From: Mobula hypostoma
Lineage: Eukaryota
Direction: 5' to 3'
DNA length: 64,000 bases
NCBI RefSeq assembly: GCF_963921235.1
Contig: NC_086108.1
Location: 51,710,001-51,774,000 of the forward strand
Numbering within the stretch: position 1 is the stretch's first letter; every line of letters starts with the position of its first letter. This document shows, piece by piece, positions 1 to 64,000 of this stretch. The notes beneath the pieces are model-generated. The model was not told the DNA's origin and did no database searches. It saw only the letters and a list, made by a program, of their open reading frames with translations. The position numbers and the translations under genes were made by a program.

Positions 1-971
1 CACGTATTTTCTGAGTCTTTGTCCTCCATTCAGAAGTCCCATGTGGGAGGCTATTCCAGACACCTCATGGTGCAGAAAGTTCTTCATTGCTGTTTGTCTG
101 TTTGCCATCTTGTTCACGTTTAATCAAAAATTAAGAAATGTGGGTTTCTCTGGTTTCTTGTTTTTAATTGTTTATATTGACATAAAATTAAAATGTAGAA
201 TTTGTGGGAATGGCTTGTAAGTATCCTCATCTCTCTACCTGGCTACAAAGCTCTCCCCCTAGCCCAGAGAAATCCTGGCAGTAACAAACTCAATGCTGAT
301 AACTGGCTATTGAGCTTGATACCACAGGGAAACACCCAAGCATCAGCATCTCCACAGCAATCTGTAGAGCAAATCTTTGCTTTGAGAGAGCAGTGGGAGG
401 CAGGAATTGACTGTGGTGAGGGCAAGACTCTGTGCCAGGGTCTCAACATGGCAGCATTCAGCCCCCCCTCCCCCTCTTTTGGTGCTGATTTCTTTGCTGC
501 TTTCATTCCAGAGGACCTAGAAGTCAGCAAAGTACCAATGTTGGGTGAATTCAGAATGGAACTAAGATGCAGTTAAACAAAATAATATAGTACATTGTGG
601 TAACTACAGATATTAATCTGCTAATAAACATTCACCATACATAAAGTTAGGGTGTGCCTTGTAAACTATATAAATGGCCAAGAGTCTGAACAAGAATGTG
701 TTTTTCTTTTACCACATCAGTGCTGTGTTCTCCAAGATATTTCCTGTATTTCTTAATATTATGACCAAATTGTGTAATAAAGGCTTAATGTGCAATGTCT
801 GGGAAGCATAAAACTACACAACACATTAATTTGTTCTGTTAAATTAAGGGTAACTATTAATAGAAATGAGTTGTATTTGGTTGATTATGTCAATAGGCAT
901 GTGAGTACATCTATTTTTGATTGTACTTTTGGCATGGAGTTAAATTTTTTTTTAAATATTTAATTTTTCAG

Positions 972-1338
972 ATCCTTTGATTGTTGAAAAGCCAGAAAAA
1001 TTTGGAGGAGCACCATCAAAAAACAAAAGTCGTCAGCAACTCCAGAGGGAAAGAGCATTGAACCAGCATTGTCGCAAAGCAAATGGGCACAAGGAAGTTT
1101 CTCTTATCCTTCCAGAACAACAACTGGCCAAAGCAAAGATGAACCCTCCACAAGCCATGGAGTCCCCTGCACCTGAGCTGGGACCGAAGCCAATTGTAAA
1201 AGCAGCTGATAGACAATTGACTGCACCTGAAGAAAGCTGTCAAAAAGAAATGAAAGAATCTAGTGCCAAAGCATCATGTACATTGCAGGAACCCTCTGTT
1301 AAAGAGCTATCAGCAGAACAGATCAAAGGGGTGGAATT
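972..1338 (+). CDS. GORAB: GORAB (golgin, RAB6-interacting) coding exon 2; exon 1 is upstream of the window
   Basis: Acceptor tttttcag ends at 971. Frame reads (D)PLIVEKPEK...KSRQQLQRERAL...IKGVEL. Only the donor GTTAGT at 1339 (phase 2) joins in frame to exon 3. Confidence 0.85.
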
Positions 1339-2159
1339 GTTAGTAAGTCTAGAAATAATTATTAGAAATGGTGCTTAAATACTCTTGTTGTATCTTGGTA
1401 ATGTCAAGGTTCAATCCAGCTCTCCACCACCCGCCCCCCCCACCTCAGAAAAGTCAGAAGAAACATTCGACAATGAGGTTTATATTATGTCTCATTCTAA
1501 TGTAGATACAGGAGAAAACATTCCATGCCTTTGTTACTGTCCACTTGGATCATAGCTGATCACTGTCTTGGTTTTGTTTAAAATGCCTTTGTTTCATAAA
1601 CCTTGCACAAATCCGTACAATCTCAGTTTTGGAATTGTGAATTAATCTAGCCTGAAATAAGCCCATTCTACGCCTCTTGCTGTAAAGAACAGTTTCTCAT
1701 TTTGTCTTCAGCAACCTACATCTAAAATGAAGGTTATCCCTCTTGTTCTGGGCTTCCAGCAGAGGATCTGTCTGGCCAAACATGTATTTACTCATAGCTG
1801 CCTCATTTGGATTGCCCATAAGCTGTAGTTTGCTGGCAAATGCATAGCAGATGTATCTATACTTGATGTATGCAATCTGTTTGATTCTCATTTTAATATT
1901 TTTACTGGATAGTGGTGTAATCTGCTAAAGCAGTGGTTAACCAGTTTTCAGTGAAATTAAAAGTGTTCCTAATTATAGATAACATCTGTGAAGGAAAAAG
2001 GGTAGGCAGCTGAATTTTACCTGCACTTAAGAACATTCCTATTGTATTTTGTGTGATTCTGTTACTAGTTTGAACTACAAGCTGTGACATATTGTATATT
2101 ATTTTATAGGTACTGAATTTGACCTGTAAAGTTCCTTCAATATAGTTGTTTCTCTGCAG

Positions 2160-2261
2160 GCGCGAGAGATCACGGCTAGAACAGCTGCAGCTAGAGCAGC
2201 GATTAATGGAAGAGAAGAATAAACGCAAGAAGGCACTTTTGTCGAAAGCCATTGCAGAAAG
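2160..2261 (+). CDS. GORAB: GORAB coding exon 3 (102 nt)
   Basis: Acceptor tctctgcag ends at 2159 and donor GTGTGG starts at 2262. Encodes RERSRLEQLQLEQRLMEEKNKRKKALLSKAIAER, the characteristic GORAB coiled-coil segment. Confidence 0.95.
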
Positions 2262-2709
2262 GTGTGGAATATTGATGAAGAATAAATTGACTTCCTCAGC
2301 CCCCAGAGCTTTTCGGACTACTCGGGGAGTTTGAGCTAGTATGAAAACTGGATTTTTAAAACTTAATTAGTATAGTTTGTTGAAATCTCAGGTAACAAAG
2401 GTAAACTATTTGGCCACCATCCACAAGGCTTGGTTATATAGGTAGTCTTGCAATTCTTGAAGTGAAAGATTCCATAAAGAATGAGGACTTGCCTATAGTA
2501 CAGATTAACAAATGTTTCCATATACCCCTCTGAGTGAAATGTATACTGATTTAGTTAAAGTATACATTAAATGATGAATATAATTTGTGTAACAGTTAAT
2601 TTTTCCTTGGCTACATTTAGTTTCTTAAGTTAAATGTAAATATAATCTTTTCAAAGGATGTTGTGACTTATATATACTGTGCCTTCCTGACCAATTATCT
2701 TCCTCCTAG

Positions 2710-2850
2710 GTCGAAGCAAACCATGGCAGAAACTATGAAACTAAAGCATATCCAAAAAGAGCTTCAGAGTTTGGATAACTTGTTATCGAATGGTGTTAAT
2801 GTCCTCCGGAATCGGATTGAACAGTCCAGTTTGGAATATTATCAGGCTAA
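2710..2850 (+). CDS. GORAB: GORAB coding exon 4 (141 nt)
   Basis: Acceptor cctcctag ends at 2709 and donor GTAAGA starts at 2851. Encodes SKQTMAETMKLKHIQKELQSLDNLLSNGVNVLRNRIEQSSLEYYQAK; phase 2 at both ends, consistent with neighbours. Confidence 0.95.
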
Positions 2851-3051
2851 GTAAGAATTTTTTTTTTAAGGGACAGCCCGCAATTAGTTCGATATCTAGG
2901 TAATAGTGATGCTGACCACATCAGGTAATTAATTGTTGGTGTTATATCAATAGTTTTTACTCAATTTCTGAATACAGTTCTATTCTTGGCTAATATCAGC
3001 TAACTGCATTTCCCACTGAACCATCTGCAATTATTTTTTCGTTTTGCAATG

Positions 3052-4004
3052 CAGTGGATCCCGGTTAATTGGGGCACATCGGACCAGCACATGTTGGCCC
3101 AATTAAGCGGCTGCCCCAATTATCCAAAGTTTCATGGAAATAGAACATAGAGCATAGAAATCTACAGCACATTACAAGCATCTCAGCCCACAATGTTGTG
3201 CCGACCATGTAACCTATTCTAGAAACTGCCTAGAATTTCCCTACCATGTAGCCCTCTGTTTTTCTGAGCCCCATCTAAGAGTATCTTAAAAGACTATTAT
3301 AATTAAAAAGGTGTAATAAATACAAACTACCATTTAACTGAGTAGCACATTAAGTTTTTTAAATGAAATGCAGAAAGAATTAGAACATTACCAATACTAC
3401 TACAGTACTACAGAAGTGTCTAATAGTTCCTAATAGCTATCGACAGAGGAATTCATCTAGTTAACGTTGCCATGTTCTTGTGCTTGACTGTAAATGAACA
3501 AAATCAGCGCAGAAACCTAGTGCAGATAATGGCTGCTTTCATACAATGCTTTCCATGATTGCATTCTCCAAATCTTCATTTTCGTCGTAACATTCAAGAT
3601 GATTGCTGATAACCTTCAAATTCTTCATAGTTCCTAACTTGCTGAGGAAATGATTTCATTTTCATTCCCAGCCAATTTTGGTATTTCCAAGCCTGAATGC
3701 TTGAAGCGGTAGTGTGCAAAACCGTTCTGAATTGTCCAACTGCTTATTTCTCACCAACAAATCGCTGCTTTTTGAATACATGCAACACTTTAGGCTTGGT
3801 AGAGTGTCTAACGGCGACACAGGTGCACACAACTGACGCTCGTTACAAACTGTTCAGCAACAGTCTCCTGTCCCAATTAAGTGGCATGGTGTCCCAAATA
3901 AAGGGAATCCCAGCTATTTTCTTGATTTTTTTTATTCTTTAAGAGTTGTCACAGATAAGTAGCTGTCCCGATAAACCAATGGCCCAATTTACTGGAATCC
4001 ATTG
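3052..4004. mobile_element. Non-autonomous Tc1/mariner (Tigger/pogo-like) DNA transposon in GORAB intron 4
   Basis: Imperfect TIRs CAGTGGATCCCGGTTAATTGGG and CCCAATTTACTGGAATCCATTG. TA follows the right end and TG precedes the left end. Subterminal CCCAATTAA-like motifs are reiterated; no transposase ORF. Confidence 0.7.
3141..3295 (-). mobile_element. CR1-like LINE 3' tail nested in the Tigger-like element
   Basis: ATAGAACATAG...CTACAGCAC...CCCACAATG...TAGCCCTCT matches the tail at 57055-57200 and the reverse complement of 20450-20590. Confidence 0.75.
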
Positions 4005-5249
4005 TATTTAAAAGGACTGAGTAGCTTTCAACTATTGATGGATTTTGATCTTAGCAATATGTCAGGAAATTTCTATATTTTTCAGATTGTTGAGTCAAAG
4101 TTATAGCCAAAATAAATATTTCACCATGCAATTATTATAGTTATTAAAGTGGATTGCTGTCTTAGGTGGACATTTGCTAAACTTTTTTTAAGGCTACTTA
4201 AAAAAAATTACATTTAGATTAGAAATGTAATAGAAAGGAAATATTCTATTGAAATTTTACACTTGGAACAGTTATGACTTGTTATAAAAGTATCATGTTG
4301 GTCCTGCAACACAACTCTTGATGACCTTTACAATAAAAACACATGCTAGTTTACATACAAGTATGTGCTTATATGTATATATATTTCAGTATATTTTTAA
4401 AAAAACTCGTGCCTATTTTGTTTTCCAGGTTTAAATATGAACTTGGACAAGACCAGAATGATAAACTGAGTCCAAGCAATATCAGTTATTTAGATCAAAT
4501 GAGACTTTGTTTAACTACTTGTCACTAACCACCGTTATTTTCTTAAAAAAAATCAGTTATGAATTTGCCAATGCTAGTTCCATTGAGCAGATCTTGAGAA
4601 ATAAAACTCTTTACCAAAAGAGATGCATTATGCAATGAATCCCATTGTCAGCAGTTCATATGGTCACCCTTTGCCTTACCAGGCAATTAAATCAGGAAAA
4701 ACCTGTCCCCATTGTTTTCCCCTTAGTTAATAAAGAGAATATGACAGAGTACAAGATGACATTACAGATTTGTCAAATTGATGTTTAAAAGACAATTATT
4801 TTCAAGGTAGCTAAATTTCAAGTAGTGCATTTTGATGGGAAGAATCAGATGGCATGTTGCTTGGATCATCTAGGTGGCAGAGTAAACCATCTAGTAGTGT
4901 AACTATATAGTATGTATTGCCAACATTTTCTTTTATTTCATTGCTTTGACTCGGATCAGGCAACATTTGTGAGAGAGAAACAGTTTGTATTTTGGGCCAT
5001 TCAGAACTGGAAATAAATTGTTTAAAGGTGAAGATCAGGAAGAAGGAGAACAGAAAGGGAAATATGAAAGGTGTAATAAAGGTTAATAACAAAAGAGATA
5101 GTAATACAGATTTTGATGAAGTGAATTAAAAGTAAGTATATGGCAGTTGCCGGAGGGCTTGAAAGGTGAGAGGGTTTTTGAGAGAGTAGAAAGTGTACAG
5201 TGTTATTTAAATTGGTGGAGTGATTTGCGGGACCTCAGAACATCTTTGG

Positions 5250-6360
5250 CAGACAAGATTGAGGAAAATTGAAGTATTTTGTAAGTATATCGAGGGCAAG
5301 AGGGTAATCAGGGAAAGATCCGGATCTATTAGGGAACAAATGGTAATCAGAGAATATGGGTGACATCTCAAATAAATTGTTGTCAATTGAGAAGCATGTC
5401 ATTGTAGTTGGAAAAGTCAGAAGGCAGTATCAAAGATCTTAATGGGCTTTCCAGTGGAGAAATCACTAAGACCTTGTATCCCAGGCTGCTATGTAAGTTA
5501 GGAAAGGAAATTGCTGCAGTCCTGGTAGATCTTTAAATCTTTGGCCGCTAGTGAGGTGCCAAATGCTGAAAGACCGCAAATATGGTCCCCTTACTCGAGA
5601 AGAGTAGCAGGGGAATAAGCCAGATAACTGCAGGCTCTTGAGTCCAATGTCAATAGTAAGTTATTGGAACAAATTGAAGGAGAGTATTATTCTGAAATTG
5701 GAAAGGCAGAGATTAATCAAAAATAGCGTGATTTTGTTGTGGATTATCCTGTGAATTTCTCAGAGGTAACGAACTGTATTGATAGGGGCAATGTCATTGA
5801 TGTAGGCTACCTGGACTTCACTTGGGCCTTTGTCAGGGGCCCACACGTCCCTCGTGACAGGGAAGACTAGTTCAAAGGTTGTACCTCACGAAATACGGAG
5901 CAAATTGGATCCAAAATGGGAAGAACAGGGTGATAAGTAGAGCACTTTGTTTGTAATTAGAATCCTGTGATTAGTGGTGTACCACAAGGAATACTGCTGG
6001 GATTCCTACACACTAACAATTCAATTATGAACGTAGGGGGTTTAATGAGTTTGTAGATGACACAAAAGTTAGTAATGTTGTTAATGAGGATAATTGCTGA
6101 CTGCAGAATAATATTGATCAGTTGGTATTAAGAATAGATCAGTAACAGATGGAATTTAATCCTGATAAGTATGAGGTGATGGAGCATATTACAATAAGAA
6201 GCAGCAGAGGTTAATAGCAAGGAGGGAAAACTATATTCAGCACACCAGAAGGATAGGATGAAGAGGGTGAGAGCAGGCTTACTGGGATATAAATGGTGGC
6301 CAAGGACAGATATACAAAATATGTTTCTTTGTTGTAACTTGATGAAACTCACTGCAGGTC
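5250..6360 (+). mobile_element. Highly decayed CR1-like LINE fragment (RT region)
   Basis: Degenerate matches to the CR1 copies elsewhere in the window (gatgtaggctacctggacttc, agtggtgtaccacaagga, tttgtagatgacacaaaa, atggaatttaatcctgataag). Confidence 0.7.
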
Positions 6361-7020
6361 TATTCACAATTTTAAAAATAATTTTAAATTAAGCATCATT
6401 ATATTTACTATCAGTACAATATTGCACATAATGTATTTATGAGTCAGCAAACCTGCAATTTGAAGACGGGATTGAGAGATTAATTTGTTTAACGAGATAC
6501 TGTTCTTGCGTTAGTGTTGCCCTTAATCTCTATTATCACATTTTTAAATAATCAAAGGTCACGTTCATTGGATGGATTTTCAAGAACACAAATGTTGTCC
6601 TATTATATATTGTTGTCACAAACAATTCTATGCTGATACTGAGTTTAAGACTCTACTGTATGACTAGAGAGTGCAGAAGAATTCATTTGAAAGATGGTCA
6701 TTGTTACCACTCCTGTATGCAGCACATGATGGACAAACTTTGGTGCACCAGCTAATGAGGCAATCGCTATCCCATGTTGATTTACTACAGGCTCATACTG
6801 GCCTGCTGGTAAACTCCCATGCTGGTTCCCCACCAATTAGCTTGATTTTTGCTATAAACTGCAGAGGAAGATCTGTTAGGGCTCCTTGCAAAAGAATATT
6901 CATGGCCCCTGTGCATTTTGTTGCAACTGTTTTAATGGCTTTAGATGATTTTTCCACAGTATTGCCTTAACAGAGAATAACATGCATCTTGCTCATTGTG
7001 TGTCCTTTCCTGGCCCTCAG

Positions 7021-7483
7021 GAAGAGGTATGATAAAGCAGAAGTGGAATATGTTGCAGCTAAACTAGATCTACACAAGAAGATTGAACTGAAGGAGCAGC
7101 TGACTGAACATTTGTGTGCCATAATCCAGCAGAATGAATTACGCAAAGCTAAGAAGCTGGAGGAGCTGATGCGGCAGCTAGAAATGGAGGCAGATGAGGA
7201 GCAACTAGAGTTAGAGATTGAAGTGGAAAACATTTTGCAAAAGGAAGAACTACCCAAGGCATCTGATCAGACCAATACAGGAAGTGAAGAAGCAGCACAC
7301 CAGACAATTCAAGAGGAGGGCAGCCAGAGTCATACATTTAAAAAGCAGATTGAAAATGAAGTGGAGAGCACTGCTACTTGCAACACAGGCAGGGGTAATT
7401 TAAAGGACGCATTTCAAATTCAAGAAACTGAGAAATTGAATCCTCAAGCTCCAGAGAAAATCCAAACAGTTGCTAGAACTTGA
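7021..7483 (+). CDS. GORAB: GORAB last coding exon (exon 5) to stop codon
   Basis: Acceptor ggccctcag ends at 7020. Encodes [17 protein letters not shown]...[34 protein letters not shown]..., with TGA at 7481-7483. Confidence 0.95.
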
Positions 7484-7672
7484 ATATGTGTTAAGGTGTT
7501 CCATAAGTAAATATAGGTAAAATTATTGCCAACTTCCATAATATTGTCAATGTGCAGAAACTGAACTCAACTTATTTATTTTTAAGTATGGCTAAATGTT
7601 CCTTTTGATTGTAATTTCCTATATTTTACCACCAGTTCAATCTTTAGAACAAAATTTGAATTTTGGATGAAA

Positions 7673-7678
7673 AATAAA
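7673..7678 (+). promoter_or_regulatory. Candidate GORAB polyadenylation signal
   Basis: AATAAA about 190 nt downstream of the stop codon; usage not verifiable from sequence. Confidence 0.35.
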
Positions 7679-9349
7679 TCATATTCAATATATGGGCTAG
7701 AAAGGTGACCTGAAACATGAGACACTACAAGTTTTCTTCACTTGATTAATTACTTGATCCCACATTTTGGTAAACTATAATATGTGCAATATTGTTCTTC
7801 CAAACACTGTTTATCAAATGTAACCAGACAAATTTTTGAGACTGGCTTGAGGACCTCTCAATTTTATAAAAGTTTCTTTTAAAGAAAGCATGAATATACT
7901 ATTGTCATTTATCTCTTGAAGTATATTGTCATCTGTCATCAATTTATAACAATACTTCCATTTTTCTTTAAATACTTTCACATAATGGCTTATAGAATTT
8001 ATCAAAGATCGCAACACCTTATGTAATTCTTGATGAATTGATTACTGACCTTCCATCCTTTTTTAAAATGTAATTATTCATTTGCTTAAAAGCTTTATTA
8101 CAGTAGTAGATTACTGCAGAATTTACATGAATACACTAAGACTTTATTTTTACTGTAAATATATTTTTATATAATGTTCAATTACGCACCTTAACCAAAT
8201 CAGAAAGGAGAACAATGAACTGGGTATTTGGAAGCAAGTTATTTTATTGATCTTAAAAATATCAATTCAGTCAATTAGATTCTACTAAAATGAACAAAAT
8301 CTTGTCTGTGATGTTTATTTAAAGCCTTTGCATTTGGTAACTCGACAATTTTTGATTTTGCATTATCATCAATCATCTTCCTCTAATACATGTTATTCAT
8401 ATCACCATTTGTTGTGACAGGTTGCTGTATACTAATTTGTGTATTTATTCCTAAACCTGCTTAATTGGTTTGTTCCTGGGATTTAAATGGAAGACAAAGA
8501 TGGTTGAAGAATATGTATATGATATGTTGCATTTGTACTTGTTCTGAGCTTGCTCACTTAGAACTTGTTTTACTCTATTGGTGCATTGATTCAGAATTGA
8601 CCTGTAATTACAGATTAGTGGTTCTGCAATCCTTGTAGCTAAAAATGAAAGTTTCTTTTTGATCCTGAAGTACGATTTTGTTTGTTTTATTTGTCCACAA
8701 ATATTATTTTCAGATTGACTTAATTTATAACTTCCACGCATGCAAGTATCCATTAGATACTTTACACAATTGTACCTTGGTATTGTCAGAGCTCAAACTA
8801 AAGCTGAAACTTGGTTTCATCAGATGTACACATGTAAGTACATCTTTCAATTTTAATATGAATTAGTGGCCTGACGAGTTGTTGTCTCATCCTAAATCAC
8901 CATTTTCTTGATGTTAAAAAAAGAACTCCCTAAATTCTGTGCAAATTATTGTTTTGCAGCAGGAGTCGGTGTGTGAAATTTAGAAAAATCACTTGATTTG
9001 ACTTCTAACAATATCTTTCCAAATTTGAGGTTAAGTCAAGTGCACAGCTACTTCAATTTGTGACCTGTTGGTCTTATTCCTCACTCCATACGCTTTACAC
9101 AAAAATTTTTTTGTGAACTAACCCTCTATGTCTAAATTGTCATTTCTGCCTTAATGAATGAAAGCTTGCATTCTATCTATCTCTTTTCCTGACATTTGGA
9201 TGCTCGTACTTTGAAGCACCCCAGGGAATATGAACCAAGCAAGTACCAAACTAAATAGTTGTATTTTAAACATGCATCTAGAATGAGTTAAATGTACAAT
9301 TGGATAATTTGGGGATTTTGAGTTTTGAGTTTCTTTAGATTTTTTTTTA

Positions 9350-11730
9350 GATGAGGAACATTTAGGAGGCAGTGATCATAATATGATAGAATTCACCATG
9401 CAATTTGAAAGCGAGAAGCTAAACTCAAATGTATCAGTGTTACAGTGGAGTGAGCAGAATGATGAGGCGTGAGAGAAGAGCTGGGCAAAATTAGTTGGAA
9501 AGGTACACAGTTCAGGATGATGGCAGGGCAGCAATGGCTGGAGTTTATGCGAGCAATTCAGAAGGCACAGGATAGATGGATTCATACCAAAGACGTAGAA
9601 GAATTCTAAACGTGGGGTGATGCAGGCAAGGCTGACAAAGGAAGACTAAGCCAACGTCAAAACAAAAGAGAGGGCGTATAATAGAGCAAAAATTAGTGGG
9701 AAGATAGAGGATAGGAAAGCCTTTAAAAGTCAATAGAAAGCAACTTAAAAAGCCAAAAGGAGGGAAAATATGAAATATGGAGGTAAACTAGCCAATAATA
9801 TCAAAGATACCAGATGTTTTTTCATATATAAAAAGAGTAAAAGAATTGAGAGTAGGTAGCGGACTGCTGGAAAATTAAGTTAGAGAGATAGTATTGGAGG
9901 ACAAGGAAATGGCAGATGGACTGAATAATTATTTTGCATCAGTCTTCCATGTGGAAGACGTTAGCAGTATGCAAGAAGTTTAAAAGTGTAAGGGGGCAAA
10001 TGTGAGTGTGACTGCTATTAACAGGGAGAAAGTGCTTGGGAAATTGAAAGGTCTGAAGGAGATAAATCTCCTGGACCAGATGGACTACACCACAAAATTT
10101 CGAAAGATGTAGCTTTAGTAAAGCTCTTTCAAGAATCACTGGATCATGGATCTGGAGGACTGGAAAATTGCAAATATCACTCCATTCTTCAAGAAGGGAA
10201 AGAGGCAGAAGAAAGGAAATTATAAGACAGTTGTCTTGGCCTCAGTGATTGGGAAGATGTTGGAGTCCATTATTAAGGATGAGGTTTTGAGGTACTTGGA
10301 GGCGCATGATAAAATAGGCTGAAGTCAGGATGGTTTCCTTAAGGGGAAATCTTGCCTGACAAAATCTGTTGGAATTCTTTGAAGAAATAGCAAGCAAGAC
10401 AGACAAAGGAAAATCGGTGAATGTTGTCTACTTGGATTTTCAGATGGCCCTTGACAAGGTGCTGCACATGAGGCTGCTTAGCAAGATGAGAGCCCATGGT
10501 TTTACATAGTCATAGGCATACTTTATTGATCCCGAGGGAAATTGGGTTTCGTTACAGTTGCACCAACCAAGAATAGAGTAAAAATATAGCAATATAAAAC
10601 CATAAATAATTAAATAATATGTAAATTATGCCAGGAAGTAAGTCCTGAAGTAAGGAAATAAGTCCTTTACAAGAAAGATACTAGCATGGATAGGGCATTG
10701 GTTGATTGGCAAGAGGCAAAGAGTGGGAATAAAGGGAGCCTTTTCTGATTGCCTGCTGGTGACTAGTGATGTTTCGCGCGGGGGGGGGCAGAGCAGGTGT
10801 AGGGATTGCTTTTTACATTGTAAGTCAATGATTTGGGTGAGGGAATTGATGACTTTGTGGCCAACTTTGCAGATAATACAAAGACAGATGGAAGGGCTGG
10901 TAGTGTTGAAGCAGGGAGGTTGCACAAGGACGGACAGATTAGGAGGATGGGCAAAGAAGTGGCAAATGCAATACAGTGTTGGGAAGTGTATGATAATGCA
11001 CTTTGGTAGAAGGATAAAAGTGTAGATTAGTTTCTAAACGTGAAAATTCAGAAGTCAGGTACTTGGGAGTCCTCATGAGGATTCCCTAAAAGTTAACTTA
11101 CAGGTTGAGTTGCTGGTGAGGAAGCCAAATGCAATGTTAGCATTCATTTCGAGAGGGCTAGGATATAAAACCGGAGATCTTGGTACTGGTGAGGCCTGAC
11201 AGAGTATTGTGAGCCATTTAGTGCTTCTTAGCTAAGAAAGGATGTGCTGATGTTAGACAGGGTTCAAAGGAGGTCCACGAAAATGATTCAGGGAAGGAAA
11301 GGGTTAAATGAAGAGTGTTTGATGGCTCTGGGCCTGTACTTGTTGGGATTTAGAAGAATGAGGGGGGAATCTCATTGAAACCTATCAAACGAAAGGCCTA
11401 GATAGAGTGGATGGGGAGAGGATGTTTCCTATAGTTGGAGGAGTCTAGAACCAGGGGCACAACCTCAGAATAGAGAGGCATCCACTTAGAATCGAGATGA
11501 GGAGGAATTTCTTTAGCTAGAGGGTGATGAATCTGGAATCCATTGCCACAGGTGGCTGTAGGGCGCCAGGTCATTGAGTGTCTTTAAGGCAGAGGTTGAT
11601 AGATTCTTGATGTCACGGCATGAAAGTTTACAGGGAGAAGGCAGGCAAATGGGGTTGAGAGGGAAATGGATCAGCCATAATCAAATAGCAGAGTGGACTC
11701 AATGGGCCGAATAGCCTAATTGTCTTATGT
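9350..11730 (+). mobile_element. Decayed CR1-like LINE (ORF2 RT through 3' tail)
   Basis: RT remnants GF..GKSCLT and WAKKWQMQYSVGKC..MHFG; many stops and frameshifts; 3' tail GGGCCGAATAGCCTAATT. Confidence 0.85.
10507..10665 (-). mobile_element. Short LINE-tail-like insertion inside the CR1 copy
   Basis: Flanked by TTTACA (10501-10506 and 10666-10671). Removing it restores the CR1 sequence seen uninterrupted at about 13860-13890. Confidence 0.7.
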
Positions 11731-13079
11731 CTTGTGATCTTATTGTGTTCCTTGCCTGTCGTGTGATTGGTAAACATTATTTTTGTTTGGGTTGGGGAAT
11801 CAAGAAATAGAGGAGATTTAATTGGGCAGTCCAATGTGACCAGAGAGTAGTCAGTAAATGAAATGCTGCCAGAGGAAGTGGTTGAGGCAGGTACATTAAT
11901 AACATTTAAAAGGCACTTGGATGGGTATATGGCTCGGAAAGGTTTAGAGGGATATGAGCCAAATGCAGGGCAGATGGGACTGGGGTCGATAGAAATCTTG
12001 GTCTGCGTGAACTAGTTAAGCCAAAGAGCCTGATTCCATGCTCTATGACCGAGACATTCCTGAGCATTCGATATGGAGTACTTTCACCAAAGGTCCTACA
12101 GTAGCTCAGGAAGACTGTTGACTACTACCACCACCTTGAGTGCCTATAGGAATGGGGACTACTGAATACTGACTTCACCAGTGATGTCCATGTGCCAGTG
12201 AAGAAATGTAAAAATATGATACTTTCTGATCCAGAAGTTGTCACTTCTCGGATCTCTGCCCTTCAATATAATGTTACAACATTCCAGGACCTCAATGATT
12301 CAAGTATCTCACTTGATAACTATCCTCTAGTACTTTAAATCTAAACCCTAGGATAACACTTTTGCTTTTAAATAGTTTGTCCGTGCTCATGTTCCAATTT
12401 TCCCTTTTATCCCTCTGCTCCAGGCATAGAATTCTCAGAGGACTGTTTAAAGCAACTTTTCAATTATCAAGATAGGATTCAGATTATTGATTGTTTAGTC
12501 CCTAGAGAATGGCTTTATTTAGCATATGTAACCAAATCTTCTTTTAAAAAAGCATTAAAATCTAACCACAAGATTTTTTTTTAAGTCCTGAAATCTATGG
12601 AACTGCTTGTTTTCCTCACACTTTGCTTGTTTTTAATAATGTAATGTTTGAATGTATTTTTAAATGTTCCAGTTGAATTCAGAGCAGGAATTTTTAAAAA
12701 TATGGGATATCTAATATCTTGCTCTCCCCTCCTTTTCTCTAACTTTGTCTTCAGATCAATGATTCCCTTCAGAGATCTGGAATGAAGCTTTCTTAGCTCT
12801 GTTAACTTTTCAAATTAGTCCGTCCCATACCAATTGGAGTAGGAGCAAGCGTATGCTCAGACCTCCAAATCTGCTACGCATTTCAGAATGGCTGATTGGA
12901 TTGTAATCTCAAATTCACATTGGTGTCTATCCATAGTAAGCCGTCCCCCACTCGTTTATCAAGGAGCTTTTTATCTCTACTTTTAAAATATTCAAAGATT
13001 CTGATTTGGAAGAGAGTACTAAAGACTTACAACCATCTGAAGAAAAAAACTCATCTATCTTAAATGGTCAACTCCTTAC

Positions 13080-14545
13080 ATTGAGAACTAAAAACACTAC
13101 AAGAAAGGAAAAGATGAAATATGAGGGCAAGCTAATTAATAATATAAAGCAGGAAAATAACTTTTTTTCAGTAAAGAATAAAAAGGAGGTAAGAGTTAAT
13201 ATTAGACCTCTGGAAAATTATGCTGGTGAGGTAGTAATGGGGGACAAAGAAATGGCAGATGAATTTAATAAGTACTTTGCATCAGTCTTCACTGCGGAAA
13301 ACACTAGGAGTGTGCCAGAGGTCCGAGAGTGTCAGGGAGCAGGAGTGAGTGCCATTGCTATTACAAAGGAAAAAGCTTGAGGCCAACTCAAAGATCTTAA
13401 GGTGGATAAATCACCTGGACCAGATGGACTACATCCCAGAGTCCTGAGAGAGATTTCTGAAAAGATAACGAATGCATTGGTCATGATCTTTCAAGAATAA
13501 CTTGATTCTGGCATGGTCCTGGAGGACTGGAAAATTGTAAATGTCCACTGTTAAGAAGGCAGGAAGGCATTTCCTTTTAAGAAAGGCAATTATACGCTAG
13601 TTAGCCTTAACCTCAGTGATTGGAAAAGTGTTGGAGTATATTATTAAGTATGAGGTTTCGGGGTATTTGGAGACTAATGATAAAATAAGTCAAAGTCAGC
13701 ATGGTTTCTGTACAGGGAAATCTTGCCTGACAAATCTGTTAGAGTTCTTTGAGGAAGTAACAAGCAATAACAATGGAGAGGCAGTGGATGTCATTTATTT
13801 TGATTTTCTGAAGGCACTTGATAAAGTGCCACACATGAGGCTGCTTAAGATAAAATCCTATGGCTTTACAGGAAAGATACTGACATGGATAGAGGAATGG
13901 CTGACAGGCAGGAGTGAGCGAAATGGATAAAGGGGGCCTTTTCTGGTTGGCTGTCAGTGACTAGTGGTGTTGCTCAGGGATCAGTATTGGGACCACTACT
14001 TTTCATATTGTTTGTCAGTGATTTAGATAATGGAATCGATGGCTTTGTGGCAAAGTTTGTAGATGCGAAGATAGGTGGAGGGGTAGGTAGTGCTGAGGAA
14101 GCAATGCAATCTCAGCAGGAGTTAGGCAAATTGGAAGAATGGGCAAAAAAGTGGCAGATGGAATAGTGTTGGGAAATGTATGATAATGCATTTTGGTAAA
14201 AGGAACAATACAGCAGACTATTATCTAAATGGGAAGAAAATTCAAACATCAGCGATGCAGAGGGACTTGGGAGACCTTGTGCAAGACTCTCAGAAGTTTA
14301 ATTTACGGGTTGAGTCTGTGGTAAAGAAGGTAAATTAGCGTTTGTTTCAAGGGGTATAGAATATAAAAGGAAGAAGATAATGCTGAGCCTTTATAAGATA
14401 CTAGTCAGGCCACACTTGTCATCAAAGGACATGGCAAGAAGGCAGGTGCATGGGGTTAAGTGGGATCCGGGATCAGCCATGATAGAATGGTGGAGCAGAC
14501 TTGATGGGCTGAACGGCTGAAATTCTGCTCTGATGTCTTCTGGTT
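13080..14545 (+). mobile_element. Decayed CR1-like LINE (same subfamily as 9350-11730)
   Basis: ORF remnants QHGFCTGKSCLTNLLEFFEEVT, DVIYFDFLKALDKVPH and SGVAQGSVLGPLLFILFVSDL are RT motifs. Confidence 0.9.
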
Positions 14546-14897
14546 TTATTTACAATGTAAACCTGTCTTGTGTCTCTGGGAGGAATAATCATCACCATGT
14601 GCCCACAGGCAACTGCACAACATTTTCTGTTTCAGTCAAATCCCCGGCTGTTCTTCTAAGCTCCAGCAAGTGTAAATCTAACCTCTCTAGTCTTAAAGAC
14701 AACCTTCCTATTTCTGATATTAATTCAGTAAACTTCTCTAAACTATTTCCAAGGCATTAACATTATTAAATAAGGACAATACCATACACAGTACTCCAAC
14801 CATGGCACTGTCATGGGTCAGGTATAGATAATATCCCATTTCTTTTTCAAGCTTACTCCATTTACCACAGAACATTCAACTTACATGTGGCCCTTTT

Positions 14898-17236
14898 CTT
14901 TCTTTTTAAATCTTTTTATTAATTTTCAGAATTATAAACACAATGATGATACAAAGAGATTGGAATAATCTTAATAAACATACAAAAAAGATTTTAAGTA
15001 ACAGGTATAATAGACTTCCAAACTCGTAATGAAATTGGTCATAAACAGAAAAAAGAAATAAAAAATATATAAACAAAGAAAAACCCCCAAAAGAAAAAGA
15101 AAGATAAACTAAATACTAAACCCAGAAAAAAGCAAACAGAACAAAACAGGGCTAGAGCAATATCTTGAATCAGACACGTTCAGTAATGTCGTCAACTCCT
15201 CTATTCATACATTTTAAGTTAATAAAGAAGGTTCGGAAAGGTCAAATTACATCATATGAAAATGTTGCATGAAAGGTTTCCAAGTTTCTTCAAATTTAAC
15301 CAAAGGATCAAAAATATCACTTCTAATTTTTTCGAAGTTTAAACTTAATATAGTTTGAGAAAACCACTGGAATGTAGTAGGAGTATTGGTTTCCTTCCAG
15401 TTCAATAAAATAGATCTTCTGGCCATTAAAGTAAGAAATGCTATCATCTGACAGGCTGAAGAAGACAAAGATCTATGTTCTACCATTGGCAATCCAAAAA
15501 TTGCCGTAATAGGATGGGGTTGTAAATCAAAACATAGAACTGTTGAAATAATATCATAAATATCTTTCCAATATTTTTCCAAAAGAGGACAGGACCAAAA
15601 CATATGAGTTAAAGAAGCCACCTCGGAGTGACATCTATCACAAATAGGGTTTATATGGGAATAAAAGTGGGCTAATTTATCTTTAGACATATGGGCTCTA
15701 TGCACTACTTTATATTGTATTAATGTATGTTTAGCACATATAGAAAAAGTACTAACTAATTGAAAATATCCCATTTCGCTATAGGTAGACAAAGTTGAAG
15801 TTCCCTTTCCCGTTCATTTTTAATTTTATCAGATATACCTGGCTGTAATTTCATAATTATATCATAGATAACTGCTATTAATCCCTTCCGAAAAGGATTT
15901 AAACCTAAAATTTTATCAATTATATCAGTAGGATATGAAGTTGGAAAGGTAGGCAACATAGTATTTTTAAAAATTTATTTGTAAGTATCTAAAAAAGATG
16001 GGATCTAGGCAAATTGAATTTCATAGATAACTGCTCAAAAGGCATAAAACAGTTATCCAGAAATAAGTCATGAAAACATGTTATACCTTTCATTTTCCAT
16101 ATCAAAAAGGCTTGGTCCATAACCGAGTGTTGAAAAAAGAAATTAGATATAATAGGACTTGATAACATAAAATCGTTCAGGCCAAAAAATTTACAAAACT
16201 GAAACCATATTCACAATGTATGTTTAACTATAGGATTAAACATTTGTTTATTCAATTTAGATAGTACAAAAGGCAGTGAAGTTCCTAAAATGGAAGCTAA
16301 AGAAAACCCCCGTACAGAGTGGCCTTCAAGGTTTACCCAATGTGGGCTTGGAGTTATATTCCAATCTTGTGTCCAAAATATCAAATATCGAAGATTAATT
16401 GCCCAATAATAAAATCTTAGGTTAGGCAGTGCCAAACCACCATCTTTCTTGGATTTCTGTAAAGATTTTTTACTTAATCTGGGATTTTTGTTTTGCCATA
16501 TATAAGAGGAAATTTTGGAATCAATAATATCAAAAAAGGATATAGGAATAAAAATTGGTATCATTTGAAATAAACATAAAAACTTAGGTAAAATAATCAT
16601 TTTAATAGCATTGATTTGGCCAATCAATGATAGAGACAATGGGGACCACTTAGTAATCAGTTGTTTGACCTGATTAATTAATGGTAAAAGGTTAAAATTG
16701 AATAGATCCTTGTGTCTCTTAGTAATTTTAACTCCTAAATAAGTAAAATAGTCAGTAGTCACTCTAATTGGAAAATTTCTATAAATGGGAACCTGCATAT
16801 TTAATGGAAAAGTTCACTCTTACCTAGGTTCGGTTTATAACCAGTAAAACTACTAAACTGAGCAAGCAAAGTTAATACTGCCGGAATAGATTTTCCTGGG
16901 TTAGAAATATATAATAGTAGATCATCTGCATGTAGTGATAATTTATGAGTCTCATTTCCACGGGTAATGCCAAATATATTAGGGGAGTCAAGAATGGCAA
17001 TAGCTAGCGGTTCCAAAGCAATATCAAATAGTAGTGGACTGAGAGGACAGCCCTGCCTAGTACCACGGAATAGATGAAAAAGAGGGGATCTATGATTATT
17101 AATAAATACGAAGCCAACTGGGTGAGATATATCAGTTTAATCCAAGATATAAATATCAAACTAAAATTAAATTTCTCAAGGGTGTTAAATCAGTATGTCC
17201 ATTCAACTCTGTCAAAAGCTTTCTCAGCATCCTATA
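14898..17236 (-). mobile_element. 5'-truncated L1/Tx1-clade LINE (RT C-terminal half, zf-RVT-like region, 3' UTR)
   Basis: Minus-strand remnants DAEKAFDRVEW, RGTRQGCPLSPLLF, LHADDLLLY, YLGVKI, GGLALPNL and CDRC...HMFWSCP. Flanked by a direct repeat TGGCCCTTTT at 14888-14897 and 17237-17246. Confidence 0.9.
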
Positions 17237-17914
17237 TGGCCCTTTTATAGCCTCTTTATGTCCTCTTCACCACTTGCTTTCCAAACTATCTTTGCATTAC
17301 AGGAAATTTGGTAATTATGCATTCCAGATTGTTTGACTGTCCTGTATGCTATTTGTAACTTCTTGTCACTCAGTAAAAGGTGTATTTATGTCTACTGTTT
17401 CCATGTTAGTTGGCCAGTCTTCTATCTATACCAGAATGGCAGCCGTTGCATTATGAAGTCATCTGCAATAATCTTTGATGTAATATTTCATCAAATATCT
17501 TATGACAAACTTAGTACTTCCACCAGTTCCACTTTACCAACCCTGCAGGTTACTTCAAAGGACTCCAATAATTTGATCAAATGTGATTTCCCTTTCACAA
17601 AACCATATTATCTGACAGTGCCAGATTATCTTGCACTAGTTGAAATTTATTATGCTGTCCTTGGGTTAACTTCTTGTTCTTGCTCCCCTTATGGCCTCAC
17701 CAAATTTATTTTTCCCATTTCCCATTTTATATTTCCCATTTCTACCACTAAGTGCTAGCCATGCTGATTCCATGTTAAAATCAGCAGCAGTTCCACAGAC
17801 TGCACAGCGGTGCCACATGGCTCCATTAATGTGGGTTAAATACTGATATATGAGAAGAGTTTGCATGTACCTCAGTACTCTGGTTTACTCCCACATGTCA
17901 AACATAGAGTTTAT

Positions 17915-18600
17915 TGGTCATGTACTTTGGAAGAGGAATAAAGGCGTAGATTTTTTTCTATGCAGGGAGGGAGTTCAGAAATCAGAAGTGCAAAGGAATA
18001 TTAAAGTCCTAGTGCAGGATTCCCCAAACATTAACTTGCAGGTTAGGTCTGTAGTGAGGAAGGCAAATGCCATGTTAGCATTCACTTTGAGAAGAGTGCA
18101 ATGTAAAAGCAAGGATGCAATGCTGAGGTTTCATTGATGTGGTCAGACCACACCTGGAGTACTGTATTGTGAGCAGTTTTGAGACCCATATCTATGAAAG
18201 GATGTGTTAGCATTTGAGAGGGTCTAGACAAGGTTTACAAAAGTTATCCTGGGAATTAAAGGGTTAACATATGAGGAGCATTTTTTTTTTGGCTTTAGGC
18301 TTGTACTGGCCGCAGTTTAGAAGCAGGTGTGATCTCATTGAAACATAACATAATGAAAAGCCTAGATATAGTGGATATGTTTATGAAAGTAGGAGAGTCT
18401 AGGACCAGAGGGTGGTGAATCTGTGCAATTCATTGCTACAGACAGTTGTAGAGGCCAATTCATTAGGTATATTTAAGGTGGAGGGTAATAGGTTCTTGGT
18501 TGGTAAGGGTGTTAAATGTTACATGGAGAAGGCAGGAGAATGAAGGAAAATAAAACAGCGAAGCAGACTCGATGGGCTGGCGTGCCTAGTTCTATCCATA
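17915..18600 (+). mobile_element. Decayed CR1-like LINE 3' fragment
   Basis: Matches the 3' part of the 9350-11730 copy (VVRKANAMLAF; tail gcagactcgatgggct). Confidence 0.8.
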
Positions 18601-19409
18601 AGTGCATGAAGACTGCTTACTTTTACTTCCGAAATGATTGATTCAGTTCCTGTTGTTGAAACTATCATTTCCATTCTAAAGTACTCTTTACTTCTTTCAG
18701 TAATCTTGAAGTCATCAAAAATGCTACTGCCCATTTCTACTGTGCATCAAGTTACAGTTTCTCATCTTTTCTTTGCTGACTAATCTACAAACTTTGTAGG
18801 TTGATTGCCTATTAGGCTGATACATGAAATTATCACTTACTTTCAAATATTTCTATGGTTTTGCTCCTCCTGCATAATCTGCTCCAACCCTAAAACCTCT
18901 CCAAGATGTCCAAGCCCTTCTAACTCCAGTTTTGTAATCACTGAATTTGTTGCAGCATTGGCAGTCGTGCTGTCAATTGCCTTCTCGAAATCAGATAGTA
19001 CTGCCACAAGCACCACTAAGATCACTGGTGGATGTGCCTGTCACTGGCGATGCCTGAGTCTTTCTGGTTTTCCCATTTGTTTCTAAACTGAAGAGTCAGC
19101 AGTCTAAACTGGCTTGTAATACTGGCATTGGTTAGTAATAGTAAATATTTAGCAACCAGAAGTTAGAACTGAAAATGATTCGAGATATCTTTTACAATAA
19201 TCTCTGCTATCCAGCAGTTTTGTAATGAAATTATCACAGTTCTGATTTGGAGGTACTTATAATCTGTCTAAAAAGGAAATATTGAGCCAAATTGTCCGTG
19301 GGGAAACTAACATCTGGCAAACTTAGCTGGCTGTGGGACAACCACTATAAATATTCCCCACCCCTAAAAAAGGAATGTTTATCTTTGAATTTACTCCTCT
19401 TTGATGCAA

Positions 19410-20590
19410 GTTGAACAGTGGATGCGGTGTCTATAGATTTCATTAAGGCATTTGATAAGGTTCCCCATGTGAGACTCATTCAAAAAGTAATGAGGCATGG
19501 GATCCAAGGAGATTGTGCTTTGTGAATCCAGTATTGCTTTGCCCTCAGAAGGCAAAGTGTGGTTGTGGATGGTTCATATTTTGCATGGAGGCCGGTGACC
19601 TATGGTGTTCTGCAGGGATCCATTCTGCGACCCCACCTGTTTGTGAGTTTTATAAATGACCTGGATGAGGAAGTAGAAGGGTGAGTTAGTAAGTTTGCTG
19701 ATGATACAGAAGTTGGAGGGTTGTCAGAGGTTACAGCGGGACATCGATAGGATGCAGAACTGGGCTGAGAAGTGGCAGATGGAGTCTACCCGGGTAAGTG
19801 TGAAATGGTTCATTTTGGTTGGTCAAATTTGAAGATGGAATATAATATTAATGGTAAGACCGTTGGCAGTGTGGAGGATCTGCGAGATCTTGGGGTCCAT
19901 GTCCATAGGTCGCTCAAAGCTGTCACACAGGATGACAGTGTTGTTAAGAATGCGTATGGTGTGTTGGCCTTCATCAACAGTGCGATTGAATTCAAGAGCC
20001 ATGAGATAATGTTACAGATATATAAGAACTTAGTTGGAACCCACTTGGAGTATTGTTCAGTTCTGGTCACCTCACTACAGGAAGGATGTGGATGCTATAG
20101 AGAGAATGCAGAGGACATTTACAAGGATATTGCCTGGATTGGAGAGCATGCCTTATGAGAATAGGTTGAGTGAATGTGGTCTTTTCTCCTTGGAGCGACG
20201 GAGGATGAGAGGTGACCTGATAGAGGTGTATAAGATGATGAGAGGCACTGATCATGTGGATAGTCAGAGGCTTTTTTCCAGGGCTGAAATGGCTAACATG
20301 AGGGGGCATAATTTTAAGGTGCTTGGAAGTAGGTACAAGGGAGATGTCAGGGGTAAGTTTTTCACACAGGGAGTGGTGAGTACCTGGAATGCACTGCCGG
20401 CGAAGGTGGTAGAGGTGGATACAATAGGGTCTTTTAAGAGATCCTTAGATTGGTAAATGGAGCTTAGAAAACAAGAGGGCTATGCGGTAGGGAAATTCTA
20501 GGCAGCTTCTAGAGTAGGTTACGTGGTCCGTACATTGTTGTCCAAAGGGCCTGTAATGTGCTGTCAGGTTTTTTATTTCCTATGTTCTCT
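19410..20590 (+). mobile_element. CR1-like LINE 3' portion (younger subfamily)
   Basis: Contains KFADDT, KCEMVHFG and WSPHYRKDV...LFSLERRRMRGDLIEVYKMMRG...WNALP, followed by the 3' tail. Confidence 0.9.
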
Positions 20591-23451
20591 TGCAGCGTTA
20601 ACTGTAGCAAGACTTAAATCATCAAAAGCACTATCTTATTCATGTTATTTGTACCTTACTGTATGTGAATGGAAGTTCATGTCAGTGATTCTCTACTACT
20701 TTAGTCAGTACTGTTGAAAAGAGGCTGCATTGGCCACCCAGCATATCGTTCAGTTAGGGAAAAGCACATTAGGTATTAAAATGATGAGACAATCATTTTG
20801 AAAGAGTGTACCAACCAAATCAATTCACTAATGGTATAATGAAGGATAAAATTAAACTTGTTTGCTGCTAGAGAGAATGGCCATTACTGAAAAGAAGCAT
20901 GTTTGCTCTCACTCCTCCAAAAAAAAAGGCAGTTATGGTAACAGTTTTAAAGTGCAGAGTGGTTTTATAATTATCACATTGCAGTTAAAAATATGGTGTT
21001 GGTGCAACATTTTAGTCAGTTTTAATCTGGACTAGATTAAGGACATCAGAGAAGCAGTAAAGAGTTGATGTCAATTTAACTGCTTGATATCACTCTTACA
21101 AATATCACCTTTTTTTACCTTTTAGCTGTTTAAAGCCAATTATCAAATTGTCATGTTGTGATTTGAACTCATTTCCTGGTTTATTAGTCCAGGCCAACTG
21201 ATTGCTATTCCATTAACATAGTCATTATATCACTTCATCCAACCGTTAGAACTAAAGAATATCAATCAGCCATAGCTTGTTTCCTGTTGTAAGACCATAG
21301 CTAATTGTACCACAGATCCATTCAGTGACTTGTGTCCCATTGTTGATCTGATATCAGTAACATTTTTTGGGTTAGGTGTTCCAGATGTCTACTCTGTGTG
21401 AGTGGGAAAAGGATTTATTGATCTCACTCTGTGATGGCCTAGCTCTGGACTGGGTAGCTTCAAGACTTTGTATTAATTTTAAAAAGTATGATGGAATTAA
21501 CTTGTTTTCTTACTTGCTAATTCACTGAGAACTTACAAGTAGCATAGCAGAGGAATGACCCCTTTTCATTTTGGTAGTCAGTAATTATTTTAAGCATAAT
21601 TTAAGCACTCCCTGGGTGAAAAGACATAATGTACTTCATCTTCTGAACCATTTGAGAACCATGCCTTAACTAACAGACTCAAAAGAACACCCCCTACTGT
21701 ACTTCCATTTCACACAACATCCATCCTCCCGGCCTCTCTACACGAGGTCGTCCAATTATGCCAGTGATTTAGGAATTATGTAAGGTTTATTGCAATGGGT
21801 TTCAACGCCGCAATGATTGATATTGATCCGACCCAGATTAGGATGCTTAAACTCTGATTTGATTAATATTTAATATCCATCGGAGAGGAACCATCTAGCC
21901 AGCGCCAAATTGGATTTAAACTCGGGTACTGCGTTTGAGATTACAACATTTTGGCAGGTTGAAATAAAATACTTATCTGTGGAATTATGTGAAAAGAAAA
22001 TAGGAACACAACATTAAAAGGACTTGTTCTTTGCAGCCTACCCCTAAATAGGGTGAATTCACGGTTACATAGATCTGCATCATCTGCTGAGAGAAAGTAG
22101 CTCTTTCGCTCGGCTGACAACTTAAATTACGCCATAAGAATTTGATCAGTATTAGCCCTGAAATCGGTGCGCTTAAGGCACGATATTTAACAAGTACTCC
22201 ATTTAATCAGAATTAGAGTTTAAACATTTTTTAAAAATGTCAATGACAGCGCGGCATTTGAAAGTTACAGTTACTATATCCCACCTCAGCAATGTGTAAT
22301 GAAATGAATTTGCCAAATGCGTAATCTGGACGACAGATTGTACCCTGCGCTTTTACGGGGATTGTGGTCCGGTATTATTTTTTAGTGTATAGCTAAATTA
22401 TGCGCGCATTGTTCCAAAAGAGTTAACAAAGCCCATGTTGCACCTTGTAACCCAGACACCTCGAATTAATAGGAATACAATATCTGATACACTGAAACAC
22501 ATAATTGGAGACGAGTAGTTTTCTTTGCCTTGGTTATTCTTAAACTAACAATATCAAAGTGAAATGTGTTTTAGGCTGAAGAAACAGTTGATTCAAGCAT
22601 GTGTTAATTTCCAGTAAACACATTATACTGCAGAATGTAAAATTGGGATTTTCAAATTAAGCGGTTGTTGTCACTAGTTATAGAAGCAAAAATTGGTTTC
22701 AAATAGTTTTGAAGAAGTGGGACTTCGCAGTAGTTGCAGGGATAGTGCTGTTTAGAACTAAACAGCCCCGGATTACTCAGTTAAACTTGATTTATCAAAT
22801 CTTTCTCTAAAACCGTGTTTATTTCCGCCTATTTAAGATACCGGCCGAAATTTGTATTTCAGAGTTACTCTCACTGCTGGCTAATTTAGTATTCAACTTG
22901 AAGTAGGCGAGTATATTCGCCGAAGCATGAAATTGCATGTATATTTGCACAAAATAATGTATAAAGATAATTGTTCCATTCTTTATACTACAGGATGACA
23001 ATGGCAGTTGTGATTCTATGGAGTACCATTTACTGATTTGTCTAAAATGAACAATATGGAATTAAAATACAACAATGGCGGCTTGATTCAAATGATGGAA
23101 TATTATGCTTATCTTATTCGCCACTTAGGAGTGATAATTATAAAATGGCCGGATTGTGCGATCGATTCCGATCATAATAAGGATCTGCGTTTTTCCAAAT
23201 ATTCTGTAGCAGTATGAGTAAAAGATGGTGTGTACGAATGCTGAACATATACCAAAGCATTGCTACAGAATACCGAATTATGCTGTCAGGATCTCTGTTC
23301 CAATGATGCTTTTACTTCGGCCCGAATGGCCTGTGGAGAGTGAACGAGTTTACAGTACAGGTTGTCGATGTCAGACTGGTCTTGGTAAGTATTCCAAGGT
23401 GTCTCAGATTGCTGTATCTTTCATGAACTGAGACTTAGTTACTGTACTTTA

Positions 23452-23577
23452 GAGCAACGCACAAAATGCTGGAGACAGCATCTATGAGCGTGAATCAACA
23501 GTCGACGCTGCGGGCTGAGTCCCTCCTTCTGTACTGGAAAGCAAGGGTGGGGGGGGGGGGCGGCGACGCCAGAATAA
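23452..23577 (-). mobile_element. Penelope-like 3'-tail fragment
   Basis: Homologous to the reverse complement of 46170-46300; 12-bp TSD TACTGTACTTTA at 23440-23451 and 23578-23589. Confidence 0.75.
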
Positions 23578-26500
23578 TACTGTACTTTAAATGTTTCTAA
23601 CGTCTGACTGGCGCCCTCAAAATACTTAAAAATATAGCACACCGATGGAAGATCTGCGCGCAGATTGAGTGAACTCAGCCCGCTATTCTGAAGACTGTGT
23701 TGACAGCGCGACAATAAAATTAGGTTCTTCCAAGTCAAAATCAGTTCTGGATAAGTAAGGATCGCAGATTCTTGTGCGCAGTATAAATATAACTAAGAAA
23801 TGGAGACGGGGGCGATCTACCTCTTGTGTCTAGAACGGCATTTTTAACCTAATAATCCCCGGTTCACTGTTCTCCGGGGCCCCCATTGTAACAGTGTACG
23901 CCAATACCACTGGGTAACCATGGTTAAATAAATCAAATGCATGCACTCTTCAAGCAAAGATCTCTAAAAGGGTCAAACAATCAGATTTAATCTAAACGGG
24001 TTGCTTCAAACACGTGGGAGAGACGATGAACATAAGCAATGTTGGTCTTAAATTTCTATTCATAACCCGCAGGTCCTTTTCCATAATGAACAACATACAG
24101 TGATGCTTAACACAGCGAGAGTAAATTAGCTGAGTAGTTTTCCCCAACAAAAGAAAACTTTTTTGCTAGTACTGTAGACGATTCCCGTTAAAGTCCTTCT
24201 GATTTTTGTAGAGACAGTCTTCCCAGACATGTTGGAACGGATTATGTAATCTGAGAAGTGGCTGGACAGTGAATTCAACCTTTCTTCTGGAAACGTCGCC
24301 TCTGGCAGTGCAATGTGCAATCGCATTTTGTTTTTTTTTTGCTATTGTATGCATGTATTTAATATTAAGCAGCATTAAATCTTGTAGCTATTTTTAGGAA
24401 GAGTTGTGCATTGCAACAAATTCATAGAGTATTAATCTCTTACATTTGGCGTTAATTATCTTCAGTGTTTCCCTTATTTAACCTGGTAGTAAATTGCATG
24501 GTTACCTTTTAAATTTTGTGTTTAGAAAAGTTCAGGGCGGAGCGCGGAGGGTCGTAAATCGCCTTACATTAAACGGATTCCCCCAAATCCTGGTTCTTAC
24601 CAAGATATCGTCAGATAACTGTGAAAAAAAAATCGCTGTCGTTTTGCTGGTAAAAAAAATATGCGATTGACACACTGCAGTTTGTTTCATCCCGTGTCCT
24701 CGGGTTTTTCAATTTGATGAAATATTTGTAGCTTTACTGCATAAATCATTTTAAGTGGATGACGTTATCAAAGTCAAACAATTACGCATATTTTTAAAAT
24801 GACAATATTGATAGAGAACGATGGAGACAAAACAATCTGTCTTCAGGTTAAATAATTCGTGAGATGTGTTGCTATCAAGATTTACAATCGGGTAAAGAAA
24901 CATTCAAAATTGTAACACCGGAGACAATTGCAGGTGTTTGTTTTCTGATCTGATAACCCTTGAGAGTTTTTTATATATAAAAAAGGAGGCCATAAGAAAT
25001 ATATCTTCATTCAATAATCGACTTAATGTATTTATTTATTTTCCTCGTTTGCTATAAAAATTTCTAAATTTATAATGAAAATTAACTATTATCGCCCGAA
25101 GAGAATATTTGTCAAGCAAAACACTCTTCCATGTGGCATCTTTAAGCGCAGGACTGGTTAATTGCGTATTTATCAACAAATGTTGATCTATATTATGATG
25201 ATATTTACTAATTGATGCGGACAATCATAAATGCGACCTAACTTTAAAACAAATCAACCTTTGTTCTGAACATCAAAGAAAAAAATGTTGGAATTGCAAA
25301 TAAAATAAAATAATCTCATTCAGGTATATTTGTTATTCTGGGGTTCTCGAAAGTCTCGGCATGCTTAAAATCAAATTGGTTAATTATGTACCAGCAGAGA
25401 GAACCTTGGGTACGATATCAGAGTAATAGTTTTTAGACGACCTAAGCACCATCATATCAAATGTATAGACAATTTGAAAATCACCATTACCGCTTTGTTT
25501 TATGCGTGCATTTTGTGCAGTATGTAGAGTAATGTATGCATAGATGTCCTTGCTTCTGCGAGTGACTAATGACAATAACTTCATTAACCCAGTTTGTGTG
25601 CACTGTAGATATCTAATGCCAGGTTATTTGAAACTTTATCACCTCAGTTAGGAATGGAGAAATAACAACGTGTGAAATGGCTAGCTGCTGCATTATATTC
25701 GGTAAACACAGCGCATGTATTGATCTGACGGCAGGGCTGGCCACGTGAGCTCCCCTTTATTAATACCTGTTCGGCCTTTCTGATAAGAAAGTATCTTTTG
25801 TACGATTGGCATAGTTTCTTTAAAAATATTTGGAACATGCTTTCTAATACCCTGGCAACCTAAAGATGCGTTCAATGTGGGCTGGTTGGTGTATGTGGGA
25901 ATTTACAAATATGCACACAGAAGTGTACGTGAATGTGCAGATATAAGTACTATATGTGAATGTTATCCCTCTACTTAGCAATTATACAGTATACACAGTT
26001 TGGACAATTGCAGAAAGATTTAGCGATTCACCTACCTGTCTTCTGATTTACAACTCTTCGAATCCCGCACCATACTAACAATTTTACAGAAATCTCTTCC
26101 ACAAACATATCACAAAGAAATGAGTAAGCCTAGTTTTGGAGAGGTGTGAAGTAATCTATTTAGTCTCCATCTCTCACTATGAATGTTGTGATGATAACGA
26201 GACCTGCAGCAACACAGGCCATTTCATACATTCAGACAGATTCGCTAGAACAGGGGTTGAAAAATGCCTAGCAGTATACTGTAGATAATCGTCCACTCGT
26301 GGTCTTCAGCTAGAATATAAAATGCGATGTTAACAGAAGTGAAAAGGGGGGATGTTTTCATTAACGGGGTATAGTTCTGACGTGCGAGGGGATCATGTCC
26401 AAAAATATAGAATGCACAGTGATGTTATAATCAGTTTTGTTAACAGTTAGACTGAACAGGATTTATCAAGGATGTGTGCTATCTTATCTGCTTGTCACCA

Positions 26501-29500
26501 GCGAATCTAGATTTCAACCTGATTATTGAGTTTAAACAGCCTCGTTGAAGGTATGTCATTGATGAACGGAATTTTAAAAGATGCAAGAGACTATTTCTGA
26601 TTCTAGTAAATTCCACTCAACTCACCCAGCAGACGATCTTCTGGGAATTGGAGAACTCGGAGAATTCCTGGTCTAATTGCAGCATCGAGCTTATCTTTCA
26701 TTCCAATTGTTTTAATGATGACGATTAAAGTGTTTATGTCGTGTGTCAATTGTAAACGAGAAATACTGTACACCGACTGCTTTAGATTCATGGTATTTGA
26801 TACTTCTGGCAGTTTAGATAGCAAATCTTCATATTAACAACACCTTCACTAAAGCAAAGAACTGGGTATTAAGAAGTAATTGGGACAAGCCAGAGGCGCT
26901 TTAATAAATTCAAATTCATTCCCATTTCCCAAATTAACTTCCGGAAATACACCTGATTAATTCTGTTATTTCAATGTATTTTGTGGTATCGCTGTCACGA
27001 ATCACGGCAAAGAGAATACGAGTTAGGCAGCAGTCCTGGTTTGAAGGTAATTTGGTTTCTGTGAAGGACATTATCTGTGATACTATTTAACCACCTGAAA
27101 AAAAGGAATCTCGGATTTGCCATTTATCCAGTTGCTATTTAACGTTATGCAGAGTGTCATTAAAACTTAACTTGGTTTTACTTAAATTATTACAGCAACA
27201 GCATCTGTTTCAGTTTCGCAAATACAAATCCACCTTTTTCCGAACCATTTCTTTAATTGGCCCGTGTTGTTAATTAAAGAAGTCACGTAAAACATCGGCT
27301 TTTTAAAAAAATTATTGCCTGTTCGGTTGACTTAAAGACTCTATTTCAAATATCATTTGGAAACCAAACAGTTCAATCTGTCAGTTCCATTCCTGCGTAC
27401 CTTTTCATATTTCACAGAAATATACGAACAGTGAAGGTGGGAAAATCAAGGTCAAGGTGCTGTTGAGCACCGGGTGCATTTGAAAATGTATTCTCAGTGC
27501 AAACCGAGAGGGAAAGTGATTTTTACTCAACACAATCAACCCTAAGGAGGGCATAAACTAATGGAGTCAATCATCTTTCAAAAGCGAATGTTCATTCTCT
27601 GGAACAGAAACACCACCATTTATTTTTAAAGATTAATCACTAATTTTACTCAGTGTCAGATCAAATATTCACTTCTTTTATTGGCACGGACTTGTTTCAC
27701 AAATGGGCTCATTGAACACTTCTGAAACAAACCAATATTTTGCAGATGTGAAATTGTGCTGACCATAATTTCATATCAGGACCAGTGGTGCCAAACCGTC
27801 TGCCGCAAGGCTGACTTTTCAACAAAGGGTTTTGGGGTGAATCAAATCGTGGGAATTCACGCCTCCGCTGCCCCTTCGGGAGAAAACGCTAATATCTACC
27901 CAGAGTCCAGATTGGAGCCAACCTTATAGATTTATGAATAAAATCATTGGCTGCGTTTCCAGTAGATGCTTGAGGTTTCGTTTGGTAAATGTATAGCAGT
28001 TTATGTACTAAAACTGTACTAGTTTGGGTTTTTCTTTGCAATAAAACGTATTGCACCAACCGTTGACCTGAAATCGTTTCATTTTGCAGGAGCTGACACG
28101 CACACTTGGAGCAAAGTTTCTGTTGAAGTGCTGGGCAGTGCCCTCTTGTGATTATTAAAGAGCCGCCTGACCACCACTCTTTTCCGTTGCCATCATTTAT
28201 AATAAAATATGGTTTTGGTGGCACTTTATTCGTACCACTTATCTTAATTAGAGTTTGGACCGCGCTGGGCTTTTACTAGTATTGTGGGGGCGGGGTGGTG
28301 CAGCGGAGACACACAGATAAGGAATACAGTATGTGTGTGAAGGATTTGTGTGGGATTAAATGGTACACTGCAAGCAATAAAGGGTGCAAAAATAAGACAT
28401 AGTTACACGGTTAACATACTGTAGCTTGCAGTTTATCGATTAAAATAGAATTCAATTCGGATGTTTTGTTTTAAAACATTTTAAACTTAGACTCCCGGTT
28501 AATTCCAGATGTATTGCCTTTAGAGAAGGAATTTTTTGGCTTCTGATCTTTTATCTTTTATCATCCGAAACAGATAACACACATTGCAGAGCGAAGAACT
28601 GCTTGTAAACTGTACGGCCAAGAATTTGTCAGAGGTTCCGACGAAGGCGGTCAAACCGGGAGCTTTAATTTCGCGTTTCTCTGTAGATAGTGACACGCCT
28701 TCTGTCGTTTCCAGCATTATTCTTTTCAAGTTTTCCCATTTTAAAAACTTGTATTCTGCCGTATCTTAGCGCCACCATTCAACAGATTCAGCCACAAAAG
28801 TGTTATGGCTAATAGAAATAATGGATCACCGTGACTAATTTCTATCAAGATAAATATAAACATTCATGGACAGAATTACATTTAAGAATACTTGTGCATT
28901 TCAACTTGTTTTATTAATAAGACTATAAAGGAATGCTGAGCTGATAACACGTTCAATTTGACTCCAAATGCAATGTATTTGTGTCCCAGACTGGAAGAAA
29001 CGTGGTGGATTGTGAAGTAGCGTTCTTTGCAGCATACCCTTTTTACCGAATATTTGCTATGGGACCTGCATCACTAAATTCGACAGTATCCGATGACCAT
29101 GTGAATTTCATTCATGTTCCAGATTCGACACTAAAAGAGCTTTGCAACACATTGCATTGAATCAACCCATTTCCATTAGGCAATGCGTTAAATTGTAAAC
29201 TATAGTAAGGCTGGGGTTTCAACCAATGGGCGCTAAAATCAACCGTACTTTAAAACCAAATCAGAATGTAGTTTCATTTCACATGCCTGCATCCATGTTT
29301 TACTTGAGTTTATTTGGATAATTTTTATTATAAGCACTCAAACACCCTTTATATTTGCGCACTTACGAGGCCGTCTGTAACCGAAACACGAACGTTAGTG
29401 GATGTTTTACATTCCCAGGAGAAATAATGTAAAATACCAAAACAAATTAGGGGAAGAGACTTTGTTTATGTTTTAAACATAATACATTAACCATTTGTTC

Positions 29501-31279
29501 TAAAATATTCTCTGCATTTTGGCGAAGCCAATTAGATTAATTTTCGTCTTTCAACTGTAAACAGAAAGAAACTTGCAACAATGTGGGACTTGCTGAGTTC
29601 CTCCAGCGTTTTGTGCGTGTGTTTCTTGAAGCGATCGAGATAGTTTCTGTGTTACTCTGCTTCATCAATGTGAATTTTGAAATTATTACATTTTTGTCGA
29701 TATTTTGCTGAACGATATCTGCAAAATTACTTGAGGGTCTCAGAAATAAATATGATAATTATTTTTCATACTTTTAAAAGACCACGTCGACAAGACTCAG
29801 GGGGCACATTATCTTTACAGGCTTTTGATGAACACAAGATGTGAGCGCGCCTGGTGACTAAATAGATAAGCTAATTGCCATTAAAAAAAACCTCAATTGA
29901 AATAATATATACAGGGGTTAACCCATAGAATGCAGTTGTCCATCAATGAATAGTTGATAACACATAATCGTCACATTATTTGTTATATTAAACAATTTTA
30001 ATAAATAAAGAATAAGGTTAAATATTAACGACTCCAGTATGGAAGTATCCCGGAATGAAACCATATATAATAGTGCATTCCCAATATCTGCTTTTCCTTT
30101 TTGGAGGGAGGGCGGTTAAACTAACCCTTTGTATCATAATCCTCAAAGCGACACTTTGCAACATTCCACTGCCGTCCTTCCAGCTGACGGGACACCTTAG
30201 CAAGACAACTACTAATATTAGTGAACCGACAGGCTTGTTTTGACTGCCTGTGATTTCTGATTTGATTCCACATATAAAGTGATTCCGGAATTGAAGCCCG
30301 GTGTCTCCTTGCTTATACAGACACTTGAATATCTGAAACGAAGAAGCGATCTAAGGAATTCAATCATATAAAGATATTTTATGAAGAATTTCCTCTCGTT
30401 TCCAGTATCTGCGTTTTCTTCTTATTTCATTCAAGTTCTGTAGTCAAAAGCATTTGAAAATAAAAATGGAACAAAATGCCTAAGACCAGTAAAAATTTAA
30501 ATCTTTAGTTGCTTAGACTGGTTAGTATCATGTGCATTTTCATGGTCGCTTTATCAGCGTTTAAAGTAAAAGTCAGAGATACCTGTGTTCAGTGTAGTGG
30601 GAAAGTCTACCAAGGCAAATTTGACATGAATCTTGTTAGGCGGAGCATATCAGACCGTATCCCAATAGATCCCGCCAATGATTAATCAAATCCATTCTCA
30701 AAAGTGCGGAATTACACTTAAGGTTATTAGTAAGAAAGCTAGTTATTACATACCGAGCGTGTTAAATGCTATTCCATTTTATAAAATACTATATTAACTT
30801 TGAATTAAAATAGTGTCACTGACTTTAAATCTGTTCATTTCATCAATGCGAAGTGCGTGTTTTCGGGAGGGAAGGGGTGATTTCTGTGGTACCACCGATG
30901 TACCCACGCCTATAGTTCGAGTAATAAGGCGTTTTGACATCTGGTAAATTTCTTCAAAATAAAGGTTATAACGCGATTTGAAAAATAAACACGCACGTCG
31001 GTTGGAGAAGCAATTAGAAACCGTACAATATCAGGTTAATAAACTTCCTGGCGAGTTCATTTGACGTTTCCTTCCGCGTCTATCAGTCCGACTTTAACAA
31101 ATAATGGGGAGAGGAGGAAAAGAAGGGGGGAAGGGTGCGTTTTCTCCAAACAGATGTTGACAGAAGTCTCAATTCAATGATATTTGTAGATGAAAAAGAC
31201 AGACATATTGCACTGGCACCGAACTGGCCGCCCAAATCTAAGAAAATGGTCTGGAGGGAAACTAATGATGAAAAAAAAA

Positions 31280-32971
31280 CGTCTACTCCGTCTCAGTTGC
31301 CTTAATTAAATGCATGGAAAGAACCGAGAGGCTCACATCTGGTTTCAATATGGTTCTCTTTGATGGCATCAAGTGTTCTTTTCCCATATCAGGCCGCTGC
31401 AAGTAATAGGACGTCAATTGCAGCTCGGAGCCCAGACTCCTGCCATTTCCACACATGGGCTCCCCTTCAATCCTGTTGAGTTCTTTTTCTGAAACCTCAC
31501 GCAATCTGCGAAATGAAAGCAGGATATTTGGATTGTGTGGTGTGTGGGGGGGGGGTTGAGATGACCACTTCGCCTCTACTATCGCATATATTTGCAAAAC
31601 ATTTAATAAAATCGAAAAGGGAACTGAATCTTTATGTGCCCCCACATCCCAATAATGCATTTAAAAGCACAGCGAGGATCGCCAACTCAAAAGAAAAGTT
31701 CAGAAAATGCCTATCTGTGAAAACTTTGGGGTTTTCCCTCCCCCATCTGATCCGTGTGGTTCTGATCGCTGCTGCACAAGTGAAACAAAAGCTAAATGCT
31801 CCCAGGGCCAGTTACATACAGACTCGAGCACTGGCTGTGCGTCGCACGGACTCGGAGCGCCCCCGCCACTACCGCGAGGCGCAGCAGTCTCGCACACGCA
31901 ACGGGCACAGTTTCTGTATCTACATGTAGATTTAAAGTATAAGTTAGCGCCGTCGGATTAGTCTTCCTACAAAGTTTTCTTGGCGCAGCTTGTGTAGGTG
32001 AGTACATGGCCCTTGTAATATTTTCTTTTGCCTGAAGCAAGGAACTATTTATGACCGAATGCAAAGGAAAAGCGGATTCTTTTTTGAAGGGAAGGGGGAG
32101 GGGAAGGTGCCCAACGAGTGGTATAAAACATGCAAATTAGTTCTTTAACCGCAATGCAAAACAAGTCTGGGCGAGTTGACGGGATACATAAACAAGTTGA
32201 CTCTTTGAAGTATTTTCCTGGCTGTCAGTTTCTCTCTTTTTTATATGTTTTTCAGATGATAATTACATCTTCTAATGAATTACAAAGGGATCCGAGGCCA
32301 GATTACAAGAGAGCAAAGGTTTCATTTGCCCGCTCTAATCAAAGTGGTGGGAGTGCTGTGATGGAGAGAGGTCTGTAGAACGTCAGAGGCACAGAACACA
32401 GGGGCTCTGCCACGTAATTACAGGCCTGTACTAGCAGAATCTCGTCTCCCTGGGGTCGCCAATTTTAATTTATTCGGCGCAAAACAATCCCTGGACGGCA
32501 CTCTGCTGGCTTTTGAAGTGCCAGAAAGGCCTTTTTTCTACAAGCAGAAGTATTGCACACTTCAGAGTTCCCCCGCCTAGAATCTTCCAACCAAAAACTA
32601 TTTTACCCTCCTGTGTGTGTGTCTCTCTCTCTTAAACTAGAGTAAGTTGAGAAACCTCATTCGTACATCTGCAAAACATCATTCTTTCTAAACTGATGTC
32701 ACCTATGTGAGTCAAGAAGGAAGGACAACTTTTCTTCAAGTTCCTTACTATGTACTGCTGTTGCTTGGGCGCCGGAGAAGTTATCAACTGTAAGGAAAGC
32801 TTGCTCATTTTTTTACTTTTTTAACGTTTTGATTTTCCGGCGTGGGGTTCAAGTGTGTGGAGACCTATTCTGAGTATTAGCCTAAACTGGAGACGAAAGG
32901 TGCCGAGGTGCAGAAGATTGATAGAATTTGTATATACAAATTTTGTTTTTAGAAGAATTAGTACCTAAGCC
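31280..32971 (+). promoter_or_regulatory. PRRX1 proximal promoter/5' UTR region
   Basis: Immediately upstream of the ATG, repeat-free and CpG-rich. Motifs include TATAAAA (32122), ATGCAAAT (32130), CAGATG/TAATTA (32253-32265) and ATCAAAG (32338). The TSS cannot be determined. Confidence 0.5.
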
Positions 32972-33221
32972 ATGACCTCGAGTTATCCCCACGTTATGGA
33001 CAGGCAAGCGTCTTCTGTACCCACTCGCTTGGAGAACACTATCACAGCCAGTATGGACAATTTACAGTCTAAAAAGAATTTCACGGTGAGTCACCTGCTG
33101 GATCTGGAAGAAGTGGGGGAGATGAACCTTCAGCAGGCCGACGAGGGTGTCAGTGAGGCGGGCAGGAAACTCCTCGAGTCTCCAGTGGTGACCAGCGGCA
33201 GTGACACTCCCCAACAAGAAA
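32972..33221 (+). CDS. PRRX1: PRRX1 coding exon 1
   Basis: Start context aagccATGA. Encodes MTSSYPHVMDRQ...SKKNFTVSHLLDLEE (eh1-like/Prx motif)...SGSDTPQQE; donor GTAAGT at 33222 (phase 1). Confidence 0.95.
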
Positions 33222-36200
33222 GTAAGTGTGAACAAAACATAAATAAAATGGGGGACAAGGGTTTACTAACGGGATTATCACTGTGGCTCAAAGAGTGATC
33301 ATCGCATTAACACGTACGTGTAAATGTCGTGGAGCCGTTTGTTATTACGGAAGCGTGGAGATGTCGCTTGGCACAGTCCCGAGGCGCCTTTTATGAGGCA
33401 GATGGAGGTAAATGTTTGGGGGGGGGGGGTGTTGTAAGAAAAACGGAACTCTTTAAAGTTGATGATGCAGCATTACTTCTACATTCTCGCTTTCCGTTTT
33501 GAATACGTCCCAAATGCAAACACATTAAAAACTAACAATTTATAGTCTGCGTCGGGAGTACCAGTACCTTCATGCAGTAAAGTCTCCAATGAGAGTATTG
33601 GAGAGACATTGTATGGAGATGTAGAAGATGCGTGGAGATTGTATCGTAGAATTGTTAGGCTCAGATGGTTCACATTATCCCACTGGAGAATATTTCAAGG
33701 TCGTGTCTATATGGATAATAACATTAAATACAATTCATTTGGCATAAAGGGGAGTGTTGTAAGTTTAGAGTTAATTATACGAAGAAGAATACGCCGTTCA
33801 GCTATTTAGCAGCGCGTCGCCCCCATTAGCAGAACCATGTTGCTTTTGATCGCTCATTGTCTGAGAACATGTGTAGCCATTACAAGTGGACGTATTGAAT
33901 TTGACAAAAGTGCTTTAAGTGTCCCCACAGACAACAACACTGGTAATGACAGCTAATCTGATTAGTTTGATAAATTGATTGGTCATGCATCAACGATAAA
34001 AGACGACAACTTTGTTTTCAATGAATCATGCCTAGCATGTAAAGTTAAGGAAACATTTACTTCTAATTATCCACGGCAATACTCTGGCCAAAACTCACTC
34101 GCTCCCCGTGCACAAAATAACTCTGATTTTTTATCACTTTTGGAGTCAAATAATTTCAATCTCCAGTAAAACTTGATTTTTTTATATTTCCTGTAAGCTT
34201 CGAATATGAAGGAAATTGTGCTCAGCCATGGAAATTATTTATATATATCTCTACCTTATATATGTTATATAGACAGAGGCCCGCGTGAATAAAACGGTAT
34301 TAGTTCGCACATGATTTGATTGGGGACAGTCCGTTTTATATCAGAAAAATTACTGGCCCCCTTAAAAAAAAGTTTAATTTCATTCTCTTCCAGGTCTGGC
34401 ACCAGTTCGCTAATAAAAGATAAGGGGAAAGCGTGTAAATTCTTAGCTTCTTTCATCCTCGAGCAGTTAAGATAAAAATTGTTAGAAGTTTTCCGCCTGT
34501 CCCTGGATCAGAGTGAGTCCGATGCTGGCTGATTGATGTGTAGTGTTCAGAATGTCCCCCTCTCTCATTTTCTCTCTGTCTTTCTCTCTCCTTGCCTCCA
34601 GAGACCCCTACTGACTATTAGATACGGCTTATTGAGCCGGCCTGGCCTAAATTCATCAGCCCCCTCCCCTTTACATTTCTCTGACAGCACAGCAGATGTG
34701 GATCGGCGCCGGCAATGTGCCCCTGACCGGAGATCTGCCTTGATCCCCTGGTCTGAGAATCTGCCCCAAGCAACACAGCCAGCCTGACATTCTGAGAAGG
34801 CCCCGGGAAACGATCGCGAACGTTTTATAGTTTATAGTTCTCCCACTACGTTTTAACAATCCAATTATGAAACACGTTGCTGGTTGAGAACATTCTGTAG
34901 CTGTAATGAGTTTCTTAATACCAGCTATTAAGCCAAAAGAATATTGAAAGAGAGGGAAAGAATTTCGTGACATCAAGATAATGCATGCTTTGAAATGGAG
35001 ATCCATCCTTCCCAATAAAGAATTTAAGATTAAGTAGACTGTATTAAACACTGGCCTCCAAGAGAGTCAACACCTTTTAACAAAACTAGCAGGTTATTGA
35101 ACGATAGTTCCCTGAGAGGGTCATTGTGATTTCAGTCTATTCAGCTGAGCAACTAGTGTCACTTTAGACACCGTGCGGAGAGATTTCGGGTGGTTTCACA
35201 TAAAACCAGGAGATGAGCAGTACAGTTTTGCACACTTCATGCATTTGAACACTTGCGGCATTGACGCCAGCCAGGGTCGCACCGACTCGGTGGTATAAAC
35301 AGTAATAGCGCAGAGAATTTATACAATTAAATCAACGTTTCTAGAGGTGTTGGAACATGGCTTGCTTCCTCTTTGAACTAATAAAGAACTGGAGTTTTAC
35401 CTGCACGGTGAACTTTAAGGGTTCTCAGTAGTTGAGGTCGTAACACAATAATGACTCAGAACTGAAAAGCTGTTACATAATCTTTCACCAGTTCATTTTC
35501 TCCGGTAGAATGAAAGGCAAGCATTCCAGAAACACAGTGATTATAATATGTTTCTATCAATAAAGTTGTTATTTATTAATCTGATTCGCAGTTTTAATCT
35601 TTGGTTGCAGCTGTAAGTAATTATTTAATATTTGACAATAAGATGTTTTTAATAGAGGTCTCCAGTGGATTTATTCGGTGATTATAATTTGTTGAAGTCT
35701 TGCTCTGAGGTACTTTCCAACTGAATCAATGCATCCAATAACGGCCGTTCTATGCAGCCGCCAAGGAAATCACAAAATACATAATGCCTTGTGCAAGATT
35801 GCAAACCAATTAACGTACCCTTATATAACAGTACTGGAATGTAGGTTCCAAGCTGGAGGAAGGGGTGGAATGCAAAGCCTATACCTCAACAGAAATCAAT
35901 TGTCTAAAAATTCCGTCCATCCAGCCCGCTGGTACTTCAGGCATTATATAGCTATGTCTTCAATTAATGTGCGAATCAGGGACAATAATTATACCAAGCA
36001 CTTTAACTGGTTCAGGCAAGTGGCTTTATTTTTAAAACAGCATGCACAGCATCCACTGTAATAAAGTTGTGCTGCCTTCAAAACCATGCATTTCCCCCAC
36101 TAATTTACATATATTCCCACATATTCACTATGAGTGGGTGGTAATTTCTTAGTGCAATATGATACGCAGTCTATTATGACATAGAGTTACTTCTTACAAT

Positions 36201-37104
36201 ATGTAACTCACATATATCATATAAAAATATTGATCATCAAGATATAATGTCAGGCCATGGATAAATCATGGTAGAAAAAACTGGAATTGCCGAGATACTC
36301 CTACGAGAAATATACTTTTTAGTATGTGGAAGATGGTCATTTCATTATAGTTTTAGTCAGTGAAAGAATAGCCCTTTAGCGGACAAAAGAAAACATTCAC
36401 TTAAAATTTCTCTATCCTCACGTAATTTCCCTGCGCTAAGAAGTTCCCTCTCGTGGTTTCAATTTCAGTTGCAGCTAGCGAAACCTGTACGATATTGACG
36501 CTCAGAACGCTAATCCTCTCATCAATCAAAGCATAGGCCAGGTTTTTGGAAACGGGAATTACAGATAAAAGAAACGGAGGTTTCTTTAAGTGGCGTATAC
36601 AGCCCTAGGCATTCAGGGCAGAAATAATGTTGGAAGAATATGGAACACATAGACCCTGCTTTATGACCTATTTGATTCATAAACAAATACCATTGCGAAG
36701 GGACTCGAAAAGCAACGGGATATATTCATCAGATAAAGTAATATCAAATACCAGGGACATAAAAACTCACAGACATACTACATCTAGGATCAGCAGGCCG
36801 TTTCGACTGGAAATTTACCCCTCACATTGAGCAGACTATGCCAAGTATGGATGTCGAAACAATTTTATTTTCGTAGACTATGGATTTCCCTTCTCAATTT
36901 AAGCATTAGAGTAAGACTAATACAATGATAGCGATTGATCTTCGCGGGCAAGTTGCTGACGGATAAGCGGAGTAGTGAGATAGAAAGACGGGCTCAACAC
37001 AATTGCTGCGGTGCATGTTCTGAAGGTCCCTTGTACTCCAAGTAGAGATTTTTTTTCCCTCTCTTTAATTCTGCAAGTGCTAACTGATTAAACAGTGCGT
37101 GTAA

Positions 37105-37374
<270 letters not shown>

Positions 37375-38062
37375 TAGAGAAAGCGATAGAGAGGAAGGAA
37401 GTTATTTTGACAAGTTACTTACTCAGTGTTGCTACCCACATTGTTACCTGTGCGGTTTTTTTGCCTTCTACTAAAGAGTGGCTGAATACTAAATTAACCT
37501 CCCTCCAAATTATTTGCTCACAGTTAAATAAATCACACAATAAAGCGATATTGCCACAGACTGATTGGATTCGGCGCTGACTTATTACTGCATTATTTCA
37601 TGTGCAGTGAGTATAATATTTATCACTTTATGTGCGCAATACCCAAAAATGTGCGTGATAAGAAGGACTTATCAACAACGTTAATTTTGTCTCTGTACCT
37701 TGTTTACTCTCTAATTTTCCAACATTGCACAATCTCGATCGGATTCCAACGTTCGGTACATCTTCTGGCGACTTTAACACATCAAATGTTAAACGATGTC
37801 CATAATTAGTGGCTGATGTTGCGACGAGCCTTTATGTTCTGAAGACTGATAGCATATATGAAGTGAGATTCTGAATGAGAGTGACTGGAAATGGCCGCTT
37901 AGTGACCTGGCTATCAGGTACTATTTTCATTTCAAAAGTAAATACAAAGCCCGGAGTAAACTGTAAGAACGGCAACAGCGAATGTCAAAGGCAGGGAACG
38001 AACAGGAACGAATATACACATTTACAGGCAGTCAAACAGACAACACAACGTTGGCCAGTTTT

Positions 38063-38283
38063 TAAACGCAAACAACAGGAATTCTGCAGATGCTGGAAAT
38101 TCAAGCAACACACATCAAAGTTGCTGGTGAACGCAGCAGGCCAGGCAGCATCTATAGGAAGAGGCGCAGTCGACGTTTCAGGGCAAGTCCTGACGAAGGG
38201 TCTCGGCCTGAAACGTCGACTGCGCCTCTTCCTATAGATGCTGCCTGGCCTGCTGCGTTCACCAGCAACTTTGATGTGTGTTG
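38063..38283. mobile_element. Palindromic Penelope-tail-derived insertion in PRRX1 intron 2
   Basis: Perfect 77-bp inverted arms at 38106-38182 and 38207-38283. Flanking direct repeat GTTGGCCAGTTTT at 38050-38062 and 38280-38292. Homologous to the 3' tail of the element at 45176-46305. Confidence 0.85.
38186..38221 (+). ncRNA. Minimal type I hammerhead ribozyme motif
   Basis: AGTC-CTGACGA-AGG gtctcgg CCT-GAAA-CG-TC^GACT. CUGAnGA and GAAA boxes are intact, helices I and II can form, the cleavage triplet is GUC, and helix III is reduced to palindromic ACGT. Confidence 0.75.
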
Positions 38284-38635
38284 GCCAGTTTTGTTTTGCT
38301 CAAACATTATTCCTCTGTGCTGGAGATCTAGTGTGTCAAACACTACAGTCGAAATAATTGTGCCTTGGTGTTACATTTAAAGCTCCTTTTCAACTTATAT
38401 ACCAAACATTTAAAAATTTCATGTGAATTTACTTGCGCGCAGCGTAAATGGTATCAATTGTCCGTTCTTAAAATTAATTATTTTGCACTTGGATATAGAT
38501 TCATGATAAAATAGCTGAAAAAGTATACTGGTGCCACACAATGTGGTACCGTGGATAAACAACATTAGTAAAAAAAAAAGTGAAACAGAGCAACACACCA
38601 CGATACATCCATTGTAAAAGATGCATTTTAAACTG

Positions 38636-38768
38636 TGAACAAGAGAAAATCTGCAGATGCTGAAAATCCGAGCAACACACACACAATGTTGGAGGAACTC
38701 AGCAGGCCAGGCAGCATCTATGGAAAAAAGTACAGTCAACGCTTTGGTCGCAACCCTTCGGCAGAACT
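38636..38768 (-). mobile_element. Penelope-like 3'-tail fragment with degenerate hammerhead
   Basis: Same family (CTGCAGATGCTG...GCAGGCCAGGCAGCATCTAT...CAGTC). The minus strand reads CTGCCGAAGGG...AAAGCGTTGACTG, so the core is mutated. Confidence 0.75.
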
Positions 38769-40624
38769 ATACTGCTGCAAGTTTATGAACGAAACCTGAA
38801 GGGCAGAATTATTCTCTAAATTAATTTTAACTGAATTTTTCTTCCTGAGTAGAGTCAGTGTAACACACCAACCGAGTACATAGGAAGTACATCGCAAATT
38901 GTTGAATATTTATAGTACGGCAAAGCAGAATACATTTTGCCTGGCAAATAAAGCAATATATGTAGGTTGGTGTGACCACCTGCTCCAGTCCAATGAAATC
39001 TGCCACGTACTAAGATCTTGTAGGAATTCCCAGACTGCAGCTGATCCCAATACGTATAAGAAAACAGCAAGGGGAGCTTTAGACCTGATGCAATGGGTAC
39101 CTACAGACTGACAACCAAATCTACCTATCACATACCTCTGGATCAAGTGTGCATAAAGCGGGTTAAAACCTTTCTACTGGTGGAATATTATCCAATCCTC
39201 CCACCCTCCAATGCAGATCCAATGTGCCATGCTCATTGGGAGATTTCATTGGACTAGAGCAAGTGATCATTTCAAATCACCTACATTGCATTATTAGTTA
39301 TGGTACAGTATCCACAATCCCTGAAGTGTGCCACTAGGATTTGCTTCCTGGCATTTTGAGAACATGCCAGATCAGATGGTCTGGGTGGAAGTCAGGGAGC
39401 ACTGATGCTCTGTCACACAGAGGAGAGAAGAAGTTATGTTCTCTTGCATTGGACCTACATTAGATATCCCTCTATTTTCAGGCTCAGCAGGAAAATTATA
39501 ATACCTCATTTCCCACTGTCCACCATCACTACCATGGTATAGATCAGATATAGGTCAGATTTCCAGTCAAGCTCTTCCAGATGTGAGCCAATTCAGAAGA
39601 TAGCCTCTGCATCCAAGCCATACCAATGAACATTATTCAGTGGTTTAGTTCTTTCCTTAATTTTGTTTATTCCTGTCACAGAAAGGCGAAATCAGTCGGT
39701 TGAGCAGTTAAGAGATAGAGTTGTGGGCTTTTTTTTTTAAATAGTCAGGAAAGTCACTCAAAATGGACAGCCAACTTTGCCAATATCTAAATGGACTTCT
39801 CTGAATCTGTAATTCTTCCTAAGTTTGTCTCCAATCATTTGCCAAAATATTTTATATTTTGAAAAATAAATCCCCAGCAGAGTGACTTAACTAGCACTGA
39901 TTAGATTCCCATTTACGAATTTTTATTCCGAACAAAGAAAAAATACCATAATTAAAATGAAAATGTGCTATGTGGATTCAACCCCCCATAAGCAAGACAG
40001 TGTTGTGTCATTTTGTTCTAATTGGACCTAATGAGAACCATCCTCTGTGTTCCAGTTTTCAGGGAAGATGTCAAGAAAGTGAGTTATGTCAGTAGTGAGC
40101 ATTTTTAAAAAATTCTTTACAGTACAACTTTGCTGTACGGTATTAATGGTACTGCCCATTAATGTAATATTCCAATACATCTTATTGCCAGTAAAGCAAA
40201 ATGCTCATACTCTTGATTAGAATTACAATTTACATTGCAAATTTGCAGTACTGTTACAATTATATACCTTTGAGACCTGAGAAACATTGTTTCTTAAGAT
40301 TTATATAGCTGACTTTCAGTCCCCATGAACACCAAGAGCTGTAAATTACAGCCCTTTCAGGTGCCAGCCTGAAAGGATCTTCACTGGAACAAGTTTTGAT
40401 GTATGCATCCTCAACTCTTTTACATCGTCAGCTTCAAAATAATAAACTTATAGAAAATACTCCAATAGTTGAACTATCAGATGAGCTTAAAATATGAGTT
40501 TAAATTTAAATATATCGACTTGCGAAACCAGGTTCGATGGAATGTTTACATTCAGAATGTATTAGAGTCCTAATATCAGTTTGCTGGCTTGGGAAATGTA
40601 TCAATAGTGGACTCGTTCCACCTA

Positions 40625-41005
40625 GACAAGATCACGTTCAAGTTTATTGTCATCTGACTGTTCGTATATACAACCAAATGAAACAACAATCCTCCAGCCC
40701 ATGGTGCACCCACAGTACATATAACACACACCGCACATACAGCAAAATATTGTCACAACTAACTTAATAAAATATAATTAAAATGCATGTGAAGTGTGCA
40801 GCACAGGTAAACAGCTCACTGTCCTAGTGACAATACCTCAGTGGTGGCAGGGTATTCATTAGTCTTACAGCCTGAGGAAGAAGCTGTTACCCAGTCTGGC
40901 AGTCCTAGTCCTTATGTTTCTGTACCTCCTTCTTGATGGTAGTGGTTCAAAGAGATTGTGGGATGGGTGATACAGATGCTTCATGCCCTTTGTACACAAT
41001 GCTCC
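40625..41005 (-). mobile_element. Rex/Babar-like LINE 3' fragment
   Basis: Similar to 54950-55150 (ctgtacctccttcttgatggtag) with a caagtttattgtcat-type tail. Confidence 0.6.
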
Positions 41006-41367
41006 TGGTAAAATCAGTTTGGAATTTTTGAAGATGGTTCAGCAACCTGTCTGCTCTTTTTCTTGTGCAATGCACCATTCCAGTACCATTGTTCCAAATC
41101 AAAGTAAAATTACAAGATACAATTCAATGTTGTGCTCTGAAATGCCTCCTCAGAGATTGCATCTTCAAAGCCTTTTTCTCCCTATCATATGACGATTATT
41201 AAGATGAATCCCTAAAACCTTTTACTCGGTTCATGCCTTATTACAGAATTTCATGAATGGTGTATCTTTGGCCTGGCAAGAAAATGAGCCAAGAAGTTTA
41301 AGGCAGAGTTGGAATGGGAAATGATGTTTAAGCGCACAGGATTTATTGTTTTATTCTCTCCTTTCAG

Positions 41368-41543
41368 GTTTGGTTTCAAAACAGAAGAGCGAAATTCCGC
41401 CGAAATGAGAGAGCTTTGCTGGCCAGTAAAAATGCATCCATTCTCAAATCATTCAGTGGAGAGGCAGTGGAGCAGCCCATGGCACCCCGCCCTGCACCCA
41501 GAGCCCAGGATTACCTGTCCTGGGGAACGACATCTCCATATGG
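41368..41543 (+). CDS. PRRX1: PRRX1 coding exon 3 (homeodomain helix 3, Q50)
   Basis: Acceptor ctcctttcag ends at 41367. Encodes VWFQNRRAKFRRNERALLASKNASILKSFSGEAVEQPMAPRPAPRAQDYLSWGTTSPY; donor GTAATC at 41544 (phase 2). This frame is not in the supplied ORF track. Confidence 0.95.
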
Positions 41544-42829
41544 GTAATCTCTTATTGGTAATATATATATGTAATAACCACATTGCCCGGAAATTGCCAT
41601 GATATAGTACTGCCAGTCTCTCGTGAACGTAGCCTTCAAAGTTCAGAATTGACCCCCCCAATATGGTACTCTACATAATATTGTCAATAAGCTCATTAAA
41701 TTTGATGTTGTATCCACAATTCCATATCATGCAGCCTAGTATTAACTCCGCACTGTGAGCAATATGAATTTGATCAACAATTTCATTCTAAGCACAGCTA
41801 AAATTTGATATCCAGAACCCAAGAACACTTAGTATAGTCTTATGGTTAATAGATAGTACGAATGTAATATGTAAGTTACCTAAATGCAATAATATATGGA
41901 AAAAGGTGTATACAGAATAATAGACAGCATTATTAGATTTGTCAGGGTGACTGTATTTCAGCTACCTTGGCTGCCAAGCTTATTGAATATCTCCATAAAA
42001 TGGAAGGTGTTGTAGAAATTAGAATGCATGAAATGCCTATTTTTATAACGACAATTGGTAAAATCACAAAGACAAGGCAATTCAATGGAATTACAAAATT
42101 AAATACCTACATGCCAGGGACTGATGATGTCACTGCAGTGTGTGCTCGTTCTCATTATTGTAGAGAATGTGTTGTGCTTTGTAAATTCAGACTGAGAAAT
42201 ATTTCTGAACATTTTCACATTCTAGAGAAAACCTGACAGAAAGTTTGAATTAAATTCAGTGTAGACCCAAATGGGAAACTTCCTTGTCCTCAGTAATGGC
42301 CCTAAATGGCCTAAGAAAGGTGCACCGGTGCTACTTGCTGTTTTTCTTCCGAAAGTTGTCAGGACATAGCCAGTATTCTTTGCTTCAGCTAATCAGGAGC
42401 CAAAGCAATAAGCATGTCAGTAGGCATATTTCTTGGCAAGCAAGAAATCAATATCCCCACAGCAATTTATGATGGCAGGAAAACAAAGCCATCATTTTGG
42501 CAGCAGACATTGCTGTGGTAACAAGGAACTGAGTTATACATGGACTTGGTTCCCATTTGGAACTGTACAATAGACCAAGTATGGTATATAAAGCTCGAAA
42601 ATATTTTGTATCAATTATCAAATTATTGATAATGATAATAAGTTAATGCCAGAGAATTATTCAACTCTCTGGCATTAACTCATCTCCAGAATATCATTTT
42701 ACTGTTCTTGAAATTAAAATTGTCTGCTCTGTACATACATATTTATTAAGATAAATTAAAAAGAGATAAGGAGAATATTGAAAGTCCGTCTGCTTTCTGA
42801 AAGTCCTCTGATTTCTGAATTTTTTCCCC

Positions 42830-44325
42830 GTTTAGAAAATAGTCTATCCTTTATTCATTCTGCCAAAATACCTGATTATACATTTCCCTATACCATATTC
42901 CACCTGCCTTTTCATTGTCCATTCTCCTAATTTGTCCAAGACTTTCTGCAGAGTCCCTCATCCAGATTATTAACAGATAACATGAAATATAGTGGACCCA
43001 ATACCAATCACAGCAGAATACCATTAGCTACCCGCAGCCAACCAGAAAAGACCCCTTTATTCCCATTCTTTCCTCTTGCCAGTCAGCCAGTCTTCTATCA
43101 AAGCTTTCTTGTAATATCATGGGCTGTTATCATGTTTAACAGCCCTAGGCGTGACACCTTATGAAAGGTCTTTTGAAAATCCAAGTAAACAACATCCGCT
43201 AACTTCTTCCGTTACTTCCTCAAAGAATTCCAATAGATTAGCCAGGCAAAATTTCCCATGAAGGAAACCATGCTGATCACCCGATTTTATCCTGCACCTC
43301 CAAGAATCCTGAAGCCTCTTCCTTAATAATGGAATCTAACATCTTACTGAAGTGTGGCTAACTGGCCTATAATTTGCTGTTTTTTGCCTCCCTCACTTCT
43401 TAAAGGATGAATCAGAATCATGTTTAATATCATTGATATATGTCGTGAAATTTGTTGTTTTGCAAACAGCACTACAGTGCAAGACACTATAATACTACAA
43501 ATTACAGTAAGAAATATACATTTAAAATTAATTAAATAAATAGTGCAGAAAGAGAGCAGAAGTAATTAGGTAGTGTTCATGGGTTGGTTCATTGTCTGTT
43601 CAGAAATATGACGGTGGAGAGAAAAAGTGGAGCAACATATGCAATTTTCTGGAATCATTCCGAAATCTAGTGATTTTTTAAAGTTCACTACTAGTGTCTC
43701 CACAATTTCTTCAGCTACCCTTTTCAAAACCCTGACATGTAGTCCAAGTGGTACAGTGATTTTATCTACCCTCAGACCCTAGAGCTCCTCAAGCATCTTC
43801 TCCTTAGTAATAGCAACTACCCTCAATTGTGCCTTCTGACACTCTCTGGAGTCTTCCACAGTGAAAACTGGCGCAACGTATTTATTAAGTTTGTTCACCA
43901 TTTCTCTCCAGCATCATTTTCCAGCACTCCTATGTCTATACTTAGCTCTGTTTTACTCTATATATCTGAAATATCTTTTGGTATCCTCTTTTATGTTATT
44001 GACTAGATTACCTTCATCTATTCTCTCCTTATTGCTTTCTTAGTTGCCTTCTGTTGGTTTTTAAAAGCTTCTCAATCCTCTAGCTTCCCACTAATTTTTG
44101 CTATATTATATGCTCTCTCTTTTACTTTTATGCTGTCTTTGACTGCCCTTGTCAGCTACGGTTGCCTCATTCTCCCTTTAGAATACTTCTTCTTTGGGAT
44201 GCATTTATTCTGCACCTTCCAAATCACTCCCAGAAACTCCAGGCATTGCTGTCCTTCTGTCATTCTTGCTAATGTCCCCTTCCAATCAATTTTGGCCAAC
44301 TCCTCTCTCATACCTCTGTAATTCT
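42830..44325 (-). mobile_element. Decayed, internally deleted CR1-like LINE with a nested LINE-tail insertion (~43390-43625)
   Basis: Reverse complement of the 9350-11000 subfamily (ttcctcaaagaattcc, ggaaaccatgctga, gtcttccacagtgaa). The insert begins atcagaatcatgtttaatatc. Confidence 0.75.
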
Positions 44326-45175
44326 CTTTAATCGTCTGAGGTTTAATTGCACTTTTCTATAATTTCCAATTACTATGCCATACACAAGCTGGATTTAATG
44401 TCATATTTATAACTAGACTGAGAAATTTTGCAATGCATTAAATACATTCAAGAGACGGCATTTAAAATTATAGCTACTAGCTATTAATTATACACCCAGA
44501 TTTTTAGATGTTTTTTCTTTTAATAGGAATCTATAATTTGGTGATTAACTTTTTGATGGTTCATCTCATACTTGTCAGGAACCAGCTGTAACTTGTTAAA
44601 TTTGTTTGCTCAGGTTAATTAATGAATTCAGGAAAGAGATCATACCATTCTGCGTTTCTCGTGACAATCATAGTTACGGATTTCAACTTGGTAGTTATAA
44701 ATAAAAAGCAACCGAAGTATTGTATAACGGTATGATTATATTCAGTGGATAAATTTTACCCGATATGTTTAATATCATGGTAGTTTAAATGCATTTTATT
44801 GACTGAATTTACATTGCTGCCAGTTTCATGATTTAAGACTAAATGAAGTAATTCTTTTAAAGGGGAAATGTGAGTTAATTGCAGATATTATTGCTAAGAA
44901 ATGCAGTCTCTCACATCCCTTGTCTTTGCTTTGTTTTATATTTTAAAGTTGTCACTAATTGGAGGCATAAGGACAATTATTTAGATTACAAGATATCATG
45001 AAACTATAGATTAGTGATTTCATCAGAATAGAGGGCTGGATACAGCCACACCTTTTTCTAACAACCATTTAATGTAAGTAGACATGATATTTCATAGATA
45101 AACTATTCAAATGTATATCCTAGATTGTCTCTGCTAACAATCAGCAAATTAGATAAGCAGCATAATTCTTTGTAA

Positions 45176-46305
45176 AAATGCTATTCCCTTTTCTCAGTTC
45201 CTTTGACTCCACCACATCTATTTTTAGGATGAGGCTTTCCTTTCTAGGACACCAGAGACATCCTCCCTCTTCAAAGAACAGCGTTTCCCTTTCTCCTCCA
45301 TTGATGCTGCTCTCACCCACATCTCCTCCATTTCCCAGACATCTGCTCTCACCCCATCTTCCTGCCGCCTTAACGGTGATAAGAGTTCCTCTTGTCATCA
45401 CCAACCACCCCATAAGATTCTGCATCCAATACATCATTCTCCACAATGTCCATCATCTCCAAAGGGATCCTACCACCAAACACATTATCACTTCTCCCTA
45501 CTCTCCACAGGGATCACTTCCTCCATGATTCCTTGTCTATTCATCATTCCCCACTAATCTCCCTCCCAGCACTTATTCCAGCAAGTGGCCAAAGTGCTAC
45601 ACCTGCCCATGCGCCTCCTCCCTCACCTCTGTTCAGGGCCCCAAACAGTCCTTCCAGATGAGGTAACACTTTCACTGTGAATCTGCTGGGGTCACCTGTT
45701 GTATCCGGTGATCCACAAGTGACCTCCTTTACACTGGTGAGGCCCAACATAAAATGGGGGACCTCCTCATTGAGTACTTCCACTCCATCCACCAAAAGAA
45801 GATCATCCCAATGGCCCAACATTTTAATTCCAATTCCCATTCCTGTTCTGACATGTGTTTCATGGCCTCCTCTTGTGCCACGATGGGGCATCCTTGGGGT
45901 GGAGGAGCAACACCTTATATTCTGCATAGGTAGACTCCAACCCGATGGCATGAATATCGATTTCTCCTCCTCTCTTCTATTCCTCACTCTGGCCTTTTAC
46001 CTGTTCTTGCCAGCTTATCACCTCCCCTGGTGCCCCTCCTCTTTCCCTTTCTTCAAATATCAACTCTCCTGTCCTATCAGATTTCTTCATCTCCAGCTCT
46101 TTAACTTTCCCACCCACCTGGCTTCACCTATTACCTTTTAGCAATTCTCCTTCCCCTCCCTCTTCCTTTTTAATCCAGCATCTTCACCCTTCATTTCCAG
46201 TCCTGAAGATGAGTTTCAGCCTGTAACATTGACTGTTGTCTATTTACTTGGATGCTGAATTTTTGTGTGTGTCACTTTGGATTTCCAGCATCTAGTGAAT
46301 TTCTT
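45176..46305 (+). mobile_element. Decayed Penelope-like retroelement, 3' half (GIY-YIG endonuclease region plus tail)
   Basis: 45670-45790 translates FHCESAGVTCCIR*STSDLLYTGEAQHKMGDLLIEYFHSI, a degenerate form of the VIY..C..C...YIGET.R....R..EH GIY-YIG motif. C-terminal EEQHLIF..G.LQPDGMNIDF is followed by a pyrimidine-rich UTR and a hammerhead-like tail at 46198-46235. Confidence 0.8.
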
Positions 46306-46381
46306 GAATAAATAAGAAGGCGCTAGCGAGATAAGCGATGCTTTACAGGCTGGAAAACAAAACTACTATTGTTATATTAAC

Positions 46382-46552
46382 AAACAACACAAACAACAAC
46401 ACACATCAAAGTTGCTGGTGAACACAGCAGGCCAGGCAGCATCTCTAGGAAGAGGTACAGTCGACATTTTAGGCCGAGACCCTTCGTCAGGACTAACTGA
46501 AGGAAGAGTTAGTAAGAGATTTGAAAGTGGGAGGGGGAGGGGGAGATCCAAA
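46382..46552 (-). mobile_element. Penelope-like 3'-tail insertion with antisense hammerhead motif
   Basis: Near-identical to the arm at 38106-38182; 14-bp TSD ATTGTTATATTAAC at 46368-46381 and 46553-46566. Confidence 0.85.
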
Positions 46553-46689
46553 ATTGTTATATTAACTGCACTTTTTCTGGACTGCAATCACTGCAATCCA
46601 CAGCCTGTAATTTCTCTTTCGGAGTTTTGCTTTTGAACCATCTGTACGACCTGCCATTTTTGTGGTATCTTGAAGGATTCAGCAAAATG

Positions 46690-47470
46690 GAATCTCGAGA
46701 ATGCAGGTATGGCCACGGTAGCCGCTGCTGGAGCAGACGTGGACTGGATTGAAGTGACGTGACCCCGGCCCAAGAGCAAGAATGGAATCAATGTTTGGCC
46801 ATCGCTGGAGCAAACCTGGACCCTGATTAAAGCAGTGGCGCCTGGGCTCGAGAGTGAAAAATGAACTGATGTTTGGCCATTACTGGACCAGCGGTGCCTG
46901 GACTTCAAGAGTGAAAAACAAACCGATGTTTGGCCATTACTGAAACAAACTTGGGGCTGGATTGAAGCAGTGGGGCCTGGGTTCGAGAGTGAAAAATGAA
47001 CTGATGTTTGGCTGATTTAAGTGCTGAGCTGGATGACAAAGGTCAAGGTGTCAAGGTTGAGGGTGAAGACCAAACCGTGTTCCACTCACTACTCCGGGAG
47101 GTTTAGTTAGTGCTGATCTGATTGCGTGGCTGTGACCTGCAGTCATCAGACTCCCAGACTGGGCTTCTCTTGCCTCAGCATTGAAAGGGCTCTGTGGCTG
47201 TGGCCTGCAGCAATCGGGCTGCTGATAGGCTCCGTGGCTGTGGACTCACTTTCAGGGACTCTGCAGTTCATGTTCTGTGTGTTATTTGTTCACTTTTTGG
47301 TGTTTGCATGATTTGTTCTTTTATTTTCACACAGTGGGTGTTTGACCGTCTTTGTTATGTGGGGTTTTTTTTTAATGCATCTATTGTGACTCTTTGTTTT
47401 GTAGCTGCCTGCAAGAAGATGAATCTCAAGTTGCATATAGTATACTTACTTTGATAATGTACTTTGAACT
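46690..47470 (+). mobile_element. Non-coding SINE-like element with internal tandem repeats and a Rex/Babar-type 3' tail
   Basis: Three ~58-78 bp units starting ATGTTTGGCCAT (46791-47010). Tail CAAGAAGATGAATCTCAAG...TACTTTGAAC resembles the reverse complement of 54709-54782. Confidence 0.6.
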
Positions 47471-47479
47471 TGTTATTTA

Positions 47480-47553
47480 GAGCAACACACATGAAATGCT
47501 GGAGGAGCTTAGCAGGTCAGGCAGCATCTGTGGAAATGAATAAACAGTTCTCT
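47480..47553 (-). mobile_element. Penelope-like 3'-tail fragment
   Basis: GCAACACACA...GCAGGTCAGGCAGCATCT; 10-bp TSD TTGTTATTTA at 47470-47479 and 47554-47563. Confidence 0.75.
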
Positions 47554-48129
47554 TTGTTATTTATATTTGTGATAATTCAGCATTTAGTTTTTGAAATGGA
47601 TATTTACCAATTTTTTAATGCAAAATGCTATGTTGAAAATTCCATGGAGTTGAATCAGAATCAGAATCAAGTTTATTATCACCGGCATGCGATGTGAAAT
47701 TTGTTAACTTAGCAGCAGCAGTTCAATGCAATACATAATCTAGCAGAGAGAGAAATAAAATAAAATAATAATAAATAAATAAACAAGTAAATCAATTACA
47801 GATTTTTGTTTAACACTCAAACAATATAGATTAAAGCTGACAGCTAGGCGAATAAGAAACTGGGTTGAGGTAGTATGTGAGAAAGTTAATTTAACTTGCA
47901 ACCATACTGGAAGCTGATAGCTTATTCACCTTTTGTACATATTGCAAAATCCATCCGAATTGCTTAAATATTGGGTACAAAGTGGTTAAAATATTACAGA
48001 GCTGAACTTGTTCATACTTCTGAATGTTTGCTCCCACTTTTCAAAAAGTAACAAAAGAAATCATTACTGGCACAAATGTTACTAATATTACTCCATGATC
48101 TTTTTCATTGTGGTCGATATCTTTGTAGA

Positions 48130-48950
48130 CCAAGATTCAAAGGTACATTTAATGTCAGAGAAATGTATTGAATATACATCCTGAAATGCTTTTTCTTTGC
48201 AACCATCCACCAAAACAGAGGAGACCCCCCAAAGAATGAATGACAGTTAAATGTTAGGACCCCAAAGTCTCCCCCCAGCTCCCCTCCGTCCCGCGCATAA
48301 GTGGCAGTAAGCAACAAATCTCCCTCCCCCCACCGTCAAAAAAAGCATCGGCACCTGCCACCGAGCACTCAAGCGAGAGCAAAGCAACAACAAAGACACA
48401 GACTTGCAGTTACCCCAAAGACTACTTGTTCACCGGTATTCAACATAACACAGGCTCTCTCTCTCCCTAATAAGGGAGAAAGAGGTGTCTCCGTTTCACA
48501 GTGAGAGGGTAGACATAACAAACAACTCACTGGTTTATTATGTTAAAAGTCCATTGCATCGCTTTTTCCAAGCTCTGTGCCCAAAGATCTCGGGTCTCTG
48601 GGCGCACAGCCAAAGATCTTCCATCTCCCAAGACACACTGATCTCCTGCCCGGACACCGACCTCCGATACCACACCACCGCACCCCACCCACCCCCTGGT
48701 CTCCAGAGCCACGAATTCTCGGTTCCCCAAAGGTGAGTGAAGCTCTTAGGCCAAGCCTTTGGCGGCCGAATAACGGCCATTCATGAAACCCCAAGAGCAG
48801 GTCCCATTCCAGCAAAGAACCATAGTTAGCATCTAACTCCAGGTCAGGGTCTTCAAAAGAATCCTGAAGGGGTAAAATAGAGATATTAAAGATGGAAATA
48901 GAGCTGTTTCCAAAGATGCAAACAAAGGAGTCCCCATTAGGTGCCATTAA
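48130..48950 (-). mobile_element. Non-coding interspersed repeat (SINE-like, LINE-type tail); partial second copy at ~49290-49500
   Basis: The left end caagattcaaaggtacatttaatgtc resembles the reversed LINE tails. 48741-48948 is visibly duplicated at 49290-49498. Confidence 0.55.
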
Positions 48951-51275
48951 CCCTCCTAAACTCCTCCCCTTGGCTGCCCAACTAATGAATAGAATGGAAA
49001 ATCAACCTATTTATATATACTAGAATAACCAGTAATCTGAGAACCCAGTTAATCTTATTTAAGATGACTGGATTTTGTATTTTAACTGTTTCTCTGAAAA
49101 CTAATGATTCCAAACTCAAATGAAAATAATGTTTAGCATTAGGAAATCAATACTGTTAACAGGATTGTCAAAGAAAATAAGTACACTTGGTGACCACTTT
49201 ATTTTTACTTGTAGATTGGAGTTCCTCATAACTATTTTCCACTATAGCCTTGTGCTATGCCATATTTAATTCTGAGTTACCTAGAGCTAAGCTCTTAGGC
49301 CACATCCTTGGCACGTCAGATAACAGCCAGTCGTGAAACCCTGAGAGCAGGTCCTATTCCTGCAAAGAACTTAAGTCAGCCTGTAACTCCAGGTCAGGGT
49401 CTTCAAAAGTACCCTGAAAGGGAAAAACAGAGTTATTAAAGATGGAACTAGAGCTGTTTCCGAATACGCAAGCAAAGGAGTCGCTGTTTAGCGCCATCAT
49501 AACTAAGCTCCACCCTCTTCTTTATATTAGTCTGTTAACATTGTCCTGCAGTATACAGCTTTGTTTTTTCAGTATCAACCATAAACCAAATTTGGTGTCT
49601 TCTACAAATATCCCCTATTTTAAAGGGTAAACCAGACACTGCTTTCTATCACTGCGGCACTTAGGATCTAACTTTTCACTTTCTCTTCTATTCTCTTATA
49701 TCTTTATTTTTGTGGACAACTTGATAAGATCCACAGATCTCTTTCCTACACATCTAGCCCTGCAGCTTTGAAACTGGCTGGAGAATGGTTTAGAAGCTTG
49801 GCTTGTCGATTGGCTTCCTCCCTTTGTGCAGTAATAGGTCCCACTCTCAGTAAAGTCAGATGATTATAAGGATATCTCTCCACGACCCTTACACATTTTA
49901 GATTATGTTTCAGAGCAAAAGATTAATCCCTGAAAAGTTACTTAATAAAATATGAGAACATCTTGCATTAATGTAACACCTTTAATAGCAAAACATATTC
50001 TGAGAAAGTTTTAAAAAATGGTTATGATGAAATGAAGTTCAGATAATTATTTAGTTGTATTTCATATAAAAACTGTCTATATTCTAGTTCGGTTTTCCTT
50101 AATCTATGTATCCATGTTGGGTTGAAGTCCCATGTTCCTATTCCTGACCAGCTTCTATCCTGTGGAACAATACATTATTGTGCATAATCAGTAATAACAT
50201 ATGATCTTTGAAATAATAGTAGATTATGATTTACAATATTTATCATCGCTATATCATCTATTGTTACTATTAAAAGTGCTTAAGGCACATATACATATTC
50301 CTAACCCATATATGCTAAGAATTTAACATAAGGAAATTGTTCCTTTCTTTGGTCTTTTCTTCATACATGCACTATTCTTTAAAGCTTGATATTACATAAT
50401 CACTATTTTTGGATTTACCTCCTCATTTCAATTAGTTGACCGGGAATATGAGCCAACGGACCATCTTCATTGTGCATTTTATATGAGTCGCACAAAGCCA
50501 AATAATTTAGATTTAACAATGTTGATTAGCAACTCTAAATATGAAAGGGAAAAGGGCATGTTTAAAGACTTAATTTGCCTTATAATCAAAATGTTGTACT
50601 TTATTATATGAAAATCCTATCTAGAGTTATTTTATTTTAATAAATTACTACTTCATCAGCTCATTCATTTCTACAAATGAACTTCGTCTCATTTTCACAG
50701 TTAAGATAAAATTCCTACTGACAACAATATTACCAATAGGGTCAATAAATACAAATTGGGATAGAGAAGAAATTTCACACTGATAATTGCTTAATCCAAT
50801 GTTGTTTTGCAACAAAGTTCCACCAGTTTTGCTGGAGCTGGTAGCAACTCAGGAGTAAATCGGCCATTCTCTCAGCTAATCCAATATGGTAGACAGGGTC
50901 CTTGTAACCCGCAAAGCATAACACGAAAATAAATGTTTCAGTACTTTGCATCCGACTTACTAATATGACTTCAGCACGTGGACTCACGAACCATTGTTCA
51001 TCAAAACATACTGGAATGTTAGGTCTGACACAGGGTCTCATCAGCCTGCTTTATAATGAATCAGTGAATAGTCTGACATTTCTTTTCTCCCCTAATAAAC
51101 AAAAGTATTGGCTTCCATTCAGGCTTTCCTTACTTGTGTGACTAAAATTTATTGAGTGCCATTCCACAAGATCCAACAATGCATTTTGTTTGAATTAATT
51201 ATTTTTATTTTCAATTTGAATTTTAGTCCCTGTTTGTGTTCACTGTTTTCTTTTTAATCTCCTTTCTTCAAACAG

Positions 51276-51340
51276 TGCCACCAACCCTTTAGTATTCAAC
51301 ACAAGTGATCATTTTCTTATATGAACCTGGGTTGTGAATG
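51276..51340 (+). CDS. PRRX1: Candidate PRRX1 alternative cassette exon giving a short OAR-less isoform
   Basis: Long polypyrimidine tract plus acag ending at 51275. In phase 2 it reads (G)ATNPLVFNTSDHFLI*, with TGA at 51322-51324 and donor G|GTAACG at 51341. No transcript evidence. Confidence 0.5.
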
Positions 51341-52489
51341 GTAACGTCAAATTTGACAGTGTCACAGCCTAGTCAGATCCTTTTCTTAAACATTTACAGA
51401 GGCAGAATCAGGATCAGCTTTAATAACATCAGCATATGTCATGAATTGCATTAACTTTATGTCAACAATACTATGAAATACATGATAAATAAATGTAAAG
51501 AAAAAACAGAATTACAGTAAGTATATATATGTCTAGTAAATAGTTATGTTAGAATAAGTTGTGCAAAAAAACCCAGAAATAATAAATTAGTGAGGTAGAG
51601 TCCATGGGTTCACTGTCCATTTAGAAATCAGATGGCAGAGGGAAAGAAGCCTTTCCTGTAATAGGAATCACCAAATACCAACGATGCCTTATCCTAGCAT
51701 AGCTGCAGTGATTAGAATGTGTAAATTACATTAAGTTTTTTGAAACTTTGCAACTTGTATCCCATATCAGTTAATTATATTCAGGCTGGGGATAGCCTGC
51801 AACAGCCTGATTTTTATTGTTTGATATTACAACAGACATTGTGTTTATCACTAAGAGGCAGCAAAGTCTTGAAAATGTTAATGTTCCTACAATGACCAGT
51901 TAGTGTGGGAAATAGTGAAGACATACATCAAAAACTGCCTCCAAGCCATTCTCAGCACACTCATTACAATATGTTCAATTCATATCAACAAAGAATAATT
52001 TGCAAAATAATACTTGTTAACTATTGCCACAGGGTCTGTCTTAACTTTGCTATTTATGTGGCCCAGAACTTCTGATTTTAATGGCAAAGATCCTATTCTT
52101 CCAGCATGTACAGACTGTATTACTAATTATCACGTGCCGGTTTATTTTCCCTTGTATTTTCTAACCAAAGAAACATAAAGGCATTGGAGTCTCCATTATC
52201 TTGAGGGAATTTGCTGTGGATATAATTATGCCCAAAATTATTTAGGACTTAAATTCTAAGTATTTCAGATAATAGCAATTTCCTAAATTTCTAGCCAATT
52301 GTGTAGATTAGGCATAAAATGCTTAAGGACATGCAAACTTGGAAATGTTCCAAGTTTTAATATGTCATAAAATATGTTTAACATAAGATATGGTCCATAA
52401 TGTAGCAAGAATTTTTACTTAAATTTCTTTAAAATCTCAATAAAATAACTGCCAGTGGAAAATGTTATAAAATGTTATTAAAGTCATTA

Positions 52490-53530
52490 TAGCAGGAAAC
52501 ACAGAAAATTGTCAGGCAATCAAGCAAATTCACCATGGTTTGTGAAAAGGAAATTGTGTTTGACCAATTTATTGAATTTCTATTTAGAAGTGAATGGAAA
52601 ACCAGTCGATATATTGCACTTAGATTTCCAGAAGACACTTTGATAAGGTGCCGCATTAAAGTTATTGCAGAAAATGCAAGCTTGTGGTTTGGGAGGTAAC
52701 TGAATGGGTAAATGATAGGAACCAGGCACTCTAACGAGAAACAAAAGTAGGCAAAAATGTTTTTTTTCCCGGTTGGCAACATGTGGTGACCAGGATATAA
52801 ACTGTGAAGAAGACATTAGGAGGTTATAAGGATATATTAGCAGGTTAGCTGAGTGAGAAAAATAGGACAAGTAGTGTATATTTGGCTAAATGTATTATTA
52901 TTCATTTTGGCAAGAAATAAAAAACATTATCTACATGATAAGACATTGGGATATGTATCAAGATTCCTTGCGCAAGTTTTGCAAAAGGCTACAATGTAGG
53001 TTCTGTAAGTAATTAACAAAGTTAACAGAACATCACACTTTAATACTAGTGGAATTGTATTTATCCTTATACAGGGACATTAATAAGACTAAATCTGAAT
53101 TACTGTTTACTTACATTAGTAACAATATATGTATATTGGAAGCAGTTCAGAAACGTTTGTTAGAATGATGCCTTGAATGGGTAGGTTATCTTGAGAGAAC
53201 GGGTTAGGTCTGTATTTGCAGGAGAGGTAGCTTGTTTAAATATATGAGTTTCTGAAGGATTTTGCAACTTAAAGAGGGTACTTCTCGTGGGAGAATATAG
53301 AACTAAAGGTCTCTATTTGAAAAAAAGGGCTCACCCATTTCAGGCAGGATGAGGCTGAAGTTTTTCTCTTAGAAATTATAGGAGTTTTTGTTACTTTCTG
53401 TCATTTGTCTTCGAATATTTTAAGGCATAACATAATAGATTCTTGATAAGCAAGTGGGTGGAAATTTACTAGAGGAAGGTAGAAGTATGGAGTTGAGGTT
53501 CCAATCAGATAGGCAATGATTTTACAGAAT
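52490..53530 (+). mobile_element. Very decayed CR1-like LINE
   Basis: Degenerate catggtttgtgaaaaggaaattgtgtttgaccaattt, tttgataaggtgccgca and 3' tail. Confidence 0.65.
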
Positions 53531-54680
53531 GCCAGAGTCCAGGAAAGTATAGACCAATGAGTCTTACTTCAGTGGTTGGTAAGTTGATGGAGAAGATCCT
53601 GAGAGGCAGGATTTATGAACATTTGGAGAGGCATAATATGATTAGGAATAGTCAGCATGACTTTGTCAAAGGCAGGTCGTGCCTTACGAGCCTGACTAAA
53701 TGTTTTGAGGATGTGACTAAACACATTGATGAAGGTAGAGCAGTAGATGTAGTGTATATGGATTCAGCAAGGCATTTGATAAGGTACCCCTATCAAGGCT
53801 TATTGAGAAAGTAAGGAGGCATGGGATCCAAGGGGATATTGCTTTCTGGATTCAGAACTAGCTTGCCCACAGAAAGCAAAGAGTGGTTGTAGACGGGTCA
53901 TATTCTGCATGGAGGTCAGTGACCAGTGGTGTGACTCAGGGAAGTGTTCTACTCTTCGTGATTTTTATAAATGACCTGGATGAGGAAGTGGAGGGATGGG
54001 TTAGTAAATTTGCTGATGACACAAAGGTTGGAGGCATTGTGGATAGTGTGGAAGGCTGTCAGAGGTTACAGTGGGACATTGATAGGATGCAAAACAGGGC
54101 TCAGAAGTGGCAGATGGAGTTCAACCCAGATTAGTGTGAGGTGGTTCATTTCGGTAGGTCAAATATGATGGCAGAATATAGTATTAATGGTAAGATTCTT
54201 GGCAGTGTGGAGAATCAGAGGGATCTTGGGGTCAGAGTCCATTGGACACTCAAAGCTGCTGCACAGGTTGACTCTGTGGTTAAAAAGGCATACGGTGCAT
54301 TGGCTTTCATCAATCGTGGGGTTGAGTTTTGGAGCCGAGAGGTAATGTTGCAGCTATATAGGACCCTGGTCAGACCCCACTTGGAGTACTGTGCTCATTT
54401 CGGGTCGCCTCACTACAGGAAGGATGTTGCCTGGATTATGGAGCATGTCTTATGAGAATAATGCCTTTTCTCCTTGGAGTGATGGAGGATGAGTGGTGAC
54501 CTGATAGAGGTATATAAGATGATGAGAGGTATTGATCGTGTGGATAGTCAGAGGCTTTTTCCCAGGGCTGAAATGGCTAGCACGAGAGGGCACAGTTTTA
54601 AGGTGCTTGGAAGTAGGTTCGGCTCAGTATGGAGGGCCGAAGGGTCCATATTGTGCTGTAGGTTTTTTATGTTTCTCATT
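53531..54680 (+). mobile_element. CR1-like LINE 3' portion (younger subfamily)
   Basis: Contains SLTSVVGKLMEKI, QHDFVKGRSCLT, SKFADDTKVGG and YRTLVRPHLEYC; same subfamily as 19410-20590. Confidence 0.9.
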
Positions 54681-54708
54681 TGTATGTTCATGTTCAACGT
54701 TGAAAACT

Positions 54709-56640
54709 TAAAAGTTCGAAGTAATTTCATTAAGAAAGTACATATATCTCACCATATACTGCCCTGAGATTCATTTTCTTGTGGACATTTGGAGTAAGTA
54801 CAAGAAACACAATAGACTAAGTAAAAGACCACACCCAACAGGGTGGACAAACAGCCAAATGTGCAGAAGACAACAAACTGTGCAAATGAAAAAGAGACAA
54901 ATAATATTTATTGCTTATTTATTATTTAAGAACATGAGATAAACAGTCCTTGAAAGTGAGTCCATAGGCTATAGGAACAGTTCAGTGATGGGGCAGGTAA
55001 AATTGAATCAAGTTATCTCCTCTGGTTCAACAGCCTAATGGTTGAGTGGTAATAACTGATCCTGAACCTGGTGGTGTGGGTCCTGAGGCTCCTGTACCTT
55101 CTTTCTGATGGCAGCAATGAGAAGAGAGCATGGCCTGGATGGTGAGAGTCCTTGATAATGGATATTGCTCTCCTGCAATAGTATTCCGTATAGATGTGCT
55201 CAACGGTGGGGAGGGCTTTACCTGTGTTGGACTAAGCTGTATCCACTACTTTTTGTAGACTTTTCTGTTCAGTGGCAGTGGTGTTTCCATACCAGGCTGG
55301 GATGCAACCAGTCAACATACTCTCCACCACACATCTATAGAAGCTTGTCAAAATTTTAGATGACATACCAAATCTTTGCAAACTTCTAACGAAGTAGAGG
55401 CATTGCCGTGCTTTCTTCATAATTGCACTTATATGTCAGGCCCAGCACAGGTCCTCTGACATGATAACACCAAGAAATTTAAGGTCACTGACCCTCTTCA
55501 CCTCTGATCGTTCAATGAGTAGCTGACGCTCCTCCGGTTTCCTGCTCCTGAGGTCAATAATCAGCACTTTGCTTTTGTTGACATTGAGTGAGAGGTTGTT
55601 GTTGTGGCACCACTCAGCCAGAGTTTCAATCTCCATCCTCTACGCTGATTTGTCACCACCTTTTATTCAGCAAATTTAAACATGGTATTGGAGCTGCACT
55701 TTGCCTCACAGTGATAAGCATACAGCAAGTAGAGCAGGGGGCTAAGCACACCGCCTTGTGGTGCACCTGAGCTGATGGAGATTGTGCAGGAGATGTTTCT
55801 GTCAATTGGAACTGACAGGAGTCCGCAAGTGAGGAAATTGAGCATCCAGTTGCACGAGCAGGTATTGAAGCTTATTGATTAGCTTTGTGGGCATGATAGA
55901 ATTGAATGCTGAGCTGTTGTCGATGAAGGGCATCCTGATGTATGCATCAACATTGTCCAGTTGTTACAGGGTACAGTCAAGAGCCAATGAAATGGCATCT
56001 GCTGTTGTCATGTTGCTCCAGTAGACAAATGGGAGAAGATCCGGGTCACTTCTCAGGTGGGAGTTGATATGTTTCATCACCATCCTCTCAAAGCACTACA
56101 TCACAGTGGAAGTAAGTGCTGCTGGATGATAATCATTTAGGCAGATTACCACATTCTCCTTAGGCACCGGTAAAATTGAAGCGTACTTGAAGTGGGGACT
56201 GATACTTCAGACTGCTGAAGTGAGATTTAAATATATTGGTAAACACTCCAGCCAGATGATCAACACAAGTCTTTAGTACTCAGCCAGGTACCCCATATGG
56301 GCTGGATGTTTCAGTGGGTTCACCCACCTGAAGGATGCTCTCACATCAGCCTCAGACACTGAAATCACAGGGTCATCAGGGGCTGTGGGAGTTTGCGAAA
56401 GTGCCTCCAAGTGAGCATAAAAGGCATTGAGCACATCTAGCAGCAAAGCCTTGTTGTCACCTATATCACTTGGTTTCACTTTGTAAGAGGGGATAACATT
56501 CAAACCCTCTCATAGGTGTCAATCATCCTTCAGTAATTCCAATTTGGCCTGGAATGCCATTTCGCATGTGAGATGGCTTTCTGGAAATCTGATCTGGCCC
56601 TCAGCAGACTGCAGATCTCATGGTTCATCCAGGGCTCGTT
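54709..56640 (-). mobile_element. Decayed Rex1/Babar-like LINE (RT and 3' end)
   Basis: Minus-strand remnants GAPQGGVLSPLLYLLY..., WCHNNNLSLNVNKSKVLIIDLR, KFLGV, KKARQCLYFVRSL...FYRCVVESMLTGCI.AWYGN. Confidence 0.8.
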
Positions 56641-57051
56641 GCTGGGTGGCATGACTCATTGGGCTGGAAGGGCCTGTTCTGCACTGTATCTCTAAATAAA
56701 ATAAAATTAATTTCAAGAAAATGGACTTGGGAGTCAGAAGCAATGTTTGAAGATGTTACAAAGCTTATGAAGATGGCTGTTCACTTCTAGATAATGTAAA
56801 TTGTGGTGAAATGCCCAGTAGCTTTGTAGAAGAAACTTAATGAGTGAAGTGCGGCAAAGGAATTTTTGGGATGAATGATATGGGGAGACAGTAAGTTATA
56901 AATGGTATGATTTGGGTGAAAAGAGTTCCATAGGCACATATTCTTAAAGGAAATAGCATAAGTTAACATATTTCAAAAACTTATGGGTGGTTTTGTTTTT
57001 AATATAAAAGCATAGATTATTAAATCCAAGAGTTCAAAGCTTAATAAGTTT

Positions 57052-57790
57052 TTAACATAGAAACATAGAAAACCTACAGCACAGTACGGGCCCTTTGGCC
57101 CACAATGCTGTGTCGAATACAGTATGTACTTACTTTAGAAATTACCTATGGTTACCCATAGCCCTCTATTTTTCTAAGCTCCATTTACCTATCCTGGAGT
57201 CTTTTAAAAGACCCTATCTTATCTGCCTCCAGCACCGTTGCCGGCAGCCCATTCCACACACTCACCACTCTCTGCTTAAAAAACTTACCCCTGACATCTC
57301 CTCTGTACCTGCTCCCAAGCACCTTAAAACTGTGCCCTCTCGTGTTAGCCATTTCAGCCCTGGGAAAAAGCCTCCGACTACCCACATGATAAATGTCTTT
57401 CATCATCTTACACACCTCTATCAGGTCACCTCTCATCCTCTGTTGCTCCAAGGAAAAAAGGCCAAGTTCATTCAGTCTATTCTCATAAGATATGCTCCCC
57501 AATCCAGGTAACATCCTTGTAAATCTCTTCTGCACCCTTTCTATAGTTTCCACATCCTTCCTGTTGTGAGGTGAGCGGAACTGAGCATAATACTCTACAA
57601 GTGGGGTCTGACCAGGGTTCTATATAGCTGTAACATTATCTCTCGGCTCTTGAACTCAATCCTACAGTTGATAAAGATCAATACACCGTATGCCTTCTAA
57701 ACCACATAGTTAACCTGTGCAGCAGCTTTGGGTGCCCTATGGACTTGGATCCCAAGATCCTCGTGATCCCCCACACTGCCAAGAGTCTTA
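57052..57790 (-). mobile_element. CR1-like LINE 3' portion, inserted in an older + strand CR1 remnant (~56650-58320)
   Basis: ORF 57185-57553 reads ERVQKRFTRMLPGL...LFSLEQQRMRGDLIEV...WNGLP; the (AACATAG) tail is on the left. Confidence 0.9.
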
Positions 57791-58908
57791 CACCAGCAAC
57801 CTAAGGATCTAGTTAGATTGGGACACTATGGACAGTTCTGGATAGCATACACTTCAGGAAAGATATAACAGATGTAGAAGGGGTACAAGGGAAGTTTATT
57901 GAGATGTTACCAAGGATGAGGGACTTCAATTATAAGAAAAATCTAAAAAAAATTGTTTTGTATTTGAGAAGGTTCGGATTTGACTTCACTGTGGCTTTTC
58001 AAGTGATGCAACGTTTTTGCATGATAAACTAATCTCTGCTGAATGAGCCAGTCTCCAAAGGCTATGGGTTTAAACTGCTTTGCAGAAGGAAAAAGGAGAT
58101 AAGGAGATTTATTTTTCATTGGCTTTTAAGATCTGGGATACTCAGCCTAAAAAGGAAGTTGATTCAGTGAGTGATTTTAAGCAGGTTGGTCAATTTCTTA
58201 AGAATAAGAAACTGTGGGATTACAACAAAAAGAAAGATATGAGAACAAATATGACTGCTATTTCAAAGAGCTAACACAACAAGATGGGCCAAATATCTTC
58301 CTTCTTTGTTGTAAGTGTCCATGATTCTCTGCAGTAGTATAATCTCAGTATCCTGAAAGAGAATAAAAGTTCTCTATTTAAATTTAGACTCTATGGTTTC
58401 AATTAAAATCTTGTTCATGTTTAGAATAATTACTGGTGCTGATAATCATAACATTGATGCACCCACACATAGACAAACACAGACACAGCAACACGTGTAA
58501 ATGATTCTAATTCTAGTGCTGTGCTATGCAATCTGAAATGTATTTATTCAACTGAGACTAAAGTTATTAATTTGCCTTGTCAATTATCTGATGTCAATAG
58601 AACATTATACCAGTACATCAAGGGTAATTTCCACATTTTCTGTGCACAACCTTTCTAAACAGACTGTATACACTTGAGGATCAACCTTACCCTTCAGCTA
58701 GTCTCTTTGGCCGTACATCCTATTGGACTCCATAAATCCATTCCACAATTCCTCTGTACACAATAGGTATGTATCAAATCAATCACATTAATATACATCG
58801 TACCCATAATACCTTGATGTAAACACCATTAATCAGTAACACTCAAGCAATGTACATTGGTTACTTTACAGGAGGCATGTAACAACAGGCATCATTTCAT
58901 ATCCATCT

Positions 58909-59002
58909 ATGATTTCCATAGATGCTGCCTGACCTGCTGAGTTCCTCCAGCATTTTGTGTGTGTACTTTGGATTTCCAGCATCTGCAGACTTTCTGGTGA
59001 TT
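58909..59002 (+). mobile_element. Penelope-like extreme 3'-tail fragment
   Basis: ATAGATGCTGCCTGACCTGCTGAGTTCCTCCAGCA...TTTCCAGCATCTGCAG; duplicated ATCATTTCATATC at 58891-58903 and 59003-59015. Confidence 0.75.
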
Positions 59003-59955
59003 ATCATTTCATATCTATCTGCATAACCTGTGTCCTCCTGCCTTCTTTCTGTCTTAGAAACACCCACATAATTATACACAAAATACATGTGTATTATTCC
59101 CCTCTTTCTGAATGTTTGTTACCTATCATTGTTCCTTAAGAAAATAAAGCAAATGTTTATTCAACTGAAATAAGTTACAATTGAGAAAATAAGAATGTTA
59201 TTCTAAAAGTAAAAGACAGAGGTAATATCATAGCATCTAAGCAATTTTAATGTCTTTCATAATTATTTTTATGCCAATGATGAAATTATGTGTATTCATG
59301 ATTAATTAACTACATTGAGCAAATATAATCATTGCTATCCAGTGTGACAACCTGTCACAATGGCAAACTTTATTGTTTAAGAACTGTGTTGGAAGTTATG
59401 GAAAGTAAGTGAAACAGATTTAGCATAGTGTTTCAAGTGAAAAGTAAAGAATATATGCAAAGACAATGTTTTGGAGAACACAGATCTATCAAGTAGAATC
59501 CTTGCATTAAGTTAAGAACCAAGCTTGTGGTTGATATTTCATGTTGATGGCATTGATTGATTGCTAGATGAAATATGCCCTCTTGGGGCCATTTAGTTTC
59601 AGTGCTGATGAGATCATAAGTAGGTAAGACATACTGTATGTGTAGGACTAGGCCATTTGGTTCTTTAAATCTGCTTTACTAATGATCAAGATCATGGTTA
59701 TGCTCTATCGCAGTGCTATTTTCTTGCATTTTCCTGCACTATGCCCTTGACCCTCCCCCCCAAGAAACAAACTACAATCAATCTCTTGTTCGAATAAACT
59801 CAGCAACTACAGCTAGCACAATCTTCTGGAAGAGAGAATTTCAAAGATTCATTTCCATTGTGTATGAAGAAGTCAACTCTGACTTACTGTATGTTTTCCT
59901 TCAATTCAGTAATGACTGGCATGCCCTTTATTCTGAGACTGTGACCCCTAGTTTT

Positions 59956-60212
59956 ATTTATTTACTTATTGGGATACAGAGTAGAATAGGCCCTTCCGAC
60001 CCTTCGAGCCACGCCGTCCAGCAACACCCAATTTAATCTTAACCTTATCATGGGACAGTTTACAATGACCAATTAACCTACCAACCATCTTTGGACTGTG
60101 GAAGGAAACTGGAGGAAACCCACATGAAAACGGGGAGAACATGTAACAGTGGGAATTGAACCCGGGTCGCTTGTATTGTAAATTGTTGTGCTAACCTCTT
60201 CACTACCATGCC
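59956..60212 (-). mobile_element. tRNA-derived SINE nested in a minus-strand CR1 remnant (~59620-60600)
   Basis: Minus-strand head GGCATGGTAGTG...GGTTAGCAC with B box GGGTTCAATTCC, central TGGGTTTCCTCC motif and AAAT-rich tail; flanking AGTTTT duplication. Confidence 0.75.
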
Positions 60213-61972
60213 AGTTTTTGACTCCTTAGCCAAGGCAAACATCCTTCCTGCATCCACAGTTTTACCCTGTATGAATTTAGTAAATATCAATGAGATCACT
60301 TCTTATTCTTCTAAATTCTGGAGCAAACAATGTCTTTCGAGAATGCTTAGTATCTTTTCAAATATTAAAGAGACCATCACATGCACCATTTTATTGAATT
60401 TTCACTGCAATTCCTCTATGGAAAATGTACCTTTTTTAGGTAAAGAAACCAAAATTGTACACAATGGACTGGGTGAAGTCTCAGCAATGTTCTATATTAT
60501 TGTAATAAGAATTCTTTTCTCCTTTACTTAAATCCTCTCTCCTAAAGAGCCAGCATACCATATACCTTCCTAGCTGCTTTTTCCCATTTCATATTCCATC
60601 TGGTATGTTCTTGTCCACTCAGTTAGCTTGTCTATATCCTCTTATTTAATAAAAGATCTTTGTGATCCATGTTAAATTAATGTTAGTTACAGGGCAATCA
60701 GTTATTTATTAAGTTAAACAGCTTTACTCAGTCTGATAGTAGTGAGTCCCCAACGTGTAATGTGCATGAGTACAAGTTTCTGCTTTACTTAAGCGTGATT
60801 CTGGCAAAGGCTGAATTATAGCTTAGTATAACCAAACCAAAAAACTGTCAAACCAAAGGAACATTGAAACAGATCATCCAATTTAAAGTATCAGCCTTGC
60901 TTTGCTCCCCAAGGAAATCAGCTTGGACAATGTCTCCTGAAGAACCAAGGTGTTTCTAGTTTCTGTTATTCTTATCACATAAGTATTGATCTCAGAAGGA
61001 GTGGAAGGGGAGTATATAAAAGACACTGCATACTGAACAATGAAGTACTGGATAGATTGATTTAATGGGTAGGATTTACTGTAAGTGAATTTTAATGTGA
61101 AATTAATGAATAAATAGTTGAAGATTTGAAAATACAGGTGGAGGTATAACATGTGGCAATTATTGCTTAGGTGAGAATATTTAAGATTCCCATTTTTTAG
61201 ACATCCTAGGTGTTGAGTCATCAGGTTCATCAGCTCCTGTGTGTACTTTTGCATTGACTAGATTTTGTCTGCAAGACTCCCATTGTTCAACAAAACTGAA
61301 ATTTTGAAAATGCATGGAAAAACAATTTCACAATCATGTATTCTCCTCTTTGGCAGGCCACTACATCTATTTGCTGTGCTAGAATTCCACCCATCTCTCT
61401 TGTGCGTGTCTTTTCTTTCCTCAATTGATGATAAACTTAATTCTCCCATTCTGTTTGTGTCTAATTGTGATCTAATTGAACATCTGAAATTTTTACATTA
61501 AAGTGAGTTGCTGTTCCCCCGCTCCACAGCAGTAGTAAAAAGCTCAAACCTGCTGCAGAGTGCATTCTAGATTTCACATTTCAACAATTCTCTGGTTCAT
61601 TTGTTATTTCAGCTTTATGCAGACATTGCATCACATATAGCCACATTGAAGTCTGTTTATTCATGTGAAATGTTTCAGACCAATATTTTATGAGCAGGAT
61701 CAAAAAGTATTGAATTGCAAAAGAGCAATTCAGACTGCAAGGTGATAGCATTTGTTCAGTCAGTAAGAGAATATGAATGTAATAGAATCTCCATTTTCCA
61801 CAATAGAGGTTTTTCTTGAAATAGATCCTGATCATATCATATGCCAAGTTTAATTTACCTCTAAAACTTTGGAAATTACCATGGTAACAAAGAAAATGTG
61901 TATATAGGTATTATTTAAAGGCATGATTCTTGTTGCTCGCTAGCCAACATTGTATGTTTGTGTGTCCCATAG

Positions 61973-62111
61973 TGCAATGGCCAGCTACTCCTCCACCTGT
62001 GCTGCCACTAGCCCGACTCAAGGAATGAATATGGCCAACAGTATTGCCAACCTTCGCCTCAAAGCCAAAGAGTACAGCTTACAAAGAAATCAAGTGCCCA
62101 CCGTGAACTGA
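61973..62111 (+). CDS. PRRX1: PRRX1 final coding exon (OAR domain)
   Basis: Acceptor tcccatag ends at 61972. Encodes (G)AMASYSSTCAATSPTQGMNMANSIANLRLKAKEYSLQRNQVPTVN*. Spliced CDS 250+176+176+139 = 741 nt, 246 aa. Confidence 0.95.
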
Positions 62112-62361
62112 GTACCCCTCATGGACTATAGCAACCATGGGTCCATATATTCTCTGCAAACAGACATCATCAGAAACAGGTCTTAATGAAGGGAAAAGAA
62201 TGAAAAACTACATACAACAACATAATCCCAGTGCAACAGGCTAATTAAATACACCGACGCACACAAATACTTGACCTGTATAGAGCCAGAATTGCTGACA
62301 CGTTTCATCCCTGTGGATTTTTAAGTAAAAGCAAGAGTAAGTATATATTCCAGTTTTGTCA

Positions 62362-62766
62362 AATAAATGTTTTCCAACCCAGAATTAATATACTGGGACA
62401 CAATTTTTCAAACTTTGGCTAGACCAATTACAAGATTTTTTTTGGTGTACGTTTAAAGGGACTTTTATTGGGTCTCCAACTGAGTGTTGTATTAAAGTTA
62501 TATTGTATTGTTTCTATACAGATTTTACATTTTGTATCCATGACAAGGTTATTGTTAGCAATGCATTTTTTTCTATAGAGAAGCTTGGTAAGGCTATTTT
62601 TTGTTGACCAAACATTTTCTTTCAAGATAAGGCAAATCTGATTTCCTGTTCTCTCCATGTCTGTAACAATCTTGACCAATTCTGAAAGGGAAAATGGTTC
62701 TTTTGTACACAATAAACAAGCACTCAAAGACGTGGGATTATATCTGACCAGAAATACATCAATAAA
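62362..62766 (+). promoter_or_regulatory. Candidate PRRX1 polyadenylation signals in the 3' UTR
   Basis: AATAAA at 62362, 62711 and 62761; the true 3' end may lie further downstream. Confidence 0.3.
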
Positions 62767-64000
62767 TTATTATGAAAATATTGCTGTTGACAAATGGGTC
62801 TTTTTCAAAATTACTTTGCTAAATATTTTGTTGCAATGATGTACTATGCACATAAGTCACAGATGCAATAGGCACTAGTGCCTATTAGGTAGATTCATGC
62901 ATATTCTAGACAAAAGCTGTTAACTGTTTAGTAGCTGGTTTGCTAAGTTTCAGTTGTGAATATCAGAGAATTAGTGAACAAAAATGAGCGGGATCCTTCC
63001 ATCCCATAATTCAACCTTCCCAAGGCACTTTCCCCAATATCCTACACCATTTCAGACCTCACTTTTCCACTTTTAAATATGCCATTAGCCACTATAAATG
63101 TTCCTGACTTAGTCTACAATGAATGATTTGTTTAAAGATTTAAATGTTGTCCAGAAACTGTAAATTTATACAGTATCTCAAGGATATATATCCAGATATA
63201 AAATAGAACAGTATTTAGGATTTATTAACAAATAATTGACAATATTTGAATATTATGGTACTCTCCTAAGAAAGATAGAAAAACTAAAACACCCCTGGTT
63301 TCACTCCTGTCCAGAAAATTTAAAATAGGCCTTTATGTTCACCATCAGTAACTGCTCTATGTGAAGATTCCTTTTTCTAAAATTAATGCAAATTCATTCG
63401 TTTTGGATATTTATTCATTTTCCTTTTGAACACAACAGTTAACTCTAGCTTCACTATTGCCCTCCGGGCAGTGCATTCCTGACTCCAACCACTGACTGTG
63501 TAAAAATATTTTTCATTATGATATTTCCATTAATGTCTATGGCAAATTATTGTCATTCAGTATATGTTGAGATAAATTGATCCACTGGCCATTTATAGCA
63601 AAGAAACACAACACGGGGTTCATCCTCTCTGTTAATTTATGTTTTTTTCTAGATTTCACTTTGATTTCTATGGCATTCACTTTAATTATTTCCTACATTT
63701 TGACCAACGTCTAGACAACGAAGATTTTAGTTTGCTTTTGTTGTAAGGCTGAAAGGTAATGAGTAGCAAGTGGTCCCAGGGAAGAAAGGAAGAAGTTGGA
63801 CTAGTTAAGTCATGGTGAAAGAATGAACTGAGGATACTGGTCTGGGGATACATTTTCCTGATAAAAGTAGTGCATGTGTGGAGAAGCTTCTGAAGTCATT
63901 TCAGTTGCATAGGATAGATTTTCAGGAACACTGCTCTAATATACAAATAGCATATTAGTAGAAGTGCAGACACCATTCTATGTAACTCAAACAGCTCTTG

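Follow-up and report, generated by a model that had tools for sequence, protein, structure and literature searches.

The 64,000-nt window of the ray genome analysed here contains a decayed GIY-YIG element and several short pieces resembling its 3' tail, raising the question of what determines where such short insertions begin and end. An earlier note on this DNA had proposed two answers: extreme 5' truncation of a Penelope-like element (PLE), or a SINE- or retrozyme-like RNA whose ends are set by a hammerhead ribozyme.

Short copies and their target site duplications

In blastn searches and with a profile built from nine copies, all seven pieces listed in the earlier note matched either the tail of the 45176-46305 element or its neighbour, as had been claimed. 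E-values for the copies ranged from 1e-38 to 6e-8 with this profile, which was trained on the copies themselves, and no match below E 6 was returned by the same profile on the reversed window, used as a control. The window holds nine loci in 64 kb, with units of 35-220 bp, and at least two subfamilies, here A and B, can be distinguished among the copies, again in agreement with the earlier observation. The short copies and their target site duplications (TSDs) are as follows, with signed positions relative to the predicted hammerhead cut:

46382-46552, minus strand: subfamily A copy; 5' end at -90; short 3' end at +66, with slipped TTG/TTTG repeats beyond it
46368-46381 (left) and 46553-46566 (right): 14-bp TSD of the 46382-46552 copy
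23452-23577, minus strand: subfamily B copy; 5' end at -74; 16-nt internal deletion; short 3' end
23440-23451 and 23578-23589: 12-bp TSD of the 23452-23577 copy
47480-47553, minus strand: subfamily B copy, starting at about +1 after a few unmatched letters (read by eye); short 3' end
47470-47479 and 47554-47563: 10-bp TSD of the 47480-47553 copy
58904-59002, plus strand: subfamily B copy, starting at about +12; long 3' end
58891-58903 and 59003-59015: 13-bp TSD of the 58904-59002 copy
38063-38190, minus strand: left arm of a head-to-head pair, subfamily A; 5' end at about -11 to -19; long 3' end (43-nt tail)
38186-38283, plus strand: right arm of the pair; 5' end exactly at -32; short 3' end, with a 4-nt overlap into the TSD
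38050-38062 (left) and 38280-38292 (right): 13-bp TSD of the head-to-head pair
29591-29625, plus strand: 35-nt fragment starting at about +34; no TSD; boundaries uncertain
38630-38768, minus strand: older copy with a B-like tail; long 3' end; no TSD found
about 4956-5086, minus strand: additional old, degraded B-type copy in the GORAB gene region; weak match (E 0.021)

The five reported duplications are all exact, span 10-14 bp and directly abut both ends of their pieces. Their description as AT-rich holds for most of them, the exception being GTTGGCCAGTTTT, with only 54% AT. An exact flanking repeat of at least 10 bp was present at five of the eight loci tested versus 4 of 3000 random intervals, which bears out the proposal that the pieces inserted independently as short units rather than eroding from longer copies. 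The proposed unit size of 75-220 bp has to be amended, as the 220-bp piece at 38063-38283 consists of two arms joined head to head. No TSD was detected at 29588, 38636 or the long copy with up to two mismatches permitted. The first eight nucleotides of the 58909 copy (58904-58911) form a fold-back at its 5' end.

The arms at 38063-38283 are identical at 80 of 82 positions and the whole pair lies inside one TSD. Each arm has sequence that is absent from the other, which rules out simple fold-back copying of one from the other. Opposite-strand joints also appear among the joints listed in the genome-wide contig sets. The anole PLE extends both strands and has been modelled as a dimer (PMC11167929), and an antisense template has been argued for in head-to-head pairs (PMC3846280).

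The long GIY-YIG copy

The element from which the family was first recognized comprises the following features:

45176-46305, plus strand: decayed, 5'-truncated copy of a putative Neptune-type PLE, 1.13 kb; long 3' end; no TSD found
45376-45930, plus strand: broken frame with linker and GIY-YIG domain; three in-frame stops

The long copy encompasses, in order, the end of a reverse transcriptase (RT), a Cys linker, a GIY-YIG endonuclease, a pyrimidine-rich 3' UTR, a decayed hammerhead and a tail. A protein library search with the decayed frame matched 518 proteins at E<=0.001, and its best relatives, 54-56% identical, are named from Hypanus sabinus. Pfam scans of ten matching proteins identified GIY-YIG in six and RVT_1 in four, several of them under the curated cut-off. 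The window copy itself lacks the RT core, and the RT-then-GIY-YIG order is seen in these relatives. Pfam scans of both broken frames returned no families, a word-index homologue search among longer proteins yielded none from 190 candidates, and a PDB sequence search with an eight-sequence profile gave no matches.

A CX2-5CxxC linker before GIY-YIG is common to Neptune and Nematis and absent from Penelope and Poseidon. This linker is present in the two nearest relatives, and the window copy retains CxxC with Ser at the first Cys; a first assignment to the Poseidon clade was dropped because the linker is present. Neptune is preferred over Nematis, by inference, on account of its reported spread in vertebrates. 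These sequence features indicate that the element is a Neptune-type PLE with a predicted minimal type I hammerhead.

The earlier note had taken the long copy for the parent of the short ones. It is 72-78% identical to seven of the nine other copies over 41-113 aligned nt and 91% (39/43) identical to the 58909 copy, sharing only a 10-nt match with 47480, and an internal deletion has removed from its tail about 20 nt that other copies retain. Being diverged and short of this stretch of tail, it is not the literal source of the other copies, and the comparison identifies it as a diverged sibling instead. Exact-pattern scans of viral, metagenome and prokaryote genome contigs recovered no loci, and the Squalomix preprint contains no mention of Penelope.

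A minimal hammerhead motif and two classes of 3' end

Three instances of the predicted ribozyme define the reference frame for the ends:

38186-38222, plus strand: minimal hammerhead with the window's only intact core; predicted cut 38217/38218
46199-46235, plus strand: minimal hammerhead within the long copy, decayed; cleavage predicted before 46231
46494-46458, minus strand: hammerhead of the 46382 copy, GAAAC box changed; predicted cut between 46463 and 46462
46492-46494, minus strand: position equivalent to the loose-end pile-up (-30 to -32) in the two genome-wide contig sets; first bases of hammerhead stem I

The motif is minimal and non-canonical, the first paired base of its stem I lies at -32, and its monomer is predicted to fold as an inactive hairpin. 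Rfam returned four matches on the window at E<=5, all far under gathering scores, with no SINE-type head and no hammerhead model scoring the motif. Folding revealed no significant stability (z from +1.35 to -1.76 in five sequences). A two-copy cofold produced an intermolecular structure that is not the active dimer, and dimerisation is therefore unsupported by these predictions. In PMC11167929, ribozyme mutants are reported to insert normally, with no RNA-seq reads ending at the cut.

Nine 3' ends could be scored, five in a short class and four in a long class 35-45 nt apart, placing the two end sites at about +66 and about +100-110 from the cut. Position 46397 (+66) was also a leading loose-end position in all four sequencing runs. 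The two 3' end classes match the 30-40 bp PLE 'tail' and the two RT start sites described in PMC11167929 and PMC8557442.

5' ends relative to the hammerhead

The ten 5' ends scored in the window lie at about -1055, -120, -90, -74, -32, -32, -11/-19, +1, +12 and +34 from the cut, and the copies follow the PLE 3' end collinearly throughout. One of the two ends at -32, that of the 38630-38768 copy, is placed there against the long copy and at -44 in a weaker alignment against subfamily A; the 4956-5086 copy extends upstream to about -110 to -130. Only one end in ten is 2 nt or less from the cut (p about 0.24 for the nine short ends under a uniform spread), whereas seven lie upstream of it, six of these at or before the first base of the ribozyme. 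Of the three copies that had been thought to begin just past the cut, 47480 (about +1) does so, but 58909 and 29588 begin at about +12 and +34. The coincidence of two ends at -32 has a p of about 0.01 for a preset 3-nt site, one of the boundaries being fuzzy.

For a genome-wide view, contigs of DNA runs X1 and X3 were aligned to the subfamily A copy 46382-46552, and six loose-end positions were listed per run (896 more exist). Breaks at -32 to -30, the 5' edge of the hammerhead, made up 18.5% of partly aligned contigs. In X1, positions 46492, 46493 and 46494 accounted for 131, 195 and 358 of 3691 such contigs, and in X3 for 159, 200 and 468 of 4454, against a background mean of about 7-8 contigs per remaining position and direction. 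Agreement among the loose ends here was 0.33-0.41, with a median loose end of 77-255, compared with 0.67-0.72 and 11-28 at positions where the family simply continues; the family extends beyond -92 (position 46554). A mixture simulation, with one template and an assumed divergence, put the family-continuing share at no more than 0.3 at 46492 and 46493 and about 0.35 at 46494. No cut-site position was among the six listed per DNA run, whose order may not follow count, so that a cut-site peak below about 131-159 contigs could escape notice; B-type copies that, like 47480, begin at the cut are invisible on the subfamily A reference.

A smooth spread of 5' breakpoints had been named as the outcome that would speak against ribozyme-defined ends. 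No enrichment at the cut is supported, but neither is the spread smooth, the ends appearing piled at -32 to -30. Summed depth across the cut bin drops from 0.82 to 0.69 of peak in X1 and from 0.76 to 0.61 in X3, then recovers to 0.73-0.75, and the dip coincides with three reference-specific mismatches. In two presumed-RNA runs, depth upstream of -40 was 0.08-0.21 of peak versus 0.51-0.64 in DNA; this difference was discarded as evidence because contigs cannot reveal starts and the subfamily make-up differs. Of the 15 joints listed (four more exist), none represents an empty site spanning 46382-46552, so these joints lend insertion polymorphism no support.

Alternative explanations for the ends

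We consider it likely that these are ordinary target-primed, 5'-truncated PLE insertions, joined by what is probably a run-off class templated by an RNA whose 5' end lies at the hammerhead. The alternative that survives best, although we judge it somewhat unlikely, is purely ordinary truncation with a smooth decay of lengths, the pile-up being an artefact of aligning diverged subfamilies. In its favour, the breaks cluster at the point where subfamily B stops matching the A reference, so that B copies reaching further upstream are also counted there, and the consensus at 46494 is B-type; several unlike subfamilies would likewise lower agreement at these positions. The window 5' ends are widely scattered, heavy 5' truncation is the published norm (PMC8557442), and most minimal hammerheads are single motifs in probable truncated PLEs (PMC4209133). 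Against a pure artefact, positions 46493 and 46492 carry 34-54% of the 46494 count, where substitutions at 5-20% divergence would be expected to give 5-31%, their agreement is at random-flank level, and two window ends map to -32. In our reading, subfamily divergence accounts for part of the pile-up.

A second alternative, which we regard as unlikely, accepts the -32 class as real and attributes it to a splice acceptor, an RT stop or template switch, or an exonuclease block at the base of stem I rather than to a transcript start. In D. virilis Penelope, the 3' boundary of the intron falls where helix I begins on its 5' side (PMC4209133). In the ray family, a pyrimidine tract and AG stand just before the ribozyme in both subfamilies, TACTAAC lies 17 nt upstream in the 46382 copy, and stem I begins to pair at -32. 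Positions 46492-46494 also fit both initiator-like and 3' splice-site-like motifs. A constant upstream exon would, however, yield a high-agreement loose end at 46492, where agreement is 0.36-0.37; the would-be branch A (46509) is altered in about 59% of X1 depth, and the AG is accounted for by stem I pairing and mostly retained by the copies (46494 > 46493 > 46492).

It appears very improbable that the main template is a SINE- or retrozyme-like RNA with a 5' end generated by hammerhead self-cleavage. Consistent with such a template, the 47480 copy has a clean TSD and begins at about +1, two of the 12 junction positions listed resume at 46463, beside the cut, and an 87-nt go-back joint occurs in both DNA runs, albeit in one contig each and as the only such joint of the 15 listed. 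Vertebrates, one chondrichthyan among them, have also been reported to carry retrozymes that derive from PLE pLTRs (bioRxiv 10.64898/2026.07.22.740005). The distribution of 5' ends given above argues against it, as do the missing cut-site position among those listed, DNA depth of 0.51-0.64 of peak 40-70 nt upstream of the cut, the lack of any tandem array in the window, and a minimal motif with inactive monomer folds. This half of the earlier proposal is hence not sustained, whereas extreme 5' truncation is supported alongside TSD-bounded short tail units; a minor cut-derived class would survive the present evidence. Lastly, erosion of long copies or chance similarity, to which the older pieces at 29588, 38636 and 4956 and the long copy, all of them TSD-less, might be ascribed, is extremely improbable overall given the profile matches and their absence from the reversed window, and is already refuted for the five insertions with exact TSDs at both ends.

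Proposed mechanism

Under the preferred reading of truncation plus run-off, the short copies would have been dead on arrival, inserted by the RT-endonuclease that a high-copy Neptune-type family with at least two subfamilies encodes. Judging from the TSDs, the GIY-YIG domain would nick both strands of mostly AT-rich targets, with 10-14 nt between the nicks, and reverse transcription would begin inside the element RNA at about +66 or about +100-110 past the cut, two internal start sites being a mechanism demonstrated in vitro for the anole PLE (PMC11167929). Reverse transcription would then stop early, most 5' ends scattering as ordinary truncation, while a sizeable class probably terminates at the first bases of the hammerhead (-32 to -30). 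The template RNA may itself start there, so that priming 100-140 nt downstream would run off its 5' end; it would normally be uncleaved by the ribozyme, and priming of both nicks could give two arms joined head to head. By analogy with other PLEs, a 5' pLTR would hold the priming site, the window having no full-length copy.

More tentatively, it is possible that the element's own transcript starts at the first base of the hammerhead and that RT starts 100-140 nt on, the autonomous RNA thereby giving, as a by-product, 'strong-stop-like' run-off insertions of defined length, SINE-like without a SINE gene. Two RNAs paired via the palindromic helix III could offer a dimeric RT two templates, hence the head-to-head doublets.

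Comparison with known systems

Like canonical EN+ PLEs of the Neptune type, as described in PMC8557442 and PMC3846280, the ray family combines RT, a CX2-5CxxC linker and GIY-YIG with a hammerhead in the pLTR, heavy 5' truncation, an inverted 5'-truncated arm joined head to head, an optional 30-40 bp tail and AT-rich targets, with TSDs of 10-14 bp against about 10 bp (8-10 bp in Adineta). Present here are RT and GIY-YIG (via relatives), the minimal hammerhead, two 3' end classes and the head-to-head arm in one TSD. Unlike those elements, the units are very short and dense, the targets are not (TA)n microsatellites, and a 5' end at the upstream edge of the ribozyme appears preferred. A literature search, with most subscription papers outside its scope, found no description of such clustering or of this ray family.

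PAc, the Poseidon element of Anolis carolinensis, resembles the ray element in its two internal RT starts past a minimal hammerhead and AT-rich nicks on both strands; it inserts without need of ribozyme cleavage, and the template 5' end sets product length in vitro (PMC11167929). It differs in clade, Poseidon being without the linker, in an ORF that starts inside the hammerhead, no such frame being established for the ray element, and in RT start sites about 85-92 nt past the cut, against about 66 and 100-110 here (PMC11167929). The ray motif shares with the minimal type I hammerheads of metazoan PLEs a short stem I, the core boxes, a palindromic ACGU and no real helix III, as well as a mostly solitary occurrence in truncated PLEs (PMC4209133), although here the hammerhead is predicted only, with no Rfam match.

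Animal non-LTR retrozymes are similarly short, non-coding, related to PLE pLTRs and equipped with a type I hammerhead, but occur as head-to-tail units of 150-450 bp with mostly canonical ribozymes that cut to circles (PMC7229834, bioRxiv 10.64898/2026.07.22.740005). The ray units, in contrast, are solitary or head to head, vary in length and form a continuum with an ORF-bearing element; the window has no head-to-tail hammerhead units, and unit ends set by cleavage are not supported. A SINE has a fixed head derived from tRNA, 7SL or 5S, a shared 5' end and an identity distinct from its partner element. The ray copies have variable 5' ends, collinearity with the PLE 3' end, no Rfam head and a family that continues past -92. 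Overall, the ray family represents another case of a known PLE type, with short insertions that are mostly ordinary.

For the questions of how PLEs transpose and what purpose their hammerhead serves, TSD-bounded micro-insertions are informative, since they naturally record where the reverse transcript starts and where it stops. This very high-copy vertebrate family already agrees with two in vitro internal start sites and argues that the template is usually uncut. If the proposed run-off holds true, many thousand genomic copies would reveal in vivo where the RNA begins and where its two priming sites lie. A -32 pile-up that persisted once copies were aligned to their own subfamilies would pinpoint the 5' end of the RNA and account for the 100-140 bp pieces filling such genomes; otherwise, the finding would amount to routine repeat annotation.

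Short insertions and their flanks

All seven related pieces that an earlier note had listed (named here by their starts: 23452, 29588, 38063, 38636, 46382, 47480 and 58909) were recovered in the window and are mutually related, and a further weak copy was detected at 4956-5086. Exact target site duplications (TSDs) of 12, 13, 14, 10 and 13 bp flank five of them, as had been claimed. Such a flanking exact repeat was present at 5 of 8 tested loci, against 4 of 3000 random intervals (window GC 38%); none was found at 29588, at 38636 or at the long GIY-YIG-bearing copy (45176-46305, + strand). The 10-14 bp duplications support independent insertion of the short pieces. The piece at 38063-38283, previously read as one unit, is instead a pair of head-to-head arms, 80/82 identical, within a single TSD, and the long copy, previously regarded as the parent, proves to be a diverged sibling; it shares 72-78% identity with seven of the nine other copies and lacks about 20 nt present in the others.

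The 58909 copy starts with an 8-nt fold-back. Two copies of subfamily B (junctions 23451/23452 and 47479/47480) share the same 3' junction context: in both, read along the element strand, TAAA comes after the element end, a hint that the endonuclease has a preference. Directly past the TSD of the 46382 copy begins a different repeat family (about 46570-47470; depth 10-27 thousand in X1, a DNA-like public contig set). It contains a 57-bp tandem at 46833-46942, and the 47480 copy lies at its far end. Other features of the window are as follows.

956-1375, + strand: GORAB exon, by eye only
About 7016-7480, + strand: GORAB (RAB6-interacting golgin) exon, 98-99% identity to proteins of two Mobula species, which places the window in a Mobula-like ray
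9464-14368, 17920-18542, 19401-20586, 42808-44316, 53726-54676 and 57054-57791: decayed repeats sharing 64-80% identity with one another
45376-45930, + strand: broken frame with three stops, within the long copy

Between the two GORAB exons, in antisense orientation, sits the old copy at 4956-5086. By eye, the frames of the decayed repeats look like CR1-type LINE reverse transcriptase (RT) and 15250-17136 looks like an L1/Tx1-type RT; Pfam gave no match on three frames tested among these RT-like repeats. Also observed were a hairpin at 42639-42682, its 18-bp stem nearly perfect and its loop 4 nt long, with a weak Rfam miRNA match far below cut-off, and a 194-bp direct repeat (48740-48932 and 49289-49482; 83% identity, about 550 bp apart).

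Coding region and clade

The broken frame at 45376-45930 had no Pfam match of its own and matched 518 library proteins at E<=0.001, the two best (54-56% identity) being named from the stingray Hypanus sabinus. Among 10 matches scanned with Pfam, GIY-YIG was detected in six and RVT_1 in four, several below cut-off. A Cys-x3/4-Cys-x2-Cys linker occurs in the nearest relatives; PMC8557442 describes it as a mark of Neptune and Nematis that is missing in Penelope/Poseidon. Neptune is the putative clade of the element. One H. sabinus protein, 'mucin-2 isoform X2', includes the endonuclease region of the element at 54% identity and is probably a mis-annotated repeat.

Hammerhead and 3' ends

The element presents a pyrimidine-rich UTR followed by a minimal type I hammerhead, comprising a stem I of 4-5 bp, two core boxes, a stem II of 4 bp and a palindromic ACGU replacing helix III; 38186-38222 is the sole intact instance in the window. 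PMC4209133 reports the same minimal form, inactive as a monomer, from metazoan Penelope-like elements (PLEs). The stretch immediately before the hammerhead, 46514-46492 (- strand), looks like a 3' splice site: it holds TACTAAC and a pyrimidine tract as well as two AG dinucleotides. Its candidate branch A is variable across the family.

With positions numbered from the predicted hammerhead cut, five of nine scored 3' ends lie at about +66 to +69 and four extend 35-45 nt beyond. These two classes match the 'tail' of 30-40 bp that PLEs may carry or lack (PMC8557442) and the two internal RT start sites to which that tail has been traced (PMC11167929).

5' ends

Ten 5' ends were placed in the window, at about -1055, -120, -90, -74, -32, -32, -11 to -19, +1, +12 and +34 (-74 and +1 counted by eye). 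Seven lie upstream of the cut, so those copies came from a template left uncut at that site. A single end coincides with the cut (chance 0.24 for nine short ends over 170 nt). Three copies had been said to begin just downstream of the cut, which holds for 47480 and fails for the other two. Two copies map to -32 (p ~0.01; one boundary fuzzy).

The genome-wide view is a single alignment of public contigs to one 300-nt subfamily A reference (46323-46622), comparing two DNA-like runs (X1 and X3) and two guessed to be RNA. The reference attracted 63,514 and 63,833 contigs, indicating a very abundant family (depth does not equal copy number), with 3691 and 4454 fitting in part. Loose ends, where partly matching contigs leave the reference, were read from the six listed rows per run, 896 further rows lying outside these. 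The six were identical in X1 and X3:

46397 (+66): short 3' end, a leading row in all four runs
46457: subfamily divergence
46554: family continuing upstream
46492, 46493 and 46494 (-30, -31 and -32): first bases of stem I

Together, rows 46492-46494 hold 684/3691 and 827/4454 partly fitting contigs (18.5% each). No loose end at the cut appears among the six rows of either DNA run; a smaller peak there could lie among the remaining rows, and the subfamily A reference is blind to B copies that begin there. Summed depth drops in X1 from 1.0 to 0.69 of peak by the bin immediately upstream of the cut and climbs back to 0.74; at -40 to -70 it still stands at 0.51-0.64 in the DNA runs. Two joints are of note. 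An opposite-strand joint, 46451/46493 (depth 1673), in X17, a run guessed to be RNA, marks a head-to-head pair with one arm from -31, possibly inside an abundant transcript. An 87-nt go-back, 46483 to 46397, in one contig of each DNA-like set, may represent two short units joined head to tail as a rare dimer.

The pile-up at -32 to -30 is probably real. It is inflated, because subfamily B stops matching the A reference there, and the loose-end consensus at 46494 is B-type. Internal controls suggest more than subfamily divergence: control rows where the family continues show an agreement among loose ends of 0.67-0.72 and a median loose length of 11-28, while rows 46492 and 46493 (0.33-0.37; 171-255) resemble unique flanks. 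Simulating flanks alone gave an agreement of 0.32-0.34 and simulating continuation alone gave 0.75, corresponding to a continuing share of at most 0.3 for 46492 and 46493 and near 0.35 for 46494. Counts at 46492 and 46493 are 34-54% of that at 46494; substitutions at 5-20% divergence predict 5-31%. Against this, low agreement could also come from several unlike subfamilies, or from B copies stopping just upstream.

Putative mechanism

The analysis reveals separate insertions, 3' ends of two classes, one pair of head-to-head arms, and 5' ends that vary and for the most part lie upstream of the cut. For PAc, a Poseidon element of Anolis carolinensis, AT-rich DNA is nicked on both strands and initiation is internal at two sites; ribozyme cleavage is not required, and the template 5' end sets product length (PMC11167929). 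The ray pieces probably arise by target-primed insertion by the family's own RT-endonuclease. Scattered 5' ends would be ordinary early stops and clustered ones run-off from RNA starting at about -32, with priming of this class within the 5' pLTR copy. We regard this run-off model as a tentative possibility. The -32 site fits an initiator-like consensus. An internal pLTR promoter is described for D. virilis Penelope (PMC2377424). The -32 class fits a splice acceptor equally well, the D. virilis Penelope intron ending at helix I (PMC4209133), and equally a stop at the stem I base.

Within the 38063 pair, one arm alone has -32 to about -17 and the other alone has the 43-nt tail. Since each arm carries sequence missing from the other, a single fold-back cannot make the pair, and two priming events fit better. 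Self-priming on an antisense template, the route preferred in PMC3846280, may also account for it. RNA with cut-defined 5' ends, as proposed in the earlier note, is unlikely given where the 5' ends fall.

The short PLE pieces are real and largely ordinary: the literature on EN+ PLEs describes truncation, inverted arms, tails and TSDs, and also minimal hammerheads that stand alone. They cannot be assigned to retrozymes, whose tandem organisation and cut-defined ends they do not share, nor to SINEs, given the lack of a fixed, distinct head. In the portion of the paper literature covered, we found neither a published description of this ray family nor a report of 5' ends concentrated at the edge of the ribozyme. 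The point of most interest is that 5' ends of the family probably favour the upstream edge of the hammerhead.

Follow-up and report, generated by a model that had tools for sequence, protein, structure and literature searches.

The PRRX1 locus of Mobula hypostoma

The + strand of the window, a 64-kb stretch of Mobula hypostoma DNA, carries the PRRX1 gene. The coding exons that make up its long isoform, together with the OAR motif, are located as follows.

32972..33221, + strand: PRRX1 coding exon 1, from the ATG to the donor AAA/GTAAGT
37124..37299, + strand: PRRX1 exon 2, encoding most of the homeodomain
41368..41543, + strand: PRRX1 exon 3, with the phase-2 donor TGG/GTAATC
61973..62111, + strand: PRRX1 last coding exon, encoding a 46-residue tail and the stop codon TGA; covered by contigs of four sequencing runs
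62025..62078, + strand: OAR motif, covering residues 219-236 of the 246-aa form (window coordinates derived from the exon model)

When exons 1-3 are joined to the last exon, the translation is 246 amino acids (aa) long and identical to the RefSeq PRRX1 X1 model of Mobula hypostoma (P0132), which confirms the gene name given in the original prediction for this stretch. The exon translations of the window were found to be identical to all three Mobula RefSeq models, namely P0132 (246 aa, X1), P0126 (224 aa, X2), and P0125 (201 aa, X3). A Pfam analysis of the 246-aa form revealed a homeodomain (PF00046) at residues 98-154 and an OAR domain (PF03826) at residues 219-236 with an E-value of 7e-8, and among the ray isoforms the OAR was detected in the long one only. 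Judging from the homeodomain, the C-terminal OAR encoded by the last exon, and the closest relatives, which are PRRX1 proteins, the gene is the PRRX1 ortholog. Upstream of it, at least three golgin-like coding exons (GORAB, RAB6-interacting golgin) were located at 2161-7249 (+) by a tblastn search with P0067. The GORAB-PRRX1 neighbourhood is a vertebrate feature.

Two side observations concern the 5′ part of the gene. At 38106-38283, intron 2 holds two short interspersed repeat copies lying head to head, with 85-nt arms that are 96% complementary and an 8-nt gap, which would form a long hairpin. A catshark isoform (P0002, 205 aa) has a different N-terminus with no match to exon 1 of the window, which suggests that some sharks have an alternative first exon.

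A conserved 104-nt exon that probably removes the OAR

Intron 3 of the ray gene contains an alternative exon of 104 nt, inside which there is a second possible acceptor.

58663..58766, + strand: 104-nt alternative exon, with the acceptor CTTTCTAAACAG/, the tail GLYTLEDQPYPSASLFGRTSYWTP, the stop codon TAA at 58733-58735, and the donor TAG/GTATGT
58698..58766, + strand: putative 69-nt version of this exon, from a possible internal acceptor CCCTTCAG/CTAG, with an immediate stop and a 201-aa protein

The joined translation of exons 1-3 and the 104-nt exon is 224 aa long and identical to RefSeq X2 of Mobula hypostoma, whose tail was mapped by tblastn to 58664-58732 at 100% identity. The exon has AG/GT ends and is read in frame, and its stop codon lies 31 nt before the donor, that is, under 50 nt. 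The OAR is lost, and Pfam detected none in the 224-aa form. A self-search of the window found no repeat at the 104-nt exon.

Is this exon conserved? The 24-residue tail is identical at 24 of 24 positions in Amblyraja radiata and Pristis pectinata and at 23 of 24 in bamboo sharks. Between the ray and the bamboo shark, exon 1 is identical at 78 of 84 positions, and the OAR exon of the ray is identical at 42 of 46 to those of the zebra shark and the catshark. By these counts, the tail of the 104-nt exon is conserved to the same degree as the constitutive exons. This exon and its 224-aa OAR-less protein are likewise found in the elasmobranch RefSeq PRRX1 X2 models XP_062921010.1 (Mobula hypostoma), XP_032884123.1 (Amblyraja radiata), XP_051867906.1 (Pristis pectinata), and XP_043555440.1 (the Chiloscyllium cluster), RefSeq X models being automated predictions. 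The named carriers of the tail are Mobula hypostoma, Amblyraja radiata, Pristis pectinata, Chiloscyllium plagiosum, and C. punctatum. Among the 15 listed of the 46 chondrichthyan cluster members, five are 246 aa, four are 224 aa, and six are 201 aa in length; the four with the 224-aa tail correspond to 8 RefSeq accessions. The skate X2 protein (P0127) is present in Logan assemblies too, which would imply an intron-free, spliced contig. In Hypanus sabinus, whose X2 is the 201-aa form, no 224-aa form was found among the matches listed, and the three listed chimaera proteins lack such a tail. A protein search with the tail alone (P0126 residues 183-224) returned two cluster representatives, isoforms being hidden within the 90% clusters.

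In summary, the 104-nt exon lies in intron 3, is joined in phase 2, brings its own stop codon, removes the OAR, and is conserved. The real OAR-removing exon is already annotated in RefSeq, which leaves no hidden exon to be found.

These features suggest how the isoforms may be made. If the 104-nt exon is skipped, exon 3 would be joined to the last exon to give the 246-aa protein with the OAR. If it is included, joining in phase 2 would add a junction glycine and 23 residues before the stop, and the translation and the Pfam analysis predict a 224-aa protein with an intact homeodomain and no OAR. The strong donor of the exon would then be spliced to the last exon, so that the OAR exon would become 3′ UTR, and with the stop codon 31 nt from the last junction the mRNA would be expected to escape nonsense-mediated decay (NMD). 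The inclusion of the exon is presumably regulated. By analogy with mammals, the short ray form may be freed from OAR-linked inhibition and may have partly different targets.

The third form, of 201 aa, may arise by read-through into intron 3 or via the internal acceptor 58698. Read-through of the exon 3 donor (41544-41547) reads GGG TAA and gives 201 aa, identical to Mobula RefSeq X3, and six elasmobranch proteins among the matches listed have this form. The 58698 acceptor scores, under an approximate matrix, at least as well as that of the 65-nt candidate exon described below. In the 69-nt version the stop lies 65 nt before the donor, which would make it a borderline NMD target.

A 65-nt candidate exon in the same intron

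The original prediction had placed a hidden OAR-removing cassette exon at a different site in intron 3; the 104-nt exon sits 7.4 kb downstream of it.

51221..51275, + strand: pyrimidine tract and AG of the candidate, with 24/30 pyrimidines and a 47-nt AG-free zone
51276..51340, + strand: 65-nt candidate exon, likely a pseudo-exon, as assessed from its AG/GT ends, splice scoring, and protein comparison

The layout of the candidate is as had been described. Its acceptor ends in TCTTCAAACAG at 51275, with the AG at 51274-51275, and the segment from 51276 to 51340 is 65 nt long and followed by the donor ATG/GTAACG. Joined to exon 3 in phase 2, it reads GATNPLVFNTSDHFLI and then TGA at 51322-51324, giving a 216-aa OAR-less protein, and the TGA lies 16 nt upstream of the donor, within the 50-nt rule for escape from NMD. 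The tract is also as strong as was claimed, with 24 pyrimidines in 30 positions as compared with 18-22 in 30 at the acceptors of exon 3, the 104-nt exon, and the last exon.

How often would such a site be found by chance? Splice sites were scored with a matrix of approximate human-type frequencies. With this approximate matrix, intron 3 has 26 sense-strand acceptors, that of the candidate among them, which together with a donor 40-250 nt away score at least as well as the candidate, and the antisense control of the same intron gave 18 such pairs. The OAR-less layout that escapes NMD under the 50-nt rule occurs in 8 of the 26 sense pairs; thus, this layout is common in the AT-rich intron 3. A stricter metric based on the tract (pyrimidines and AG-free zone) left 3-4 sense pairs and 1-3 antisense pairs. 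The candidate is among the better pseudo-exon-like sites, yet a few such sites per intron are expected by chance. Again under the approximate human-type matrix, the donor of the 104-nt exon scored 8.6, that of the candidate 5.5, and the exon-3 donor 3.9.

For the protein comparison, 405 PRRX1-family proteins were retrieved by homolog search and cluster look-up. No 5-mer of the candidate peptide was found in any of the 405, which include, for the chondrichthyan cluster, the 15 of 46 members among the matches listed. The exon of the elasmobranch RefSeq X2 models differs from the 51276-51340 candidate. The peptide had been described as unlike the mammalian tail, and this is correct, no similarity to the amniote exon being found: the score of the candidate DNA against amniote exon 4 was reached by 29 of 300 shuffles. 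Compared with 76 non-chondrichthyan tails, the candidate tail gave p<0.05 for 7, with a best p of 0.004 (a seal model), which is not significant after correction, several of these tails being related to each other. A hidden cassette exon at 51276-51340 is hence unsupported, with a splice signal at chance level, a peptide absent from 405 proteins, and no similarity to the amniote exon. What survives of the proposal is the general idea of an OAR-removing exon with an unrelated peptide in intron 3 of cartilaginous fishes, by way of 58663-58766 and not of the exon that had been named.

It was also considered whether the candidate is a decayed copy of the 104-nt exon. This was rejected, since a score as good is attained by 866 of about 2000 stretches taken at random from the intron. 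The self-search gave no match for 51276-51340, and the candidate is not part of a window repeat.

Might the candidate instead be a second cassette, minor or restricted to a lineage, which is used beside the conserved 104-nt exon and was missed by annotation? Its tract ranks within the top 3-4 of intron 3 (24/30 pyrimidines and the 47-nt AG-free zone), and its donor outscores that of exon 3. Species-restricted extra PRRX1 tails are present in the RefSeq models of cats, elephants, and a tenrec, and thus young exons do arise in PRRX1 intron 3. However, the antisense strand has comparable sites as well, 18 under the matrix and 1-3 under the strict metric, the +5 position of the donor is a non-consensus C, and the proteins that lack the candidate peptide include the three listed Mobula isoforms, whose accession numbers are consecutive. 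I consider such a second cassette to be improbable, and the same low estimate applies to any real use of the 65-nt candidate exon. It is quite probable that 51276-51340 is an unused pseudo-exon and that 58663-58766 is the real OAR-removing switch of PRRX1 in sharks and rays.

Cover in sequencing-run contigs

The last exon and the 3′ UTR are contained in 18 sequencing runs, all of them as contigs; RNA status was guessed for 14 of the 18, and none is on record as RNA. Four of the 18 runs (X1, X3, X15, and X9) were aligned to 50800-62800 at 88% likeness, and interspersed repeats dominate these alignments. Of 485 joints in the four runs, 15 were displayed in tables dominated by repeats, and none of the 15 is at a PRRX1 splice site. 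Last-exon contigs start at 61972 in runs X1, X3, and X15, which is what a branch at the acceptor would produce. One such branch is formed, in run X15, by an intronic contig (61636-62001). In run X3, no second upstream branch was identified for the last-exon contig, which starts at the acceptor, and this is a further point in favour of the second, minor cassette considered above. The last-exon contig of run X1 has no differences over 782 letters at a depth of 52.8.

In run X1, the bin 58419-58819, which holds the 104-nt exon, has a depth of 3.88, corresponding to about 15 if it came solely from the 104-nt exon, the piece itself not being listed; this depth is a hint. The same bin has no cover in runs X3, X15, and X9, which does not mean absence because contigs drop rare forms. 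The bin of the 65-nt candidate is covered in all four runs, but the same bin holds a repeat copy at 51405-51482. As for the repeats themselves, inverted fragments at 54190-54676 and 57059-57791, which are 83-90% complementary, flank about 2.4 kb just upstream of the 104-nt exon and could pair in the pre-mRNA; contig cover over them is heavy in each of the four runs.

These contigs bear on whether the 104-nt exon is internal, as the cassette exon 4 of mammals is, or instead an alternative last exon ending at a downstream polyA site. A terminal exon would be compatible with the AATAAA at 59143, downstream of the exon, and with the absence of the 58766>61973 joint from the 15 joints displayed of 485, and a protein model alone cannot separate a terminal from an internal 104-nt exon. 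On the other hand, the near-consensus donor TAG/GTATGT (8.6) lies 31 nt past the stop, a spacing that fits an internal exon escaping NMD, and the last-exon contig of run X1 starts exactly at the acceptor, as the graph structure would lead one to expect if several upstream paths enter there. A terminal exon is not likely, with perhaps a slightly better chance than the second cassette.

OAR-less tails across jawed vertebrates

In 396 of the 405 PRRX1-family proteins, it was possible to anchor the point where exon 3 ends. Beyond it, 243 proteins read into the OAR, and 20 reach a stop after at most one residue. The amniote tail, shared by mammals, turtles, birds, and lizards, is present in 40, an amphibian tail in 23, a ray-fin tail in 11, and the elasmobranch tail in 4, and 55 end in another way; single models from lungfish and crocodilians carry tails of other kinds. 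The amphibian OAR-less models leave exon 3 at the same junction and comprise 23 proteins of the SGWSQTPKVRTYLFQDW type from frogs, salamanders, and a caecilian, and their peptide is unrelated to the ray tail. The same junction is used by the ray-fin OAR-less models (11 proteins, from reedfish to teleosts), whose tail is kept within the group and is likewise unrelated to that of the ray. Unlike the ray exon with its own stop codon, the ray-fin exon mostly removes the OAR through a frame shift in the last exon. There are teleost models in which this cassette is in frame with the last exon and the OAR is kept, while in gar, bowfin, and reedfish the frame is shifted and the OAR is removed (P0092, P0056, P0039, and P0148). 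Incidentally, the RefSeq isoform number was tried as a ranking by length and rejected, as Hyla, Pseudophryne, and reedfish are exceptions.

The similarity of tails within each group is clear (p 0.001). The elasmobranch, ray-fin, amphibian, and amniote tails are each conserved within their group, and the ray tail has no significant likeness to the others in any frame. Against 76 non-chondrichthyan tails, the ray tail gave p<0.05 in none. The original prediction had raised, as one possibility, an OAR-removing switch going back to the gnathostome ancestor of which the architecture alone was kept. A conserved layout with an unrelated peptide does hold, for the 104-nt exon and not for the exon that had been named.

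From these sequence comparisons, I tentatively propose, at somewhat less than even odds, that an on/off switch of the OAR in PRRX1 intron 3 spans four groups of jawed vertebrates, each of which would use a different exon with a tail hardly changed over hundreds of millions of years, and that the switch has been remade repeatedly by exon turnover, the tails being constrained and more than carriers of a stop codon.

A single ancestral exon may instead lie behind all OAR-removing exons of jawed vertebrates, with frame and sequence having drifted, so that the ray exon would be the ortholog of mammalian exon 4. OAR-removing exons do occupy the same intron in the same phase in four lineages. Mammalian exon 4 is about 72 nt in length. 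The retrieved mammalian models read it in all three frames in a mutually consistent way, with 0 of 54 codons violated as compared with at least 17 in shuffled controls, and thus a comparison at the DNA level is possible. In the alternative frame of this exon (P0333 and P0341), 6 of 10 residues match teleost tails, with an uncorrected p of 0.006-0.011 for three related teleosts. However, the profile gave p 0.07, random intron translations attain the score in 55 of 5000 cases, and the likeness fails correction; moreover, it concerns bony vertebrates only. In a 12 by 12 comparison of tails, one lizard-gar pair gave p 0.004-0.007. As a weak hint from the sequences, the amniote and ray-fin exons may share ancestry with a frame shift. 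For the ray exon, the comparison with the amniote exon revealed no similarity, the best p over all frame pairings of the peptide being 0.14 and the DNA score of 60 being reached by 250 of 300 shuffles, and this stands against the single exon together with the absence of any match among the 76 tails. Short exons of this age may be unalignable, and thus shared descent with amniote exon 4 is compatible with no detectable homology. I rate a single ancestral exon as rather unlikely. It concerns origin and is compatible with the 104-nt exon acting as the switch. A search of the window with the amniote exon profile gave 57757-57828 as its best site, which beat all 60 shuffles under one of four scoring settings and overlaps the repeat arm 57595-57791; it was rejected as chance.

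The 104-nt exon itself is already known from RefSeq, and the unreported part is the pattern across lineages, that is, conserved tails that are specific to each lineage. In a literature search on PRRX1 isoforms in sharks, in skates, and across vertebrates, in which subscription journals are thinly covered, no description of elasmobranch isoforms or of a cross-lineage pattern was found, and no fish data on a functional difference between PRRX1 isoforms were found either. Non-mammalian isoforms may already be discussed in a comparative Prrx paper from 2014 (gar, teleosts, and tetrapods) or in Norris and Kern (2001). In mammals, the balance of PRRX1 isoforms is important for the biology of bone, fibroblasts, and cancer. 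The present analysis adds an OAR-less PRRX1 isoform for ray-finned fishes, amphibians, and sharks and rays, each with its own strongly conserved tail. If the exons arose separately, PRRX1 would be a case of a regulatory splicing switch that was preserved while its exon was replaced.

Comparison with mammalian PRRX1 isoforms

According to PMC11554955, the mammalian PRRX1 isoforms are 245 and 217 aa in length, and the mammalian precedent cited in the original prediction, an exon-4 cassette giving a 217-aa protein with no OAR, is as stated there. The shorter mammalian isoform, PRRX1b, is described in PMC11554955 and bioRxiv 10.1101/2020.10.30.362384 as containing an optional exon that follows exon 3 and precedes the last one, with an early stop by which the homeodomain is kept and the OAR is removed. 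The mammalian isoforms act differently in cancer models, as reported in PMC4719312 and PMC8291965, and PMC11655573 names a third isoform, PRRX1C.

A further short form is known from the mouse. Prrx1 isoform c (NP_001020741.1, 200 aa) stops one residue past exon 3, like the 201-aa X3 form of elasmobranchs. Read-through of any phase-2 GTAA or GTGA donor gives such a stop, and thus the likeness between mouse isoform c and ray X3 need not be selected. Unlike mouse isoform c, the 201-aa ray form has a second possible route via the acceptor 58698.

The mammalian exon-4 cassette and the 104-nt exon of the ray are alike in that both are optional, bring an early stop, keep the homeodomain, and lose the OAR. 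They differ in that the ray exon of 104 nt encodes a 24-residue tail, as compared with the 18-residue tail of mammals, with no detectable similarity between the two in any frame.
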